DNA from: Cirrosporium novae-zelandiae
Taxonomy: Eukaryota
DNA length: 64,000 nt
Reading direction: 5' to 3'
Assembly: GCA_026023565.1 (NCBI GenBank)
Contig: JAPETS010000001.1
Span: 1,674,001 to 1,738,000 of the forward strand
In this document: positions 1 to 64,000 of the stretch, piece by piece
Layout of the letters: each line of letters starts with the position of its first letter
Position numbering within the stretch: the stretch's first letter is position 1
Program-made: the position numbers and the translations under genes
The notes under the pieces: model-generated
The model's input: only the letters and a program-made list of their open reading frames with translations
Database searches by the model: none
What the model was told of the DNA's origin: nothing

Positions 1-162
1 GCGCGCTCGGCTTGATGACGACCCCAGCAATTGATTGGGTGATTCTGCGATACCTACGTCCCAGAGTCTTTTCAAGAGTTGAGTTAGATATCATGTAGAA
101 CTTTCATGGTGAAGGATGTACGTCAAAAGAGGCCGAGTTGGATAATTGAATTACCATAGATG

Positions 163-1925
163 TTAGATAAATGTGGGTAATATAGCGTTGGTGCTCATTG
201 CTACCGTCAGCTTCGACGTAAAATCAAGCTCTTGTTCCGTATGCAAGTCATCCTGGATCCAAGCGACCTCGATCATCTCCTGCACAGATATCAGGTTCCC
301 AACTTTGCGTTGTTGCTGTGTTTTGGATAAAATATCAATGATTTGGGATCTTTGGATATCATCTCGCGCTTCACAGCCAATTACGAATAGCGGAAATGGC
401 CTTTCACAAGTTTCTAGTTGAGAGAGTAGCATCATTGCATTATCGATAAGCTCCCTAACCTCGCATGATGAACTGGGATGTTTCTGAGCTGCCCTTTTGA
501 GGTAGACCAAGGTTGCTATACGGTAAAGCTCGGCAATCTTCTCACTTCGAGTTTGTTGTTCACCATCATGGACCTCCATCACCTGCCTCACGTTGATAAG
601 CCTCAACTCAAGCGACTTCATAGTACGTTCGTGCGTATCAGAAAAATACGACGGGTTAGCAGGGTCAAGAACTATATCGACTACTTGAGAGATGATATCA
701 AGAATTTCAAGTGAACAACCAAAAATCCCAATAATCTAGATCGGTCAGCTCATACCACAAATCGATCTCTAATAAAGCTTACCAATTCTTTATTTGGTGA
801 TAATGCTTGTCTGGATTTGATGCTATAATCGGAAACACAGGTAGATTGTGCTACAGTCCGTTGTTTCCAATGACGAAGGCTGAACTTGGATAAAGTATCA
901 TGGTAATAAACCCAATCCAAAAGAATGGCGGGGTCCCCAATATATATCTTATTCGAGGCATATACCGTCTTCACGATATTCTTTGCACCACACGCGTACC
1001 AAGTCCAAGTGGATGCCGAGTCGGAGTCGGTTGTATCAAATATCTTCCATGTGTATAAATACAGAGCCAGTTGTAAATTGCAAAGGTACGAACCTCATAA
1101 AGACACAACAGCATGCTAGCTGCGACTAGTTGCATTCCTTCCCTAATTCCTATATCATGCTTCATAGATTTCAAAAGAGCTGATAGTGCCTTTGTCTTGA
1201 ACGGTATCGCCCGGGACTGGCCATATAGCTTCAAGGATGATAGGGCGAGTATAGCTTGACGGACGGCGGTTGAGGATGGAGAATCATCCTTAAAGGCCAT
1301 TCTTGAAAGTAGACTGCCGAATGCAGTTGTTCGGCTATCGGGTGAGGTCAGCATATGTGAAATGACACTCTCATCTGCAACAAGTCATTAGTGTTCCGGT
1401 ACCAGTCAAGAGGACATCCTTACAGTACAATATCAGATTCTCTTCATGCCCGCCAAGTATTGAGAGATCCCGGGGTATGGGTTGCGGGAGGTTTCGAGGC
1501 TTCAAAGATGCCCATTTATCCAAGGTCGAGGCCGCTGCAGGTAAAATGTTTAGAGTCTGGCTAACCTGGGAGTCGGATATTCACATACTGCCAATTCCAA
1601 TGGTGGAGAGTTCATTATACAAGGCAATATCCCAAAACGATGAATTCAAGAACCGGAAGCCCGGGGTCCTGTTCGAACAGTCCACGGGAACCTTGACAAC
1701 CACAGCACGTCTCCGGTCGCCCTCATGTGGCCAGGAGAGGCGGAGACCATAACCTTGACATTTGCGCTTTGATCGAGCGCAATTTCCGCAACTTGGAAGG
1801 GCCTGATCGCAGCGAATTTTACGATCTATTGAGGAGCTCAGCTAGATGCAACAACAGATATATTTGTCATGGACCATCTTGCCTCTGCAGGTCCAGCATC
1901 CTTTACTCATTTTGGTAGACGGCAT
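163..1925 (-). CDS. Zn(II)2Cys6 transcription factor with Fungal_trans_2-like C-terminal domain (multi-exon)
   Basis: Manual splice: ATG at 1925 gives MPSTKMSKGCWTCR, then a GC-AG intron (1882-1826), then DRKIRCDQALPSCGNCARSKRKCQGYGLRLSWP, a complete six-Cys cluster. Downstream exons include ORFs 971-1354, 750-974 (LDWVYYHDTLSKFSLRHW) and 163-621 (ELYRIATLVYL...PLFVIGCEA). Confidence 0.85.
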
Positions 1926-2312
1926 CTTCGATGCGACTTGGTGATTAGTGTTTCAATTGGCGTATGATAGTGATTGTAGATTTCGTTCGTCGTGGTGAGT
2001 TGGAAGCTGGAGCTCTGGAGCTCTGGAGCCCATTAAGGTGTTTAGGTAATTATGAAACCAAAAATGACGTGACGATGCATATCAACAACGCCAAACATGA
2101 CAAACTCTACCAATTACCAATCCCTACCACACGCAAGCATGCTCATAATAACCATCAACCAACTTCCTGTATGACATTTACTGATCCATCATCCATCATC
2201 CATCATCCATATTACAAATATACCTTACACATACATAGCCCCCATAGAAATAACTAGCGGAAAATAAATAAAACAGGTAGCAACACCATCGATTGTAACT
2301 GAATGCATGGCC

Positions 2313-2337
2313 TTATCAATCCCTTATCGGAGGGCCG
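2313..2337. promoter_or_regulatory. Tandem GATA sites plus a CGG-N4-CCG triplet pair in the divergent TF/hydantoinase promoter
   Basis: TTATC at 2313 and 2324, followed by CGGAGGGCCG at 2328-2337. These are short motifs and the function is inferred. Confidence 0.3.
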
Positions 2338-2616
2338 ATGCGACACTTTACCTCCCCCCTCCTATCTCATCTCCCCACTAAAGAATTGGATATAGATATA
2401 GCCATATCCATAATCTGCTGCCTTTGAATTTATTTGTGAGATTCTTTTTAATGTTTTGATATTATTGGGATGTATAGGACCATACATACAATATTTTGTT
2501 GTTAAGAATTTAATAAAAGCTAGCTTGACTTTTGTTGGCTCCTCTGGTGGCTTCTCTGCTGCATAGTATATAGATGTACCCAGGATATATTTATATATAT
2601 TTTATGGTAAAGGGTT

Positions 2617-5600
2617 ATGGCGACCTCCTCAAAAACAAAGACGATTAGGATCGGAGTGGATGTTGGAGGTATGTATTGTTACCTACCTACCACCATCCCA
2701 AGCATAACCAAAGCACTAACAAACCAAAAGGCACCAACACCGATGCCGTGGTCATAAACCCCACCTCCGACGCCCACTCCACCCCGACCCGCGGTATCCT
2801 CGCCCATTCCAAAACCCCCACCACCGCCGAAGTAACAAACGGAATTGAAATTGCGGTTGGGAATGTGCTGGACCAGTCTGGAGTTCCCGTGGAGGAGATT
2901 GCGTGTGTTACTATTGGTACAAGTACGTTTAATGATAATAATAATAAATGGAGGAATGCATGGATTGATAAGCTTTTGGTTGATTTTGTTTAGCACATTT
3001 CATCAATGCGGTTATCGAACAAGACGCGAGACGGCTGAAGAAGGTTGCCATTATCCGACTGTCCAAATCATTTTTGAGGGAGATTCCTCCGTTTTCCGAA
3101 TTTCCGGTCGGGCTGAAGAGTATCATAAACGGCTACTGTGGGTATGTGGATGGAGGTCTCGCGATCGACGGCTCCCAGGAAGCCCCCGTCGTTGAATCCC
3201 AGGTCGTGCGCGAGTGCCAGGAAATAAAGGCCCGTGGTCTTAAAGCCGTTGTCATCGCTGGGATTTTCTCACCTATCGATGAGATATTTGGACAAGAGAA
3301 AAAAGTACGAGAGATTGTGTTGAGGGAGTTACCCGGTGTTGATGTGGTATGTTCGCACGAGGTTGCGAATATTGGGTTCATGGAGCGTGAAAATGCGGCG
3401 ATCCTCAACGCATCGATCTTGCAGTTTGGAAGGAGGACTGTGAGGGGATTTCGGGAAGCGATGAGGAGGCTGAAGCTGAACTGTGGATTGTATATCACGC
3501 AGAATGATGGGACGCTGATTGATGCTGCATCTGCGGCCGCGAAGCCGATTGTTACGTTTTGTTCTGGGGCCACGAATTCGATGCGCGGGGCGGCGTATCT
3601 AGCAGGAGCCACGTTGAAGGGGCAGGCGGCTATTGTGGTTGATATTGGGGGCACGACAAGTGATTGCGGGGTGCTGTTGGCTTCGGGGTTTCCAAGGCAG
3701 GCTTCAGCTTATGTGCGTGTGGCTGGCGTCAAGGTTAATTATAGTATGCCCCTTGTGAACTCGATTGGGTTGGGAGGTGGGTCAATAGTGAGGGAAGAGA
3801 ACGGCAAAGTTGATGTTGGGCCAGATTCTGTAGGACTCAACCTTATAACTGAAGCCAAGGTGTTCGGAGGAAAGGTATTGACCGCGACAGATATTGCGGT
3901 GGCTGGAAAGAAGGCAGAGATTGGTGATTCTAAGCTGGTTACAGATGTTGGCCCTACGACCATAGAGAAAGCGCAGCAGCGGATAAAGGAGATGCTGGAA
4001 GGGGTTGTAGATTTGTGCAAGACTTCTCCAGAGCCTGTTCCGGTGCTTCTGGTTGGTGGTGGATCGGTCATCGCTCCAGAAACCTTAAAGGGTGCCTCCT
4101 CGTTTATATGTCCCCCATATCACGATGTAGCCAACGCCGTCGGAGCTGCAGTCAGCAAGGTTGGCGGCACGGTTGATATTGTTCAGAACACGTCTCAACA
4201 GACTGTACAGGAAGCAACCGAACATGCCAAAGACCTAGCCAGGCAGCGAGCTCTGCAGGCTGGGGCGATCGCAGACACTGTTATAATTGCTGAAGTGGAC
4301 TCGATGCCGCTTCAGTACGTAGCAAATCAAGTGAGGACAGTGGTCAAGGCAGTAGGGGAATTGGATGTCACCTCGATGGCTTCTCAGAATGCCCTCAAGG
4401 ATGATGTTGATGATGAAACTGCCGAGGAAGAGGCAAAAGACTTTACTGTGAAGATTATGGACGAGCCTCCTGTCGATCCTATCAGCTATCGACCGCGTAT
4501 TGAGACGAATGAAGCCACCGGTATCAACGAGTGGCTTGTCAGCGAAACAGATCTGGAATGGCTGGCAGAAGGATGCTACGTTCTTGGATGTGCAGGAGGA
4601 GGCTCACCGGCAGCAACGAGGATCCAGCTGCGAGATCAACTGAGAGCAGGATACAAACTGCGGATTATCGACGTATCTTCGTTAGCTGAGGATGCACATA
4701 TTTACTGGGGCGGTAAGTGATCATACCCCTAGGAGGGTTTCATCGATCCTCCTATCAGGAGATCAGGCCGGTGTTTGATTTTGGGGTTCAAGATTCTCCA
4801 TGCTGACGGGTAAATCCTCCTTAGGCCACATGGGAAGCCCTGCTGTAAGCAACGAACGTCTCAACGCCACCGAAACCATCCAGGCAGTCACGGCGCTGAT
4901 GGAATATTTCCGCGAGGACTCCTTCGATGCCGTCATGGGCCTGGAGATTGGAGGGTCAAACGGACTCGAACCCTTACTTTGCGGTTCTACTAAATTCTTC
5001 AATCGCCCTGTTCTGGATGCAGACTGGATGGGCAGGGCTTATCCAACATACTGGCAAACCAGCCTCGCAGTTCATTGTCCTGGAGAGCTTGTACCCTGCG
5101 CCATCGATAGCGGAGACGGAAAATCCATTATCATGACCCGAGCTCCTAATGACGAAATAGTTGACCGAGCTCTGAGAGCAAGCTGTGCGGAGATGGGGTC
5201 CCGAGTTGGCATGGCGGCAAAGCCGACAACCACAGACAAGGTAAAAAAGTTTAGTATCTTGAACACTTCATCGCTTGCCTGGAGGATAGGTCGGTGCATT
5301 GCCATCGCCGAAGCAAGCAACACGCTATCACGCGTTTGTGAAGCCATCGTGGATGAAGTTGGTGGAGAGACGACGTCAAAAATCCTCTTCCGCGGGAAGA
5401 TCATTGCGGTGGAACGACGACTCTTTAAGGGACACTCCTATGGAGAAATCATAATCGGGGGTTTAGCGACGGAAGAGGAAGACGGTCCTGCTGATATGAT
5501 GCCCGCCGTAGCGACAGGGGGCACCATGAAAGTACCTTTTAAGAACGAAAACCTCTACGCCGAACACACCTCCGAAGACGGCGAAAAGACCATGATTGCC

Positions 5601-5840
5601 ACTGTCCCCGACCTGATCGCTGTCCTCGATACGCAGTCTGGTAGGGCATTGGGTGTCCCGGAGTTCAGATATGGACTCAGAGTCACTGTTCTCGGCATTG
5701 CGTGCTCGCCCCAGTGGAATAGTACCCAGGCGGGTATTGACATCGGGGGGCCTAAAGCGTTTGGATATGACATTGAGTATAAGCCTTTTGGGGTTTATGT
5801 GAAACCTAGGAGCGTTATCGAGGAGTATGCACCGTCATGA
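2617..5840 (+). CDS. Hydantoinase/oxoprolinase A-family protein fused to a C-terminal DUF917-type domain
   Basis: Exon 1 MATSSKTKTIRIGVDVG splices to GTNTDAVV. Other motifs are IGTTHFINA, DIGGTTSD, SIGLGGGS and VANAVGAA. The C-terminal part has GCAGGGSP, EIGGSNGL, DADWMGRAYP, FKNENL and VPDLI. Three introns at about 2669-2730, 2919-2993 and 4713-4824. Confidence 0.88.
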
Positions 5841-7291
5841 GGTTTCATGGTCTATTTCATGCAGATAGAATGCCAAGGTAGTCATCTTAAGAAAGTAAAC
5901 AATCCTATTCATTTATCAGCATCTCTTGCAAGGGGGTCTCAGGTGATGAGCTGCTTAATGGACAGTTTCTGAATAGACGTGTGATATCTAATATTATCAG
6001 ATGAATCTGAATCCTGTAACAGCAACTCCTAACTTTCAACGCGGGAACTGATAAACTTCAACTTGGTATCCTGCCTTGGACTCTAATTTGGAGTCCATGA
6101 CTGAATCCATGACTGAATAGAACGATACTCCATTCCGTGACACACATCATTCGCCAATTCCATCTCCAACCGTCCCCCTCACAATTGTATATTCACCAAT
6201 GGGGCCCCATTCACCAGAAAAGCGATACATGCCACACATGCTGCGTAGCAACCCAATGCAAGGGGCGATACTTTCATAGCCTTGGTTAATACTCTTTTCC
6301 CGGACTAGCAGGACGTGATCGACGCAGACTTCTTGCAAGTGCTTTAGGCGATGATGATATGGATCATTAAAGAGCTTGGTGAGATACGAATGGAGGGTGG
6401 CTCTATTAACAAGGCAAGCTATGTTTGTTGAAAGGGACGAGTGGGGCTGGATGGTTGAAATTAAAAGGCTGCTGGAAGATAGAGACTGCAATGCTATCTT
6501 ATGTGCGGGTTTTAAAACCAAAAGTTTGCCCCTAGCCAACGATGTATCTGGGGTTATGATTTCTTGGTAAAATACTTGATTGCTATCTCTGTTAGCCCTC
6601 CAAGGCATTGTGTACTATTCTTACACCCCCTCGTCGTTACTGGCTTGGGTTCGTATCCCCCTTTGCGCCTTCCCTCGTAACGTGTGGTATGAGGTTGAAA
6701 TAACAGCCCGACGGCCTGATTGCGTAAGTTTGAAGTGACTTTGGCCAACAAAATACCAAACATGATTCAGTTTCGTCAAACAGGAGGGGAAAACGTGTTA
6801 TTATACGCTGATATATGGACTATATCCACTTGTATTTGGAAGGAGAAAACAAAGTGGGTGAATTTTGATTGGTCTCGCTTTGTGGAAAATGTGAATTGAG
6901 CGTTGATATAAATCTCTTTGCAATGATTAGAAGGATTGGAAACATGCGTTAAAGTGGCAAATCACAAAAGCCGGACGCTCGCCTGCGCCCCAAGCTCCAC
7001 GAGAGCTGTGTAGTCTCTACTACCGTCTCCCATTCAGCTATTCTCAAAAATGTAGGGGCTCTGATCTTTGAAATTAGGTTAGTCATCGAGGATTATGTAT
7101 ATCGAATTTCCATACCTCATGTAGCGCTTATCTGGCATTTCCAAAGCCGATTGCATTCAATTTACATGTCGGGATACGCTTAAACAATGAACCCGTCGCT
7201 CAGTTTGTATAATTCGATATCTTGTAATTAATGATTATGCATTTGCATGTCGGAGGGATAGTATCCATTCTTTTCCCAAGCTATGCGGCTC

Positions 7292-8058
7292 TTATGGCTC
7301 TTCCTCTAGATCTTCAATTTTCGGTTTCTGTTTCGGTGTTTGCTTTCCCATGAGTTTTCCAAGCACATCTTGCTGGTTGTCATCACTTTCACTGTAATCA
7401 TGCTCGTTGTCTCCCATTTCCTCGTCGCCTGCATCGGAATCGGACGCTGTGAATTTGACTTGGCCGTCGTGGTTGTTTCGCTTCTCTTCAAAAACTCCTA
7501 AGCCTAGATCCTATTGATGGATTAGTAATGCAGCGGCAACTTGAAGAAAGACTTGACGCTAACCAATTCAATATATCTCCCGTCGGTATCGTCTTCTTCC
7601 AATTCCATATTGTAATCAGCCACTGGGGCTGTCTTTATCATGCCGAGAAAATTCCTCAGTCGCATTTGGAGGTCTGGTTGTTCATTGCTGGACGTAGGAT
7701 TCTGTGGCATGTGAACACTTGCTTCTGATGTTTCATCAACGTCATCATCGTCATTATCCTCTTCACTCGACGTTTCATCTTCAGAGTCACTGCTAGAGGA
7801 AGAGCTACCATCATCGCCAGAAGAGGTTTCAAGTTCACTTGAGAATTCATTAGGATCGGATTCGGAACCTGTATCAGGCCCAGACGACTCCTCTTCAGAG
7901 GAAGAAGAAGACGAGGAAGAGGTGGTGAGATCGGGATCCATCACATCAGGTATGGTTTCAAGTTCAGCATCGGAGGTTTTGGGTTTTTTGGGAGCCGATG
8001 GGCCTTGAGCGACAGAAACCTCAGTCGAAGAACGCTTTCTGAGAGTTGATGAAGCCAT
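7292..8058 (-). CDS. Acidic Ser/Glu/Asp-rich protein, DUF4598/NOPCHAP1-like (2 exons)
   Basis: N-terminal basic NLS-like segments (RKRSS, PKKPK) and an acidic tract, then LQMRLRNFLGMIK...YIEL spliced to DLGLGVFEEK...DVLGKLMGK...KPKIEDLEEEP* (stop 7294-7292). Confidence 0.7.
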
Positions 8059-8546
8059 ATTGTGTTATAATTAGTCTAGTGATGCTAGATTATGTTGAGA
8101 TGAAGGTTAATTAGTTAGATGGTTAGATAGCTGTTTGATTGTGCAAACTCCACATCCAGTTGCTTAGAGCTTTTGATGTCCCGTCGGTTATACTTTATTT
8201 CAATTAACTCTACTTTACTTGGCAGGGCGAACCTGGCCTTGGTGATACACTGTAATTGACATTGAAATGAAGCCATTTATTTCCATTCAACATGGACCGT
8301 CATTATAACCAATTTCTTGATGAGTCTTGACATATTTTCACTTTGGACAGTCTTTTGTTACTCTCTGGAGCCAAGAAGGACGGATCCTGACGCCACTCGA
8401 CTTCAAAAGCTTGGTTGTTCTTGGTTTGGTTGGTATGAAATTTGGTATGATTCTTTGAAAGCTTGATTCAACTAGCTAAATATTGTGTATCGTCATATGC
8501 ATCATCTATCCAGGTCTCGTCCATTGTCCATCTGTCTAAAACACGG

Positions 8547-8582
8547 CTTCTTCTTCTTCTTCTTCTTCTTCTTCTTCTTCTT
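8547..8582. repeat. (CTT)12 microsatellite
   Basis: Read directly; lies just 3' of the small Cys-tail gene. Confidence 0.95.
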
Positions 8583-8626
8583 CGTCCATCCCAATGTCAT
8601 TGATATCATGTCGTGTGAGTAATTAA

Positions 8627-8942
8627 TTAACAGCAGCCTTCGGAGCATCCACATCCACAGCAGTCGCATGCAGCGAATTCTCCACTTTTATTCAAGTTAT
8701 TATTTTTTATCCCATGACGTAGGAATCATTGGTTGTTCTTACCCGCGAGCACTGGCTTGCTGGCCCATGTCAGGTTGGAGTCTCTGTGAATAGTTAGCAT
8801 TTGGTTCATCAAATGAGACATGACATGTAAAACATACAGGTTGTTCGGATACTTCGCTAGTAGTATTCATCGTGTCTTGAAGTTGAGGTTGGTCACGAAC
8901 TTGAGAGTTAAGCTCAACGTCTTGTTGCTGTTGTGCAGGCAT
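8627..8942 (-). CDS. 67-aa Gln-rich micro-protein ending in ARGG plus a Cys-rich tail (3 exons)
   Basis: Two GT-AG introns (GTATGT...GCTAAC...CAG and GTAAGA...AAG) join MPAQQQQ...SEQP | RLQPDMGQQASARG | GEFAACDCCGCGCSEGCC*. Confidence 0.75.
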
Positions 8943-9321
8943 GATGAAAGTTCAATGAGAGAAATAGGTGATAGTAGAAAGTAAGCTGACAGTAATCGAT
9001 AATCAATAGGGTGATGATAATGGATTGTTGGAATGTTTAAAGGATAGGAAGCATCTGGGGGTGGTAGCTGATTTAAATATGTAGGCGTCCTTGGTCTATC
9101 CCCGAATGATGGGCTAGGGAGATATCCAGGTTTGTAGGAAGGTAATGATCAAGCCAGCCACTGGGACTACTGGAACTACCTGAATCCAGCTTGATGTGGA
9201 CAGGTGGCTTGCATTAGTTAGTGAAGACTATGAAAATACGAAGTTATTCCGTCTCAACCGCCTCATCACCCTTCCACCAAACCTGCCCTGGTCCTTGCTG
9301 GATCTTGCCCGACCTCGACTG

Positions 9322-9450
9322 CACTTGGCTACACTTGGCTACACTTGGCTACAACTTGGCTATGCTCGACGAAACAGCCCTATCGATAACGCTGACTTGT
9401 CCACCGTCCACCGTCCACCGTCCACCATCCATCATCCATCATCCATCATC
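9322..9450. repeat. Short tandem repeats: (CACTTGGCTA)~4, (GTCCACC)~3, (CCAT/CATC)n
   Basis: Read directly, in the region upstream of the micro-protein gene. Confidence 0.8.
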
Positions 9451-10369
9451 CACCAACAACACCACGTTTAACGTATATGAAGCAGCCTTTACAGAAATCT
9501 GACCGCTCCTCCCATTTCCCGTCTTCTGACCTTAAAGTAAAGCCCATTGCCCCTTTTCCTTTTCCAGTCATCTCATTGGCCAATAACACTAGGTCTATGT
9601 CATCTGCTAGCTTATGCAAATATTGATTACCTTCCCAGGAACTATGTGAATAACTTTTCTCACGCACTTATAGTTGGCATGTTCCCTCTGCTGGAGGCAC
9701 CGCCACCAACAATATCTTTACGTTTCCCTTTTCCAGGAACCCATTTGGGCATGCAATGCAAATTCTCGCCATTTCTAGCCTGTACTACATGCCTCGACAT
9801 GACGTGTTTACAAAGGATGACGTTGTTAACCTTTGCTCTTCAGAGTTTAACTTACCTTTAACTAGCAACCCGGCTATCCGTGCCTGTCAGGTACAACGAA
9901 AGGTAATTAAATAACTAATACAAAATGGTATGCATTGTTGCGTCTAAATCTAAAAAATTATTCAAGGCATATTTTTCTTTTATATGACAATGTGACATTA
10001 AATAATCCGGTTGCGCCGGTGGTACCTTTTTTGGCTGAGGGCTCCGTTAGGCAGAGTGAGCATCTCAAGGGTTTGAGGTGTTTGCTTTGAGGATATTAGG
10101 ATCGCAGGCATCTGCTTTCCTGTTTGAGGTTGAAGGAATCATAGCTCGTTTAATATGCAACGGCATAAGTCGACGTCTGAGTTCGATCGTACTGTAGGTG
10201 CTTGCTTGGTATGCTTGCTGGACCGAAGACATTGGACCGAGCATGGCGGACTCGGACTCACTCCTTCTAGGTTTCGAATAGCCGATTGCTTTTCAGGATC
10301 CTATGACATGACATCATGTCTCTGCTCCTCAACAAGTCATAGTCGGCAGTAGCAAGATAGACCCTAATG

Positions 10370-12334
10370 TCATTCCAGCCCCCTCCTTAAAGCCCGATCC
10401 ATCCTCTCGTTCCCACCTCCGTATTCCATTAGACTCCCATCACTCCTGCTACTCTCCGAATCCGAACCCCTCCTCCTAGGCTCCCCATCCAAAAGGGGTT
10501 CATACTCCCGTCGCACAATATCCACAACATTCGAATCCGCATCCAACTTATCCGCCTCAATCAAATCCACATTCTGAACCAACATCAACAAGAAAAACGG
10601 AAAACATGCCACTACTAGCGACACAATCAACATCATATGCATAACCTCATCGTAGGCTTTAGCGATGGCAACACGCTCGGGGCTTCCAGGAGGATAAGAG
10701 AGCGCTACGAGGATGGAGTCACGGATTTTTGGAACGAGATGGCGGGATTCTGCAGGAAGGTATTTAGTGAGGAGGGGGGGTAGTTGGTGTGACCAGATTG
10801 CACCGGAGATGGCGTCACCAACTGCACCGCCGACGGAAGATAATGTTGCTTGAAGAGCGGTGGCGGCGGCGACATCTGCGGGGGGTTAGGGCATAAAAAT
10901 GAAGAGAGAAGTCGGGATAGAAAACTAACCCTGACGAGGAACCGTTGCTTGGAGACCTGTCAAATTTGTGGTCATGATTCCGCCAACACCCATTCCCATC
11001 ACCATCTGTGCTATGACAAGCTGAACGGTACTACTGGTGACCTTGCGAAAAGACAACATGAGGATGCCCCCTAAAATCTTCATCACACCTCCCATCAATG
11101 CGAATTTCTTGAACCTTCCGGTGCGCTTGGCCGCAAATCCGACCACAAGGCCGACGATGGTAGATGTGAACGTCTGCGCCAAAGTAATGTTATTCGCGGC
11201 TTCGACGGCAAAGTTCTGCGCCACGAGCAGATAAGAGAAGAAGTATGGTTGGTAGATATAAAAGGAGCAGAACACGCAGAAACTAACACCACAGGAGGCG
11301 GCTACGGAGGTGCTTTTTGCGAGCTGGAAAGACAATACGGGGTGCTTGGCCATGTGAAGTTCGTAAATTGGGAAAGCAATGACGCTGACAATGCCAGTGA
11401 TAAGCATCGCAAGGACAGAGGGGGAGGTCCATCTATCTATATAGCGAGCTGACACGGAGATGGGTATTAATATTAGGGTCAAGCCGCCTGTGAAGAGACT
11501 TAGACCGATGGCGTCGAACCTGGAGATCATGGCTTTGAAGGATCGAGGTGTTGTCCTGCGCTTTGGAGTCGTGACCATTGTTTCACGGCTCTTTCTCCAA
11601 AGCGCTATCAGGAGGGGAAGCGATATCAACGGTACGATAACAGCCCTGTAAGGTCGGATATTAGGGGAGTTCAATAGCGACTGGGCTGATGTACGTACCA
11701 CATGGCATAGCCTCTAAAAACAGTTAGTGTTTCATTTCCACATATCCAAAATTTCAGTCGATGTTACTCACAACCTCCAATGATCTGGCACCAACTTTGC
11801 GACAATGATGCTTCCCAACCATGTAGTAAATAAGAATGGGCTCATAAGCATCGCATTTCCCAGTGTGCGGTTCTCAAGGCTTGTCGTGTCGGCAATGAAG
11901 ATTGTCTCCATGAACTGCAACCCGACCTGACCGAGGGTATAGGAAATCTGGCCGGCGCTGAAGGTCATGGCGTTGGGAGAGGATGCCAAGATAATGAAAC
12001 CGATGGTGATGATGACTGTGAAAACGGCAAAAGAAAGGAGGCGGCCATAGAGGTCGGCAAAACGGGCGACGGGAGCTTTGCCTACTGCGTAGCTGGAGTT
12101 GGATGATGTTAGCGGATATTGGAAAAGCTAGCCTTGATGACTATGGAATGCTGGTACATACACGATGTTCTGAATCGTCGTGACCGTTCCTAGCATAGAG
12201 TGTGCATCAAAAAAAGAGATGGCATAGGATTGAAAAGAAAAAACAGTTTGAGCGTCGAACGAGAGCGCCGTAGCCAAAAGATAGAGACCGATCCATATTG
12301 TGTATATATTCCACGATTCCTTAGAAGAAGACAT
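10370..12334 (-). CDS. Siderophore-iron transporter, MFS SIT/ARN (MirA/MirB-like), multi-exon
   Basis: Motifs SYAISFFDAHSMLGTVTTIQNI, ARFADLYGR, FIADTTSLENR, FDAIGLSLF, YIYQPYFFSYL, AISGAIW and YPPGSPERVAIAKAYDEVM. Located directly downstream of the NRPS. Confidence 0.88.
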
Positions 12335-12809
12335 CTTTGAACGTGAAAAACCGCTTTACTCTCTCGTTAAGGGAGGGAGAGAGAGAGTAAAGTGGTGGTG
12401 TAATTTCGGCTGGAGGTAATAACAAAAAGCAAAAGAGAGATGTGATAAGAGACATAATTCAGAAGTCATAGCGAAGAAGTATGTTTAAAGGATGCGAGAC
12501 GATAATAGTAGGCTTCTAAGCCTAGGTGGAAGTGGGTCTTTTTTGAGAAGCCTTTCGGATCATGTTCTTTGGAGGAGGTGACATCAGAATTGGTAAGGAA
12601 AGGTTGTAATAAATTACTGAGATTACCGCGGTTAAGAGGTTAAGATGCTAATGAATATCGATGGCTTTAAGGGAAAGGAGGAAGGAAGTAGTTAGGTGTG
12701 TATTGTGTATACTATGTATGGAACGGTGTTACATCCCCCTAGGAGCTGGTGAGATGTGAATTGATTGGAATGATGGCCGTCGTTCGCAATCACACGGCAT
12801 GGTCGGATC

Positions 12810-12818
12810 ATCTGATAA
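12810..12818 (+). promoter_or_regulatory. SreA-type iron-repression GATA box ATCTGATAA upstream of the SIT gene
   Basis: Exact match to the ATCWGATAA consensus about 480 bp upstream of the SIT ATG. Confidence 0.6.
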
Positions 12819-13123
12819 GACAAGTAGCCGCTTATGATAAATGCCAAGGAGGCTAGTCCACCACGCTAGGACCATTTCCATCTTCGCTCCGAACTTTCTC
12901 CTTTCCCACGGACTCCTCCCCCGGAAGATCGTAAACTTCATCAAGAACCATTCATTCCTTTTGATGTGTGAATATATATTTTTAAACAATTCTATGCTAC
13001 AAAACTCACTATCCAACAGCCAGTTTTCAAACATAAATACACAGGCAATCTATCTACATTCATGAGTCTTACAATCCCTGAACTGAAGGATTAAAGGTCT
13101 AAACTTCAACCAATTCAAGCTTA

Positions 13124-16100
13124 TCAACAAGAGAGTTCCTGGACAGCGTGTCTAATCTCCTCTCCTACCATATTAATAAACCCAACTATATCATCCTCAC
13201 TCTTGTTGGGTTGAGTCCACCGAATTCCAAAGTCAATCGCATCGGTTACTGGATTCAGAGCTACATCAACATACATCGCATGCGATGGCAAATACGATGT
13301 ATCAATTGCATCTACCGCTGTCCGTCCCAAAAGAGGCGACGATGCTGCGAAGTCGGTAGGTACACCCAAGTGCATTCGTTGCATAATGCTTCCTGGCTGA
13401 TCGCTGAGTCGCTGGTGGTGCCAGAGGAGGTTGATAAAAGTATCAAACAGCGGCCCTTCTGTGCGACCAGCCCAACCAAGGACATCGCGTAAATGACTTT
13501 GCTCATATGTTGTTCTTTGAGCTAGCTCCTCTCTGATTGAAACTGCTGTTTCATGGGGGGTTCGTGTCAAAGCATCATGTACAACCAATGGCGATACGTT
13601 CAGGCATGGGCCACTGAGGGTTTCAAGGTTTTCCCAAGCTTGTGAACGGCCAGCTTGGTACAATCCAAATGTCGTTCCGACCGTGCATGTGGCCCTTGCA
13701 AGGACTCGAGCAAAGGCAGCCAAACAAATGGTATGCAGAGATACCTCAGCGGTACGACACGTTGCTTCAAGAGCCGAAACGTTCTTGACTACCGTAGCTC
13801 GGCCAACAAAGGCTTGCTTAATCGTAGGGTTAGCGAGGACCTCCAGGTCAGCCATCATTATTGTTTCCTGTGCCTGTCTGAGAGTTTCTTTCCAATATTG
13901 CTGTTGCGCTTCGATAGAGACCGAGCGCACTACATTTTTGACAAATGGGGTGAAATGAGGATTAGATTTGCATTCCTCGCCCCTATACAATGAAGATAAG
14001 TCAGAAATGATAAGAGGCATGGTCCAGGCGTCATATAAGGCGTGGTGAAGTGTTAACAAAATTGCGTCACCATCGTCGCCCTGGAGGAAACATAATCGAA
14101 CTGGTGGCGCGAATAGATCGGAGGGATGTCTGGCTTCCTGGTGGAGTGCTTCGAGAACTCCTTCCTTGACTATAGAGACTTTGCGAGAGGTAAATGTGCG
14201 ATTATTGTCCAGAGATGATGGTTTCATGATGACCTGAACAGCATTTGTTGTGGAGGTAGCAGCAAATGTTGTACGAAGAATGGAATGTCGTCGTCGAAGC
14301 ACACCCCATGCTGCCCTCAGGCGGTCCACGTCTAGATGTTCAATAGTAGCGTAGACCCATGTTGGTTCGTAAAATATCCGACCAGACTTCATCCAGCTTT
14401 CCAAGTGATGCAATTGCCCACTCAAACACGGAATGACATCTTCGGTCTCTTCTTGTGATATTTGGAGGATAGAATATGCTTTGGATCGCATTTCTGGTGA
14501 AACAAGTTCGGCTGAGTTCTTCGTAGCAACATTGCGTTTACTTCCGTTGCTTAATAGTCGCTTGCAAATGCCTTCAACGTTCTTGCCTTGTAGTATATCC
14601 GAAACATTTGCCTTGATACCCGCTTTCCTACAGAGTGCCGCTACTCGTATCGTCGCAATAGAATCGACACCAATACTGTATATACTGGTCTGCAGTCCAA
14701 TTCGCTCAGGAGGAACTTGTGCTACCTCAGCAAGGATGTCTCGAACCCGCCGCTCGACTTGGGTGAAATCAGTACGGCCTGTTGCTGGAGAGTCCTCAAT
14801 TGTGGATATCATGGATTCCGTTGGTAATAAACGCAGTGTTTCGGGGAAAGCTAGTACAGATCGTGCAGGGTTGTCTAAGATATCACAGATAGCCGAATCT
14901 ACTCCTTGCAGGAGTTCTATAAGGCTAACTTGCTTCAGATACTCACCCCTGGATGATGCGCGGAGTATGACCGACTGAGGTTGCTCCTCTACCTCTAAAT
15001 TAATTGTGTGTTCTGCTTGCTGTGCTCCATTGTCTGCATCGAGAGGCTTCCAAAGGTCTTCCGAAGGTGACTGGATGTTAGATTCTGTTTTCTGATAAAC
15101 AAACAAGGAATCAAATAGAGGGATTGATGTGCCTCCATTGGCCTTCCGCCAGGCACTTTGTACATTTGGTAGAGAAACATTGTGGAAGATTTGTGACTCC
15201 GCAAGGAAACTTTGAACAGCAGCTACCGCATCGGAATTAGATAAAAGGGGCTGATCAAGTCGCAGTCGGAATGGGACAGTATTGAAAAGAGGACCGATAA
15301 TATTTTCCGCTCCTTCAAGGCGAAGGGAACGGCCGGCAACAACATGTCCAAAGATGATATCCCTCCGAGAAACCACTTTTGTAAGTATTTTTCCATAGGC
15401 CAAAAGCGCAATTGCTTGTAGAGTTACATTTAATTGTTTACATGCATTAGCAACTTTGTTTCGATTAAGATGTAAGGACTGTGTTGCAAAGAACATTTCT
15501 TCCGTTCTCTCATCGGTTGATAGACAAGGAATTGTAATCGGCTTATAATTGACAACATAGCGCTGCCAGAATTCTGCAGCTTGTGTTTGCCTTTGTGTTA
15601 TGACTCTTGCAGCATCACTAAATGGCCTTCGAACTGCCACATCTGTATTGGAATAAACCCGGGCTAGATCGTCGAAAAGATATGGCAATGAGACACCATC
15701 ATATAAACAATGATGCATTGTAATAATTAGGTATCGGCCAGAAGGTGAGACGATTGTACGGGCTTCTAGAGGAGGTATGTGGAAATCACTCTCGATAGCT
15801 GGCTTTTCGATCGTCGGTAGTATATCCTCTACAGACGACGAAACCTCTTGATTGCACCATTTAATATAAGGAAATTGATGCACTGCAGCAAACCAGCTGT
15901 TGCTTGCAGAATTGAAACAATGGAACGAGGTACGGAGAATTTCGTTGGACTGAATGGTACTAATCCATGCATCACGTAGTCGGTCGAGGTCAACATTGGC
16001 TTTCAGCTCTACTACATGGGAATGGACGTAGAGATCACCAGCTGAGGCAAGTGTTTGTGTGAGCATACCCGATTGCAGAGGAGTGCAGTGATATATTCCA

Positions 16101-19100
16101 GTAATTATGTCTTTCGTGGTTAACGTTGGAATATCCTTTGAATACTGTGAGAGTAAATTTTTGTCCGCAAGTAATGGCCGTGATGGTTTTTGCCCTTGGT
16201 TTAGGGACCTGCTTTTGACTCGTGCCCACAGTGCAGTAATACAAGGATAACGTATTACATCAGAAGATGAGATTGGTAACCCAGAATCGCGAAGGCGTTT
16301 CGCAAAGCGAATTGCGATTACAGAATCAATGCCTAGGCGATAGAAAGACGTGCTCTTGCCAATGTCTTTGAGTGAAACCTTACAGGTACTAGAAACAATT
16401 TCTCTCATTGTATTTTCTTCACTGGTCCAATTTTGCTCTTCCAAAAGCTCAGTGTTGGCTGTAGAAGAACCATCAACTTCAGCATTCACCAAACCCATAC
16501 TCTTCAAAGACAAAGTTTCACCTCGAGAGAAGCCTTCTAGCAACAGGTCAACTTGCTCGAGCAAAGAGTCGACATCAACAGTGTTGCGGAAAGTAGAAGT
16601 TGCCGCTGTACGAACAACTATTTTATCTGTTTGAGTTTTTGTTTCAAATTCGATGGCAAAAGGATAATCGGCAGGCATTGAACTTTCAACTTCAGTCCAA
16701 AGGGACTCATAAGTAGCACTTTCGTTAGCCTTGATATAGGAGAAGAGAATGTCAAATAATTGTTGATGGCCAACCCATCGTTGGATGAGACGTAACGGGG
16801 TATGTTGATGTTGTAGCAATTCTATGCTCGACTTATGGACATTTAATACAACATCTGAAAAGGTCTCCATTGCATCCTCAATTTGAATACGTTGGGGAAC
16901 AGTAGTAACGCATGGAGCTAGTATGGACTCAATATCATCGATGGGCAAGGTACGGCCGGAGAGCACTGAGCCAAAAATAACATCTTTTTGTTTAGCAATT
17001 TTAGCCAGAAGGACCCCAAAAACTGCTCTCGCTACAGAGGGCACTGTGGCTCCAATATGTGAAGCTGCTCTTTCGAGAGATGAAAGTTTAGCACCAAGCA
17101 AGCGCTCAGACGTAAAGGCTTTTTCCCTATCATTGGTGGATTGCTTCACAATAATAGTAGGCTTGCAATTCTTAAGATGAGTCTCCCAGAATTTCCTAGC
17201 TAATTGTGGATCCTGAGCAGCAAGATATTCAAGAAGATGAATGACAGGGGCTTGAAACGCAGGCTCAAGTTTTTTGTATAAACGGGAAAGCTCTTCCATA
17301 AGCATTGAGAAGCATTCTCCATCATATATTGAATGATGAAGAGATATTGATAGGAATGAATTTGCATCTGTCGAAACAGCTCTTGCAAGATGAAGTCTTA
17401 CAGGAGGTACTCTCTGGATACTCGCAACAATCTCTGAAGCAATCTGCTGTCTTGCTGCGCGTAAGCGATTTAATGTTGTATCATCATCAAAGGACAGCGA
17501 TTCATTCCAAGCTCCAGGAGACGCATCGGGAGCAAGGATTACTTGACACAGGTTATCATCGTCGGGTTGGTAGAAATATGTCCTAAGCATGCTGGTAAAA
17601 GCCGTTAGCGTGCTCCACGCGTTCTTGAAGAGATCTAAATCCACTTCTGAAGACAGCTTAAGAAGTACATGGTTCACATAGAGAGCCTGCCCTGGGTTGT
17701 TTATGGAGCTGGCGACTAGGGCTTCTTGCAGCGGAAGACAGGGCATGACAGCTTCGATAGAGGCCTCCGAAAGACCCATAGTCCGAGCCACTTGGGGAAG
17801 AAGGCAAGCTTGCATGTCACTTAGATGCTTCTGGGCCGATGCAAGTGCAATGGCATTTGTTTTATCCGTGGTTTTTTGCATCACCAAGAGTGCCAACTGC
17901 TCGATTATGGGATTGCTTAACACATCAGCAACGGAGATGCTGCAACCCAGTTTCCGAAGCCTAATAGAGAGACTTATAGCAGTCAAACTGTCTATTCCAA
18001 ATTGGAAGATACTAGATGTATGTTTCACAGAACAAGGATCGATTTTGATTGTGCTGACTAGAGCATCTCGAATCTTTTCTTCGGTTTCCGTCAATTCACG
18101 TTCTACTCGACCTTTAGTGTTGTTGGAATGCTCCTGACCAAGAAGCTCCGAAAGAGGTATAGAAGCAAAGAGTGCTTTGAGCTTCTTGGCATCCGCTTTC
18201 CCTGAAATGGGTGCCAGAGGTATAAAGGAGACTGGTATAATAACATCAGGTACCATATATGCTGGAAGTAGCTGACGGCAAGCTTCCTGAAGTTTGAGTG
18301 CTGTTTCGGCTCCGTCGGAGTTGAACCTGGGTTCTTGGTTTCGAGAAGATGGCCGATTTGCTGAATTAGATACAAATGAAATAAGCTGAGGTCTTGATAG
18401 GTCAGGATGTCGACTTATCAATGTTGCAGTGTCAACACCGTATTCAGCTGCAGCTTTGATTGTTTCTGAGACCTCCCCAAGTTCAAGGCGTTGACCTCTG
18501 ATTTTAGCTTGGTCATCGCCGCGTCCAAGGTATTCAATGGAGTCATCGGCCATCATTCTTACGATATCACCAGTGCGATACATCCTACAACCGTGGAAAT
18601 TTTCAATAAAAGCTCCAGAATTTGGGATTTTGTGGTAGCCGTTGGCTACAAGGCTTCCAGTGAGACAAAGCTCGCCAGGCTGCCCTCGTTTAGCAGGAAT
18701 AATGGTGCCAGGTAAAAGAACATATGCTGTTGTGTCTGCAAAAACCCATCCAATATTTCGCGTAGTACCCTTGGGGTCAATTTTCCGTACAGTGCACCCG
18801 ACAGTGACCTCTGTAGGTCCGTAAGCATTAAAGAGAGTGATATCTTCATCCGTAGCCCAAGTACTCAGGGTGTGTTCAGATAACTTTTCTCCCCCAACAG
18901 ATAAGAATTTAAGAGAAGGCACATCGGAAGGAGTCAGGTCAGCCTGGTCAAGGAGTGATGGCACGAAACTTGCATGAGTCACTCCTAGTTGCTTGATAGA
19001 GAGTCCAAGGTCATCCAACAGCATTGATCTAGCTCCCGTGACCGCTGTAAGTCCAAGGCGCCACGCTAGAAACATCTCAGAAACGTGAACATCAAATGCT

Positions 19101-22100
19101 CGGCTAGCAAGGCCAAGGTACTTGCCTAGGCCGGCTAGTTTTCGAGTGACGGGAGAGTTCTCGTGGATGATTCCACAGTAGGCTTCAATAAAGGTAGAAA
19201 GGTTGCCTCTTCCTACTAAAACGCCCTTTGGCTTTCCAGTTGAACCGGATGTATATAGTAAATACGAAGAGTCGCTAGGCTGCAGCCAGTCTCTGGATAT
19301 ATTTTCCGAAGCAAGACTTTGTAGCGCATCCAAGTAATCTGGATCATCAATGCAGACTAATTGGGTATTTTTAGGTATACTACCGAAAGTATTTGCAAGG
19401 TCGCGAGTAGTGAAAAGAATAGCAGTATCGCTATCCTCAACAAGCAAGTTCTTACGGTCTGGTGGAAGACTTTCCTCTATAGGAAGATATGTGTTGCCAG
19501 ACTTGAAGATCCCGACAATGGTGGCGTAAGCGTCAAGCGTACGACCAACGCACATAGCAACAACGGATCTTTTGATGCCAGCATTGTCAATGAAATTTGC
19601 AACTTGATTAGATATAGAGTTAAGGGTTGCGAAATCCCATCTCTCCGATTTTGCACCGTCCTCTGTGATAGTACTCGCCACTTCAGCAGCAATCCACTGC
19701 GGATGGTTTTGCGCATGATATTCTACCCAATAAGTGGGATCTTGATTGAACGCGGCCTTGGTAGAATCGTCTGGTATGGAACTTGAAATGGCTAGCAGAG
19801 ATTTGGGAAGTTGGTTTGCTAGCTCCAAGATTGGTTCGTCGGGTAATTGGACTATAGCGCTGATAAGTGCATCTATCTGGAGTGAAATAATCTTCAGGTG
19901 TGCGTTGTTCACAAGGCGATTGTCTGCAGATATGGACAGATCTAGACCGTTTTTGCTTGGGTACACATTCAAGGCTAATGGATGTTCAACTTGTAGCCCA
20001 ACAATATCTTCATATTCACTCCAAATGGCTTCGACTGCGGATTGTTCATCATTATGATCAGGATGTAACGTGAATGCAGCTGGATACAGGGGGTTTGATG
20101 CTGGCTTTTGCAGAATTCGTCTAATAAAGCCAGGCGAGACATGGCGATAGTCCAGTGCCTCATTCGAAAGTCTTGTAAGCTCTTGTATCACCCCTCTTGC
20201 TGTATCGCGTACTTGGACCGGTACAGGGGTTGTAGTGATAAGCGGTGCTACAGTATTCTCCAATGATGGATGTTGTAACCGATCCGATAGCACTTCGGTG
20301 AATACGACTGCAGGGCTTTCCAAGTAATCAGCAAGGATACAACCCCAGGCAACTTTAATAATCGTTCCAAATGAAGAAGCTCCTAACTGCTTAGCTGCCA
20401 TTTCGAGTTGATGGATAGATAAAGTTGACTCTATTCTGTGCGTGATGAATGCCTCCCTTGACTTTTTAGTAGTGGCTTTACCAGTTAGATCTGGCCAAGT
20501 GCTTGCATCAGGGTCTACAAAGTCTTTAAGCACTTGTGACCAAAACCTTTCAGTTTTGGTTTTGTGGTCTCCGTCTCGAGGTAAGGTTAGAGCCAAAGCC
20601 TGAGTGAGCTGCGATCGTTGTTTGGCCTCCTTCCCACCATATAAGGCTTGAACATCATCGAGAATGAATTGTAAAGAAGGTCCATCATGAATAGAATGGT
20701 GTAGGGTTAGCATCATAAATGATTCAGAACCATTAAAAAGGGTTATTTCCCAAGGAGGGCGAACAATATCACTTCTATGATGTAATGTTGCAATGTCTTC
20801 AGCGCGGGTTTTGACACGCCGTGAAAATTCGGAAGGTGTAACATCCTCAACTGTCCGCGGGAGTTGTGCTCCGTCAAATACGAGCTGCAAGAAAGCTGGA
20901 CGGCTTTCTTCAAATGTGCCATCTTCTACCAGCTCCGCCGTGGCAATGAATGCAGTTCTAAGCGCCTGCGTGGTTGATATGACATCAACCCAGGCTTTGC
21001 GTAACCGGTCTATATCCACGGTTTTTGGAAGGCGAAAGACATGGCTGCTCCAGTATGATGCAGGTGTTCGAGCAGTCTCACTTAGAATACCTTCCTGCAG
21101 AGAAGAACAAGGCAATACTGTAAATGCACCGTTCACTTTTAACGCCACTGACGCATGCCACTGACGGTCAAACTTTTGCAGTGTAGATTCTGCCGAACTA
21201 TGGATATTGGAAGTAACTGACTCGATTTCGCCCATCATAGAGGCCAGATGCCGGATTGTTCGACTTCGCATGACTTGGGATACGGAGAGATGATGACCGG
21301 CTTCATTTAACTTAGCTGTCAACCGAATGGAGCGGATTGAGTCGATGCCTAATGTCTGCAGACCAGCGGTTCTCTCTATTAGCTCTTGAGGAGTCTGCGT
21401 CAATTCATGAATGAGCTTGAGCAAAAGCTGTTCAGCTTTGCTCCATGTGGAAGTATCGTCCTGGAGACTTGTCGGATTAACTCGTTGCTCCCAGCTTGAA
21501 CAATCGACAGTTGAGTACACTGCAGCGAGGGCCTTTCGATCCTCTTTAGCAGATGGAGTCCGAGGAATGTGCTTGACCACAAGAAAAAACTGAGGAATCA
21601 TATAGTCTGGTAAAGACTGCTCAGCTGCTGCTAAACCCGCCCGTGAAATGTCCACAGCTTCATCACTGGTTATAAGTAAGGAATCATTTTCCTCATATAA
21701 TCTGGGTGAAGCAAGGAATGCGACGAGCACCTTTGTGGGACGGTCAGGGCGACTTAGGTGGAGAGTAGTTACTTGGTCCACGAATGGATGACATTTCTCT
21801 AGTGCGAAGCTGATTTCACTCAACTCAACACGAATACCCGCAAGTTTGATAAGGTCATCTTGACGACCGATGAACTCAAGACTACCGTCGTGTAACATGC
21901 GTACTGTGTCGCCCGTCAAATAAACACGCTGCTGAAGCTCTGGGCTGAAGACGAATCTAGCAGATGATTTTTCTGGATCGTTGAGATACCCTCTAGCCAC
22001 TTGATACCCTCCTAAGGCAAGCTCCCCCACTCCATTCTTCATGAGGACGTGGCCATCTTTCATACTGAAACATGAAACTGGGCTTAGGGGCCATCCAACG

Positions 22101-25100
22101 TTAGAGGGTTTGATATCGTCAGTCGTCCCATGGAATTGTCTCAATGTAGCAACAACAGTACTTTCTGCAGGACCGTATGTATTGAATGCTTGCATGTTTT
22201 GGGCCCAGTTATCAGCAACGTTATCGGGCAACTTTTCACCTATCATAGTGATAACTTCCAAGGTATGGCAAGCTTCACGAGGGACGACAGCACCATATGA
22301 TGGAGTTAAATGGGCATGAGTAGCCTTGGTGGTATTTGCAAGTTTGGCAAATGACCCAATCATGATCTCACGAGGCGAGGAAATAACAGTACCTCCAAGG
22401 CCCCATGTATAAAACAGGTCCTGGACAAATACATCAAAGGTGTAAGCAGAGAACTGCATGCAGCGAGGGGGGCCGTTGGACGAGGGCGGAATGGAATCCT
22501 GGAGAGCTTTCATACTATTTACGGCTGCTTGATGTTCTACTTGCACACCTTTCGGGGCACCAGTAGTTCCACTAGTCCAGATTAGATACGCGAGATGGTT
22601 AGGCCTTGCCACTGCTGTAATTTGCTCTAGCAGATGGGCATCTGCAAGTGGAGATGGATTGTTCAACACCTTTCCGACATCAACAGTTACCACATTTTGT
22701 GGAATGGCAGCGGGATCTTGTGTACTTGTGCTGCCTGCTAGAAGTAGTACCGAGGAACCAGTTCTCACGACAAGATCATGACGTCGCTGCGGAGGAGCTG
22801 CCGTGTCTATGGGACACCACCCGCCACCAGCTTTCAATATTGCAAGGAGAGCTACATATAATTCCGGGCTTCTCTCGATGCATATTGGGACTGCAGTATC
22901 TGTGAATGGACCAAAAGTCTTCACAAGATAGCTAGCAAGCAAGTCTGCCATTTCGTTTAGCTCATTGTATGTCAATTGTACATTTAATGGGCTTGCTTCA
23001 GACTGTAAATCGCCCTTGAATAACAGCGCGACGTCATTAGGTCGATCCTGAGCAAATGCTTCAAATTGAGCATGCAAGAAACCATATCTATTGTCACTAG
23101 GAATCAAAGATGAAGGGGAGGGATTAGCAATTGATTGAAGCTCTTGTCGGACGGCGGAACAGCCTGATGTGACGGAAAGTTCAGGATTTTCGAGCAGATG
23201 ATCAAGGACATCATCCAGCTGTTTAAGCATAAGGCGTGTAACTGGCTCAGACAAGTGGCTGTCCTTAAATGTAGCTTTAAGTCGTAGGGAATCATTAACA
23301 TCAGGCCAAACTTCGACCATTACCGGAAAGTCATTAGCCATGGGTGGATACTCGATAGAGTCCCATGTTTCAGAATGCTCGCGCCCTGAACCGAACAGTT
23401 GAAATGCCAAGAGGGTATCATAGGGAAGGCCGCCAGAATTTGTCATAAGAGAGCGGAGAGGTATTTGTACGTGGGGTAAACTCTCAATATTTTCAATTGT
23501 TAGAGCTTGTAAAAGTGATGCATTCGTGATTTCAGGAGAAATTTTTACCCGTACAGGGACGGTGGTGAATGTTGGACCCATACAGATCTCGGAATCATCA
23601 TCCAATCGACCAGACAATACGCTTCCGAAAGAAATTTCATTAGCTCCGGATTCTGAATATGTGGATAGGATTATAGCCCAAGATGCTTGTAGGGCTGAGA
23701 GTGGAGAACAACGAATAGAGGATGCTTTTGCCAAAAGATTCGAAAACGACATTTTAGACACTACATTGGCGGTGTCCACGAGTCCTTTGCTCCTTTTAGG
23801 GCGTAAGGCGGTTAGACATGGAAATGGTTCTGGTGAAAACTCTTTTAATTTTTCGGACCAGTACTTTTTACTGCTTTCGAGGTCTGCTGCGAAGTGCATG
23901 TCAACAGCTTTATTCAGCTGCATTCTTCTTGGTAGTTGTTGGTGATAATATTCCGCCAACACCTCTTCTATTAGAAGCTGCAGTGAGCCCCCATCAAAGA
24001 TTGCATGGAAGAGACTTAATACAACCGCAACTTGAGATGACGACTTGACCAGCGCGATTGACCAGGTTGGTCGCTCCAGATCAATTTCTTCTTCGGCTTT
24101 GAACAGAGCCTTTTGTACGGCGGTTGAAAAAGTATCGTTTGCCTCGTTGCAGGAAATATATCTCCAGTATCTCAAATTTTTCTTGACCAACTCACACGAA
24201 GGTGATAGTATACACTGGGCAAAGGGCGATAGTTCGTCATCGATTGGAACAAAGACAGTACGGAAGCAGTCATGACGGGCCAAAATAATATTGAAGCAGT
24301 GTTGCAAGTGGCCATAATCGACGGAGGAGGAGAGATGATAAACATTGTGGTTGATGTACGAATGGCTACGCAAAAAGCTACTCAGCATACCAGACTGTGT
24401 GGCGGTTGTAGGTAGAATCTTTTCGATATCTTGCGACACGAGGCCAAGGTGGTTGTAGCAGCGAGAGCTATTTCTGATTCCAAAATCTTTCAATAAAATC
24501 TGCCATGCCTTGCGGCTAGCTATTGGGCTCTCGATGCTCTGCACATATCTTTCGCCATTCTCATTCCGGCCCTTTTGACGTTCTTCAACAAGAGAAGCAA
24601 TTCCTTGAGCTGAACTGCCACGGAAAACATCGCCAATTGTAAGCTCGACAACGCCCTCTGATCTAGCAGTCTGAAGGAACTTCATCGCGCGAAGGCTGTC
24701 GATGCCAAGGCTCAGAATATTAGTAGAAGGCGCAATCTGATCTAACGTTTGGTTAATAGTCCGAGCCAAGAGTGAGCGAATGTGATCCAATAGGCCTATG
24801 CTTGTGGAATCTTGCGGATTAGGCGTTATCTGATCGGAGCTGGAATGTCCGTTTGTGAGCTTATGGCCGTTCATGACAGGATCATTGGAAATTTTGTCAG
24901 CGATGAGTTTGGAGATAGCTCTTCTGTCTAGCTTCCCGGAAGGTGACCGCGGCAAACTCGACATGAAAATATATCTCCATGGCCGCAAGTAGGGCAACAA
25001 TTGCTCTTCAGCGATCTTCTTGCAGGCACTCTCCGTATTTACTTCGTCTAGATCCTCAGGATCTGGTACAATGACTGCAATTAACTGTTCACTGCCTTGA

Positions 25101-27379
25101 GAAGCATCCTGAGGCCGATGAATGACCATTGCGACCTGGAGAACTCCTTTTGCAGAAGCAATGACAGCCTCCACCTCACCCAATTCGACCCTCCTTCCAC
25201 TGAGTTTGACTTGATCATTTGTGATTCGGCCCAAAAATTCTATCATTTCTTGGTTTTGCTCGTCCCATACAATCCGTGCTTTATCGCCTGTACGATACAA
25301 TCGTCCCCAAGCCTTGCTATTGACAAATGCCTGCTGTGTCTGCTTAGGGCGATTGCGGTAACCCAAAGCAACTTGTGGGCCGCCAATAGCTAATTCGCCG
25401 CTGAGGCCCTTAGCCATTGGAATGGGCTCATGTGATGAAGGGTCAATGATCAACAAAGAACAGGTTGAGAGAGCTGGGCCGATGACCGATCCCCTTGTAT
25501 GTATAGGAAAATTGCCATACAAAGTACAATTAATAGCACCTTCAGTAGGACCATAGGCATTTGCAAGGCCTCGAGGTCCATCCTCATCAGGGGTGTTTGA
25601 AGAGCCATTTAAAGATTTAGGATCTGTACCAAAGCCAGCAATCACCTTGGCGCTCAAACACTCACCCATAGTCCACAAACTTTTAAGGGTAGAGAGTCGC
25701 TCCGGTCTCAACAGTGATGCAACACTAGGGGTTGTCATCATCACGGTTGCGCGCAATTCTGTGACAGTCTCCTCTATATTTGATAATGTGATTTGTCGAT
25801 CAGCTGAGCAGAGGGTTCCTCCCGAACTTAACGTGACAAATATTTCCATAATGGATGGATCAAAAGTGGGTGCAGCAAATTGAAACCAGCGGCTTGGGTT
25901 TGTTGAGGAAGTTGAAAGAGGTAATGTTGTTGCATGTGCCATGATGGAACAAGACGCAGCCAAATGCGAGATTTCCACTCCTTTTGGCTTGCCTGTTGAA
26001 CCACTAGTATACATAACATAAGCCAGATTTGTCTCATGAGGTATGATATGATTACTATTCAGTGATATAACATCTTCAGGGACATCTTCTGATGCTAGAA
26101 GTTCTTCTATATCCAACCATAGAATGTCATCTTGACTCACGGATTCACAAGCACTTTCGGGCGTATGCCAAGGCAAAGGTGTCGGCTTTTTCCCCTTGCT
26201 CAAAACAATATTAGATTGTAGGTCCTCCAAAATGTCCCGGAGTCTTTGCGCCGGCGCATCAACAGGTAGAGGGCAAAATGCAAGGCCTGCTTTAAGAATT
26301 GCAAGGTATGATACATATAATTCTAGAGATGTAGTAAGAAAGACTGGAATGACCTTGGAAGCGGTCTGTTGTCGTTCACGGCCGATTAGGATTAAGCGTT
26401 TCGCGATTCTTGTAGTTGCCGCATCAAGCTCTGCGTAGGATAAAATCCTATGCTCATAGGATATCGCAGTAGATGCACCATCAGAGAATTGAAGGAAGTC
26501 CAAAGCGGGGCGATCTGGATACTTTACAACACCCCGTTCAAATTCAGCATGTAGTAGAGCAGGCGAGGCATCCGAACCATTCGAACACCGATCCACATCT
26601 AATGATTGATTTTGCGATAGATGTGGTGGTCTTGTCACTGGAGGGAAATTCAGAATGGAGAGTTCGGTTCCGGGATTATTATGTTCTTTTCTTATTTCCG
26701 TCAACTCCGATCTTTTGGATACAGGGTGGGTCTGCAGATAGTATGCAATTGCTCTAAGAAGATGCGGTACTGCTGGCTCTGGTAGCAGCTTCGAATCGTA
26801 GGAAAGACGGAATATCAAATCTGTCGTCACTTCGGACGGGCTAACAATGAGTAGAAAGGGCTGTGATTTGCGGTTGAATATTAGTTAGGATTCACATTTA
26901 CGTTTCAGATCAGGAAATTATCTTGAGCTTACTGCTTGAGGGAAATTATTTGGTCTCCTGCTATTAAATTCAGGACATTTGAGAGAGATTTCAATAGCAA
27001 AATCCAGTACCACTTCCGCAGTCTGTGTTTCGTCCGAAGCTTCTATCAATTCCAACTTTTTTTCTGTTCCTATGGAATCTTCTTGCAGCTGCGCAAAAAG
27101 TGTTCCCACATGCGACTGTCCTTGCTCATGGAGAATAGAGAAGCCAAAGGCTACTTCACTCTGGCCAATAAAGTCAATTATGAAGCGCGTGAAGCGCTCT
27201 AGGACCTGTTCCGGTAATAACAAAGGAACGCGCACATCTACTTCAGAGCTACCCACACTCCGAATGGAGCTCGGTAGAGAAGCATGAAATGCCGATAGAC
27301 CGTAAGTATGAAGTGGAGGGAGTCGAGTTGATGGCAATAAAAGTGATCGCGCAGGATCAGGCGCTGAAGAGAACAACAT
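13124..27379 (-). CDS. sidC: Ferrichrome-family siderophore NRPS, SidC/NPS1 type (~4,727 aa; A-T-C-A-T-C-A-T-C-T-C-T-C)
   Basis: Exon 1 is 27379-26933, an intron spans 26932-26861 (GTAAGC...CTAAC...CAG), and exon 2 is 26860-13124. Three A domains (YTSGSTGKPKG, WTSGTTGAPKG, YTSGSTGKPKG), five T domains (LGIDSL, LGIDSI, FGIDSL, LGIDSV, IGVDSI) and five C domains (FHAIFDG, HHSIHDG, HHSIYDG, HHCLYDG, HHALYDA). No TE domain. Confidence 0.93.
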
Positions 27380-27965
27380 GGTGAGAATTACAGAGATTGA
27401 GAAGTTCTAAGTGAACGAAGAGAGGAGAATTGTGTTTGTTTTCGTAGGAAAAGTACCGCAAGGGACGCAGTACCATAAGCTCCAGGTACAGACTTAGAGA
27501 TGATCATCAGAAGCATGCAACATTAGGTATGAGAAACAAGGGTCGAATAGAATTAAAGGCGGCAACGTGCTATGACATCGGAGGTCCAAAGATTTGGATA
27601 TCATCCCGAACGGAGGGGGGTAGAAGATAAAAAAAATATTCGTCAACGTCTAGGGCCAAAAAGACCCACTCAAGCCCGAACCGCGGAAGGATGGAAAAGG
27701 TTTGGTCGACAAATAAGGTACCATGTAACATAATGTAACAGAACGTATCATAACAATACCATCAATACCATTGATCTTCCTTCTAGCTCTAATTGCTGCC
27801 CAGAGATGTAAAAGTCGAAAGAGAAAAAATAAATGAAAACGCAAGTACTCCCTGCTCATCTCTTTAGGACTTTGATTTTTTATAACAAACCTACGGCTTA
27901 ATTCTTTCAGGAATCGGGCATATTCACTCAACTCAATCATATCTTCACACCACTCAACTTTTATC

Positions 27966-28919
27966 ATGTCATCTTCTCCGTCTTCTTCCTCGATCGATGG
28001 CCGTTCTGCAGATGAGATCTCTGCTGCTTCATCTATCGATGAGACTTTGGTTGAGAACTACAGCAGGATCCTGCTTATCACAGGGGCCGGTCAACCCAAT
28101 GGGATTGGACAGGCTGTGGCGCGAGAGGCAGTCCTGAAGCATAAATATGCTGTGGTACTCGGTGCACATTCCCGATCCTCACCAAAACAGCTAGATCAGT
28201 TTGTCGCAGAGCTGAATAAGGCTGCAATCTCTTCAGCCTCTGCATCAGATACTTCCTCGCCGATATCTGTAGCCAAATGGAGCAAATGTGATGTGACCGA
28301 TTGGAAGAGCCTCCAAGCCTTCTTTTCATTCGCGGCAGCCGAGTTTGGAGGTGTCGATGCTGTATTTTGCAATGCAGGTATTGCGGCACCATATAGAAAG
28401 GCAACTTTCAAACAGGAACATTCACCAGACTATCCCACCTTGGATGTGAATTTGACTGGAGCATTGCTTACAATAGAGGCTGCTCTAGCCTTCTTCACAG
28501 ACCATCCACGCCCAAATCAAGTCATTGTCCCGACAACCTCCATGTGCGGCTTCAACCCCAACCCAGCAAATCCTGTATACTGTGCGAGCAAAGCGGCACT
28601 TATCGGGGCAACAATATCTTTTGCCCGTAGACTGGAGTTGTCTGGGAAACCTGTCCGGCTGGCAGCGATAGCACCATATTACCTACGGACAAATTTGTGT
28701 CCGCAAGCTTTTGTTGATCGCATTGGCGAAAACAACCTTGTTCCAATGGAAGCTGTAGTTGGCGTGGTTCTTGACCTGATCTCTCCGGAATCACGGAAAC
28801 ATGGCGTTATTGTGAAAGTCGAACCCATTCAAGTAGAATCGGACAATCAAAATAGCGACAATCAACATCAGGTACTTATTGAGGACTGGATCCCAACGCC
28901 TGTGGATTTTGTGAGTTGA
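27966..28919 (+). CDS. Classical short-chain dehydrogenase/reductase (15-hydroxyprostaglandin dehydrogenase-like), intronless
   Basis: TGAGQPNGIG Rossmann motif, CDVT, NAG, Ser in TTSMCG, and YCASK (YxxxK). Confidence 0.88.
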   Translation: MSSSPSSSSIDGRSADEISAASSIDETLVENYSRILLITGAGQPNGIGQAVAREAVLKHKYAVVLGAHSRSSPKQLDQFVAELNKAAISSASASDTSSPISVAKWSKCDVTDWKSLQAFFSFAAAEFGGVDAVFCNAGIAAPYRKATFKQEHSPDYPTLDVNLTGALLTIEAALAFFTDHPRPNQVIVPTTSMCGFNPNPANPVYCASKAALIGATISFARRLELSGKPVRLAAIAPYYLRTNLCPQAFVDRIGENNLVPMEAVVGVVLDLISPESRKHGVIVKVEPIQVESDNQNSDNQHQVLIEDWIPTPVDFVS

Positions 28920-29470
28920 CCTCATCTCTTTGGCACTTCATACATGACCTCGCTACTCCTTATTCAAGTACAAAGCTAACGATTTCCAATTTAACATGAT
29001 TAGTATGGGATACCAATGTAAGCGATGTACTTTACACGGCAACTGTAGAGCAAAAGTGGGATGATTGGGATGGTTCCAATGAAAATGTGGAGGAAAGAAA
29101 TGTCACAGGTGGTATTTGTTAAAAGGATTTTAGATCAAAGGGGCAGAAGCGAATTTAGGAAGTTGGAAGGATTAAAGTTTAGGGTGGGGGGGGGAATACA
29201 TAAGCCGGCGGCCCTTTGTTTGGGTTCCATCACCGTGCCAAAAGTCAATGCAAAACATTTTCCGTTGTTGGTAAAGATATGCTTTAGATAAGAAGGATAT
29301 TCTAGATATAAAGCAAAAAGCAAGATCCAACTTCACAAAGATCATCTATCTACATGTGCTTCTATATAAATTTAACTCTTGGTATTGTTTGCGACGGGGG
29401 TTGGCCTACGTCATCTTAATACAAATAGCAGCCAACAACTCCATTTTATTGAGATTATTCTCAAGGTACT

Positions 29471-30861
29471 CTATATTGTGGTAGGTTCATCCCCCCAGTG
29501 GAATGGACATAGTCTAAAGAAGTTCTCACGCGAACACAAGACAAGAGCAGCTCGTTTATGCGGGAAGTCGATAGTCTTGTCAATGTGAAAGCCATGGTCA
29601 ACCTCATAAGCTATGATCTTTTTTCCTGAAGCTCGAGGCTCGCCAACCAAACGATCTGTCCGCGGGTCATCCAACAGCATATAGTGCATGACTGCCGACA
29701 TCCATGCTCGTACACGGTGCGGTCCACGGAACCGATCTTCTCCCACCAAAGCATGCCAGCCACGATCGTATTCACCAGCATCGAAATATGCGCCGACTGT
29801 ATCTTCCTATATTTTAAACGTAGATGCAATCAGCCACTGCCATCTGATAGTGAAATTGAATTGGAGGGTCCTGAATTTACCATAGCCCAATACACTTCAA
29901 AATAGGCAAAGAAATTATCGTCGAATCGTCCGAGCAAGGAGATTAGATGCCTGTCCTCATGTGACTTGCGTAAATACTCGCGATGTTCCTCCAGAGTACC
30001 AGTTTCATTCCACGCGGCTGCCACACGGGGGTCGTTTTGCCATTTGTTAAATAACTTTACATGCTCATCGTTTTTCCAATCCAATGCCACAAGTGACAAG
30101 TGCTCTCCCAAGTGTGGAATATAGCGGGTATAGACAACTTCACCTGGTGTGGGTTTTGATGGTCGAATAGGATGACGTGCAAAAACTCGGGCTTCAGGAA
30201 ATCTGGACGTGAATATATAATCGAGAGGTCTCACGGGGTAAGATGATGCGGAACGCTGAAGGCCTTGTCCACTAGCATCAGGTGCCCAGGGAGCTCGAGT
30301 TCCAAAAGGTGAGCCTGCTCCTTGCCAGAAAGAACATCTAGTAACCAGTAGTTCATCGTCGACAGCAATAGACGCCGGGATGTTTTTGTTTCCATCCCCA
30401 AGGGATGGCAGAGGAGTTTCAATGGCCAACCCGACTAGTAGTAGCTGTGTGCGTATTTGGGCACTTTCTGGTCCATCTAGAATCAATCGAAAGCTTTCTT
30501 GCCCTGGGCGGATGGTGAACAACGCGTATATAGTCAGCCAAGCCTGTTCAACCGACGGCACTCCGCCCTCGCTCCAGGAAAATTTGGTCAAAGGAGACCT
30601 TCTGGCACGCGCCCAAGGTGTATTGTCATCAGCGGGTGGTGCGCCATCCTCAATGCTGACAGGCTCGGAGAAGGCCAGCGACTGGTGATGTAAAACCGGT
30701 GTTGAAAACGTTTGTTCTTTGTCAACCGGCTCTAATCGGAAGGTCTGCTGTTCGTCCTGTTTTGCCTGCAGGAGCAGTTTATTGATGCGATACGCCGACA
30801 GCCAAGGATGCGGTAGACGCAAGATTGAATAATCTATCTTGTTCTGTGTAGTAGAACCCAT
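29471..30861 (-). CDS. N5-hydroxyornithine acyltransferase, IucB/AlcB GNAT family (SidF/SidL-like), 2 exons
   Basis: Motifs NTPWARARRSP, FWQGAGSPFG, HPIRPSKP, YTRYIPHL, WQNDPRVAAAWNETG, YFEVYWAM | EDTVG...DRGWHALVGE, LLDDPRT and DFPHKRAAL. Intron 29880-29807. Confidence 0.9.
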
Positions 30862-31177
30862 TATGGACTTAATTATGTCTTCTCTTCTGCGGGTTTCTCT
30901 TTGCGACTGCGATTCAAGGACTCAATTGATGCGGAAAGCAAAAACGCAAGAGATGATGATGCATTGTGGAAGTAATTAATTAGCAAAGTACACCTTATGC
31001 CAACTGGGAAATAAGTGCGTGGCCAAAAAAAGTACAGGACAGCGGAACAAGGGCCAAGAAGCACCACAAAAGACGCCATTGATGTCTTCAATACTCAGCA
31101 CGGTATCCACATATCAATTGTAACTAGGAGCTTGAGTACTGAAAATTTTTGCTTGTACTGTGCATAGGCTGAATGGG

Positions 31178-31818
31178 ATCAGATTAGATTGATCATTCAT
31201 CATTGCCTCATCATGAACGTCGGCCACCTTGACTAATAACTTTTAGGTCCGAAGCCAATGAATCACACTTGGGGGATATTAAGTCATACTACCCGGGCAT
31301 CTTTTCGTGGAGAAAGACCACTTTGGACCTGCCAAGCAGTCTGGTCAAAGTCTCGACCACACAAGGTAGAAATGTGGTTGAAACAATTTAAGACTTATTG
31401 CCGATTATCGGAGAAAATCTGATTAGATATGGTAACGGGTTTCAATTATCTGATCGCCTTATCCCTGGATGGGTTAGGAGGTGGCCGGAGGATTCGTATG
31501 ATGTGGGTAGATAAAGCAGCGGGTGGGGTGTTTCTTCAGTAGTGAGGGCCCATGCAGTCCAAGTAAAGTTATCAGATGGACCTAACAAAGTCTTAAACCG
31601 TCTTGTATTCCGGTGACTAAATTAATCTTACTACTGAGGACACGGTATCCGAGGTTGGCTTTCTGTCACAACCCAACATATTTGTCCCTTGATCAATTTA
31701 TGGTTGTCATACTTATGGTCCGTGGTCCATGTGATGAGAAATTTTCAATAGATTCAACAGACATGAACCATGATGCTTGAACTTCTTTTGGTTCCATGCA
31801 GATTAGATGATCAGATTA
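31178..31818. promoter_or_regulatory. Cluster of SreA-type GATA boxes in the divergent acyltransferase/ABC promoter
   Basis: Perfect TTATCTGAT (31446-31454) and TTATCAGAT (31569-31577), both ATCWGATAA on the minus strand. One-mismatch ATCWGATTA at 31178, 31417 and 31810. Confidence 0.7.
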
Positions 31819-32364
31819 GATGAATCGGACAAGCTGTTGAAGAAAATTAATAGCAACGACTCCACCTTAGGTCCTTGATGAAACGGTATGACGATGCACC
31901 AAAGCACCAATACGCCATTGACCTCCCATCTTTCGTACATTCCGTATCGTACTGTTTTGCCATGTTTTGTCATGGTATTGCTCTATGCTATGTGTCTGGT
32001 TATGAAAATTTCTCATCGCTTGTTTGGCTATTTCGATCTGCATCCCAAACTTCCGGCTGTTCCCTACTTCTTCCACGATCAATTGTTCAGTCTATTTTGC
32101 AATGCCAGATACGATGCCACCACGTTTGGACTGTCAGAGTGGATATTTGCTTGAGGAAGGCATTGGGCCCCCTGCTCATCATCATCCTCCACTATCCTCC
32201 TTCTTAGCGCTAATGGCTTTTATGGCCAATTGGTTTCACCGCCGGCATTCCGCTGGCATTGAAACATCTTAGAAGCGTAAAAGTTGTTTCTTCAAATCGT
32301 CATATCTGAAGGCTATGAAGGCTGTAGACGTTCTGGAGACCTTTTTGGAGCATAACGAGCGAAC

Positions 32365-35300
32365 ATGAGCCAGACTGAATCCTCTGAAGCTGAGGAGAGA
32401 AATCGTCCAAATAGCAAGTGGAGGAAATATGTGAGTTGGTCTTTGCATATACAATAGAATTGATTATGTTCTGCTTCTCGTCACGCGTATGGGATACTAA
32501 TGAATTCGACCTTGACAGTTTCCCTTCCAAGCCAAATTACGGAATCCACATTCTCTTGAGAAGAGCTCCGGATTCTTTCGTTTACTGTTTCGAACTGGTC
32601 CAAATGCCACCGACATTCTGCTGATAGTTGTGGGCACCATATCAGCAATAGCCTCTGGCATTCCATTTCCCCTCCTTGGCATACTCTTCGGTCAACTTTT
32701 GGATGATGTCAATTCAGCAAGCTGTAGCTCAGATACCGATCTGTCTGGATTTGAAAATGGTGTTCGTACAAAAGTTCTATATGTGATATACGTTGGAATT
32801 GCCAATTTTGGTTTCATATATATCTATACCAGTTGTTGGAGTTTGGCTGGAGAAAGACTTATACGGCGTCTGCGACTACGTTACTTTCAAGCTCTCCTGC
32901 GTCAAGAAATTGCTTTTACAGAGAGTCTTCCTCAAGGAGAGGTATCTTCCCGTTTGACTGCAGACCTCGAGACCATTCAAACTGGCACGTCGGAAAAGGT
33001 TGGAATATGTCTCGCTAGCGTATCTTATTTTGTTGCTGCATATATTGTCTCTTTCATAAAGGCGGCTAGGCTTGCCGGAATTCTTATATCACTTGTTCCG
33101 GCATTCCTGCTCATGGCGCTGATCGGAGGTAAATTCATCGAAAGATACGCAGCTCGAACAACAGATCATATAGCTGCCGCAACGTCAATTGCCTCGGAAA
33201 GTCTGGTTAACATGAAGATTGTACACGCATTCGGAGCAAAATCTCGGCTAGAAACTCTCTATGCCCAACGTCTATCTCAAGGGCTTCGGGACGCGCTCAA
33301 AAAGGCGTTTGCAAGTGCTGCTCAACTTGGAACAATGTTCTTCATTGGCTATTCTGCCAATGCCCTGGCTTTCTGGGAAGGGAGCAGAATGATTGCGGAG
33401 AATGTTGGCGGCAACTCTAGTAATCCCTCTGTTGGGTCGATCTACACGGTTATATTCCTTCTAGTTGATGGTGAGTTTACAATCATTTATCATACCCGTG
33501 TTCTAGAGGATAGGACATACAACACAAGAATTTTGTAAATGGATACTTGTTGACACTTTGCAGCTTCATTTATAATTAGTCAAATTGCACCGCTTTTACA
33601 TATATTCGGCTCTGCGGCTGGCTCGGCTGACAAATTGCTCGACACGATCGGTCGACAATCAGCTATTGACGGAACAACATCAGACCAGGGTCGGACAGTC
33701 AATAACATCTCGGGTGACTTTGAGTTTCAGGATGTCGTCTTCTCGTACCCATCTCGGCCAGATACTGAAGTACTCCATGCCATAAACTTGCGGATTCCAG
33801 CTGGCAAGCACACGGCAATTGTTGGCTTGTCTGGGAGTGGAAAATCTACAATCGCAGCCCTTGTGGAAAGACTGTATGATGTTAGCGGAGGCAAGATCTT
33901 AGTTGACGGTAATGACATCCGGGAGCTCAACGTCCGCCAGCTGCGGTCTTATATGGGTTTTGTGCAAGAGCAGCCAACTCTACTAGACCGGTCAATTCTA
34001 GAGAATATAGCTCACGGTTTAATCAATTCGCCTAGAGAGAGCCATGCACACTTGAAACCAGTTTTGATGAATTCTAGCCTTGAAGATGTCGCCAAAGCGA
34101 TTAGAAACGGTGTCGACGCTTCAACCGCGTTCGCTAAAGCCGGAAGTGCCGTCCAAGAGGTCTGGAAATTAGTCAGACAAGCCGCAACCATGACCAATGC
34201 CGTGGATTTCATTGATAATCTTCCCCACGGCTTTGCAACCACCGTTGGCTCCTCAGGATGCTATCTTAGTGGGGGTCAGAAGCAGAGAATTGCCATTGCA
34301 CGTGCTCTTGTCCGGGAGCCAAACATTCTCATTCTAGATGAAGCTACTGCAGCCCTGGATGCCACAAGCGAAAGACTGATTCAAGGAGCATTAGATCAAG
34401 CAGCTGAAGGACGGACAACTTTATCAATTGCACATCGTCTTGCTACCATAAAAAATGCCCACAACATTATTGTCTTTGAACGCGGCCATGTCGTTGAGCA
34501 GGGAACTCACACTGAACTTCTGGCAAAGGATGGAGCATATGCAAGAATGGTTCACCTTCAATCGCTTGCTCGTCGAGATAGCTCCGCATCTTCTAGCACA
34601 ACCCCCGCTCATAGTGGGGAGGACTCGACTATTTCTTCTAAGGACCTAGTATCTCCAGCAGACTCCGCCGATTTCGAAAAGAATACAGAAGGTGGATCTC
34701 CTAAACCAAAAATTAAAGAGATCCCTTCATCCGAGCAGGGTCTAGCTACAGATGATGACAAGCAGTCTAAATCCTTCTTTTCTACTTTCTGTGTTATCAC
34801 ACGTCCCCAATTAGCGTTGATCTTCCTGGGTCTTGCGGCTTCAACTATCACCGGAGGGGCTTATGCTGGCGAGTCTGTCATCTTCGGTCACACCGTTGGT
34901 GCTCTCAGTACCTGTCGGGCCGAGTCCCAGATCAGGAGCAGCGGGAATCTCTATGGACTTTTGTTCTTTATGCTTGCTATCATCGAGCTGATTGCATACA
35001 TGGTCAACGGTACAGCATTTGGGTGGGCTTCCGAAAAGATCCTTTATCGAGTTCGCGTTAAATCTTTACACTCGTTATTACACCAAGACATCCAATGGCA
35101 TGAGTCTGAAGATCGGACTCCGTCGACTCTACTCAACTATTTGAGCACGGATGCCAATGCTCTCGCCAGTCTGACTGGTGTAATACTCGGGACAATCTTC
35201 TCAATCTTAGTCAATCTCGTTACTGCTCTTATCCTCGCTCATGCAATCGCATGGAAAATTGCTGTTGTTCTATTAGCGACAATGCCGGTGGTTCTAATAG

Positions 35301-36598
35301 CTGGATTTCTACGGTTGCGCGTTTTGGCCCAGTTCAAGGAACGACATCAGAAAGCATTTGCACAATCTGTCAGCATCACGATGGAAGCCATGAAAGCTAA
35401 CAAAACCATTGCAACCCTCTCTTTGGAGCAAGAAACTTTCCAGGTGTATCGTCGATCATTGCAAGGTCCATTTGAGGCTGTCTTGAAAGGGGTGGCTTAT
35501 GCGAATTTCTGGCTCGCAAGTGCTTTTAGTATCACTTTTTTCGTTTACGCTCTGGCTTATTGGTGGGGGGCAAAACAGGTTGCTTCCGGGTTATATTCGT
35601 CAACTCAATTCTTCATTGTGCTACCTCTACTCTTAGGTAGCACTCAGACCTGTGGGCAGATGTTTTCTCTCGCACCAGATGCTGCAAAAGCCAAGGTTTC
35701 TGCCCTAAACGTAGCGGGGTTGTTGGATATTGGCCCCAAAGACTATGAGGATCATTCAAATAACACAAGCGATCCGACAAATAGGGTAGATGATACTGAT
35801 ATTGAAAAGACCGCGGATGCTCAACCTTTAGCAACCACCGATGAAGGAGTAAGCATCTCAATCCGCGATGTTGAGTTTTCATATCCAGCCAGACCAGAAG
35901 CGCAGGTTTTGCGGGGCCTGAGCATGGATATTCTCCCCGGCCAATTCTGTGCCCTCGTGGGACCAAGCGGGTCAGGGAAATCGACCATCATCGCGCTTCT
36001 CGAGCAATTTTACCCCATCAGCGCTGGCTCCATCACCATCGACGGCCTTGACATCTCTCGAAGCGATGGTGAAATTCTCCGTCGAGAAATGGCTCTTGTT
36101 CCACAAGACTGCGTCCTCTTCGAAGAAACAATCCGCTTCAACGTTGCCCTTGGCGCCAACCCTCGCCACCAAGTCACCGATACCGAAATCGAAGAAGCAT
36201 GCAGACAAGCAAACATCCACGACACCATCGCATCTCTGCCAGATGGCTACAACACCAAATGCGGACCCAACGGCTCCCAGTTCTCCGGTGGCCAAAGACA
36301 GCGCTTAGCGATCGCACGTGCTCTCATCCGCAAACCAAGGCTTCTGCTGCTCGATGAGCCCACGAGCGCCTTGGACGCCGATTCGGAGCGATTGCTACAG
36401 GTCACCTTGGATAAACTCATCGCTTCGAAGAATGTCACTGTTGTTACAATCGCGCATCGACTTCACACGATCCGCAATGCAGACGTTATATTCATGATCG
36501 AGCAAGGTCGGTGCGTTGACCGTGGTACCCACGCCGAACTTATCGAACGAAGTGAAAGCTATCGACAGAATTCGCAACACCAGGCACTAGGGGACTAA
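32365..36598 (+). CDS. Full-size ABCB/MDR1-type ABC exporter (TMD-NBD-TMD-NBD), SitT-like
   Basis: ATG at 32365, introns at about 32431-32518 and 33470-33563. Walker A GLSGSGKS and GPSGSGKS, signatures LSGGQKQR and FSGGQRQR, Walker B ILILDEAT and LLLLDEPT. Confidence 0.92.
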
Positions 36599-37650
36599 AA
36601 TTTTTGCTTTTTGAGCAAACCGGCTCAAGGCCTCTCAGAGGAAAACATTACATGAATTGTACATCTGATTGATCAACCATAAATTATATATTTCTCGTTT
36701 ATTTCTTTCCAGCATCTCAGGAAAAAAAAAGTTTAATGCAGATAATCCTTACGTAATTTGTTTTGCTCGTTTTTTTTTTTTTTGAAAATAGACAGTCATA
36801 GAATAAATCGATGGTTGTTCACATACGAAGTATTTTCATTTGTTGAGACATACATACATCATCACCATCACCACACGTATAGACTATATACAACCCTTAA
36901 CCTTACCAATCCATTACCACAAATTAGATTTCCAAGATTCGACTAATTAATTATTCCATCTCTAATGCTAAGAAAGAATAGAAAAGAAAAAAAAAACTCT
37001 CCCTGTTCATGCACCACCACCACCATCAACTTTATCGACCGATCCTTTAAATATTCATAGATACAGATATAGATACAGATACAGATATCAAGCTCCACAC
37101 ATACATACACACCAATAAATTATAATAGAGTCATTCCCCCCCCCCCCTCTCACCTGAGTTCGCAACGACGAGCGAGCGAGCGAGTACCTTGGATTCTAGA
37201 GATTTTAGGTTATTGATATATTTATGTTAGTTATAGTTATACTGTACTATACTATATGGGTAGATTTTTGTGGCTTGCTTTAGTGGGGTTTTTGAGCTTT
37301 TGGGGGGGACGGGGGACGGCTTGATGATGATGATGATAATTCACTGTTTTTTGATGTCCACATGCTGCTTAAAAGCCATGGCAGACATGGCTTCGGGGCT
37401 TGCAGCCTAGGCTTGGGCCCTGTGGGGAGGGGGGCGGGGGGGGGGGGCTTGAATAGGTAGGTAATTAGTTGTTATGGAATAGATGGATGGGTTTGATAAT
37501 TATTTTTCGTTATTTCTTTTGGTAGTAGTCCCTGCTACTTTCTTTCTCTCCAAGCAAGTAGACTAATCAGTTGTAAAGCCCCCACCCTCCACCTATGGCT
37601 TGAGAAATGAAAGAATCCCATATCATCTCTCAACGGCTAAAGCCAGCACG

Positions 37651-38748
37651 TCACTCATCCCACACCTCCTCCTGGTATTCTTCCTGTTCCTCAGCCAGCT
37701 CCTCATGGGCCTCCTCCAACTCCTCACGTGCTTCCTCCCTGTCTGACTCCGAGCTCGCTTCTGCTAGTTCTTCTTGGGCTTCTGCTACGTCTTCTTGAGC
37801 GTCACGGACGGACTCGGCTGCTGATTCTACATCCGAGTCGTGTTCGGGTGGGGGCATGGGTGGGGGTGCTCCATAGCCTTGGTCGTAGCCACCGCCATAG
37901 GATGCGGGTGGAGGTGCTTCGGAATGGTGATGTTCGTCATCAGAGTCTTCGGCTGTTGTGGAGAGACAAAGTGTGTTAGCTAGTACGTTCGAATTGATGG
38001 AGAGGAAGGCCATGGTAAAAACTTAAGGTGGTGTTTACTCATTTCGTGAGCGATGATAGCTCCGCCGATGGCGCCAATAGCAAGACCTGCGGCTGCACCA
38101 GCAAGCATCTTGTCATTGCTCTTATCCTTTTTCTTCTCCTCCTTGATTTCTTGGGGGGCGATTGATGGGTAGCCTTGTGCTCCCCCATACGAGCCAGATT
38201 TCTGGTCGTAACCGCCGTATTGCTCGTGGCCACCATAACCGCTGTAGTTAGATGGCTGTTGAGAAAGAGGTGGTGGAATCCCTCGGGTCTCTTGATGGCC
38301 ACCTGACGTTGCGTGATAAGAGTATGGGTGAGCCCATTGGGACATCTGGGAGAAATAATCAGTCAAAGGCCATTTGAAATAGAGACCTAGACGATGAGAA
38401 AATAATACTCACAGAAGAAGACTGGTCAACATAGTACCAAGTCTGATAATTCTGATCCCAACGAGCGGCCCAGCCTTGGGGGAGCTGTGAGGGGCCAGGT
38501 GGAGGTGGGGGGTTAGATGGTGGGGGATAGTAAACCTCTGATTGCGGAGGTTGCTGGGAATAACTAGGGTAGGATTGATATTGAGGCTGGGGTTGAGAGC
38601 CATATTGTGGTTGCTGTTGGGGTTGCTGATAGTAGTTGTCAGCAGCACCACGTTGAGATTCCTCATTGCTGTGTTTTTGCTTGTCCTTGTCCTTGTCTTT
38701 GTCCATCATGGACTCAACCTGGTCAGTTAACTTTTTGAAGAACGACAT
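37651..38748 (-). CDS. Single-WW-domain, Gln/Pro/Tyr/Gly-rich protein with an acidic C-terminus (3 exons)
   Basis: Spliced WW domain LPQGWAARWDQNYQTWYYVDQSS | MSQWAHP, a glycine-zipper-like segment AGAAAGLAIGAIGGAIIAHEM, and an acidic helical tail. Confidence 0.8.
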
Positions 38749-39242
38749 GACTGTGAGGTATAATCTATCTCGTTGAAATGGTTGAAGAAAAGTGAGATAG
38801 AATGAACAGATATGGGGATGACTTTAGAGGTAACAAAGGTGGGACAGAAAAGACAACGGGAGGATGATCATCTGCATTTATCCAGGCAGCATTCAACATA
38901 TTATGCCAAGGCCTTGGTTTTGTGAATTATCCACTCAAATATGCAGTATTCTACTATTATACTGACTAAAGAGGGTGCTTTTTCAGCTATGCAAGGGTTT
39001 AGACACTGCCAAGTCGGCGGGTATACCTTGGCCTTCTAAATGAGATATTATTTTCGGGTTGGAAGATGACTATATTTTGATTGGCTCAAAGAGGATTTGC
39101 TTAACGGTTTGAGAGATGTGATAGATATCTAATTGATTATTTCTTTTTCGGAGAATAGAATAGAGTATCGGAAGATTAAGTAAACACCTTATAATTAACT
39201 GTGAAGAGACCAATAAACTCCCATGGTCCTGTGGCTTTGTGG

Positions 39243-39310
39243 CTTGAGGTTTGAGGCTTGAGGCTTGAGGCTTGAGACTTGAGGCTTTCGGGGCTTCGGG
39301 ACTTCGGGCT
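39243..39310. repeat. Heptamer tandem repeats (CTTGAGG)~6 followed by (CTTCGGG)~3
   Basis: Read directly. Confidence 0.85.
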
Positions 39311-39777
39311 CCGTCACGCCTCACTCAATAAGGCTGAAGGCTGAAGACTACTCAATCCCTACCCCAGCTCACGTTTTCAATCTTACCATCCAAACCCCAT
39401 TACTGTTCTACCAAGTAATACTCCTAATAAAACCACTTACCTACCTAACCTAACCCACACTAATCCCAATGTTATCAACAGACCAGACCAGACCGACCCA
39501 CCTCCCCTTGATCTAGTCAATCCACTCAAAAATCCTTAGATCCTGGTCTATATATATATTTATATAGATCGTCAAAGTCATACATATAGACATACATATA
39601 TATATATAACCATCCCAAAATAAAAACTTCAACACCACCAAAAAAAAAAAAGATGCCTCCTTATTTTTTATATAATTCGGATTTATTATGTAAATAGAAC
39701 AAATGGATTTTTTTGGATAATTAATTATTGGTTTGTTTGGTTGATTTAAGAGATAGGCTGAATAAAAGACAGTTTAA

Positions 39778-41646
39778 TTAGTCTATTGATAAACACTGCA
39801 TTCCGATATCCTTCCAAAGCTTATCTAATTCCTCGCGAACGTGTCCATCGATCCATATCAACGCCTCCACTTCCCTAACCATTTGGATTTTTTCCCCATC
39901 CCCCAATCGAGCCAACATCCCCTTCACCTCTTCCACAAACCATTCCCTTTGCCCTTCTTCCTTCTCTCCATCACCATCCCCATCACTATCTTCACATTCC
40001 AACCCCCCCACAACCGCCCCCCAAAGCCTCAATACCTTAAACTCCCCCTCTCCCCAATTACTTTCCCTACTCTCTAACAATACTTTCTTTAGTTTTGCAA
40101 CCTGGAATCTCGTCACTACGGGAAAGATACCCGAGTTTCGACGGAGAGGGGCGAGGGTTAAGAGGGAGGATAGACGAGTGTGTTCGAGGATTTGGGAGGG
40201 GGTGTTTGTGGTGGTGTAGGGGTTGGACAGGGGGAGGAGGGAGTGGATTAGAGGGCTGAGGTAGGTTAGGGCGGTTGAGTCGGGGAATGTTGTTGCGGTG
40301 GTGGAGCAGAAGTGGTGGAGGGTGGTTGAGAGGGCAGTCAGGATTTGGGTGGTTGAAGAATGGGGAGAGAGTGAGAGTGAGTGCTCCCAGGTCCCCGGGG
40401 GGATGGGGAAGAATGGTGGAATGTCCTGCGCGCAGCAGCCGATGACGTCGACGCTGTGGAGTTGTTAGATTTGGTGGACTGGTGTGTATGGTGAGATATT
40501 TGCTGAGGAAGAGTTCACGAAGGTAAATTGATAAACCGGAAAACTTGAAATAAAATGCGTGGGATGGATGTTATAACTTACAAGAAAAGCATAAGCCGCA
40601 ACGGCTCATTCGATCGCAGAGAATCAACCCCCCCACGCAATCGGATAATCTCCCTAAGACCATTCATATGCACATGCCAGCGCTCAAAGTCTTCAACACG
40701 ATGCTATATACACATACATATAGTAAGCCACACACACCTTCAATCAGCTTTTTCAGAAAATTTACAGTGGGTTTAGATAGGTCTGTCTCTCTATCTGTCT
40801 GCGAGGATGGATTGGACGTAACGTACAGCACGACATGCGAAACCGATTACAGTACCGATGGCACCATCGCTGATTTGAAAAACCGGATCGGATAGTCTGG
40901 AGGTCATGGAGGTTACCGCCAGAGCGTGATGGGCGATGGACCCTTCTTTTTCATACGTCCCGTCCATCTTCTGCTTGTAGTCGAGGTGGAGACAGAAGTT
41001 GGAGAGGACTTGGTGGAAGGCTGCTGGGTCGCCTACACTAAGGGGGTACCAGACTTCTCTGTATATCCTGGAGCTGCAGACCAGGGTTTGGTCGAAAACT
41101 GGCGCCCCGTGGAATTTGTTAGTTGGTGTGGTGTTTTCGATTTTGTTTCTAAGCTAGAGGGGTTAGAAGGTAGGAAGGAGACTGACTGCTGTATACCAGG
41201 CGCTTTGAGCATGGGTCCATTTTGATGGGATACTTCATGAACGGGTCCAACGGCCCTGCTCCAAGTCTGCAGATGCGGGATGGGTAGAATGGGTAGGTCA
41301 TCAAACCCGAGGAGTCGTCCTTGGACACATTACTAAAAGAATTTCCCTCGGCTGTGCCTTGGCTGCTGAAATAGGGTTGACCACTGCCATCTTTCTCCGG
41401 CGGACTAGGCAGCACAGATGGTGGAAGCTGCAGAAGATTTCTCTTTCCATAGGTGTTACTCAGCCTTCGAGCACCCGCTATGTCTTGCATGACATGCTTC
41501 CGGATAAATCTCCTCGTTTCGGCAGTTCTGGTCGAATCTGGATTTGTTATCAGAACAAAAGAGAACTTGGACTGAGAGTCGCTAGGGTTGCGAGAGCTGG
41601 ATTGGCCTGGCTTCGCACCACCACGCCGAAGGGACTTTGACTCCAT
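39778..41646 (-). CDS. Fungal transcription-factor-like protein (Fungal_trans_2/DUF3468-like, no Zn cluster seen), multi-exon
   Basis: N-terminal FVLITNP...RRFIRKHVM and LGAGPLDPFMKYP are typical of this family. C-terminus LRLWGAVVGGL...REWF...VEALIW. Internal exon boundaries are approximate. Confidence 0.65.
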
Positions 41647-42386
41647 GATTTGACATCCACCGGGTTATGGAGGAGGATAGTAGTAGAGAGAAGTCTTGAA
41701 TAATTCATGTTTCTCAAATCAAAGGATTCCAAAGCCCGTGTAATGGTGCAAGCAGAGAGTTTAAGAGCAGGAATAGTAACTAGTCTGAGCCCGGAATTTA
41801 GTGACGTATTCACGACAAGGGTGCCGTTTTCCAAAAGCGGTAAAGCTTGGAATCTAATCCTAACTTCACCCGAAACCGATAATTATTTAGCTTCACGTAT
41901 ATCGGAACCACCACATATGAAGGAACTTCTTTGATTGTTGGTGGACCTGAATTAAATCTTGTATATCCCCGCTTAGAAATCCAACTCGTTTTTAAGCTGA
42001 ATAATTGTGCACGGCCAAGGGTTGGAATCTTGTGTTGATGCGCTATGGATATCTTAGAACATGTGTACTATCCCAGATATGGACAGTGGCACCCTCGTCT
42101 CTTCTGGGAGAATATGTTATTGTGTGCACGGAGAGATTATACTATAACAGCTGACAAGGACCCATTTCTTTGAATCATGTCAATCCTTCAGCGCGTTCTA
42201 ATATAGAATGCATTTCTTCTGCTTAACAATCAGCAATCATGAATTTTCTATAAATCAGTCACTGCTCTCTCTTCCAAATAGATCACACATACAGTCAAAG
42301 ATTCTGTTTCTCACTGCTTTCTCAGTCCCCAAATAACAATCTCAGTTCTTATATCTTTATTCCAAGCTACTTTGAAAAACCTCATC

Positions 42387-43593
42387 ATGAAGGAAACCGT
42401 CAAGATGGATAAACTCTTCACCCCGATCAAAATCGGCAAATCCCAGCTTCAGCAGCGAATCGTCATGGCACCGATGGCTCGTTTCCGCGCTGACGATTCC
42501 CAAACCCCCCTCCCATTCGTAAAAGAGTCTGTCTCTCCTCCATTTCCCAGCCCAACCAACCTCCTAGCCTAGCCACACCCCACTAACCACCTCAATAACC
42601 CCCCTCAGATACTACACCCAAAGAGCCTCTACCCCCGGCACACTCCTAATAAGCGAAGCCACCTTTATCAGCCCCCCCACCGTCGGCTACTTAAACATGC
42701 CGGCAATCTACACCCCCTCTCAAATCTCAGCATGGAAAGAGATCACCTCCGCCGTCCACGCCCAACACTCCTTCATATACATGCAAATCGTAGCCCTAGG
42801 CCGCGCCGCCGACATCTCCACTCTAACCGCCAAGGGCCACGACCTCGTATCCAGTAGCGCCGTACCCATAGGCACCTTCACCCCAACACCCCGCGCACTA
42901 ACAGAACCCGAAATCAAGGAATACATCCACTCGTTTGCGGAAGCGGCCAAGAACGCTATCGAGGCTGGATTCGATGGTGTAGAAATCCACGGCGCGAATG
43001 GCTACCTGGTTGATCAGTTTATTCAGGATACATGCAACAGGCGCGAAGACAGCTGGGGCGGCTCTATCGAGAATCGCTCCCGGTTTGCCATTGAAGTTGC
43101 TAAGGCTGTTGTCGCTGCCGTGGGGGCAGACCGCACGGGGTTTAGACTCTCCCCGTTTAGTCAGTTCCAGAGCATGCGGATGGCGGATCCGATTCCCCAG
43201 TTCAGCCATCTGATTCGCAACCTCAGATCCCTGAACCTTGCTTACCTCCATTTGATCGAGCCTCGCGTCCTTGGCGAGTTCGACATCGATGCCAAATCGC
43301 ACGACAGTCTCAACTTTGCGCTTGAGATCTGGGGGCCTGATAGCCCGGTTATCGTGGCTGGGGGGTTCAAGCCTGGCGAATGTAGAGTGGATATTGAGAA
43401 TAGGTATGGGGGTTATCAAGTTGCGGTTGCGTTTGGGAGGTATTTTACTTCGAATCCGGACTTGGTTTTTCGGATTCGGGAGGGCGTGGAGCCAAGGCCG
43501 TATGAGCGTGAGACTTTTTATTTGCCGAAGATGAGGAGGGGGTATGTGGATTTTTCGGTTTGTGGGGAGTTTGACCAGAGGGTGCGGGTGTAG
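42387..43593 (+). CDS. Old yellow enzyme / NADH:flavin oxidoreductase (2 exons)
   Basis: Motifs LFTPIKIG, RIVMAPMARFRA, YYTQRA, EIHGANGYLVDQF, WGGSIENRSRF and FGRYFTSNPDL. Intron at about 42527-42608. The start may instead be the ATG at 42405. Confidence 0.92.
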
Positions 43594-44255
43594 TGGGGAT
43601 GGATGTGTCTTAAGGGTAGGGGTAGAGGGGGTTGATTTAAGGGTGTTTGGAGAATGATAGATGGGTGTAGTTATATGCGGGGGATTACTAGAGTCGTAAA
43701 ACCCCGGACATTTTTATTTTCCGATTGATCATATTAGCTAGAAGACGATAGATAGTAAAGAGGCATATATCAAGCAAGCATTTGCCTTTATTGACCTTAA
43801 CCTCTCAATTGATTCCTAGTACCCCTTTCGCATTCATACATCAAAGTTTAAACTGGTAAACCCCTCTGCCCTCCTCGCTTTCGCTTCTCGTTACTCTCCT
43901 CATCTCGCCCTCCAAAGCTTTCACGAACCACTTTTCCCTTTTTGCTGGTACTAGGTTAAACCTTAGCTCCATATTCGTATTTAGTTAGGAAGGTCCATGG
44001 GCCACACACGGGGATTGTGGAAAGCAGAGCATCAACCAAGCGGAGAGTTCCAATGAAGGTTAACAGGTCGAGGGTAGTGAGGGATATATATAGTAAAGTT
44101 TCTTCTTGAGGAATAACAGGGGAATAGGTAGAATAATAGGATAATAGGTGGTAGGGATGGGTTAATGGCGTTATTGAGATAGGAGAAGGGGGCTGATGTT
44201 CTGGAATGCTGGTTTTTTCTTTTTCTCCCTTTTTTTTTTGTTTAATGTTGACGTT

Positions 44256-44257
<2 letters not shown>

Positions 44258-44299
<42 letters not shown>
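44258..44299. repeat. (AGT)14 microsatellite
   Basis: Read directly. Confidence 0.95.
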
Positions 44300-44300
<1 letters not shown>

Positions 44301-45517
44301 AAAAAGGAATGAATAGGATCGAATGAGGTTGCACACGTACAGTTCAGGGTGAGAAGATCACTTAGCTGAATGAGGGAGTGTGTGATCATGCATGGCTATC
44401 GTGTGCCATGTCGTGTCATGCCATGGGGTATCACGTCCCATCAATCCTATCACTTCAAAAAAGAAAGAAAAAGAAAAAGGAGATTCTACTCATGGGGTTT
44501 GAGCTGTTCTCAATGAGAGAGGGAGAATAAGAATGGATAGACGGATAGATGGGTGGATAGGGGATGTAGGATACAATATATAATTATTGGTCGAGTCAAG
44601 TATCGAGCCCAAGTATGGACAGTCATGAGCTGGATCCTCTTTTAACAAGGCTGACTGGGTAAATAGGTAGGTAGCTTAGGTGCGGTTGAGTACTTGCAGC
44701 CTTACAGCCTTACCTCCCCTCCAGCGCAGTCAGTTGCCTATGGCACCCAATGGAGGTAGAACTAAAACAAAAAAACAAAAAGACCGAGGGGGTTCTTGTG
44801 AATGAAAAGCTAGTGTTGAAATAACGATTGGTTTGTTGCTTTGAGGACTTTATATAAGGTCAAATTAGTGTATAGGGCTCTAGTGTGCAAACCATGCAAA
44901 CATATATACAACATACCTAGGTACAGTACATACACCATCCAAAGCGTAATCGCAACTGGTTACCCGATCTGTACTAAAATGGTGTTTTTTAGACCATTCG
45001 AAACTCGTTTTGTGTGAAAAGCCTTCTTAGAGTTAATTTTCATTTCATTTTTAGGTCTCTAATCGCTTTTACTTCCTAATTGTCTGTCGAAAAGGTATAG
45101 CTTATGAGCTTCTATTTAAGCTAGGTTCTTGAAAGAGCTTCCTTGCACGCTTGCTGGATCGAAGTGATGTCGAATCCGCTAATGGTACTACTGTGCGGGG
45201 TTTTGAAAACGGGTGTGTGCTATGTATGCGGGTGGCGTCAACTAGCTTTCTTTTCCACCAGTAAAGTAGTGGGGAGATGAGAAAGCATTGGTGACCTCCT
45301 CGTTTGGAGGATGCGGAGATGTGTGGTCGCGAACATGGAATACGAAGATGGATGGGTAAGCTGAAGTAAGCTGACGGTGATAGCTCTTGATTCTCGTGCT
45401 ATATAAAGTGCTCTGCCCCTAGATAGATATGTTAAGAAGAAAAAGAAAAAGGACAAGGAAAAAGAAATATTTATCTTCACGAACGCATATCTATCAAAAA
45501 TTAATTCAACCAGTGAA

Positions 45518-46014
45518 ATGCCAGCAGCCGGGTCATGTTTCTGCGGAAAAGTCAAATATGAATATGCTGGAGATCCTGTCATGAAGGCAAAGCCAACCCC
45601 TGCCCAAATTCCATGGTTTTGCATCCATATATATAGTAACCATGCTGAGACTCCACTCATTAGGCTACCTGTCATTGCCTCGAATGTCGCAAGATCTGTG
45701 GCGGGACCAACACAGTCAACCTATTGGTGCCCATTGACAAGTTTCACATCACCACCGGGTCACCAAAGTCATATTCCAAAGCCCACGAGAGTGGAATGAC
45801 ACTAACGGTTTTCTTTTGCGGCGATTGTGGGAGCGTTCTATATAAAGAAGGGACCTTAGAGGCCTTTCATGGGATGGCGATTGTTCAGGCAGGCACTCTT
45901 GACAATGCGGATGCAATCAATCTAGTAAACCCGGAAGCGGAGCTGTACGTCAAGTATCGCGCTGCTTGGTTGCCTGAGCTGAGCAATGTTGGGAAAATGC
46001 AGGAGTTTTCTTGA
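45518..46014 (+). CDS. GFA/Mss4-like (DUF636/CENP-V family) zinc-binding protein, 2 exons
   Basis: GSCFCG...ATCHCLECRK...FFCGDCGS...QAGTLD...ELYVKYRAAW. Intron 45587-45663 with a probable GC donor. Confidence 0.88.
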
Positions 46015-48149
46015 TCCTGTCACCGTAAGCATTGAGCGTATGCTGTGAATATCATTTTCATGCTTGTTTGGAATACCAAGAGGGTGTTGTATTCCATAGG
46101 TAACAACATTATTTGCAAATTGGATAACAGTTCTAGGGAATAAGAAACCCAACCAGTGTCGCAAACATTATTGGAAAAGGAGACAGAAATACGTAGAATA
46201 CAACATAAGAATAGATAGCAAAGCTAATGAAATCCTAACGTGAGGAAAGCTTTGTTACGCCGAAAATCCTCGCGAGCATAAATTTGAATTCAATGTCAAA
46301 AATGTTTGGGTTCGCTAACCGGGTAATTAAACCGGGTAAATAGACCCGTAACGTTGGGAAATGATTGGCTTCAGGGATTGGCTTCGCTTCGCTTGGCCAT
46401 TTTCGGCCCTTTTTGTTCATAAAGAGTAACGCTTTTATGACGCAGGGAATAGTGGGTATACTCGTACATTAAGAACTCAACATCAGTTTACCACCAGTTT
46501 GCAGGTTTTGAACCCAGACAAAGTGAGCTAACCATATCAGGATAGACCCATCACTCTTAGTAGACACATCGATGAACGCCCGGACTGAGCTGCTCGGAAC
46601 AACAACCACCTCGCATCTAACCTCGAATAATAAAGTGAAACATCATCATACAATAACTAGACAATAATCTTCATCCAATGTGAGTTCTCCTCGTACTTTA
46701 TTTAAATATCAAAGTGGAAGGATTCAGGAACGGTTAAGCGACGAAATAACTGACCTGGTCTGATAAAAAAATCATGAGAGTGATGATTATCGAGTAACAA
46801 GACATTTGTGGTCCCACCATGTGCTTCCTGGTCCTCTGATTTACACAGATCCACTCTAGCTAAAGCTGCATCCAAAAATTCAATAACAAAACAAAAGTGG
46901 TTCATCAGTGGATCCATCCACCATGGCCCTCTCGTCCTTATTATCATAAGCGGCGTCGTCCGGCGTTATTCTTATCATTTCAAAGGCCCAAGCAGCCTGA
47001 GGATAATGACGCTCGGCCCCCAACCTCTAGAGCCGCATGAAGAAATCGTCCAATGGTGGCGTTGGTTGCAAGGTAGGTGAGATTAATATCGGCAGCGGAT
47101 CCGAATCTCATTGAGATAACGTTCAAACAGTCCAATTTTAGAATAGTCTGTCTCTAGCATGTTCATCCTAACAGTTGCCTATATCCATCATCTCAAACTC
47201 ATTGGATAGCTTCAATATCTCCAATGTTTGTATTCACGAGGTGAAACCTAAAGGCGACATGCGAACAATAAAATGAATAATCATCATTTATTCACGAGGT
47301 GTAGGATCCCTTTTCCCCACCATTAGCAGTGCCTCTAATTGAGAAAGTAAGTGGGCCTCTCAATGCTATAGAGTGTTAGCGAGCTCATCCTAGTAGAAGC
47401 AGGTTCACAGCCAACAAGATTTCTTCTTCAACAAGTCATCGCTTAAGGAAGAAGAATCTGAAAGTGAAATGACCTTTGGACAGGGAAAAGCTGCAGAAGA
47501 AACTGTCGAGTTTAAGTTTCTAGGGCTATGGCGACGTTGACTAAGCTTTACTGATAAAACTAAGCCCTGACCTTTCCGCTATTAGAACATTCGGTGGGAC
47601 TCAACGCCCCACCGGCCCATTAATACAGGCCCATACTGGGAATGGTCTTCTCTTGCGAATTGAAAACAGTCTGCATGAATGTGCGAAACACGGAAACAAC
47701 GATGTAGTCAAGTAGCATCAGAAATGATCACTCACTAAGAGTCTGTCGCTTGTCATCTTTCCTGTCGGTCATTTGATCTTGTTCTTTAACATAACTGGCC
47801 AATTTAATATAAAAGTTTGCCTGAGATGGATGCAATTGACAGGAGGCCTTACCCCTATAGCACCAAAGTCAAAGGATCAGGTCTCCTAGTAAAGTAGACC
47901 CATCTAACACTCCACATCCCTTGTTCTTGTCTATTCATAAGCCCTGTTTTCTGGAAGACTCCTATCGCCGAAATGATCCACCACGGTGTTATCTCGGAAT
48001 GATGATAACCTAGATGGTTCTAACAGGAATGACGGGAGAAATGCGGATCAAGCGCTCCACCTTTTTTAAACTGCCATTGTACATGTACATGTACAATTCC
48101 GTTTCTGAGAGGGCCTTGATATCCATCATCCATTGACCAATTCTCCAAC

Positions 48150-49883
48150 ATGGCAGACAAACCTATGGCGGCGCACCATACCGAATCGACAGATACACCA
48201 GAGATTGAGAGAAGCAACCTTCCACAACCACAAGACCCTCTCAAGCGATCCTTGTCACTAGAAGAAGAGGCTTCAGATGACCACCGGGAGGAGGTAGAGA
48301 GCGTAAAGGGGCGGATAGTGGGTGGTTTGTACCTCGATAGTCTTCAGGGAGAGGATGAGATCGACTCCCAATATGGGCCCCTCAAGAAAGTCGATATCGA
48401 TCTGCCACTCACATTGACAACTGTCGTACATCAAAATGAGGAAAAATATATCTTGCTCAAGTTTGTGCCAGGTGATAAAGAGAATCCATTCAATTGGAGC
48501 CAAGGGAAAAAGGCATCTATCAGTTTAATCCTCTGCCTGATGACCCTCTTCATTGGATTGGCGACCAGTGCTTACAGCGTTGGTGTCACTCGAATGACGG
48601 AAGAGTTGGGCGTATCATCAGAGCTGGGACAGCTAGGCATGTTTACCTTCAATTTCGCCTGTGCCATTGCACCTCTTTTCCTGGCACCGTTTTGCGAGCT
48701 TGTTGGTAGAAGGGTCATTTACATTGGAGCATACGGTTGCTTCATCCTCGTCTTTATTGGATTGGCCCTGGGCAAAAACATTGCAACCATTCTTGTTTGT
48801 CGTACGCTGTCTGGTCTCTTTGGTTGTGTTGGTACTATCTTGGTTGGAGGTACCTTTAGCGATATGTATCCCTCAGATTCTCGATCAGTGCCAATGGCTT
48901 GTTTCTCGTACGTGGCCATTCTAGGAACCGTAGCAGCACCTATCTACTGCGGCTTCATTGATGAGACGATTGGATGGAGGTGGATCGAAGGAATCCAGGG
49001 ACTGTCGAACATACCTCTGTTTGTAGTCAGCTTTTTCGCCCTACGAGAAACTCGAGGTGGAGTTACACTTCAAAAGCGTGCCAAACTCCTTCGCGAAGAG
49101 ACTGGAGACGATCGATACCGTTCCCCAATGGACCTAGAAGCTCGCAATATCAAGGAAATGCTCCATGCTTCATCGGTCAAGGCTGTTCATATGCTGGTGA
49201 CCGAGCCCGTTGTCTTTGGGTTTGGGCTGTGGATCGCATTTGCATGGTTTATCACCTTCCTCTTCCTCTCGGTCATCTCCATCACTTACCAGGAGAATCA
49301 TGGATGGGATGAAGGAATTGGAGGTCTCCCTTACATCTCACTTTGTATCGGCACAACAATCGGTTTCGCAGCAAACTTCCTCCAGATTCGCAAATACAAT
49401 TCCCTCGTCGCATCAAAAGATCAAAAGGCCCTTCCAGAATCCCGGCTTTATGGAGCCATGTGGGGTGCCTTTTGGCTCCCCATTGGACTATTCATATACA
49501 GCTTCACTCAATATGGCTTTGTCCACTGGATAGGACCTACCATCGCACTGGTCCTCATCGCAATTGGAATCTTCTTTATCTTCGAATCCTGCTACAGTTT
49601 CACAGCCGACTGCTACGGCGAGAACTCATCATCTGCCATCGCCGGCCAAGGACTCATGAGGAACACGCTTGGTGCCGTCTCACCTCTTTTCGCTTCCCAG
49701 TTCTTTCACAGTATTGGTAGCCAGTATGCCGGTTTGATTCTGTCTCTCATCGCAACCGCCCTCACGCTTATTCCATACGTACTCTTCAAGTATGGCCACA
49801 AGCTTCGTGCACGATCGGCACTTGCGCAGACGGAAGTCGAAGGGGAAGAGGATGATGAGAAGAATGGAGAGATATACCTGTGA
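48150..49883 (+). CDS. MFS transporter, DHA1 family (Tpo/Bsu1-like), intronless
   Basis: 577-aa ORF with DKENPFNWS, APFCELVGRR, GGTFSDMY, GWRWIEG, PESRL and SAIAG; about 12 hydrophobic segments. Confidence 0.9.
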   Translation: MADKPMAAHHTESTDTPEIERSNLPQPQDPLKRSLSLEEEASDDHREEVESVKGRIVGGLYLDSLQGEDEIDSQYGPLKKVDIDLPLTLTTVVHQNEEKYILLKFVPGDKENPFNWSQGKKASISLILCLMTLFIGLATSAYSVGVTRMTEELGVSSELGQLGMFTFNFACAIAPLFLAPFCELVGRRVIYIGAYGCFILVFIGLALGKNIATILVCRTLSGLFGCVGTILVGGTFSDMYPSDSRSVPMACFSYVAILGTVAAPIYCGFIDETIGWRWIEGIQGLSNIPLFVVSFFALRETRGGVTLQKRAKLLREETGDDRYRSPMDLEARNIKEMLHASSVKAVHMLVTEPVVFGFGLWIAFAWFITFLFLSVISITYQENHGWDEGIGGLPYISLCIGTTIGFAANFLQIRKYNSLVASKDQKALPESRLYGAMWGAFWLPIGLFIYSFTQYGFVHWIGPTIALVLIAIGIFFIFESCYSFTADCYGENSSSAIAGQGLMRNTLGAVSPLFASQFFHSIGSQYAGLILSLIATALTLIPYVLFKYGHKLRARSALAQTEVEGEEDDEKNGEIYL

Positions 49884-51881
49884 ATGCCATCAGATGTCTC
49901 ATATCGCCCCAACCACGTTCATTGATACACATCAAGACAATAAGACAGTGTTACGGGTATTGGAGACATGCACATAAGGTTCTCTCGGGTGCATGCTAAC
50001 GAAAGGAAAAAGAAATGAGCCCAAGGTCTGAACAATCTTTCTTCTCTTCAAGGGCTTAAATCAACACGGAGAAACGCGAATGAGATAATAGATGGGATGA
50101 CAGTGATGCAGAGGGGTTGGTGTTATTTTTGGCGGCCATTATTCTTGGAATAATTGTGCAGGCCATTGTATCTGGGTGAATATGTAGATATCTGTATCCT
50201 TAGTCGTCAATTTAGGCAGCCATCTATGTATATATGTCAATTTGCTGGAGAAATATCTGTTATATTTGCTTTTAGGCTAAAGTGAGGTGTGGGCGCAAAT
50301 TACTTTCAAACTGACAAGACCCGTTCGGGTGTGGCTTCGGGACTTGGTCGGTTCGGAGATTCGGCCCGCGCGATCTTGATTAGAGCGGAACGGGACGGGG
50401 AAAAAGGTGTGGTAGATTAATACCACAGTTGGGACATGAATTTAAAGTGAGCTTGATGGAATCTGAATTCGGGTTTATTCTAGGTGCATTGTTAGGTGAA
50501 GTTTGAATAATCTGAAATATGTGTATATATTATTTGTAGGTGGCTTACTTGCTGTGTTGATGACATCTTCTCTGGTAGGCTTTCCCGATGTGTTTGACCC
50601 TGATACTCTGCGGTCTCGGCCTTCTAACTCGTTCTGTACATCATTAATAACGCTGGGTATTGGCAGCGCTCCCGATACGCACGGCCGCGTGGTGCATAAA
50701 AATGACATTTCATTTTGACGTTTTCCATCTCGTTGAGCCAATAACCAAATAACCTTGAACTCCCCGCCAGAGAGTATTTCCTCAATTTGCAACCATTACC
50801 GGAGTAACCGATTGGAACAAAGGCCTACCTATCAAACGTTTCGTTTGATAAATACCTTTGTAAATTTTCTCCCATTCTAAAAAAAACACACAGGCTCGAA
50901 AACGCTATTCGTGAAAGCTCTCGCATGGAATTTCCCCCACCGGACATCGAAGATCGGGATCTTAACCCCACGGGACGTAACTCATCAATCCAAGAATTAT
51001 CGTCGCAGACAAGGTATGGTTGGCCTGTGCCTGCTAACTATATTTCGTTAATGCTCGTCATATATTTCCATGATTTGCTGCAGACAACTACTAAATAGAC
51101 CCCTAGTACAATAGGTCTGCACGAATAATTCTTGGATCAATAAGTAGCCATCTTGAGGGCTATAGACCCTCATACTATAGCATCTTACCAAGGAGTGCAT
51201 TTCTTATGGAATTTTTCGTCCACAGCATGGGTATATACTATGCAACATCGTCGTTCATATAAGATGCAACCCTGCAAAAGTGTCCAGTGCTTTATGGACT
51301 GTTCCAAGCATCGCAGGGGCATCAGTTGCATTTTTACCAGCTGATGTCTATAATTGATGACTGGTTTTGATATTGTTAGCGCTGAACTCGTTTCGTCGGC
51401 CAATCGGCTAGTCCTAAATTTTAAACACTTGAAAGCACAAGCTGGAAATATTTATTATTTTTTTATCCAGCGAACAAATCATGTTATATCTCTAACCTGA
51501 TCAGGTATAGCACCCGCAAAAGCTAACGGCAAATATTCCCCCATTGCAGGAAACTTGACAACCCCCATCAACAGTGTATTGCGGAAGCGAAGCTACATGC
51601 AATCGGACCCCCTCCCGTGTGACAGAGAGTCCACTCTTCCAATAAGGATAACGAACTAGTCGAAGACGTTGACTACATTGTATGCAAAATATGAGGCTAG
51701 TTCTTGCAAGTCTTCGATCTCGACCTTCAACTTATTGTGGCTCGTGGTAACAGCACCTTTTTAAATACGGTATACTTTCAAGGCTTGTCGTGATGAAGAT
51801 TTCTCTTACTTTTGGATTCTTGAATTTGCTGGTTTCAATTAATATCTATTCTTAACGACTTATCTTCAAGCAGTTCCAGTT

Positions 51882-53043
51882 ATGTCAGGACCAACAAATG
51901 ATCCAGTCGTGGGAAACCAGCCCATAGCGGATGACGATGAAAGTACGGATTCTGGCGTTGAAGGTTTGAGCGATATCACAAGTACATCTACATCTCTCGC
52001 TTCGAGCATACTCGACTATCGAAAAGAGAATGGCAGAACCTACCATGCATATAAGGATGGAAGTGAGCATCTATAAGATCCTCTGAATGCAGTAACTGAT
52101 ACGGCAAGAATACCTCTATCCAAATGATGAAACAGAAAATGAGCGTCTTGACCTTCAACATCATCTTTTTCTCCTAAGCATGGACAACAAGCTCCATCTA
52201 GCCCCCCTTAAAAATCCACAGAAAGCTCTCGACTTCGGAACTGGTACAGGGATCTGGGCCATCGAATTTGCGGACCAATACCCCGAGGCTGAAGTCATCG
52301 GTACAGATCTCAGTCCTATCCAACCCAGCTGGGTTCCACCAAATTGTCGATTCCTAGTTGACGACGCCGAAGAGGAATGGAACTATACAGATTCCGACCG
52401 TTTCGATTATATTCATGGTCGTATGATGACGAGCAGTTTCAAGGATCCAGTAAAAGTTTTCAGAGAAGCATATCGTTGTTTGAAACCAGGAGGCTATTTT
52501 GAAATGCAGGACGTCCTTCATCCGTACGGGTGCGACGACGGCAGTATGTCTCCATCAAGCCCGATTTTAAAATGGTGTAACTTGATCCTGGAAGCTTCCA
52601 GGAAGTTCGGTAAACCTCTGGATCAGGTAAAATATTACAGAAAGTGGATGGAAGAAGCAGGCTTTCCGGCAGATAATATCCAAGAAACGCTTTATAAATG
52701 GCCGACCAATTCGTGGCCCAAAGGAAAGAAAAATAAGGAACTCGGCCTTTGGAGCTTGGAGAACAACCTGCAAGGGTTATCAGGATTCAGCTTAGCTCTA
52801 CTTACACGGGAGTTGGGATGGACCAAAGAAGAAGTGGAAGTGTTTCTAGGTACGTGTGTCTTTTTTATGAATAGGATGGAGCTAACATTTGGCAAAGTTA
52901 ACGTTAGGGAGGAATTAAAGAACAAGAAGGTTCATGCATATGTTCCGATGTAAGTTCCCCGACGTTAAGATAAAACGGAGCGGCATTAACATCTTAACAG
53001 CTATGTCTTCGTTGCACAGAAGCCAGAGAATGCATCCGACTGA
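51882..53043 (+). CDS. LaeA-like / TAM-domain SAM-dependent methyltransferase (multi-exon)
   Basis: Motifs SILDYRKENGRTYH, PNDETENERLDLQH, LDFGTGTGIWA, GTDLSPIQP and LKPGGYFE. Last exon YVFVAQKPENASD* ends at 53043. Confidence 0.9.
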
Positions 53044-53767
53044 ATAAGGATCCCGGCATGCTTTATCTGTTTGCATATGGAGCTTGGTGTCACGAACTCA
53101 CTCTTTTGACCAGATATGGCTTGGAGTTCACGGGAAGGAGGAATGTGTAACGCGAGAGATATTAGCATGATGATTGTTTAGTATATAAGTATAATAAATC
53201 ATCAAGAGTTTCCTCTTGAACGGTGATGCAAGACCTCCCAAATAGGGAACCGGTCACTGCAATCGTCATGAGATGGTTACCATAAATGGGTTATGATGAG
53301 CTTTTACTTACGACTAGGAATCACGTTAGATCTTCCGCTGATTCTAAATGAAGAGCATGAAATATATGCCCTAGAGAGATGATCACCCGACCGAGGGTCC
53401 GATATTGAAGGTCAAGAGATGCATTGTGATTCAACGACTTTCGTAGAGCAGATTTCGGGGCGCTCGGGCCGATCGGGTGAGAATGAGAGAACCATCAACC
53501 ATACGTCAGACTTCATATGCCACCTCCATTCACAGGTAGAATGGATGGAATTGATATTAATACCTGCTTAGGCAGTTTGTTCTGTCTTTCACTTAATTAT
53601 TTAAATGGGCTATTCTTCTTTTGACAGGCTTGATAATTTATAACCAGCGACGGCGAAAAACCAAAGGTATGTATAACTCCCTCATTAATCTACCTAGGTA
53701 GATATATATATTTACTCTTGGGTGACAATGCATAGATCATGGCTGAAATTGGAAAGCAGAACAAATC

Positions 53768-54220
53768 ATGTCAACCTCGACCATACCTCGTACCGCTACA
53801 ATTGAAAAGAAAAAAACCTTGCATCCCATAAAACAAGCCAAGATCGAACGGAGCATGACCCGGCTGGTACACCGAGACCTGTCCCCAGATCTCGCTCTGG
53901 GTGAGAAATTACCTACCCATTTCAACAGAGCAGCAGACCTCCAGATAAAGTACTAACAAGGAAATCTCCCAGTCCTCGAAGATAGTGCATGCATTTTATG
54001 CTTTGAAACCCCAGTGCCCGAAACAGAATATCGTCAACTTCCTTGCGAGCACATCTTCCATCTCGAATGCATTGACCAATGGATGACGAGTCGAGACGCG
54101 AGCTGTCCCCTGTGTCGGGCTGATTTCTCAGGTCTACCTGGGATCAAATCTTGTTCATCAGCTTCTTCACGGATACACCTGGGCAAGGAAAGGTTGGTGA
54201 ATATATTGAGAGGTCGATAA
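53768..54220 (+). CDS. Small RING-H2 zinc-finger protein (2 exons)
   Basis: An intron at about 53901-53972 (GTGAGA...CTAAC...CAG) yields CILCFE...LPCEHIFHLECIDQWMTSRDASCPLCR. The start codon is uncertain. Confidence 0.75.
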
Positions 54221-54743
54221 TGGGTTATACTGCAGGATTTCAAATTGTCATGTCTGGCCATGCCTGGTTATGCCCGGTAGAATGGGTAGGATTTCTGTAT
54301 TTAGTAATTATAAGTCGTGTAATGGGGGGTATGGCATTTCGTGCAAAGATCTTACTGTGGAAAGTATAAGAAGTGTATAAGAAGTAATTAATTAATTGAT
54401 TGCTTACTTGCTGTAATTTATTGGTGTTGGCTGGGCTTAGTGGGCATCTAGAACCAGCCCCCAACATCATTATTCTTTCGCATGTGGCATCCCCAGGCTT
54501 AACATTCCATCACATCCAAATCTCATCTATGCAAATATTTCTTTTTATTTCACAATCAATTTTCCATGCGATTCAAATACCTAATAGGCTGATAAATTGA
54601 AGATCGGGTACGAAATATTCGGTATAGTTCATCATTTTATTGCTTTGCTCTCCAACTCATTGCCTCCATTGGTTTAGGATGGATGTCGGAAGACAATTGA
54701 ATTGTCGCCTTACCTTCAAATATCTCTAACTTACCTTGTAGGA

Positions 54744-57226
54744 ATGGAGCATAATCCCAATGAAAGTGGAGTAGCGCCTTCAAGGCATAGCTCCACTATA
54801 TCCAAGGACCGTATCATCAGGCGTCAACGTGCTCTTAGAGCTTGCGACAAGTGTAGAGCGTCCAAAACAAAAGTTGGAATTTCACCAGAAATAAATAATG
54901 GCTGGATTGAATCTAATTCGCTGACACATCTGCTAGTGTGAAGGTCAAAAACCTGTGTGTGCGCGCTGCGAAGGGTACGGTTATCAGTGCACCTGGTCCC
55001 ACAAGAGTCTGTCCAAAGGTTCCCATGATACTTCTATCCTGGAAAAGAAGTTTAGAGACCGCCAGGCGTTATGTCAAGCAATCAATTCTTATGAGACTCT
55101 CATAAAGTCCCTTCAAGCTGGTCTAAATGACTCCGAGAGCAGCGCAGTAGATTCGACAATCGCTTCCATCCGCCAACAGCTTCCAGAATATTACCGTCAC
55201 CCGTTCGAGCGCCCTGAAAGTTTGCCAAAAACGCCTGTTAGACTAAGTAGTATTACCAGTCAAGATGAACCTAGTGAAGATACTTTAGCAGACCAAAGTT
55301 ATTTAGGAAAAGCTAGCGATATCCATTTCTTCAATACTGTCAAGGGCATTCTAGATGAACAGGATTCATCAGATGGCACCGTACTAGAAAAGGGGATACT
55401 AAGTTACAATCAAGCAAGTCTTTACGGAAAGATACCGGATGCCCCCAATCGCTCACTTGTGCTACCGTCTAAAGAGAATGCAGATAACTTTGTGGAGATA
55501 TACTTTTCCACCATTCATCTTGCTTACCCATTTGTCTGTAAGTCGGATTTTCTGGCCGCCTACAAAAAGTTCTGGGATGATGGCCCCCACAACACGAAGA
55601 ATGGTTCATGGCTTCCTTTACTATGTAAGGACTTGCTGGTGATAAGGTTATAAATACTGATAGGTATAGACACAATTTTTGCTATCGGTGCTTTTTATAC
55701 TTCGTTCCCTCACAAGGGGAATGATGATCCAAATATTCATGCTCGTTATTTTGAGCAAGCATTGCTCTACGGCCGTGTTACAGGGGAATGCTCATGTCAG
55801 AATGTGTGTGTGCTTCTTGCTCAATGCTTCTATTTGCTTGCTATTTGTCAAACTGATAGGCAAGTTTCATTTCGATCAAAGTCATTGTCAAGCTGATGAT
55901 ATTAGATGTTGGAATATCCTTGGCCTCGCCATTCGTATGGCACAGAGCATTGGATTACATGTTGAAGACCCAGGATTAAAGTTTACGAACCGTGCTAATG
56001 GCGAACGACGAGAGATGGGAAGACGAGCTTGGTATTCCTTATATGTCCTCGATCGACTTTTAGCCCTCCAATTGGGTCGCCCCGTTGCTATTCATGAGAA
56101 GGAATATTTTGTCCATCTGCCAACGGACAATACACCAGCCGAGAATATGTCGGACCAGATCAGCTCAAGTTCGGATAGTAGACCTGCAGTTCTCATGTAT
56201 TTTATACAGGTCATTCAATTTTCCAGGATTATAGGTCGTGTAGTAACCGAGTTTTACCGACCTACCCAGACAGAAGTCTCCCCCGACGATCTTCTATCTT
56301 TCACATCGCTTCTGGACAACGAACTTTTAAGCTGGAAGGCTAATTTACCACGATATCTACGGTTCGATCTAGGTCATACCTTTGAACAAGGCGATGGTTT
56401 CAGGAGACAGGTAACTACTGATGTTTCGGCAGAATGGGTTGATCAGTACTAACGCTTTTGATGGCAGCGCAATATGCTTGCAATCAAATTCCACCATCTC
56501 CGTGGGCTAATTCATCGTCCATATCTCTGTCTTTCGTGGCTGCAGCGTGACAATGCCCCCTTTCTTGACTTTTACCGAAGAAGACGAACCGAAGTCGAAA
56601 AGGCCGAAGCGATATGCGTATTAGAAGCACAAGAAACCGCTCATCTGCTTCACAATGTCTTTGACGAAAGAAGTTTAATACATAACTTTCCTTGGTGGCA
56701 GATGATCTCTTGCTTAATATGCGCGAGCTCCATTCTCCTGGTTGCTAGTGCCTGTGTTCAGAAGGACCAGATCGCTGGAGAATTGAAGTCTCAGACTCTA
56801 GATGAGGATGCCGAGACCTGTCTCAAAGTATTTGATGCGCTTAGCACCAACTCCAGTGGTGCTCGGCAAGCGATGAAGATGATGACAGCGTTAAAGAAAT
56901 TGAAAACCTTGTCGGGAATTTCTAACATCGATGACCTGCTCCTAGATCTTTCAGATCCCCAACTAGATCGGAATAGCAGGGGGGCACCTGGTAAACACGG
57001 TATCAACCCTATGCCCAGGTCCGTCTACAGTGGCGTGTATCCGGGTCCGGCAGAGTCCATAACTAACTTGCAGAATTCAAGTGCAAATACGATGAATTGG
57101 CCCTGGTGGTGTAGTGAAATATCGGATTCCATGGTCTGGTCCTCCCAGTTTCTTCTCAACCAGCCGCTCGGCAACTCGCAGCTGGTGCAACAATACCCCG
57201 CGACAGATACTATCTCGGAAAACTAG
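54744..57226 (+). CDS. Zn(II)2Cys6 transcription factor with Fungal_trans (middle homology) domain, multi-exon
   Basis: RACDKCRASKTK | CEGQKPVCARCEGYGYQC; YFSTIHLAYPF; GLAIRMAQSIGLH; RRAWYSLYVLDRLLALQLGRP; FPWWQMISCL. Confidence 0.9.
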
Positions 57227-57349
57227 CCCCAATAGTAAAACGTTGTTTGAGTAGCGATTGCAATAACATGCTTATATTAAAGAGAATATCGTTGGCTATA
57301 TAAAATATGTTATTATCGTAAACCTAGAATATACCTAGGTAGGTAGGGA

Positions 57350-57685
57350 TAGGCTACATCAACAGTTTAGTTGATGGACTAGACTGACTAGACCGACTCC
57401 CTTGGTTTGGTCGGTCTATTAAAAATTGAGGCCTGGTCTGATCTATAGACTGTTGGTTATATAGTATCACGTGGAAATAAAATAAGGTGTACGAAATGAA
57501 ATACCGAGCTCCGATACTCTAAAATATATCCCCCCCACTCTATAATTCGTATTTATATAGACCATATAGACTTTGGGCAATCAAAATCTGATCGGTCTAT
57601 CAAAAAACTCGGTCTGGTCGGTCTGGTCTATCCAAAAGTTTGGTTTGGTTGGTTTAAGGTCTATAGACGGTCTATGGTAGCCCCA
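57350..57685. mobile_element. Degenerate foldback / MITE-like non-coding element
   Basis: GACTAGACTGACTAGACCGA (~57378) is the reverse complement of TCGGTCTGGTCGGTCTGGTC (~57609) apart from three C-to-T transitions. Many GGTCT/AGACC sub-repeats flank an AT-rich core. A related segment lies at ~39475-39550. No clear target-site duplication. Confidence 0.4.
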
Positions 57686-57867
57686 AGCTCCTCAGCTCTT
57701 AAGCCATGTCTATAAATGAACGCATATTAAATTTCCCCCTTCTTTTATTATACATTAGGCAATCCTAAGTTCACATGTCATGCATCAATCAAAAACACCA
57801 GCCATAGACTTTTTCTACTCCATCTCTTGACCTCCCTGTCAAAGATCTGCGACATTACCAACGCTTC

Positions 57868-59971
57868 ATGGAAAGAAACAAAGCCAACCAAATAACTGCT
57901 GCGGCTGTAGATGAAAAATTTGTGGAGAAATATTCCTTTTCCAGCCCTCTCTTCGACCCTGGACTCTCCGATACCTCATCAGTTTCTTGTCGGTTGAAAT
58001 CTAATTACACGTCCTCCAAGTCTGCGTCGTTGCAGGTCCTAGAAATCGCAAATGGGGAATGCAGTAAGAATCTATGATAAAGAAGCAATGAAGATATTAG
58101 CTTATTTATATAAGGCCTTCAGGAATGTTCAGCCCTTGAGCTAATTGATTCGAGTTTGGATGGCTCTTTTAACTCGGTCGAGAATACGGTACAGATGAGA
58201 ATAATATAGTGCGTAAATAGCTAATGAGATGGGACATAGGATTTCTCAGGTCGTTCACGAATCGTGTAATGCCTAGCCTGAATACGAGATGGATGATCAT
58301 AATACTAACATGAAATCTATAGATTTCTTCAACAAAATCCTGAAGATCAACCTAAAGTCCCTCAAACGGCGATTGATTTAGTTCGGATATTTGAATTCCT
58401 GAGGATACCCCCAGCTTATCTCGAAGTGCTGACAGCATATAATGGGATTCATTCAGCCGTCACTTCATATTCGGAGCATGAATCCACACCTGAACTATTC
58501 GGTCCGTCTTGCATATCCTCATATGAACTCCATATATAAAAGAAAGCCCCATTGCTTAGACCTCTCCTCCTTAGAACTCCTCATTTCAATGCCCGCCATA
58601 TTCTGCATCATCGGATCGATTTATTTCCGCTACGTCATCCTTACCAACACCACCACCCTCTTCATCTTCACCCCTTACACCACCAAGCTAATCACTGCTC
58701 TAACTCAAATCTACCGCCCATCTCCTGCTTCTCATTCCAACCCCTCCACCCCCACTGACCTCTTTACCATCTTCGCAATCATTCTCACCCAGTTCCGCAC
58801 CTCCCTGGATGAAGAACACAAGAGCCTCCACCAGGAAATCTGCGACTTCGAATCTCAGACAGGTCTCATATTTTACCACGGTGGGAAAAGTCTCCCAGAG
58901 ACCTTGCGGCAGGAATATGGCCAGCTAAAGAGAGGTCCATATGAGTACGACGGAAGCATTTTGCTATTGGAGTGGATTACTAGGTTTCAGATCGGGTTAA
59001 CGGAGTTTCTGTTGGAACAACATAAAGTACTCATAGGATTGATTAGCGAACACGCTTCCTCCCCTTCTCCCCTAAAACTAGAAACAGAAACTAAAACAGC
59101 CTGTACCCCCTCCTCTCCTCCTTCTCTTCCACCACACACCACGCAAAAAACAATCTCCTCCCTAACCCTCCACTTTTCATTCTTAACGCACAACCTCACC
59201 CATGTCCTGCGCCTGCGCAATCGCGCCCGCATCCAGCTAAATGTAGTGGAAAGTTCCATTACCCAAAACGAAAACCTGACCAACATCTCGATTGCTGAAT
59301 CCACACGGAAGGATGAAGTGGCGATGAAGGAGATTGCTGAATCTATACGGAGGGATAGAGTGGCGATGAAGGAGATTGTGGCGGTGACGATGGCATTTTT
59401 GCCGGCTACCTTTGTTGCTGTAAGTAAAGTCTCCTTTACTATTTCCGAAGGAATGGCTATCTATTATCAAAAAAGCGCAGAAAAAAACCTAGCTTGGCTT
59501 TTTTTTTCATATTCATCACCACATATCATCCATCCATCCATCCATCCACCAACCCATACCCAAACACCCCAAAAACCAACCCGTAGCCTTATTTACCCAC
59601 ACTCACACCCATACTCATCCAAAAACCACAAACGGACCTTCTTCTCCATGTCCTTTTTTCACAATGGTCCCGAAACCTCCCAATCCGCAATCCACTCCAC
59701 CGTTTCCAAAAATCGGTATCTCTATCTCGCATTTACGATTCCGCTTACGCTGGTTGTCGTTGTCGTTTGGATTGGCTGGATTAGATGGAAGGATGAAGGG
59801 AAAGGGGTGGGAAAGAGGGGGAAAGAAAGAAGGAGGAGACAGGGGGGGGATGTGGATGTTGGTGTGGATTCGGAGTGTACGGGGATAGAGGGAAAGGAGA
59901 ATGGGGATGGGAGTGGGGATTGGGTGGTGGTAGAGGGGAGGAGGAGGATGAAGGTCGTTGTTGGTGGATAG
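57868..59971 (+). pseudogene. CorA-like fungal membrane protein, probably degenerating
   Basis: C-terminal signature IAES-RRD--AMKEI---TMAFLPATFVA...TFFSMSFF...YLAFTIPLTLVVVVVW. The 5' region shows no clean start or open exon chain, and the last intron acceptor reads CGG instead of CAG. Confidence 0.55.
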
Positions 59972-60623
59972 TAGAATCAGAATCAGAATTAGAATTAAAA
60001 AAAACCTAGAAACTAGAAGCAGCTAACAACTAGAGGTATAGGAATGGGAATAAGGATTGATTATACGAAGAGCAATCAATAAAGCAAAAATCAATTAAAT
60101 AAACCATCATAATCCCCAGCATCACATGGTAAACCCCGTAAAGTAAAGGAATAGATATTATTACTATATTATTACCATACCATACCATACCATACTGTAT
60201 CCCCCACGTTCTTTTCTTGGCTTTGGCCTTTTTAGCTTTTTTTGGCTTAATTGTGTTAGGAAGGGAAAAAAAAAGTATAGAAGATATCACGATATCAAGA
60301 TGTAAAAGGATATCTATCTATCGGTAAAGACGATTAAATCCTTTTTTTTTTTTTTTCGGTCCTTCTATTTCTCTCATATATAAAGAAGGGTTGTTGTTGT
60401 TGTTGGAGAAAGGGAAAGGAAAGGGAATGGGGTTTGGATTTGGGACATGGGGTATGGGATATAGGGTATCATTGATTTTTTTCCTGAGAGAGGGTCGGGG
60501 AGGTAGAGCTTAGGTGTATTTACACAATTACATCCCTCTTCCTATATCCTATATCATATCACGCACAAATAAAAAAACCAACTCCCAAAGACGCCCCCCC
60601 CAACCCCCAACCCCGTTTCCCAC

Positions 60624-62371
60624 TCAATAAGTATACCTAAACCCCTCATTCTCCCCATCTGTCCTATCCTCCCTATCCACATCCAACCCTACCATCACCA
60701 CTTCATTAACCCCTCCCACCCCCACCTCCCCAAACACCCGATCCCTCCGCTTATTTTCAAAGAAGCAGATGGCCCAGTACGCTAATCCGCAGGCGGCCAT
60801 AACGGCGAAAGAAAAAAGCATGGCGCCGATTCCTAAAGAGTAGGTTGGTGATTGGCTGTCGAGGAAGAATTGGGGGCCGATTATGTTGCCGACGGCTGTG
60901 GAAGAACGGGAGAGGGAGGTTAGTTTAAGAGAATGTGGGCGTGGGTATGGGAGGGAAGGATGAGGTTGAGAGGCTTACCGTAGAAAACGGCCGTGGAGAC
61001 GGAGACGAAGCTTTTTTTCGTCATGCCGGCGGTATTGGAGGTTTGGAGGCTTAGCATTAATACCCAGGGAACGTTGTAGAAGCCCATCAGATAGACTCCC
61101 GCGAGAGAGGCGTCCCTGGAGGTGGTGGCGTCAAGCAGGTGAACCATGATTGCCCCTGCGAGAGCAACCAGGCTTGAGAGCACCCAGAAAATGCAACGAA
61201 GGTTTGGTACGAAGAAGGTGATTGTGGTGAGGATTGTTTGGGAAACCATGGCCACGGCGGCTTGTGGGGTTGCCATCAGGGTGGTTTTGGCGGTTGAGAA
61301 GCCGTAGCCGGCTATGATGAGGGGGTTGAAGTTCGTCACGCCTGCGTTGGTGATTGCTTGGGCGATGATGAAGATGGCTACGGTCCAGTATTTGAGGTCC
61401 TGGAGGGCTTCGATGACTTGCGATTTTTTCCAGGCCTGGAGTGTCGAGAAGGTTAGTGAAAGGTGGATGGGAGGGATGCGTAATGGGCGTTTATACTTTC
61501 TTATTCTCAACACCAGTCTGGTTTACTGCGGTCCTGAGCACAGCAAGTTCCTTTTCTTTCTCGCTCAAGAACCATGCCTTTGCCGGGGAATCAGGCAATA
61601 AAAATATGACGGCGATTCCCACACCTATCGTAACGGATCCATATATTATGAAAATATACTGGTCCAGTTAGCCTGAATTCTATCTGGACTGGCGCATTCG
61701 GCCTGCTCAATACTGACCCTCCAGGTTGACAGGGCGCCATGGATGTTTTTACCGATAGCATAACTAAGAATTCCTCCAAACACTCCGGCAAACGTGTTAT
61801 ACCACAATGCCGTTCTCAATGGTTGCTCCTCTTTGCAATACCACATGGAGTTCAGAACCATGAAGCAGGGTAACATCCCGGCTTCAAAAACACCGAGAAG
61901 AAATCGAATAGTAGCGAGGCCCGCGAAATTGCTACAAGCTGCCATACAGCAGAGAGCAATTCCCCAACATGTGAGTGAGCCACCTACCCACTTTCCAATC
62001 GGGACCCTCGAAAGCAGCCATAACGTGGGGAATTCCATCCCAAGGTAACCAAAATAAAAGATGGACCCAAGCCAGCTGTATTCTTGACCTTTCAGATGCG
62101 CGTCAGTCTTCATTCCCCATACTGCTGCATAGGCCATGCCATTCTAGATTTCTTTTAGCAATAGCTCTGTAAATGAAATCTGGAGGCTCACCTTGTCGAG
62201 AAATGCAAGAGTCATGGCAACTATTAAGATTGGCATAATGACGGCATCGGTTTTTCTCAGGATCCGTCTATTCACCGCAGGCGACAGATCTTCAAAAGGA
62301 ACAGCTTCAACAAATCGAGAGTCGGAGCCCTCAATGTCCTGTTGGACACCATGTTTATCATCCGTTGCCAT
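60624..62371 (-). CDS. MFS anion:cation symporter, Dal5/allantoate-permease-like, multi-exon
   Basis: Motifs RILRKTDAVIMP, FLDK, YSWLGSIFYFGYL, RFLLGVFEAG, WYCKEEQPLR, NTAGMTKK, GNIIGPQFF and DRTDGENEGFRYTY*. Confidence 0.9.
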
Positions 62372-63053
62372 TATAAAACCTAGCTAGTTGGTATATGCGG
62401 GAAGCAATGAGATGAAGCAGCCAGCACCCTGAGTCTATTTTGGCAGACCCAGGGTATTTGTAAGTTGTTCTGACAATCCATTGCTATGAAGAAAGGGTAG
62501 ATATCGCAAATAAGTCAGGATTAGCACGTAATTGTGAGATTCGTAGATAACTATATCAAGATAGGACAGGTCCGAAGATATTAACAAGATAGGTTGTCAT
62601 AAATTTGGAGAAATGCCAATGGCAAGATCTTATTTGCCCGGCAATGTGGTTTGACTTTCGGTAGCGTCCGAGGTGGATCCCTGTGCCTGAAATGTGGGCT
62701 ACTAGTTCCAATGCCAAGAGTATCCAGCTTGCATCACCTTCTGGTCCAATCACTTGTCAATAAAATCCATGTTTTTTTCACATTCTAAAAGATCCCATGT
62801 AATGTGGGAGACTGATGTGCGCTTGTATGAAGATCAAATCCACTCGAGTATTCCCATTATTTGGTTCCCCATTCAACATTAGCTCAAGGGACCTGACCGA
62901 AATACCGGCCTAATGTCATGCCCTGTAGCATCATCTCTAGTATATATAAGTAGATAGGAAATTCTCTTTAGATATATATCGACAACTCGGCCACTTCTAA
63001 CGTTGTAAAATCTGCGACAACGACCACCTTAAACTTCAGAGAAATCACAAATT

Positions 63054-64000
63054 ATGAGCTCGGATAAAAGCAACGGGGCCATTGGCTCAGGTGCCACGCA
63101 TGCTGTCATACACAATGACAAAAATAATACTGTTCTAGTAAAGCCTTCAACAATACTCAGGGGTCCTCCTTAGCTGACCGGGATCTTGCAGATTGGAATG
63201 CGGGATGGAGTGAGCGGAAAGTTCGAATTGTTTCCCCGAGACCAAGCAAAGATCTCAGTATTCGACTCCAACTTTCTAATCGGAGACGGCATATGGGTAA
63301 GCCTTGTCTTGTCTTGTCGAATACCAGACTAACCCTAACCAGGAAGGCTTACGTGCTTACAAAGGACGCGTACAATTCGCCCGGGAGCACATAAATCGTC
63401 TCTTCCAAGCAGCCAAGGCAATGTATATGGACCTGGGAATCTCAAAGGGAGGATTGCTTGATCTTATCCACAATACGTTGGATGCCAATGAGATGCAGGA
63501 TAGTACCGATATTCACATTCGACTTGTTGTGAGCCGGGGCCTTAAATCGACACCCTACCAGAACCCTTCTGTGAATATCGGACTTCCTCTAATTGTCATC
63601 ATGCCCGAATATAAAGCTGTAGATCCCCTGGCAAAAACCAAAGGACTTCGACTTGGAACCTCGCACATTCGTCGTGGCCCTCCCGATGTCAAGGATGAGA
63701 TGTGGAATCATATTTCCAAGGCTACCGATGTTCAGGCGTGTATAGGAGCAAATATCAACGGAGTGGATGAAGCCCTCATGCTAGATCCGCATGGATTTGT
63801 CAAGACTTGTAATTCCACCAATTTCTTCATCGTCAGAGAAGGTGTAGTATGGTCACCAACAAAATCCTATCAGATGCAAGGCATCACTAGGCAAAGGATT
63901 ATTGATATCTGCCGAAAATCTGGAATACCAGTGTTGGAAATTGATTTCTCTTTGACAGAAGCCTATGGCGCAGATGAAGCGTTCTGCACGGGAACATTTC
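63054..64000 (+). CDS. PLP-dependent aminotransferase class IV (BCAT/D-amino-acid aminotransferase fold), 3' end beyond the window
   Basis: Absent from the ORF track. Manual splice: MSSDKSNG...TVL | IGMRDG...AKISVFDSNFLIGDGIW | EGLRAYKG...EHINRLF...IRLVVSRG...WNHISK...DEALMLDPHGFVKTCNSTNFF...GITRQ...ADEAFCTGTF. Confidence 0.88.

What the first reader, a model, noticed from the sequence alone, without database searches (positions are those of the whole stretch)
10370..36598. Compact ferrichrome-type cluster with both an exporter and an importer: probably a secreted siderophore
Seen: SIT importer, SidC-type NRPS, SDR, hydroxyornithine acyltransferase and ABCB exporter are contiguous, and SreA boxes occur in two of their promoters. 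Known: Aspergillus SidC makes mainly intracellular ferricrocin. From memory, the Fusarium NPS1 locus (secreted malonichrome) clusters an NRPS, an IucB-like acyltransferase, an ABC transporter and an MFS transporter. Inference: this locus makes an exported cyclic hexapeptide hydroxamate with its own acylation step and re-uptake system.
Basis: partly seen in the sequence, partly recalled or inferred. Interest (0 to 1): 0.75.

Follow-up and report, generated by a model that had tools for sequence, protein, structure and literature searches.

The report
Fungal secreted ferrichrome-type siderophore gene cluster
Five neighbouring fungal genes most likely build, export and re-import an iron-scavenging cyclic peptide, a known kind of cluster, although a few unusual features leave open that the molecule carries a new side chain.

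Summary
Five intact genes fill 10370-36598: a divergent SIT-like MFS, a 4727-aa Type II ferrichrome NRPS, an SDR, a SidF-type acyltransferase and a SitT-like ABCB. Three exact SreA boxes lie in two promoters (0.074 expected); the NRPS/SDR promoter has none. Secretion is likely (about 0.78), mainly because of the rest of the genome: it holds a second, NPS2-lineage ferrichrome NRPS beside sidA and a SidL-like enzyme, and no SidD or SidI orthologue was found. That mirrors Epichloe (SidN plus ferricrocin). The Fusarium NPS1/malonichrome comparison fits by function only: the A1 and A2 pockets match SidC (15/16, 16/16), and the ABC is ABCB-type, not YOR1-like. NRPS + acylase + ABC + SIT clusters are already described (Ustilago fer, Fusarium C63, Zymoseptoria cluster 14), and SidC-linked SidF-type genes recur in eight other species. 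What differs here: an SDR with no close relatives sits where A. terreus has sidI, the acyltransferase lacks a PTS1, and the A3 pocket code (Ser239) occurs in 0 of 90 relatives. A non-acetyl acyl group is therefore possible but not shown. No expression or chemistry data were available.

The parts
10370..12334 (-). SIT/ARN-like MFS transporter, 576 aa, 5 exons (12334-12162, 12092-11772, 11713-11699, 11645-10930, 10875-10370); strongly diverged
   Evidence: Model equals P0278; ESM Atlas neighbours named siderochrome/siderophore iron transporters, score 0.99, TM 0.81; word-index search with one exon found only itself among 6375 candidates; best paralogues in own genome 28-34%
12810..12818 (+). Exact SreA-type box ATCTGATAA in the MFS promoter (one-mismatch site also at 12440)
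   Evidence: motif from PMC2610380
13124..27379 (-). Type II ferrichrome NRPS, 4727 aa, A-T-C-A-T-C-A-T-C-T-C-T-C, SidC lineage; intron 26932-26861
   Evidence: 40-43% to SidC-type proteins, 26% to the genome's own NPS2-type enzyme; last-A-domain tree
18185..19744 (-). Third adenylation domain (acyl-hydroxyornithine activating); pocket code DVSSSGAVG(K), Ser at GrsA position 239
   Evidence: Best PDB match Epichloe SidN A3, 3ITE, E 1.2e-146; code in 0 of 90 relatives; Ser239 in 0 of 90
27380..27965 (.). 586-bp divergent promoter shared by NRPS and SDR; no exact or one-mismatch ATCWGATAA, one plain AGATAA
27966..28919 (+). Classical SDR, 317 aa unspliced (a 319-aa form with a short last exon ending at 29018 is also possible); no close relatives; role unknown
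   Evidence: Pfam adh_short; best non-self hits E 1e-29 (multi-repeat protein) and 1e-18, identities 25-39% among the 149 listed; no paralogue above E 1.6e-7 in own genome; motifs intact
29471..30861 (-). SidF-type N5-hydroxyornithine acyltransferase, 438 aa, intron 29880-29807, no PTS1 at the C-terminus
   Evidence: 41 of 48 named relatives end in K/R-L/M
31178..31821 (.). Divergent acyltransferase/ABC promoter: exact ATCWGATAA at 31446 and 31569, and ATCWGATTAGAT at 31178, 31417 and 31810
   Evidence: the 12-mer occurs 37 times genome-wide, 3 here and 1 in the NPS2/sidA promoter
32365..36598 (+). Full-length ABCB (P-glycoprotein-like) transporter, 1350 aa, 3 exons, SitT/AbcI-like
   Evidence: the ABC beside a SidD-type NRPS and SidF-type gene in L009 finds this gene as its best match in the genome, 44% and E 1e-211 vs 31% and E 9e-83 for the next

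Best explanation
This locus is the dedicated extracellular arm of a two-synthetase siderophore system. N5-hydroxyornithine comes from the single sidA on another contig (gene shown, flux inferred). The clustered SidF-type enzyme, which lacks a PTS1 and so is probably cytosolic, acylates it (family shown; location and donor inferred). The Type II NRPS activates a Ser-type residue (A1), Gly (A2) and the acyl-hydroxyornithine (A3, used iteratively) and releases a cyclic ferrichrome-type peptide (architecture shown; substrates inferred from pocket identity with AnSidC). The SitT-like ABCB exports the iron-free form, the SIT takes the ferric form back, and SreA represses at least the transporter and acyltransferase genes when iron is plentiful (all inferred). 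The NPS2-type NRPS beside sidA, with the SidL-like GNAT, supplies the intracellular ferricrocin-type pool. My split for the acyl group, given this model: acetyl about 0.5; a known larger or charged group (malonyl, methylglutaconyl, anhydromevalonyl) about 0.25; an undescribed one, possibly shaped by the SDR, about 0.25.
For: Gene set and integrity. Promoter boxes 3 vs 0.074 expected, and three exact boxes in the NPS2/sidA promoter. A two-finger GATA factor with a Cys-rich segment exists in the genome. Second ferrichrome NRPS on C13 (5025-aa ORF, 3 A, 6 C) divergent from sidA and grouping with NPS2-type enzymes. Second GNAT on C41, only 32% to this one and alignable only in the C-terminal part, without boxes, as expected of SidL. 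No SidD orthologue: a SidD-type query matched at most 42% and essentially only over its first 1147 of 1844 residues. The ABC is the genome's best match to a SidD-cluster ABC. Precedents: Epichloe SidN + P-gp-like abcI secreting epichloenin A beside a separate ferricrocin NRPS (PMC3642064); Xanthoria sidA-sitT-sidC with ferrichrome in supernatant; A. terreus sidC-sidI-sidF-like with ferrichrysin in supernatant.
Against: No expression, chemical or genetic data. The NRPS/SDR promoter itself has no SreA box. In the papers read, export by SitT-type ABCs is only called possible (PMC2610380), and one paper lists SitT among uptake transporters (PMC5932178). The SIT could not be placed in a characterised subfamily; some SITs are intracellular (MirC), and it carries one acidic dileucine-like motif (its meaning as a sorting signal is recalled). 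The assembly has 128 contigs and no completeness value, so the absence of sidD and sidI is provisional. Pocket codes predict fungal substrates poorly (PMC2644324; PMC5932178).
Confidence: 0.78

Rival explanations
1. The NRPS is an ordinary SidC making a mainly intracellular acetyl ferricrocin or ferrichrome, redundant with the NPS2-type enzyme; the SIT works at the vacuole and the ABC moves little product.
For: A1 and A2 pockets match AnSidC at 15/16 and 16/16; SidF-type enzymes accept acetyl-CoA (bioRxiv 2024.08.20.608788); no box in the NRPS promoter; dileucine-like motif in the SIT tail.
Against: A second, sidA-linked NPS2-type synthetase already covers this role; the A3 pocket matches AnSidC at only 9/16; no SidD to supply an extracellular siderophore; boxes lie upstream of both transporters.
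Confidence: 0.1
2. Remnant cluster: the acyltransferase, ABC and SIT are left over from a lost sidD-type cluster and now serve the NPS2 product or foreign siderophores; their place beside this NRPS is incidental and the SDR is a passenger.
For: The ABC's nearest relative in hand lies beside a SidD-type NRPS (L009); boxes mark the transporter and acyltransferase promoters but not the NRPS promoter; the SDR had no match in 11 of 11 metagenome loci around SidF-type genes.
Against: SidC and a SidF-type gene lie 2-4 accessions apart in 8 other species from two classes; SidC-type NRPS + SitT-type ABC linkage is published; the NRPS is intact. For the SDR alone, passenger status is not excluded (about even odds).
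Confidence: 0.08
3. The locus is the orthologue of Fusarium NPS1 (cluster C63) and makes malonichrome.
For: Same four gene classes; a PTS1-less acyltransferase would suit cytosolic malonyl-CoA (general knowledge); hydroxyl residue at A3 position 239 (Ser here, Thr in FgNPS1).
Against: A1 pocket 6/16 and A3 7/16 to FgNPS1 (hand counts); ABCB here vs YOR1-like in C63; the closest sequences are SidC-type. FgNPS1 itself was not among the 120 listed hits, so no tree test was possible.
Confidence: 0.04

Closest known systems
Epichloe festucae sidN/abcI (epichloenin A) plus separate ferricrocin NRPS (PMC3642064)
   Same: Type II ferrichrome NRPS with a P-glycoprotein-like ABC; second ferrichrome NRPS elsewhere; no third siderophore NRPS reported; SidN A3 is the best PDB match.
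   Different: sidN is clustered only with abcI. The SidN A3 pocket has three Gly where this enzyme has Ser (9/17 identical). SidN uses anhydromevalonyl, for which no SidI orthologue was found here.
Eurotiales sidC-X-sidF-like locus (A. terreus ATEG_05073-05075, ferrichrysin; Paecilomyces, Rasamsonia, A. steynii, A. melleus, A. wentii, A. avenaceus)
   Same: SidC-lineage NRPS two genes from a SidF-type acyltransferase; same A1 code; highest sequence identities.
   Different: In A. terreus the middle gene is sidI, here an SDR (the middle gene of the others was not seen). Their acyltransferases end in a PTS1-like LKL and form a separate clade from this one. A3 position 239 is Ala or Val, not Ser.
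Ustilago maydis fer3/fer5/fer6/fer7 (ferrichrome A) and Zymoseptoria cluster 14 (PMC5561558)
   Same: NRPS + acylase + ABC + SIT in one cluster; A1 pocket 15/16, A3 10/16 with the same Ser239.
   Different: fer6 is annotated as MRP-type, this ABC is ABCB; no enoyl-CoA hydratase (fer4) in this cluster; an SDR instead.
Fusarium graminearum NPS1 cluster C63 (malonichrome)
   Same: Four gene classes; coexists with NPS2; extracellular product.
   Different: A1 and A3 pockets differ; ABC annotated YOR1-like; Fusarium also has NPS6.
Xanthoria parietina sidA-sitT-sidC (ferrichrome; PMC13462969)
   Same: SidC-type NRPS clustered with SitT, no SidD, SidI or SidH, product in supernatant.
   Different: Compact two-A NRPS, sidA inside the cluster, SidL and SITs elsewhere.

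Membership tests
Type II ferrichrome synthetase (NPS1/SidC lineage) | 3 A and 5 C domains in the order A-T-C x3, T-C x2 | tested here: met
   definition in PMC2644324 and PMC3642064
Type II ferrichrome synthetase (NPS1/SidC lineage) | Terminal A domain groups with SidC, not NPS2 | tested here: met
   SH-aLRT 100 for the 29-row SidC clade; 42-row quick tree, one domain, midpoint root
Type II ferrichrome synthetase (NPS1/SidC lineage) | Makes a cyclic trihydroxamate peptide | not testable with these tools
   needs LC-MS
Ferricrocin synthetase (A. nidulans/A. fumigatus SidC sensu stricto) | A1 and A2 pockets as in AnSidC | tested here: met
   15/16 and 16/16
Ferricrocin synthetase (A. nidulans/A. 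fumigatus SidC sensu stricto) | A3 pocket as in acetyl-hydroxyornithine SidC (Leu239) | tested here: not met
   9/16; Ser239; code in 0 of 90 relatives. Such codes are weak predictors.
FgNPS1 malonichrome synthetase | A1 (Ala) and A3 pockets as in FgNPS1 | tested here: not met
   6/16 and 7/16, hand counts
FgNPS1 malonichrome synthetase | Phylogenetic grouping with FgNPS1 | not testable with these tools
   FgNPS1 sequence was not among the 120 listed hits
SidF-clade acyltransferase | Similarity to SidF over both N-terminal and GNAT domains | tested here: met
   7qf6 residues 20-339, E 8.5e-93; N-terminal 8kd8 E 4.6e-30
SidF-clade acyltransferase | C-terminal PTS1 (peroxisomal) | tested here: not met
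   C-terminus has no PTS1; 41 of 48 named relatives have one by a K/R-L/M rule
SIT/ARN siderophore-iron transporter | DHA2-like MFS fold with SIT-family similarity | tested here: met
   ESM Atlas features 0.99 and TM 0.81-0.88, automatic names; hydropathy scan gave 10 segments at a strict threshold, so 14 TM was not confirmed
SIT/ARN siderophore-iron transporter | Plasma-membrane uptake of the ferri-siderophore; subfamily (Sit1, Sit2, MirB-D) | not testable with these tools
   no characterised SIT sequence retrieved
SitT/AbcI/ABC1 siderophore-cluster ABCB | Full-length ABCB most similar to ABCs of siderophore clusters | tested here: inconclusive
   ABCB met; one-way best hit from the L009 cluster ABC; A. 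fumigatus SitT itself was not compared
SreA regulon | ATCWGATAA enriched in promoters and an SreA gene present | tested here: met
   two of three promoter regions; two GATA fingers plus Cys-rich segment on C48
SreA regulon | Iron-repressed transcription | not testable with these tools
   no reads could be examined

The most novel reading that the evidence does not exclude
The cluster makes a secreted ferrichrome with an undescribed N5-acyl group. The orphan SDR, placed where A. terreus has the mevalonyl-CoA ligase SidI, would supply or modify a cytosolic acyl-CoA (for example by reducing a 3-ketoacyl to a 3-hydroxyacyl group). The PTS1-less SidF-type enzyme would transfer it, a re-shaped Ser-lined A3 pocket would select it, and the strongly diverged SIT would act as a private receptor. 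This would be a new route to acyl diversity in fungal ferrichromes.
Probability: 0.18. Interest if true: 0.62.

Novelty: new variant of a known kind. Interest (0 to 1): 0.33.

Why it matters
The cluster type is known, so the locus mainly adds an example, from a little-studied class (database label Xylobotryomycetes), of a SidC-lineage enzyme taking the extracellular role where SidD/NPS6 is missing. It also offers a compact test of two open points: whether SitT-type ABCB proteins export siderophores (only called possible in the papers read), and whether A3 position 239 tracks the acyl group (Leu in the acetyl enzymes AnSidC, NPS2, Sib1; Gly in SidN; Ser in Fer3; Thr in NPS1). A new acyl group would be of interest for siderophore chemistry and transporter specificity.

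Tried and rejected
RNA evidence: no RNA holder listed for window 27400-36600, so no reads were laid. AlphaFold of the SIT without alignment: pLDDT 43, unusable, no fold search run. PDB sequence searches with the SIT: nothing meaningful. Word-index search with one SIT exon: only itself; one of three searches went on this, so the ABC got no such search. Metagenome loci around SidF-type genes: 11 loci, 0 with a SidC-type NRPS, SDR or SIT match, 7 with a SidI-like ligase, 1 with a SidD-type NRPS and ABC; 6 are under 8 kb. SidH/Fer4 orthology: 12 ECH_1 matches in the genome, but no reference was in hand, so undecided. Recalled HapX/CBC motif CSAATN12RWT: 0 in three promoter regions; core of the Fusarium C63 motif: only two one-mismatch sites, not pursued. 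Pocket codes of the own NPS2-type enzyme could not be read by the motif script. No tRNA/tmRNA. Paper searches: none holds both 'Cirrosporium' and 'siderophore' (ranking by terms); none holds all five of ferrichrome, NRPS, short-chain dehydrogenase, siderophore gene cluster, fungal (a narrow query in an open-access library). Complex prediction was not run: no binding claim is made. Rejected: NPS1 orthology; 'exporter plus importer is unusual'; reading the product from A-domain codes (A1 code is the same in 86 of 90 relatives, although A. niger makes ferrichrome and A. fumigatus ferricrocin).
Full report
Observation. The five genes are real, adjacent and intact. Gene models built from GT-AG introns have no internal stops: MFS 576 aa, NRPS 4727 aa, SDR 317/319 aa, acyltransferase 438 aa, ABC 1350 aa. 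The NRPS and MFS models equal database proteins P0004 and P0278 letter for letter; the source labels them Cirrosporium novae-zelandiae, class Xylobotryomycetes. The order is MFS(-), NRPS(-), SDR(+), acyltransferase(-), ABC(+), with two divergent promoters. By Pfam the flanking ORFs (hydantoinase-like, WW domain, flavin oxidoreductase) show no link to iron.

SreA boxes. Exact ATCWGATAA occurs 5 times in the window against 1.79 expected, which 2 of 100 shuffles reach: marginal on its own. The genome has 807 sites in 31.4 Mb, with 738 for the reversed control. At that rate the three promoter regions (2878 bp) should hold 0.074 sites and hold 3 (P 6e-5; 1.5e-3 at triple the rate). The variant ATCWGATTAGAT has 37 sites genome-wide; 3 lie in the acyltransferase/ABC promoter and 1 in the NPS2/sidA promoter (I picked this variant after seeing it here). 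The NRPS/SDR promoter has no site even at one mismatch. A GATA factor with two fingers and a Cys-rich segment is on C48. The motif is the one described for A. fumigatus SreA (PMC2610380).

The NRPS. Its architecture is A-T-C-A-T-C-A-T-C-T-C-T-C. In the A3-region search, the best relatives by identity after its own record were from Arachnomyces, Paecilomyces and Rasamsonia (53-55%) and Aspergillus SidC (47-51%); 120 of 1227 hits were listed. A 42-row tree of terminal A domains puts it in the SidC clade (SH-aLRT 100), with no close sister, and puts the genome's other ferrichrome NRPS with NPS2-type enzymes (96). My pocket mapping reproduced the published AnSidC residues 16/16 in all three domains. 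The window's A1 matches AnSidC and Fer3 at 15/16 and FgNPS1 at 6/16 (hand count); A2 matches AnSidC at 16/16. A3 matches Fer3 at 10/16, AnSidC at 9/16 and FgNPS1 at 7/16 (hand count). Its nine-residue code was found in 0 of 90 three-A relatives under 5000 aa (of the 119 non-self hits listed; the other 29 were left out as longer or with a different A count). Position 239 is Leu in 54, Ala in 21, Val in 9, Gly in 4, Cys in 2 and Ser in 0 of the 90. It is Gly in SidN, Ser in Fer3 and Thr in FgNPS1. None of the eight relatives with a linked SidF-type gene has Leu. This suggests that non-Leu residues go with non-acetyl groups, but the relatives are not independent, A. terreus has a linked SidF-type gene and yields ferrichrysin (that it is an acetyl ferrichrome is recalled; its A3 was not in hand), and Bushley et al. 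found no simple code. P. variotii (Ala239) is reported to make ferrirubin and B. cinerea (NRPS3, Ala239) ferrirhodin, but neither passage assigns the product to these enzymes.

The acyltransferase. It aligns with A. fumigatus SidF over both domains, so it is SidF-type, not SidL-type. SidF accepts both acetyl- and anhydromevalonyl-CoA and is peroxisomal through a PTS1. This protein has no PTS1, whereas 41 of 48 named relatives end in K/R-L/M; the exceptions are four Onygenales, Tricladium and two further proteins. In a 59-row tree it groups with five unnamed proteins (100/99), apart from both SidF proper and the SidC-linked Eurotiales enzymes. SidC and a SidF-type gene are two accessions or locus tags apart in Rasamsonia byssochlamydoides, Paecilomyces variotii, P. 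lecythidis, Aspergillus avenaceus, A. steynii, A. wentii and A. melleus, and four apart in Tricladium. I chose most of these pairs because they shared a species or contig length; for Arachnomyces, Phaeomoniella, Phialocephala, Botrytis, Lecanosticta and Cercospora no partner was in hand. In A. terreus the middle gene is sidI.

Transporters. The ABC is P-glycoprotein-like with two complete NBDs. The ABC next to a SidD-type NRPS and SidF-type gene in metagenome locus L009 finds it as the best match in this genome by a wide margin, which fits SitT/AbcI; this is a one-way test. The MFS is SIT-like by language-model features and predicted structure, with automatic names, but is so diverged that a word-index search found no relative. 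Direction of transport and membrane location are inferred.

The SDR. It has intact motifs and no close relative among 1.84 billion representatives (listed identities 25-39%) or in the genome. It was not matched in any of 11 loci around SidF-type genes. It shares a 586-bp promoter with the NRPS and occupies the position of sidI in A. terreus. It may be a tailoring enzyme or a passenger; nothing here decides.

The rest of the genome. Contig C13 has a 5025-aa NRPS ORF with 3 A, 6 C and at least 5 T motifs, divergent from the only strong ornithine monooxygenase match, with three exact boxes between them. C41 has a second Acetyltransf_8 protein, 32% identical and alignable only in its C-terminal part, without boxes: SidL-like by inference. 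A SidD-type query gave no orthologue, and the 24 Condensation matches fall in these two ferrichrome NRPSs, a three-module NRPS (C51), a large NRPS (C83), a probable PKS-NRPS hybrid (C85) and two weak single hits. The ligases found beside SidF-type genes in seven metagenome loci are 63-83% identical in their main alignments (one pair 99%), while the best match in this genome is 45-49% and has no box: probably a paralogue, so SidI seems absent. Calling those ligases SidI is an inference. The assembly has no completeness value. This division, NPS2 + sidA for inside and a transporter-linked Type II enzyme for outside, is the main support for secretion.

Comparison with what is known. NRPS + acylase + ABC + SIT clusters are described for U. 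maydis ferrichrome A and Z. tritici and F. graminearum malonichrome. A Type II NRPS with a P-gp-like ABC and a separate ferricrocin synthetase is described for E. festucae, and SidC + SitT without SidD for X. parietina. The locus works like these. It is a member of the Type II NPS1/SidC lineage, not an FgNPS1 orthologue, and not a plain ferricrocin SidC by its A3 pocket. The combination of SDR, PTS1-less SidF, Ser239 pocket and missing SidI was not found elsewhere in the searches named, which were limited.

What I saw of each paper. PMC13462969: abstract, introduction and results (parts 1-4 of 11). PMC2644324: passages and part 1 of 2 of the structural-modelling section with Table 2. Passages only: PMC4290682, PMC4198257, PMC4528345, PMC11253843, PMC11380514, PMC5932178, PMC2610380, PMC7763231, PMC3642064, PMC5561558, PMC9920419, bioRxiv 10.1101/2024.08.20.608788. 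No supplements were read; those of PMC13462969 (SidC homologues in 53 mycobionts), PMC2644324 and the SidF preprint (GNAT consensus by clade) could bear on lineage and acyl specificity. The gene names SidL, SidI, SidD, SitT and SreA for genes of this genome are my assignments from similarity and context.

Verdict. A real, well-formed cluster, probably for a secreted ferrichrome-type siderophore (0.78). It is a variant of a known kind, interest 0.33. The boldest reading left open, a new SDR-dependent acyl group, gets 0.18.

Noticed in passing
G000:C13:416629-434863 (L019-L021): NPS2-type ferrichrome NRPS divergent from sidA, with three ATCWGATAA boxes within 32 bp in the shared promoter.
   Followed up: yes
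G000:C2:394264-394437: Four exact ATCWGATAA sites within 175 bp, probably the promoter of another iron-regulated gene.
   Followed up: no
G000:C83:35620-55451 (L026-L028): Large multi-module NRPS read in several ORFs, with stops inside some matches; introns or a broken gene, not resolved.
   Followed up: partly
G000:C51:262135-272400 (L024-L025) and C85:803783-814700 (L029-L030): A three-module A-T-C NRPS of 3426 aa and a probable PKS-NRPS hybrid; neither is SidD-like.
   Followed up: partly
G000:C35:396795 and G000:C47:396794: Identical-scoring matches at almost the same coordinate on two contigs suggest duplicated sequence in the assembly.
   Followed up: no
window 10370-10530: The SIT has a long charged C-terminal tail with one [DE]xxxLL motif at residue 532 and a very short N-terminus; possibly a sorting signal.
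   Followed up: no
L036 (G000:C56:206321-210421), position 3453: Another SIT-like gene (28% to the cluster's) has an exact ATCTGATAA nearby; further SIT-like genes on C59 and C43.
   Followed up: partly
window 5994-6002 and 24826-24834: Two more exact ATCWGATAA sites, one just downstream of the hydantoinase-like gene and one inside the NRPS coding sequence; probably chance.
   Followed up: no
window 28911-29018: A possible 93-nt intron would give the SDR an alternative last exon (319 aa); the database model is unspliced (317 aa).
   Followed up: partly

Follow-up and report, generated by a model that had tools for sequence, protein, structure and literature searches.

A short-chain dehydrogenase/reductase gene inside a ferrichrome-type siderophore cluster of Cirrosporium novae-zelandiae and its possible role in acyl-unit tailoring

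The window analysed here, a 64,000-nucleotide stretch of Cirrosporium novae-zelandiae DNA, contains a ferrichrome-type siderophore cluster, and inside this cluster, between the nonribosomal peptide synthetase (NRPS) and the acyltransferase, is an intact gene for a short-chain dehydrogenase/reductase (SDR). Our tentative reading, to which we give somewhat less than an even chance, is that the SDR is an accessory enzyme which uses NADP(H) and acts on the acyl unit of the hydroxamate. Ferrichromes vary chiefly in their hydroxamate acyl groups, and few acyl-supplying enzymes are known; if the SDR works with the divergent transacylase beside it, the pair would be a new route to acyl-unit diversity and would predict that this fungal lineage, so far little studied, makes a siderophore not yet described. 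The features are as follows, with positions counted from the start of the window:

10370..12127, minus strand: MFS transporter, adjoining the NRPS 3' end (Pfam MFS_1 on three ORF pieces)
13124..27379, minus strand: type-II ferrichrome synthetase (the NRPS), SidC/NPS1 lineage; exon 1 26933-27379, intron 26861-26932, exon 2 13124-26860
27380..27965, no strand: NRPS/SDR spacer, presumed shared promoter, 586 bp between divergent start codons
27966..28910, plus strand: SDR main exon, 315 codons of a classical short-chain dehydrogenase/reductase (ORF, Pfam, alignment, AF2)
28911..29003, plus strand: probable SDR 3' intron, 93 nt (GTGAGT donor at 28911, CTAAC branch site at 28976, AG acceptor at 29002-29003; script scan)
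29004..29021, plus strand: probable SDR terminal mini-exon, five codons and a stop
29471..30861, minus strand: SidF-type N5-hydroxyornithine transacylase, 438 aa; exons 29881-30861 and 29471-29806, intron 29807-29880
30862..32515, no strand: divergent transacylase/ABC spacer with iron-GATA-type motifs (right boundary approximate)
32516..36598, plus strand: full-size ABC transporter (two ABC_membrane and two ABC_tran regions over two ORFs; Pfam)

Read over 12 consecutive pieces, the NRPS has the domain order (A-T-C)3(T-C)2 (Pfam counts: 3 A, 5 T and 5 C), which is the type II ferrichrome synthetase architecture in the available text of PMC6737921. SidC of the A. fumigatus ferricrocin/fusarinine pathway (SidA, SidL or SidF, SidC) has the same order, and the first 700 residues of the Cirrosporium protein are 43-50% identical to Aspergillus SidC. 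Its start codon at 27379 (minus strand) is backed by a deposited 4727-aa protein (P0392), the first 149 residues of which are exon 1. The first-pass annotation had placed the SDR head-to-head with the NRPS across approximately 590 bp, and this holds, the measured distance between start codons being 586 bp. On its other side, the SDR is tail-to-tail (convergent) with the transacylase.

The A. fumigatus pathway uses SidA and has no SDR, whereas the Cirrosporium cluster has an SDR, and no gene of the SidA, SidH or SidI families was found in the window. For example, there was no L-ornithine N5-monooxygenase among the 105 stop-to-stop ORFs scanned outside the NRPS (74 of at least 90 aa, the other 31 mostly of at least 130 aa). 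In Aspergillus, the ornithine monooxygenase is encoded elsewhere in the genome (PMC4784894, in the sections available), and by analogy the same may be true of Cirrosporium. Since the window has no mevalonyl-CoA ligase (SidI family), hydratase (SidH family) or ornithine oxygenase gene, its gene content does not tell what the acyl chemistry is, a point against the accessory reading.

The claim that the textbook ferrichrome/ferricrocin pathway needs no SDR agrees with the available portions of PMC11751504 and PMC13462969. A known pathway that is complete without an SDR favours an alternative in which the gene is a bystander, i.e., it serves unrelated metabolism and its co-occurrence with the transacylase is ordinary gene-order conservation among related genomes. 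We regard this as quite possible, if on the doubtful side, and the locus would then be an ordinary SidC/SidF-type cluster. Nor is an SDR in such a place as unexpected as it was first called, since uncharacterised oxidoreductases and SDRs have already been noted in fungal siderophore clusters (PMC2275787, PMC6131884 and PMC6941272, in the parts of these papers available).

The ORF list gives an ATG-to-stop ORF of 317 aa for the SDR at 27966-28919 (plus strand), and the interval first annotated (27380-28919) is the spacer plus this ORF. The gene was described as intronless, which is probably wrong, as we predict one 93-nt intron near its 3' end. The GTGAGT donor overlaps the final codons of the unspliced ORF, splicing gives a 963-nt CDS which is in frame and has no internal stops, and the predicted terminal exon (YGIPM) parallels the ...GIPE C-terminus of an annotated Arachnomyces homologue in the alignment. 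It is this resemblance, together with the donor, branch and acceptor sites, that makes the intron probable.

That the SDR is intact and carries all catalytic motifs is borne out by the ORF, by Pfam and by the invariant residues. The protein matches Pfam adh_short with 96.4 bits (gathering cut-off 26.6, E 2e-27) and adh_short_C2 with 81.7 bits (cut-off 27). SDRs are recognised by an Asn-Ser-Tyr-Lys tetrad (YxxxK), an NAG motif and an N-terminal TGxxxGxG motif for dinucleotide binding. An alignment of eight sequences shows no variation in the NAG motif (N136-A137-G138), in the catalytic Asn162, Ser192, Tyr205 and Lys209 or in the residues of the glycine-rich loop, and Ser192, Tyr205 and Lys209 are still invariant in 18 sequences. 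The AF2 model (mean pLDDT 86.5, pTM 0.84) has a Rossmann-type strand/helix pattern. By sequence, the protein is probably a functional classical enzyme that uses NADP(H). We infer the cofactor preference, as we do the SDR's co-regulation with the NRPS, its substrate and its effect on the product; for the cofactor, the reason is that His-Ser-Arg in the SDR clade replaces the Asp found in distant SDRs at the end of strand beta2, and by the usual SDR rule the lack of an acidic residue there favours NADP(H).

Some features could be taken as signs of a decaying gene that is no longer used. The glycine-rich motif (TGAGQPNGIG) is atypical, being two residues longer than that of the distant SDRs it was aligned with, and the protein begins with a disordered stretch of 33 residues that is rich in serine (alignment and AF2). 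However, the loop insertion is conserved in all five clade members, with an AF2 pLDDT above 90, the reading frame is open and every catalytic residue is present. With GC and GC3 similar to those of neighbouring genes and 67-70% identity across lineages as well, we consider decay very improbable.

Family-level searches (Pfam, NCBIfam, PDB sequence search, ESM Atlas and Foldseek) gave only generic SDR neighbours, which counts against the accessory reading. None of the 25 NCBIfam families shown (the best 25 of 148 matched) reaches its cut-off, the best scores being 86 bits against 215 and 83.9 against 222. Foldseek with the SDR model gave at least 500 PDB matches at E <= 0.001; those listed are all SDRs, and the best are of the 15-hydroxyprostaglandin dehydrogenase/FabG/3-hydroxyacyl-CoA dehydrogenase type (E ~1e-16 to 1e-17, TM by query 0.59-0.66), as are the best matches of the PDB sequence search. 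The Cirrosporium SDR has its fold and catalytic tetrad in common with these classical enzymes but differs from them in the two-residue loop insertion, the disordered N-terminus and a Ser/Thr-rich insert (approximately residues 88-102), and it is only 22-26% identical to them in the Foldseek alignments. In favour of a step on an acyl unit, 3-oxoacyl-thioester reductases, 3-hydroxyacyl-CoA dehydrogenases and ketoreductases of natural-product pathways are among the nearest neighbours by sequence and fold.

The SDR has four close relatives at 67-70% identity (64% or more in the match list), one of them from Arachnomyces sp. PD_36, and these four are 83-88% identical to each other. They are the only ones of the 119 non-self matches listed to exceed 38% identity, with the next at approximately 33-38%, and an exhaustive search of 1.84 billion proteins found no representative besides the query at E <= 1e-30. 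The first-pass annotation had asked whether SDR orthologues are kept beside SidC-type NRPSs; with four relatives above approximately 38% identity, the answer is negative for fungi generally. Judged by these searches, the SDR is lineage-restricted and does not, as a rule, accompany SidC-type synthetases. That neither search found an orthologue with SidC clusters elsewhere favours the bystander alternative, while the identities themselves (67-70% to the window protein and 83-88% among the relatives) fit selective maintenance. In Rasamsonia, the transacylase (tag ending 9556) and the NRPS (tag ending 9558) are one gene apart, and the gene between them is probably not an SDR orthologue, as there is no Rasamsonia SDR among the matches listed. 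Many of the distant SDR matches are bacterial, which raised the idea of horizontal transfer of the gene from bacteria, but in the ESM Atlas clusters of Ascomycota proteins are found beside bacterial ones among its neighbours.

The acyltransferase is SidF-type rather than SidL-type, and it matches the solved SidF structure (PDB 7qf6, E 1.7e-92 over the N-terminal domain). The match to the sequence of that structure extends over both domains, and Pfam Acetyltransf_8 (the SidF/SidL family) is matched on both exons. The five closest relatives of the transacylase are 57-65% identical to the window protein and 77-85% identical among themselves. Together, the six form a clade (SH-aLRT 99) with a long stem (0.52), which in the tree is apart from canonical SidF and from a clade of Onygenales, Rasamsonia and second-Aspergillus-copy sequences. 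The canonical SidF protein of Aspergillus lentulus ends in -AKL, and the window protein does not. A PTS1-like tripeptide is absent from the C-termini of both the SDR and the transacylase, an absence that does not fix the compartment.

The SDR is confined to the few organisms in which the distinct transacylase clade occurs, which argues against a bystander, and with relatives at 57-70% identity, mere retention of neighbourhood is less automatic. For P0002, a relative of the SDR, and for P0127, a relative of the transacylase, the longest contig on record has the same length, 31,380 bp, which suggests that the two genes are inherited together, a suggestion drawn from the equal contig size and not from the DNA itself. 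SDRs are a very large family, among the largest of enzymes, so a chance landing in a cluster is plausible, and a single SDR beside any gene is unremarkable (an estimate, not a computed value). What would go beyond chance, on the present sequence comparisons, is the position of the SDR inside the cluster combined with a narrow distribution parallel to that of the transacylase. This common narrow distribution is the pattern expected of a donor-tailoring module.

The SDR would then be an accessory enzyme of a ferrichrome-family cluster composed of a SidC-lineage NRPS, a SidF-type transacylase, and ABC and MFS transporters. In one possible route, the SDR would prepare an unusual acyl-CoA donor (e.g., by 3-oxoacyl-CoA reduction or by interconverting an alcohol and a carbonyl on the side chain), which the divergent transacylase would load onto N5-hydroxyornithine. 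In the other, the SDR would modify the acyl side chain once the siderophore has been assembled. Both routes would lead to a ferrichrome variant with acyl groups other than acetyl or anhydromevalonyl. A divergent transacylase need not mean a new donor, since SidF itself uses two, taking acetyl-CoA and anhydromevalonyl-CoA (PMC11751504, available text). The original proposal of acyl-donor or product tailoring therefore survives in part: the narrow distribution matches that of the adjacent divergent transacylase, but there is no general companionship with SidC.

A more specific version, which we think unlikely, is that the SDR and the divergent transacylase are a two-gene donor-tailoring module found only in Cirrosporium and a small Arachnomyces-like group, with a new acyl unit giving a new extracellular ferrichrome-family siderophore. 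The cargo would be a reduced or oxidised acyl group undescribed in fungal ferrichromes, e.g., a 3-hydroxyacyl or an oxidised anhydromevalonyl-type unit. The occurrence is patchy and spans two Ascomycota classes (Xylobotryomycetes and Eurotiomycetes); on this version, the cluster would either have been transferred or be ancient, with losses in other lineages. Our literature search (supplements outside its scope) found nothing on Cirrosporium siderophores, nor any paper in which an SDR of a ferrichrome or ferricrocin cluster is given a function.

Cluster-encoded supply of a non-acetyl acyl-CoA has a model in the Ustilago maydis ferrichrome A cluster (Fer3 NRPS, Fer4 enoyl-CoA hydratase, Fer5 acylase), where the donor-making enzyme is a crotonase-family hydratase, not an SDR. 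For an oxidoreductase, a precedent in setting is Histoplasma capsulatum OXR1 (GenBank EU253974), an uncharacterised oxidoreductase in a hydroxamate siderophore cluster, beside an NRPS and an ABC transporter and induced by iron limitation (PMC2275787, as far as its available text goes). The likeness is one of cluster setting, by description: the OXR1 cluster is built on a SidD-type (extracellular fusarinine/coprogen) synthetase, whereas the Cirrosporium synthetase is of the SidC lineage, and no Histoplasma protein is among the 119 SDR matches listed. Other fungi offer similar settings. The accessible sections of PMC6131884 describe two genes that accompany the NRPS of the Trichoderma ferricrocin cluster, one for an "oxidoreductase" and one for an aldehyde dehydrogenase, and an uncharacterised SDR flanking a SidD-type NRPS in T. 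virens, all three with no function given there, and the Sclerotinia NRPS2 cluster includes an oxidoreductase (PMC6941272). No Trichoderma SDR is among the 119 matches listed, so compared by description these enzymes are at best analogous, not orthologous, to the Cirrosporium SDR. If the SDR does work with the divergent transacylase, it would be a first functional handle on the uncharacterised oxidoreductases that recur in clusters of this kind, in Histoplasma and other human pathogens as well.

It is also conceivable, though improbable, that the SDR acts on the siderophore after uptake or on the iron-free ligand, e.g., as a redox aid to iron release or recycling. The fungal enzymes that free iron from ferrichromes are poorly defined, and the present cluster has two transporters, while extracellular-siderophore clusters often include esterases and transporters (PMC11380514, in the portion available). 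Among the PDB, NCBIfam and Foldseek matches listed, however, there is no known siderophore reductase. Classical SDRs move hydride to carbon, and they lack the flavin or metal site that reducing Fe(III) would call for.

We favour the accessory role over these alternatives because siderophore genes lie on both sides of the SDR, because it diverges from the core synthetase across a spacer of only 586 bp, and because of the OXR1 precedent. Cluster membership need not mean use: expression of RTA1 in the Histoplasma siderophore cluster was not detectable (PMC2275787, available text), which favours a bystander. So does the spacer sequence. The short spacer presumed to be a shared promoter is real, but it has no extended iron-GATA motif (ATCWGATAA, the SreA/Sre1-type motif as defined in the available part of PMC2275787), even allowing one mismatch, unlike the transacylase/ABC spacer. 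The NRPS/SDR spacer has a plain HGATAR at 27625 and another at 27961 that overlaps the SDR start, and it has no CCAAT box. The transacylase/ABC spacer has two exact ATCWGATAA sites (31446-31454 and 31569-31577) and four with one mismatch, and an exact ATCTGATAA is at 12810-12818, upstream of the MFS transporter. The cluster spacers have 15 9-mers in common, inside the spread of the shuffles (mean 8.9, maximum 22), and the NRPS/SDR and transacylase/ABC spacers likewise have no excess of common k-mers over shuffles. In the whole 64 kb, there are five exact ATCWGATAA sites against 1.8 expected, a count reached in 2 of 100 shuffles, and three of the five (12810, 31446 and 31569) are in cluster spacers.

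The short-chain dehydrogenase/reductase (SDR) gene between the NRPS and the transacylase is real, and the first-pass annotation was right both in placing it within the siderophore cluster and in calling it intact. Its reading frame is:

27966-28919, + strand, SDR open reading frame (ORF), 317 residues

The product scores 96.4 bits (E 2e-27) with Pfam adh_short, whose cut-off is 26.6, and also matches adh_short_C2. The NAG motif, Asn162, Ser192, Tyr205 and Lys209 are invariant in an eight-sequence alignment (the window protein, four close relatives, three distant SDRs), and Ser192, Tyr205 and Lys209 are still invariant across 18 sequences. An AlphaFold2 model made from this alignment is confident (mean pLDDT 86.5, pTM 0.84), with low confidence limited to the N-terminal 33 residues and a pair of short inserts. 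Two antisense ORFs overlap the gene, neither with any family match. Judged by sequence and model, the gene looks functional, and it is very improbable that it is decaying.

The same annotation described the gene as intronless, a description that probably does not hold. The ORF's stop codon falls within a GTGAGT donor at 28911, and CTAAC at 28976 and AG at 29002-29003 lie 3' of it, likely marking a 93-nt 3' intron with a five-codon last exon after it, up to 29021. The annotated Arachnomyces homologue has a C-terminus (...GIPE) that matches the end of this predicted exon, in keeping with a probable intron. The glycine-rich dinucleotide-binding loop, TGAGQPNGIG (28080-28109, residues 39-48), carries a two-residue insertion relative to distant SDRs that is kept in all five members of the clade.

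In SDRs, the residue ending the second strand usually tells the cofactor, with NADP(H) favoured where Asp is missing. The alignment has His-Ser-Arg at this position in the window's SDR clade versus Asp in distant SDRs, which points to NADP(H), and such a preference would hence suggest a reductive role. Sequence neighbours in the PDB (best match E 8.9e-14) include FabG-type 3-oxoacyl reductases, 3-hydroxyacyl-CoA dehydrogenases, 15-hydroxyprostaglandin dehydrogenase and several natural-product ketoreductases. In Foldseek, the model's top matches have E about 1e-16 to 1e-17, TM by query 0.59-0.66 and 22-26% identity; they are human 15-PGDH, glucose dehydrogenase, FabG and hydroxyacyl-CoA dehydrogenases. 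None of the 25 NCBIfam matches listed (of 148) reaches the family cut-off, and the ESM Atlas neighbours are generic fungal and bacterial SDR clusters, nothing more specific.

A long ORF on the minus strand, joined to an exon upstream of it, encodes the synthetase. Its deposited protein (P0392, 4727 aa, 'MAG: NRPS [Cirrosporium novae-zelandiae]'; 99% identity over the 700 residues queried) starts with the ATG at 27379, and the spacer between the NRPS and SDR start codons is 586 bp. Scanning 12 consecutive pieces gave the predicted domain order A-T-C-A-T-C-A-T-C-T-C-T-C, the architecture of type-II ferrichrome synthetases in the NPS1/SidC lineage. This architecture is described as yielding ferricrocin, ferrirhodin, malonichrome or ferrichrome A, depending on the fungus (PMC6737921), so it does not reveal which product is made here. 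The other cluster genes are:

29471-30861, - strand, transacylase, 438 aa, one intron, downstream of and convergent with the SDR gene
beyond the transacylase and divergent from it, full-size ABC transporter (domain match)
on the other side of the synthetase from the SDR gene, MFS transporter (domain match)

No ornithine oxygenase (N5-monooxygenase), enoyl-CoA hydratase or stand-alone acyl-CoA or mevalonyl-CoA ligase was found when 105 stop-to-stop ORFs lying outside the synthetase were scanned (74 of at least 90 aa, the other 31 mostly of at least 130 aa). Within the window, the cluster is without the first committed enzyme of hydroxamate synthesis. A role for the SDR in siderophore utilisation, rather than synthesis, is unlikely.

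Exon 1 of the transacylase matches the A. fumigatus SidF sequence (7qf6) with E 1.7e-92 over chain residues 20-338, a span that takes in the SidF N-terminal domain; SidF and SidL are reported to share 31.6% identity at 56% coverage, in the C-terminal half alone (PMC11751504). We class the window transacylase, on its sequence, as SidF-type. SidF is also reported to take acetyl-CoA as well as anhydromevalonyl-CoA (PMC11751504), so the type alone does not fix the acyl group. The window protein ends in -TTI, against -AKL in the canonical SidF clade's Aspergillus lentulus member. An exon 1 search found 848 proteins with E <= 0.001 among 4111 candidates; among the 120 listed, the five best share 56-61% identity with the query, followed by fungal proteins at 44-51%. 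Pairwise, these five relatives are 77-85% identical to each other, 57-65% to the window transacylase and 46-55% to Coccidioides, Ophidiomyces, Rasamsonia and Aspergillus proteins. We placed the window protein and the five among 37 named matches, with 78 listed matches excluded, in a maximum-likelihood tree (43 rows, rooted at the midpoint, from a quick search without bootstrap). The six group as one clade (SH-aLRT 99, stem 0.52 substitutions per site), separate both from the canonical SidF clade and from a clade of Onygenales 'AceI', Rasamsonia and second Aspergillus copies.

In Rasamsonia byssochlamydoides, a transacylase (P0128, tag ending 9556) and a SidC-like NRPS (P0474, 9558) lie on one 504,458-bp contig with a single gene between them, a three-gene layout like the window's; apparently this intervening gene is no orthologue of the window SDR.

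The SDR itself has few close relatives. A word-indexed search found 566 proteins with E <= 0.001 among 8000 scored candidates; of the 120 listed, 119 were non-self matches and only four were close (64-66% identity by BLASTP), one being a hypothetical protein of Arachnomyces sp. PD_36 (Onygenales, Eurotiomycetes), and the next match listed has E 1.8e-15 and 33% identity. In pairwise alignments the four are 83-88% identical to each other and 67-70% to the window SDR. An exhaustive HMMER search of 1.84 billion representatives found 8275 proteins with E <= 0.001 and, at E <= 1e-30, the query itself alone; next comes an 822-aa protein (1.4e-29) with three matching stretches, and all further matches have E 1e-18 or weaker. 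Whether SDR orthologues stay next to SidC-type NRPSs elsewhere, as the first-pass annotation had asked, therefore has a generally negative answer with just these four found: the SDR is not kept beside such synthetases because it is absent from most fungi with such clusters. Cirrosporium novae-zelandiae belongs to the Xylobotryomycetes, and its SDR clade otherwise comprises a tight group that includes the Arachnomyces protein; the clade was not seen in other Onygenales or Eurotiomycetes among the matches listed. Transfer or repeated loss are possible causes of this patchiness.

The SDR and the divergent transacylase clade show the same narrow distribution. For an SDR relative (P0002) and a transacylase relative (P0127) the longest contig listed is 31,380 bp in both cases, which suggests, short of proof, that the two genes lie on a single contig. 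A matching distribution is expected of a functional pair inherited together, but equally of ordinary synteny within a small set of related genomes. Our tentative preference is to read the SDR as an NADP(H)-dependent redox enzyme that serves as an accessory in a lineage-specific ferrichrome-type cluster variant, probably acting on the acyl unit: it would carry out a redox step on that unit, which the divergent SidF-type transacylase would transfer. The main rival, that the SDR is a bystander kept by local synteny, is only slightly less likely.

Promoter motifs bear on iron regulation. The Histoplasma siderophore-gene iron-repressor consensus is reported as (G/A)ATC(T/A)GATAA (PMC2275787), and we scanned the window for its core, ATCWGATAA. 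Five exact sites were found versus 1.8 expected, a count reached in 2 of 100 shuffles:

transacylase/ABC spacer, two sites
upstream of the MFS gene, one site
within the synthetase, one site
5994, ATCTGATAA, just downstream of the hydantoinase/S-Me-THD region (2649-5840)

Allowing one mismatch adds four further sites in the transacylase/ABC spacer (30862-32515), which is the window's densest cluster of the motif. The 586-bp NRPS/SDR spacer has none, exact or with one mismatch, and k-mers common to the cluster spacers show no excess over the shuffle range. We see no positive sequence sign of SDR iron regulation, and no strong sign against it either, since that motif-free spacer lies upstream of the synthetase too.

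The standard pathway needs no SDR, as the first-pass annotation stated, but its word 'unexpected' goes too far, given the oxidoreductases on record in Histoplasma, Trichoderma and Sclerotinia siderophore clusters. Histoplasma OXR1 is an oxidoreductase in an iron-regulated cluster, induced on iron limitation (PMC2275787), and is still a named cluster member in later work (PMC11380514, PMC3852720, PMC13251436). Trichoderma ferricrocin clusters are reported to include an oxidoreductase and an aldehyde dehydrogenase, and a T. virens SidD-type cluster has an uncharacterised SDR at its flank (PMC6131884). In Sclerotinia, an NRPS2-cluster oxidoreductase rises with the NRPS during infection (PMC6941272). 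In the passages cited, none of these enzymes is given a function; they are likened to the window SDR by description. Our literature search found no published role for an SDR in a ferrichrome-type cluster. On present evidence the SDR-bearing cluster is not a new kind of system; the locus is a worthwhile natural-product chemistry lead in an obscure lineage.

Elsewhere in the window, 2649-5840 (+ strand) holds a hydantoinase/oxoprolinase-like region followed by S-Me-THD N- and C-terminal domains, and looks like a single gene with several exons or a pair of neighbouring genes. To the right of the cluster are:

45664-46011, GFA-family protein
52096-52953, class I methyltransferase
54937-57226, Zn2Cys6 transcription factor
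63301-63999, class IV aminotransferase, running past the window end

About 6 kb past the ABC transporter lies an Old Yellow Enzyme-family gene (42282-43593, + strand; Oxidored_FMN E 1e-73), whose GC3 of 0.64 is clearly higher than the 0.39-0.47 of the cluster genes.
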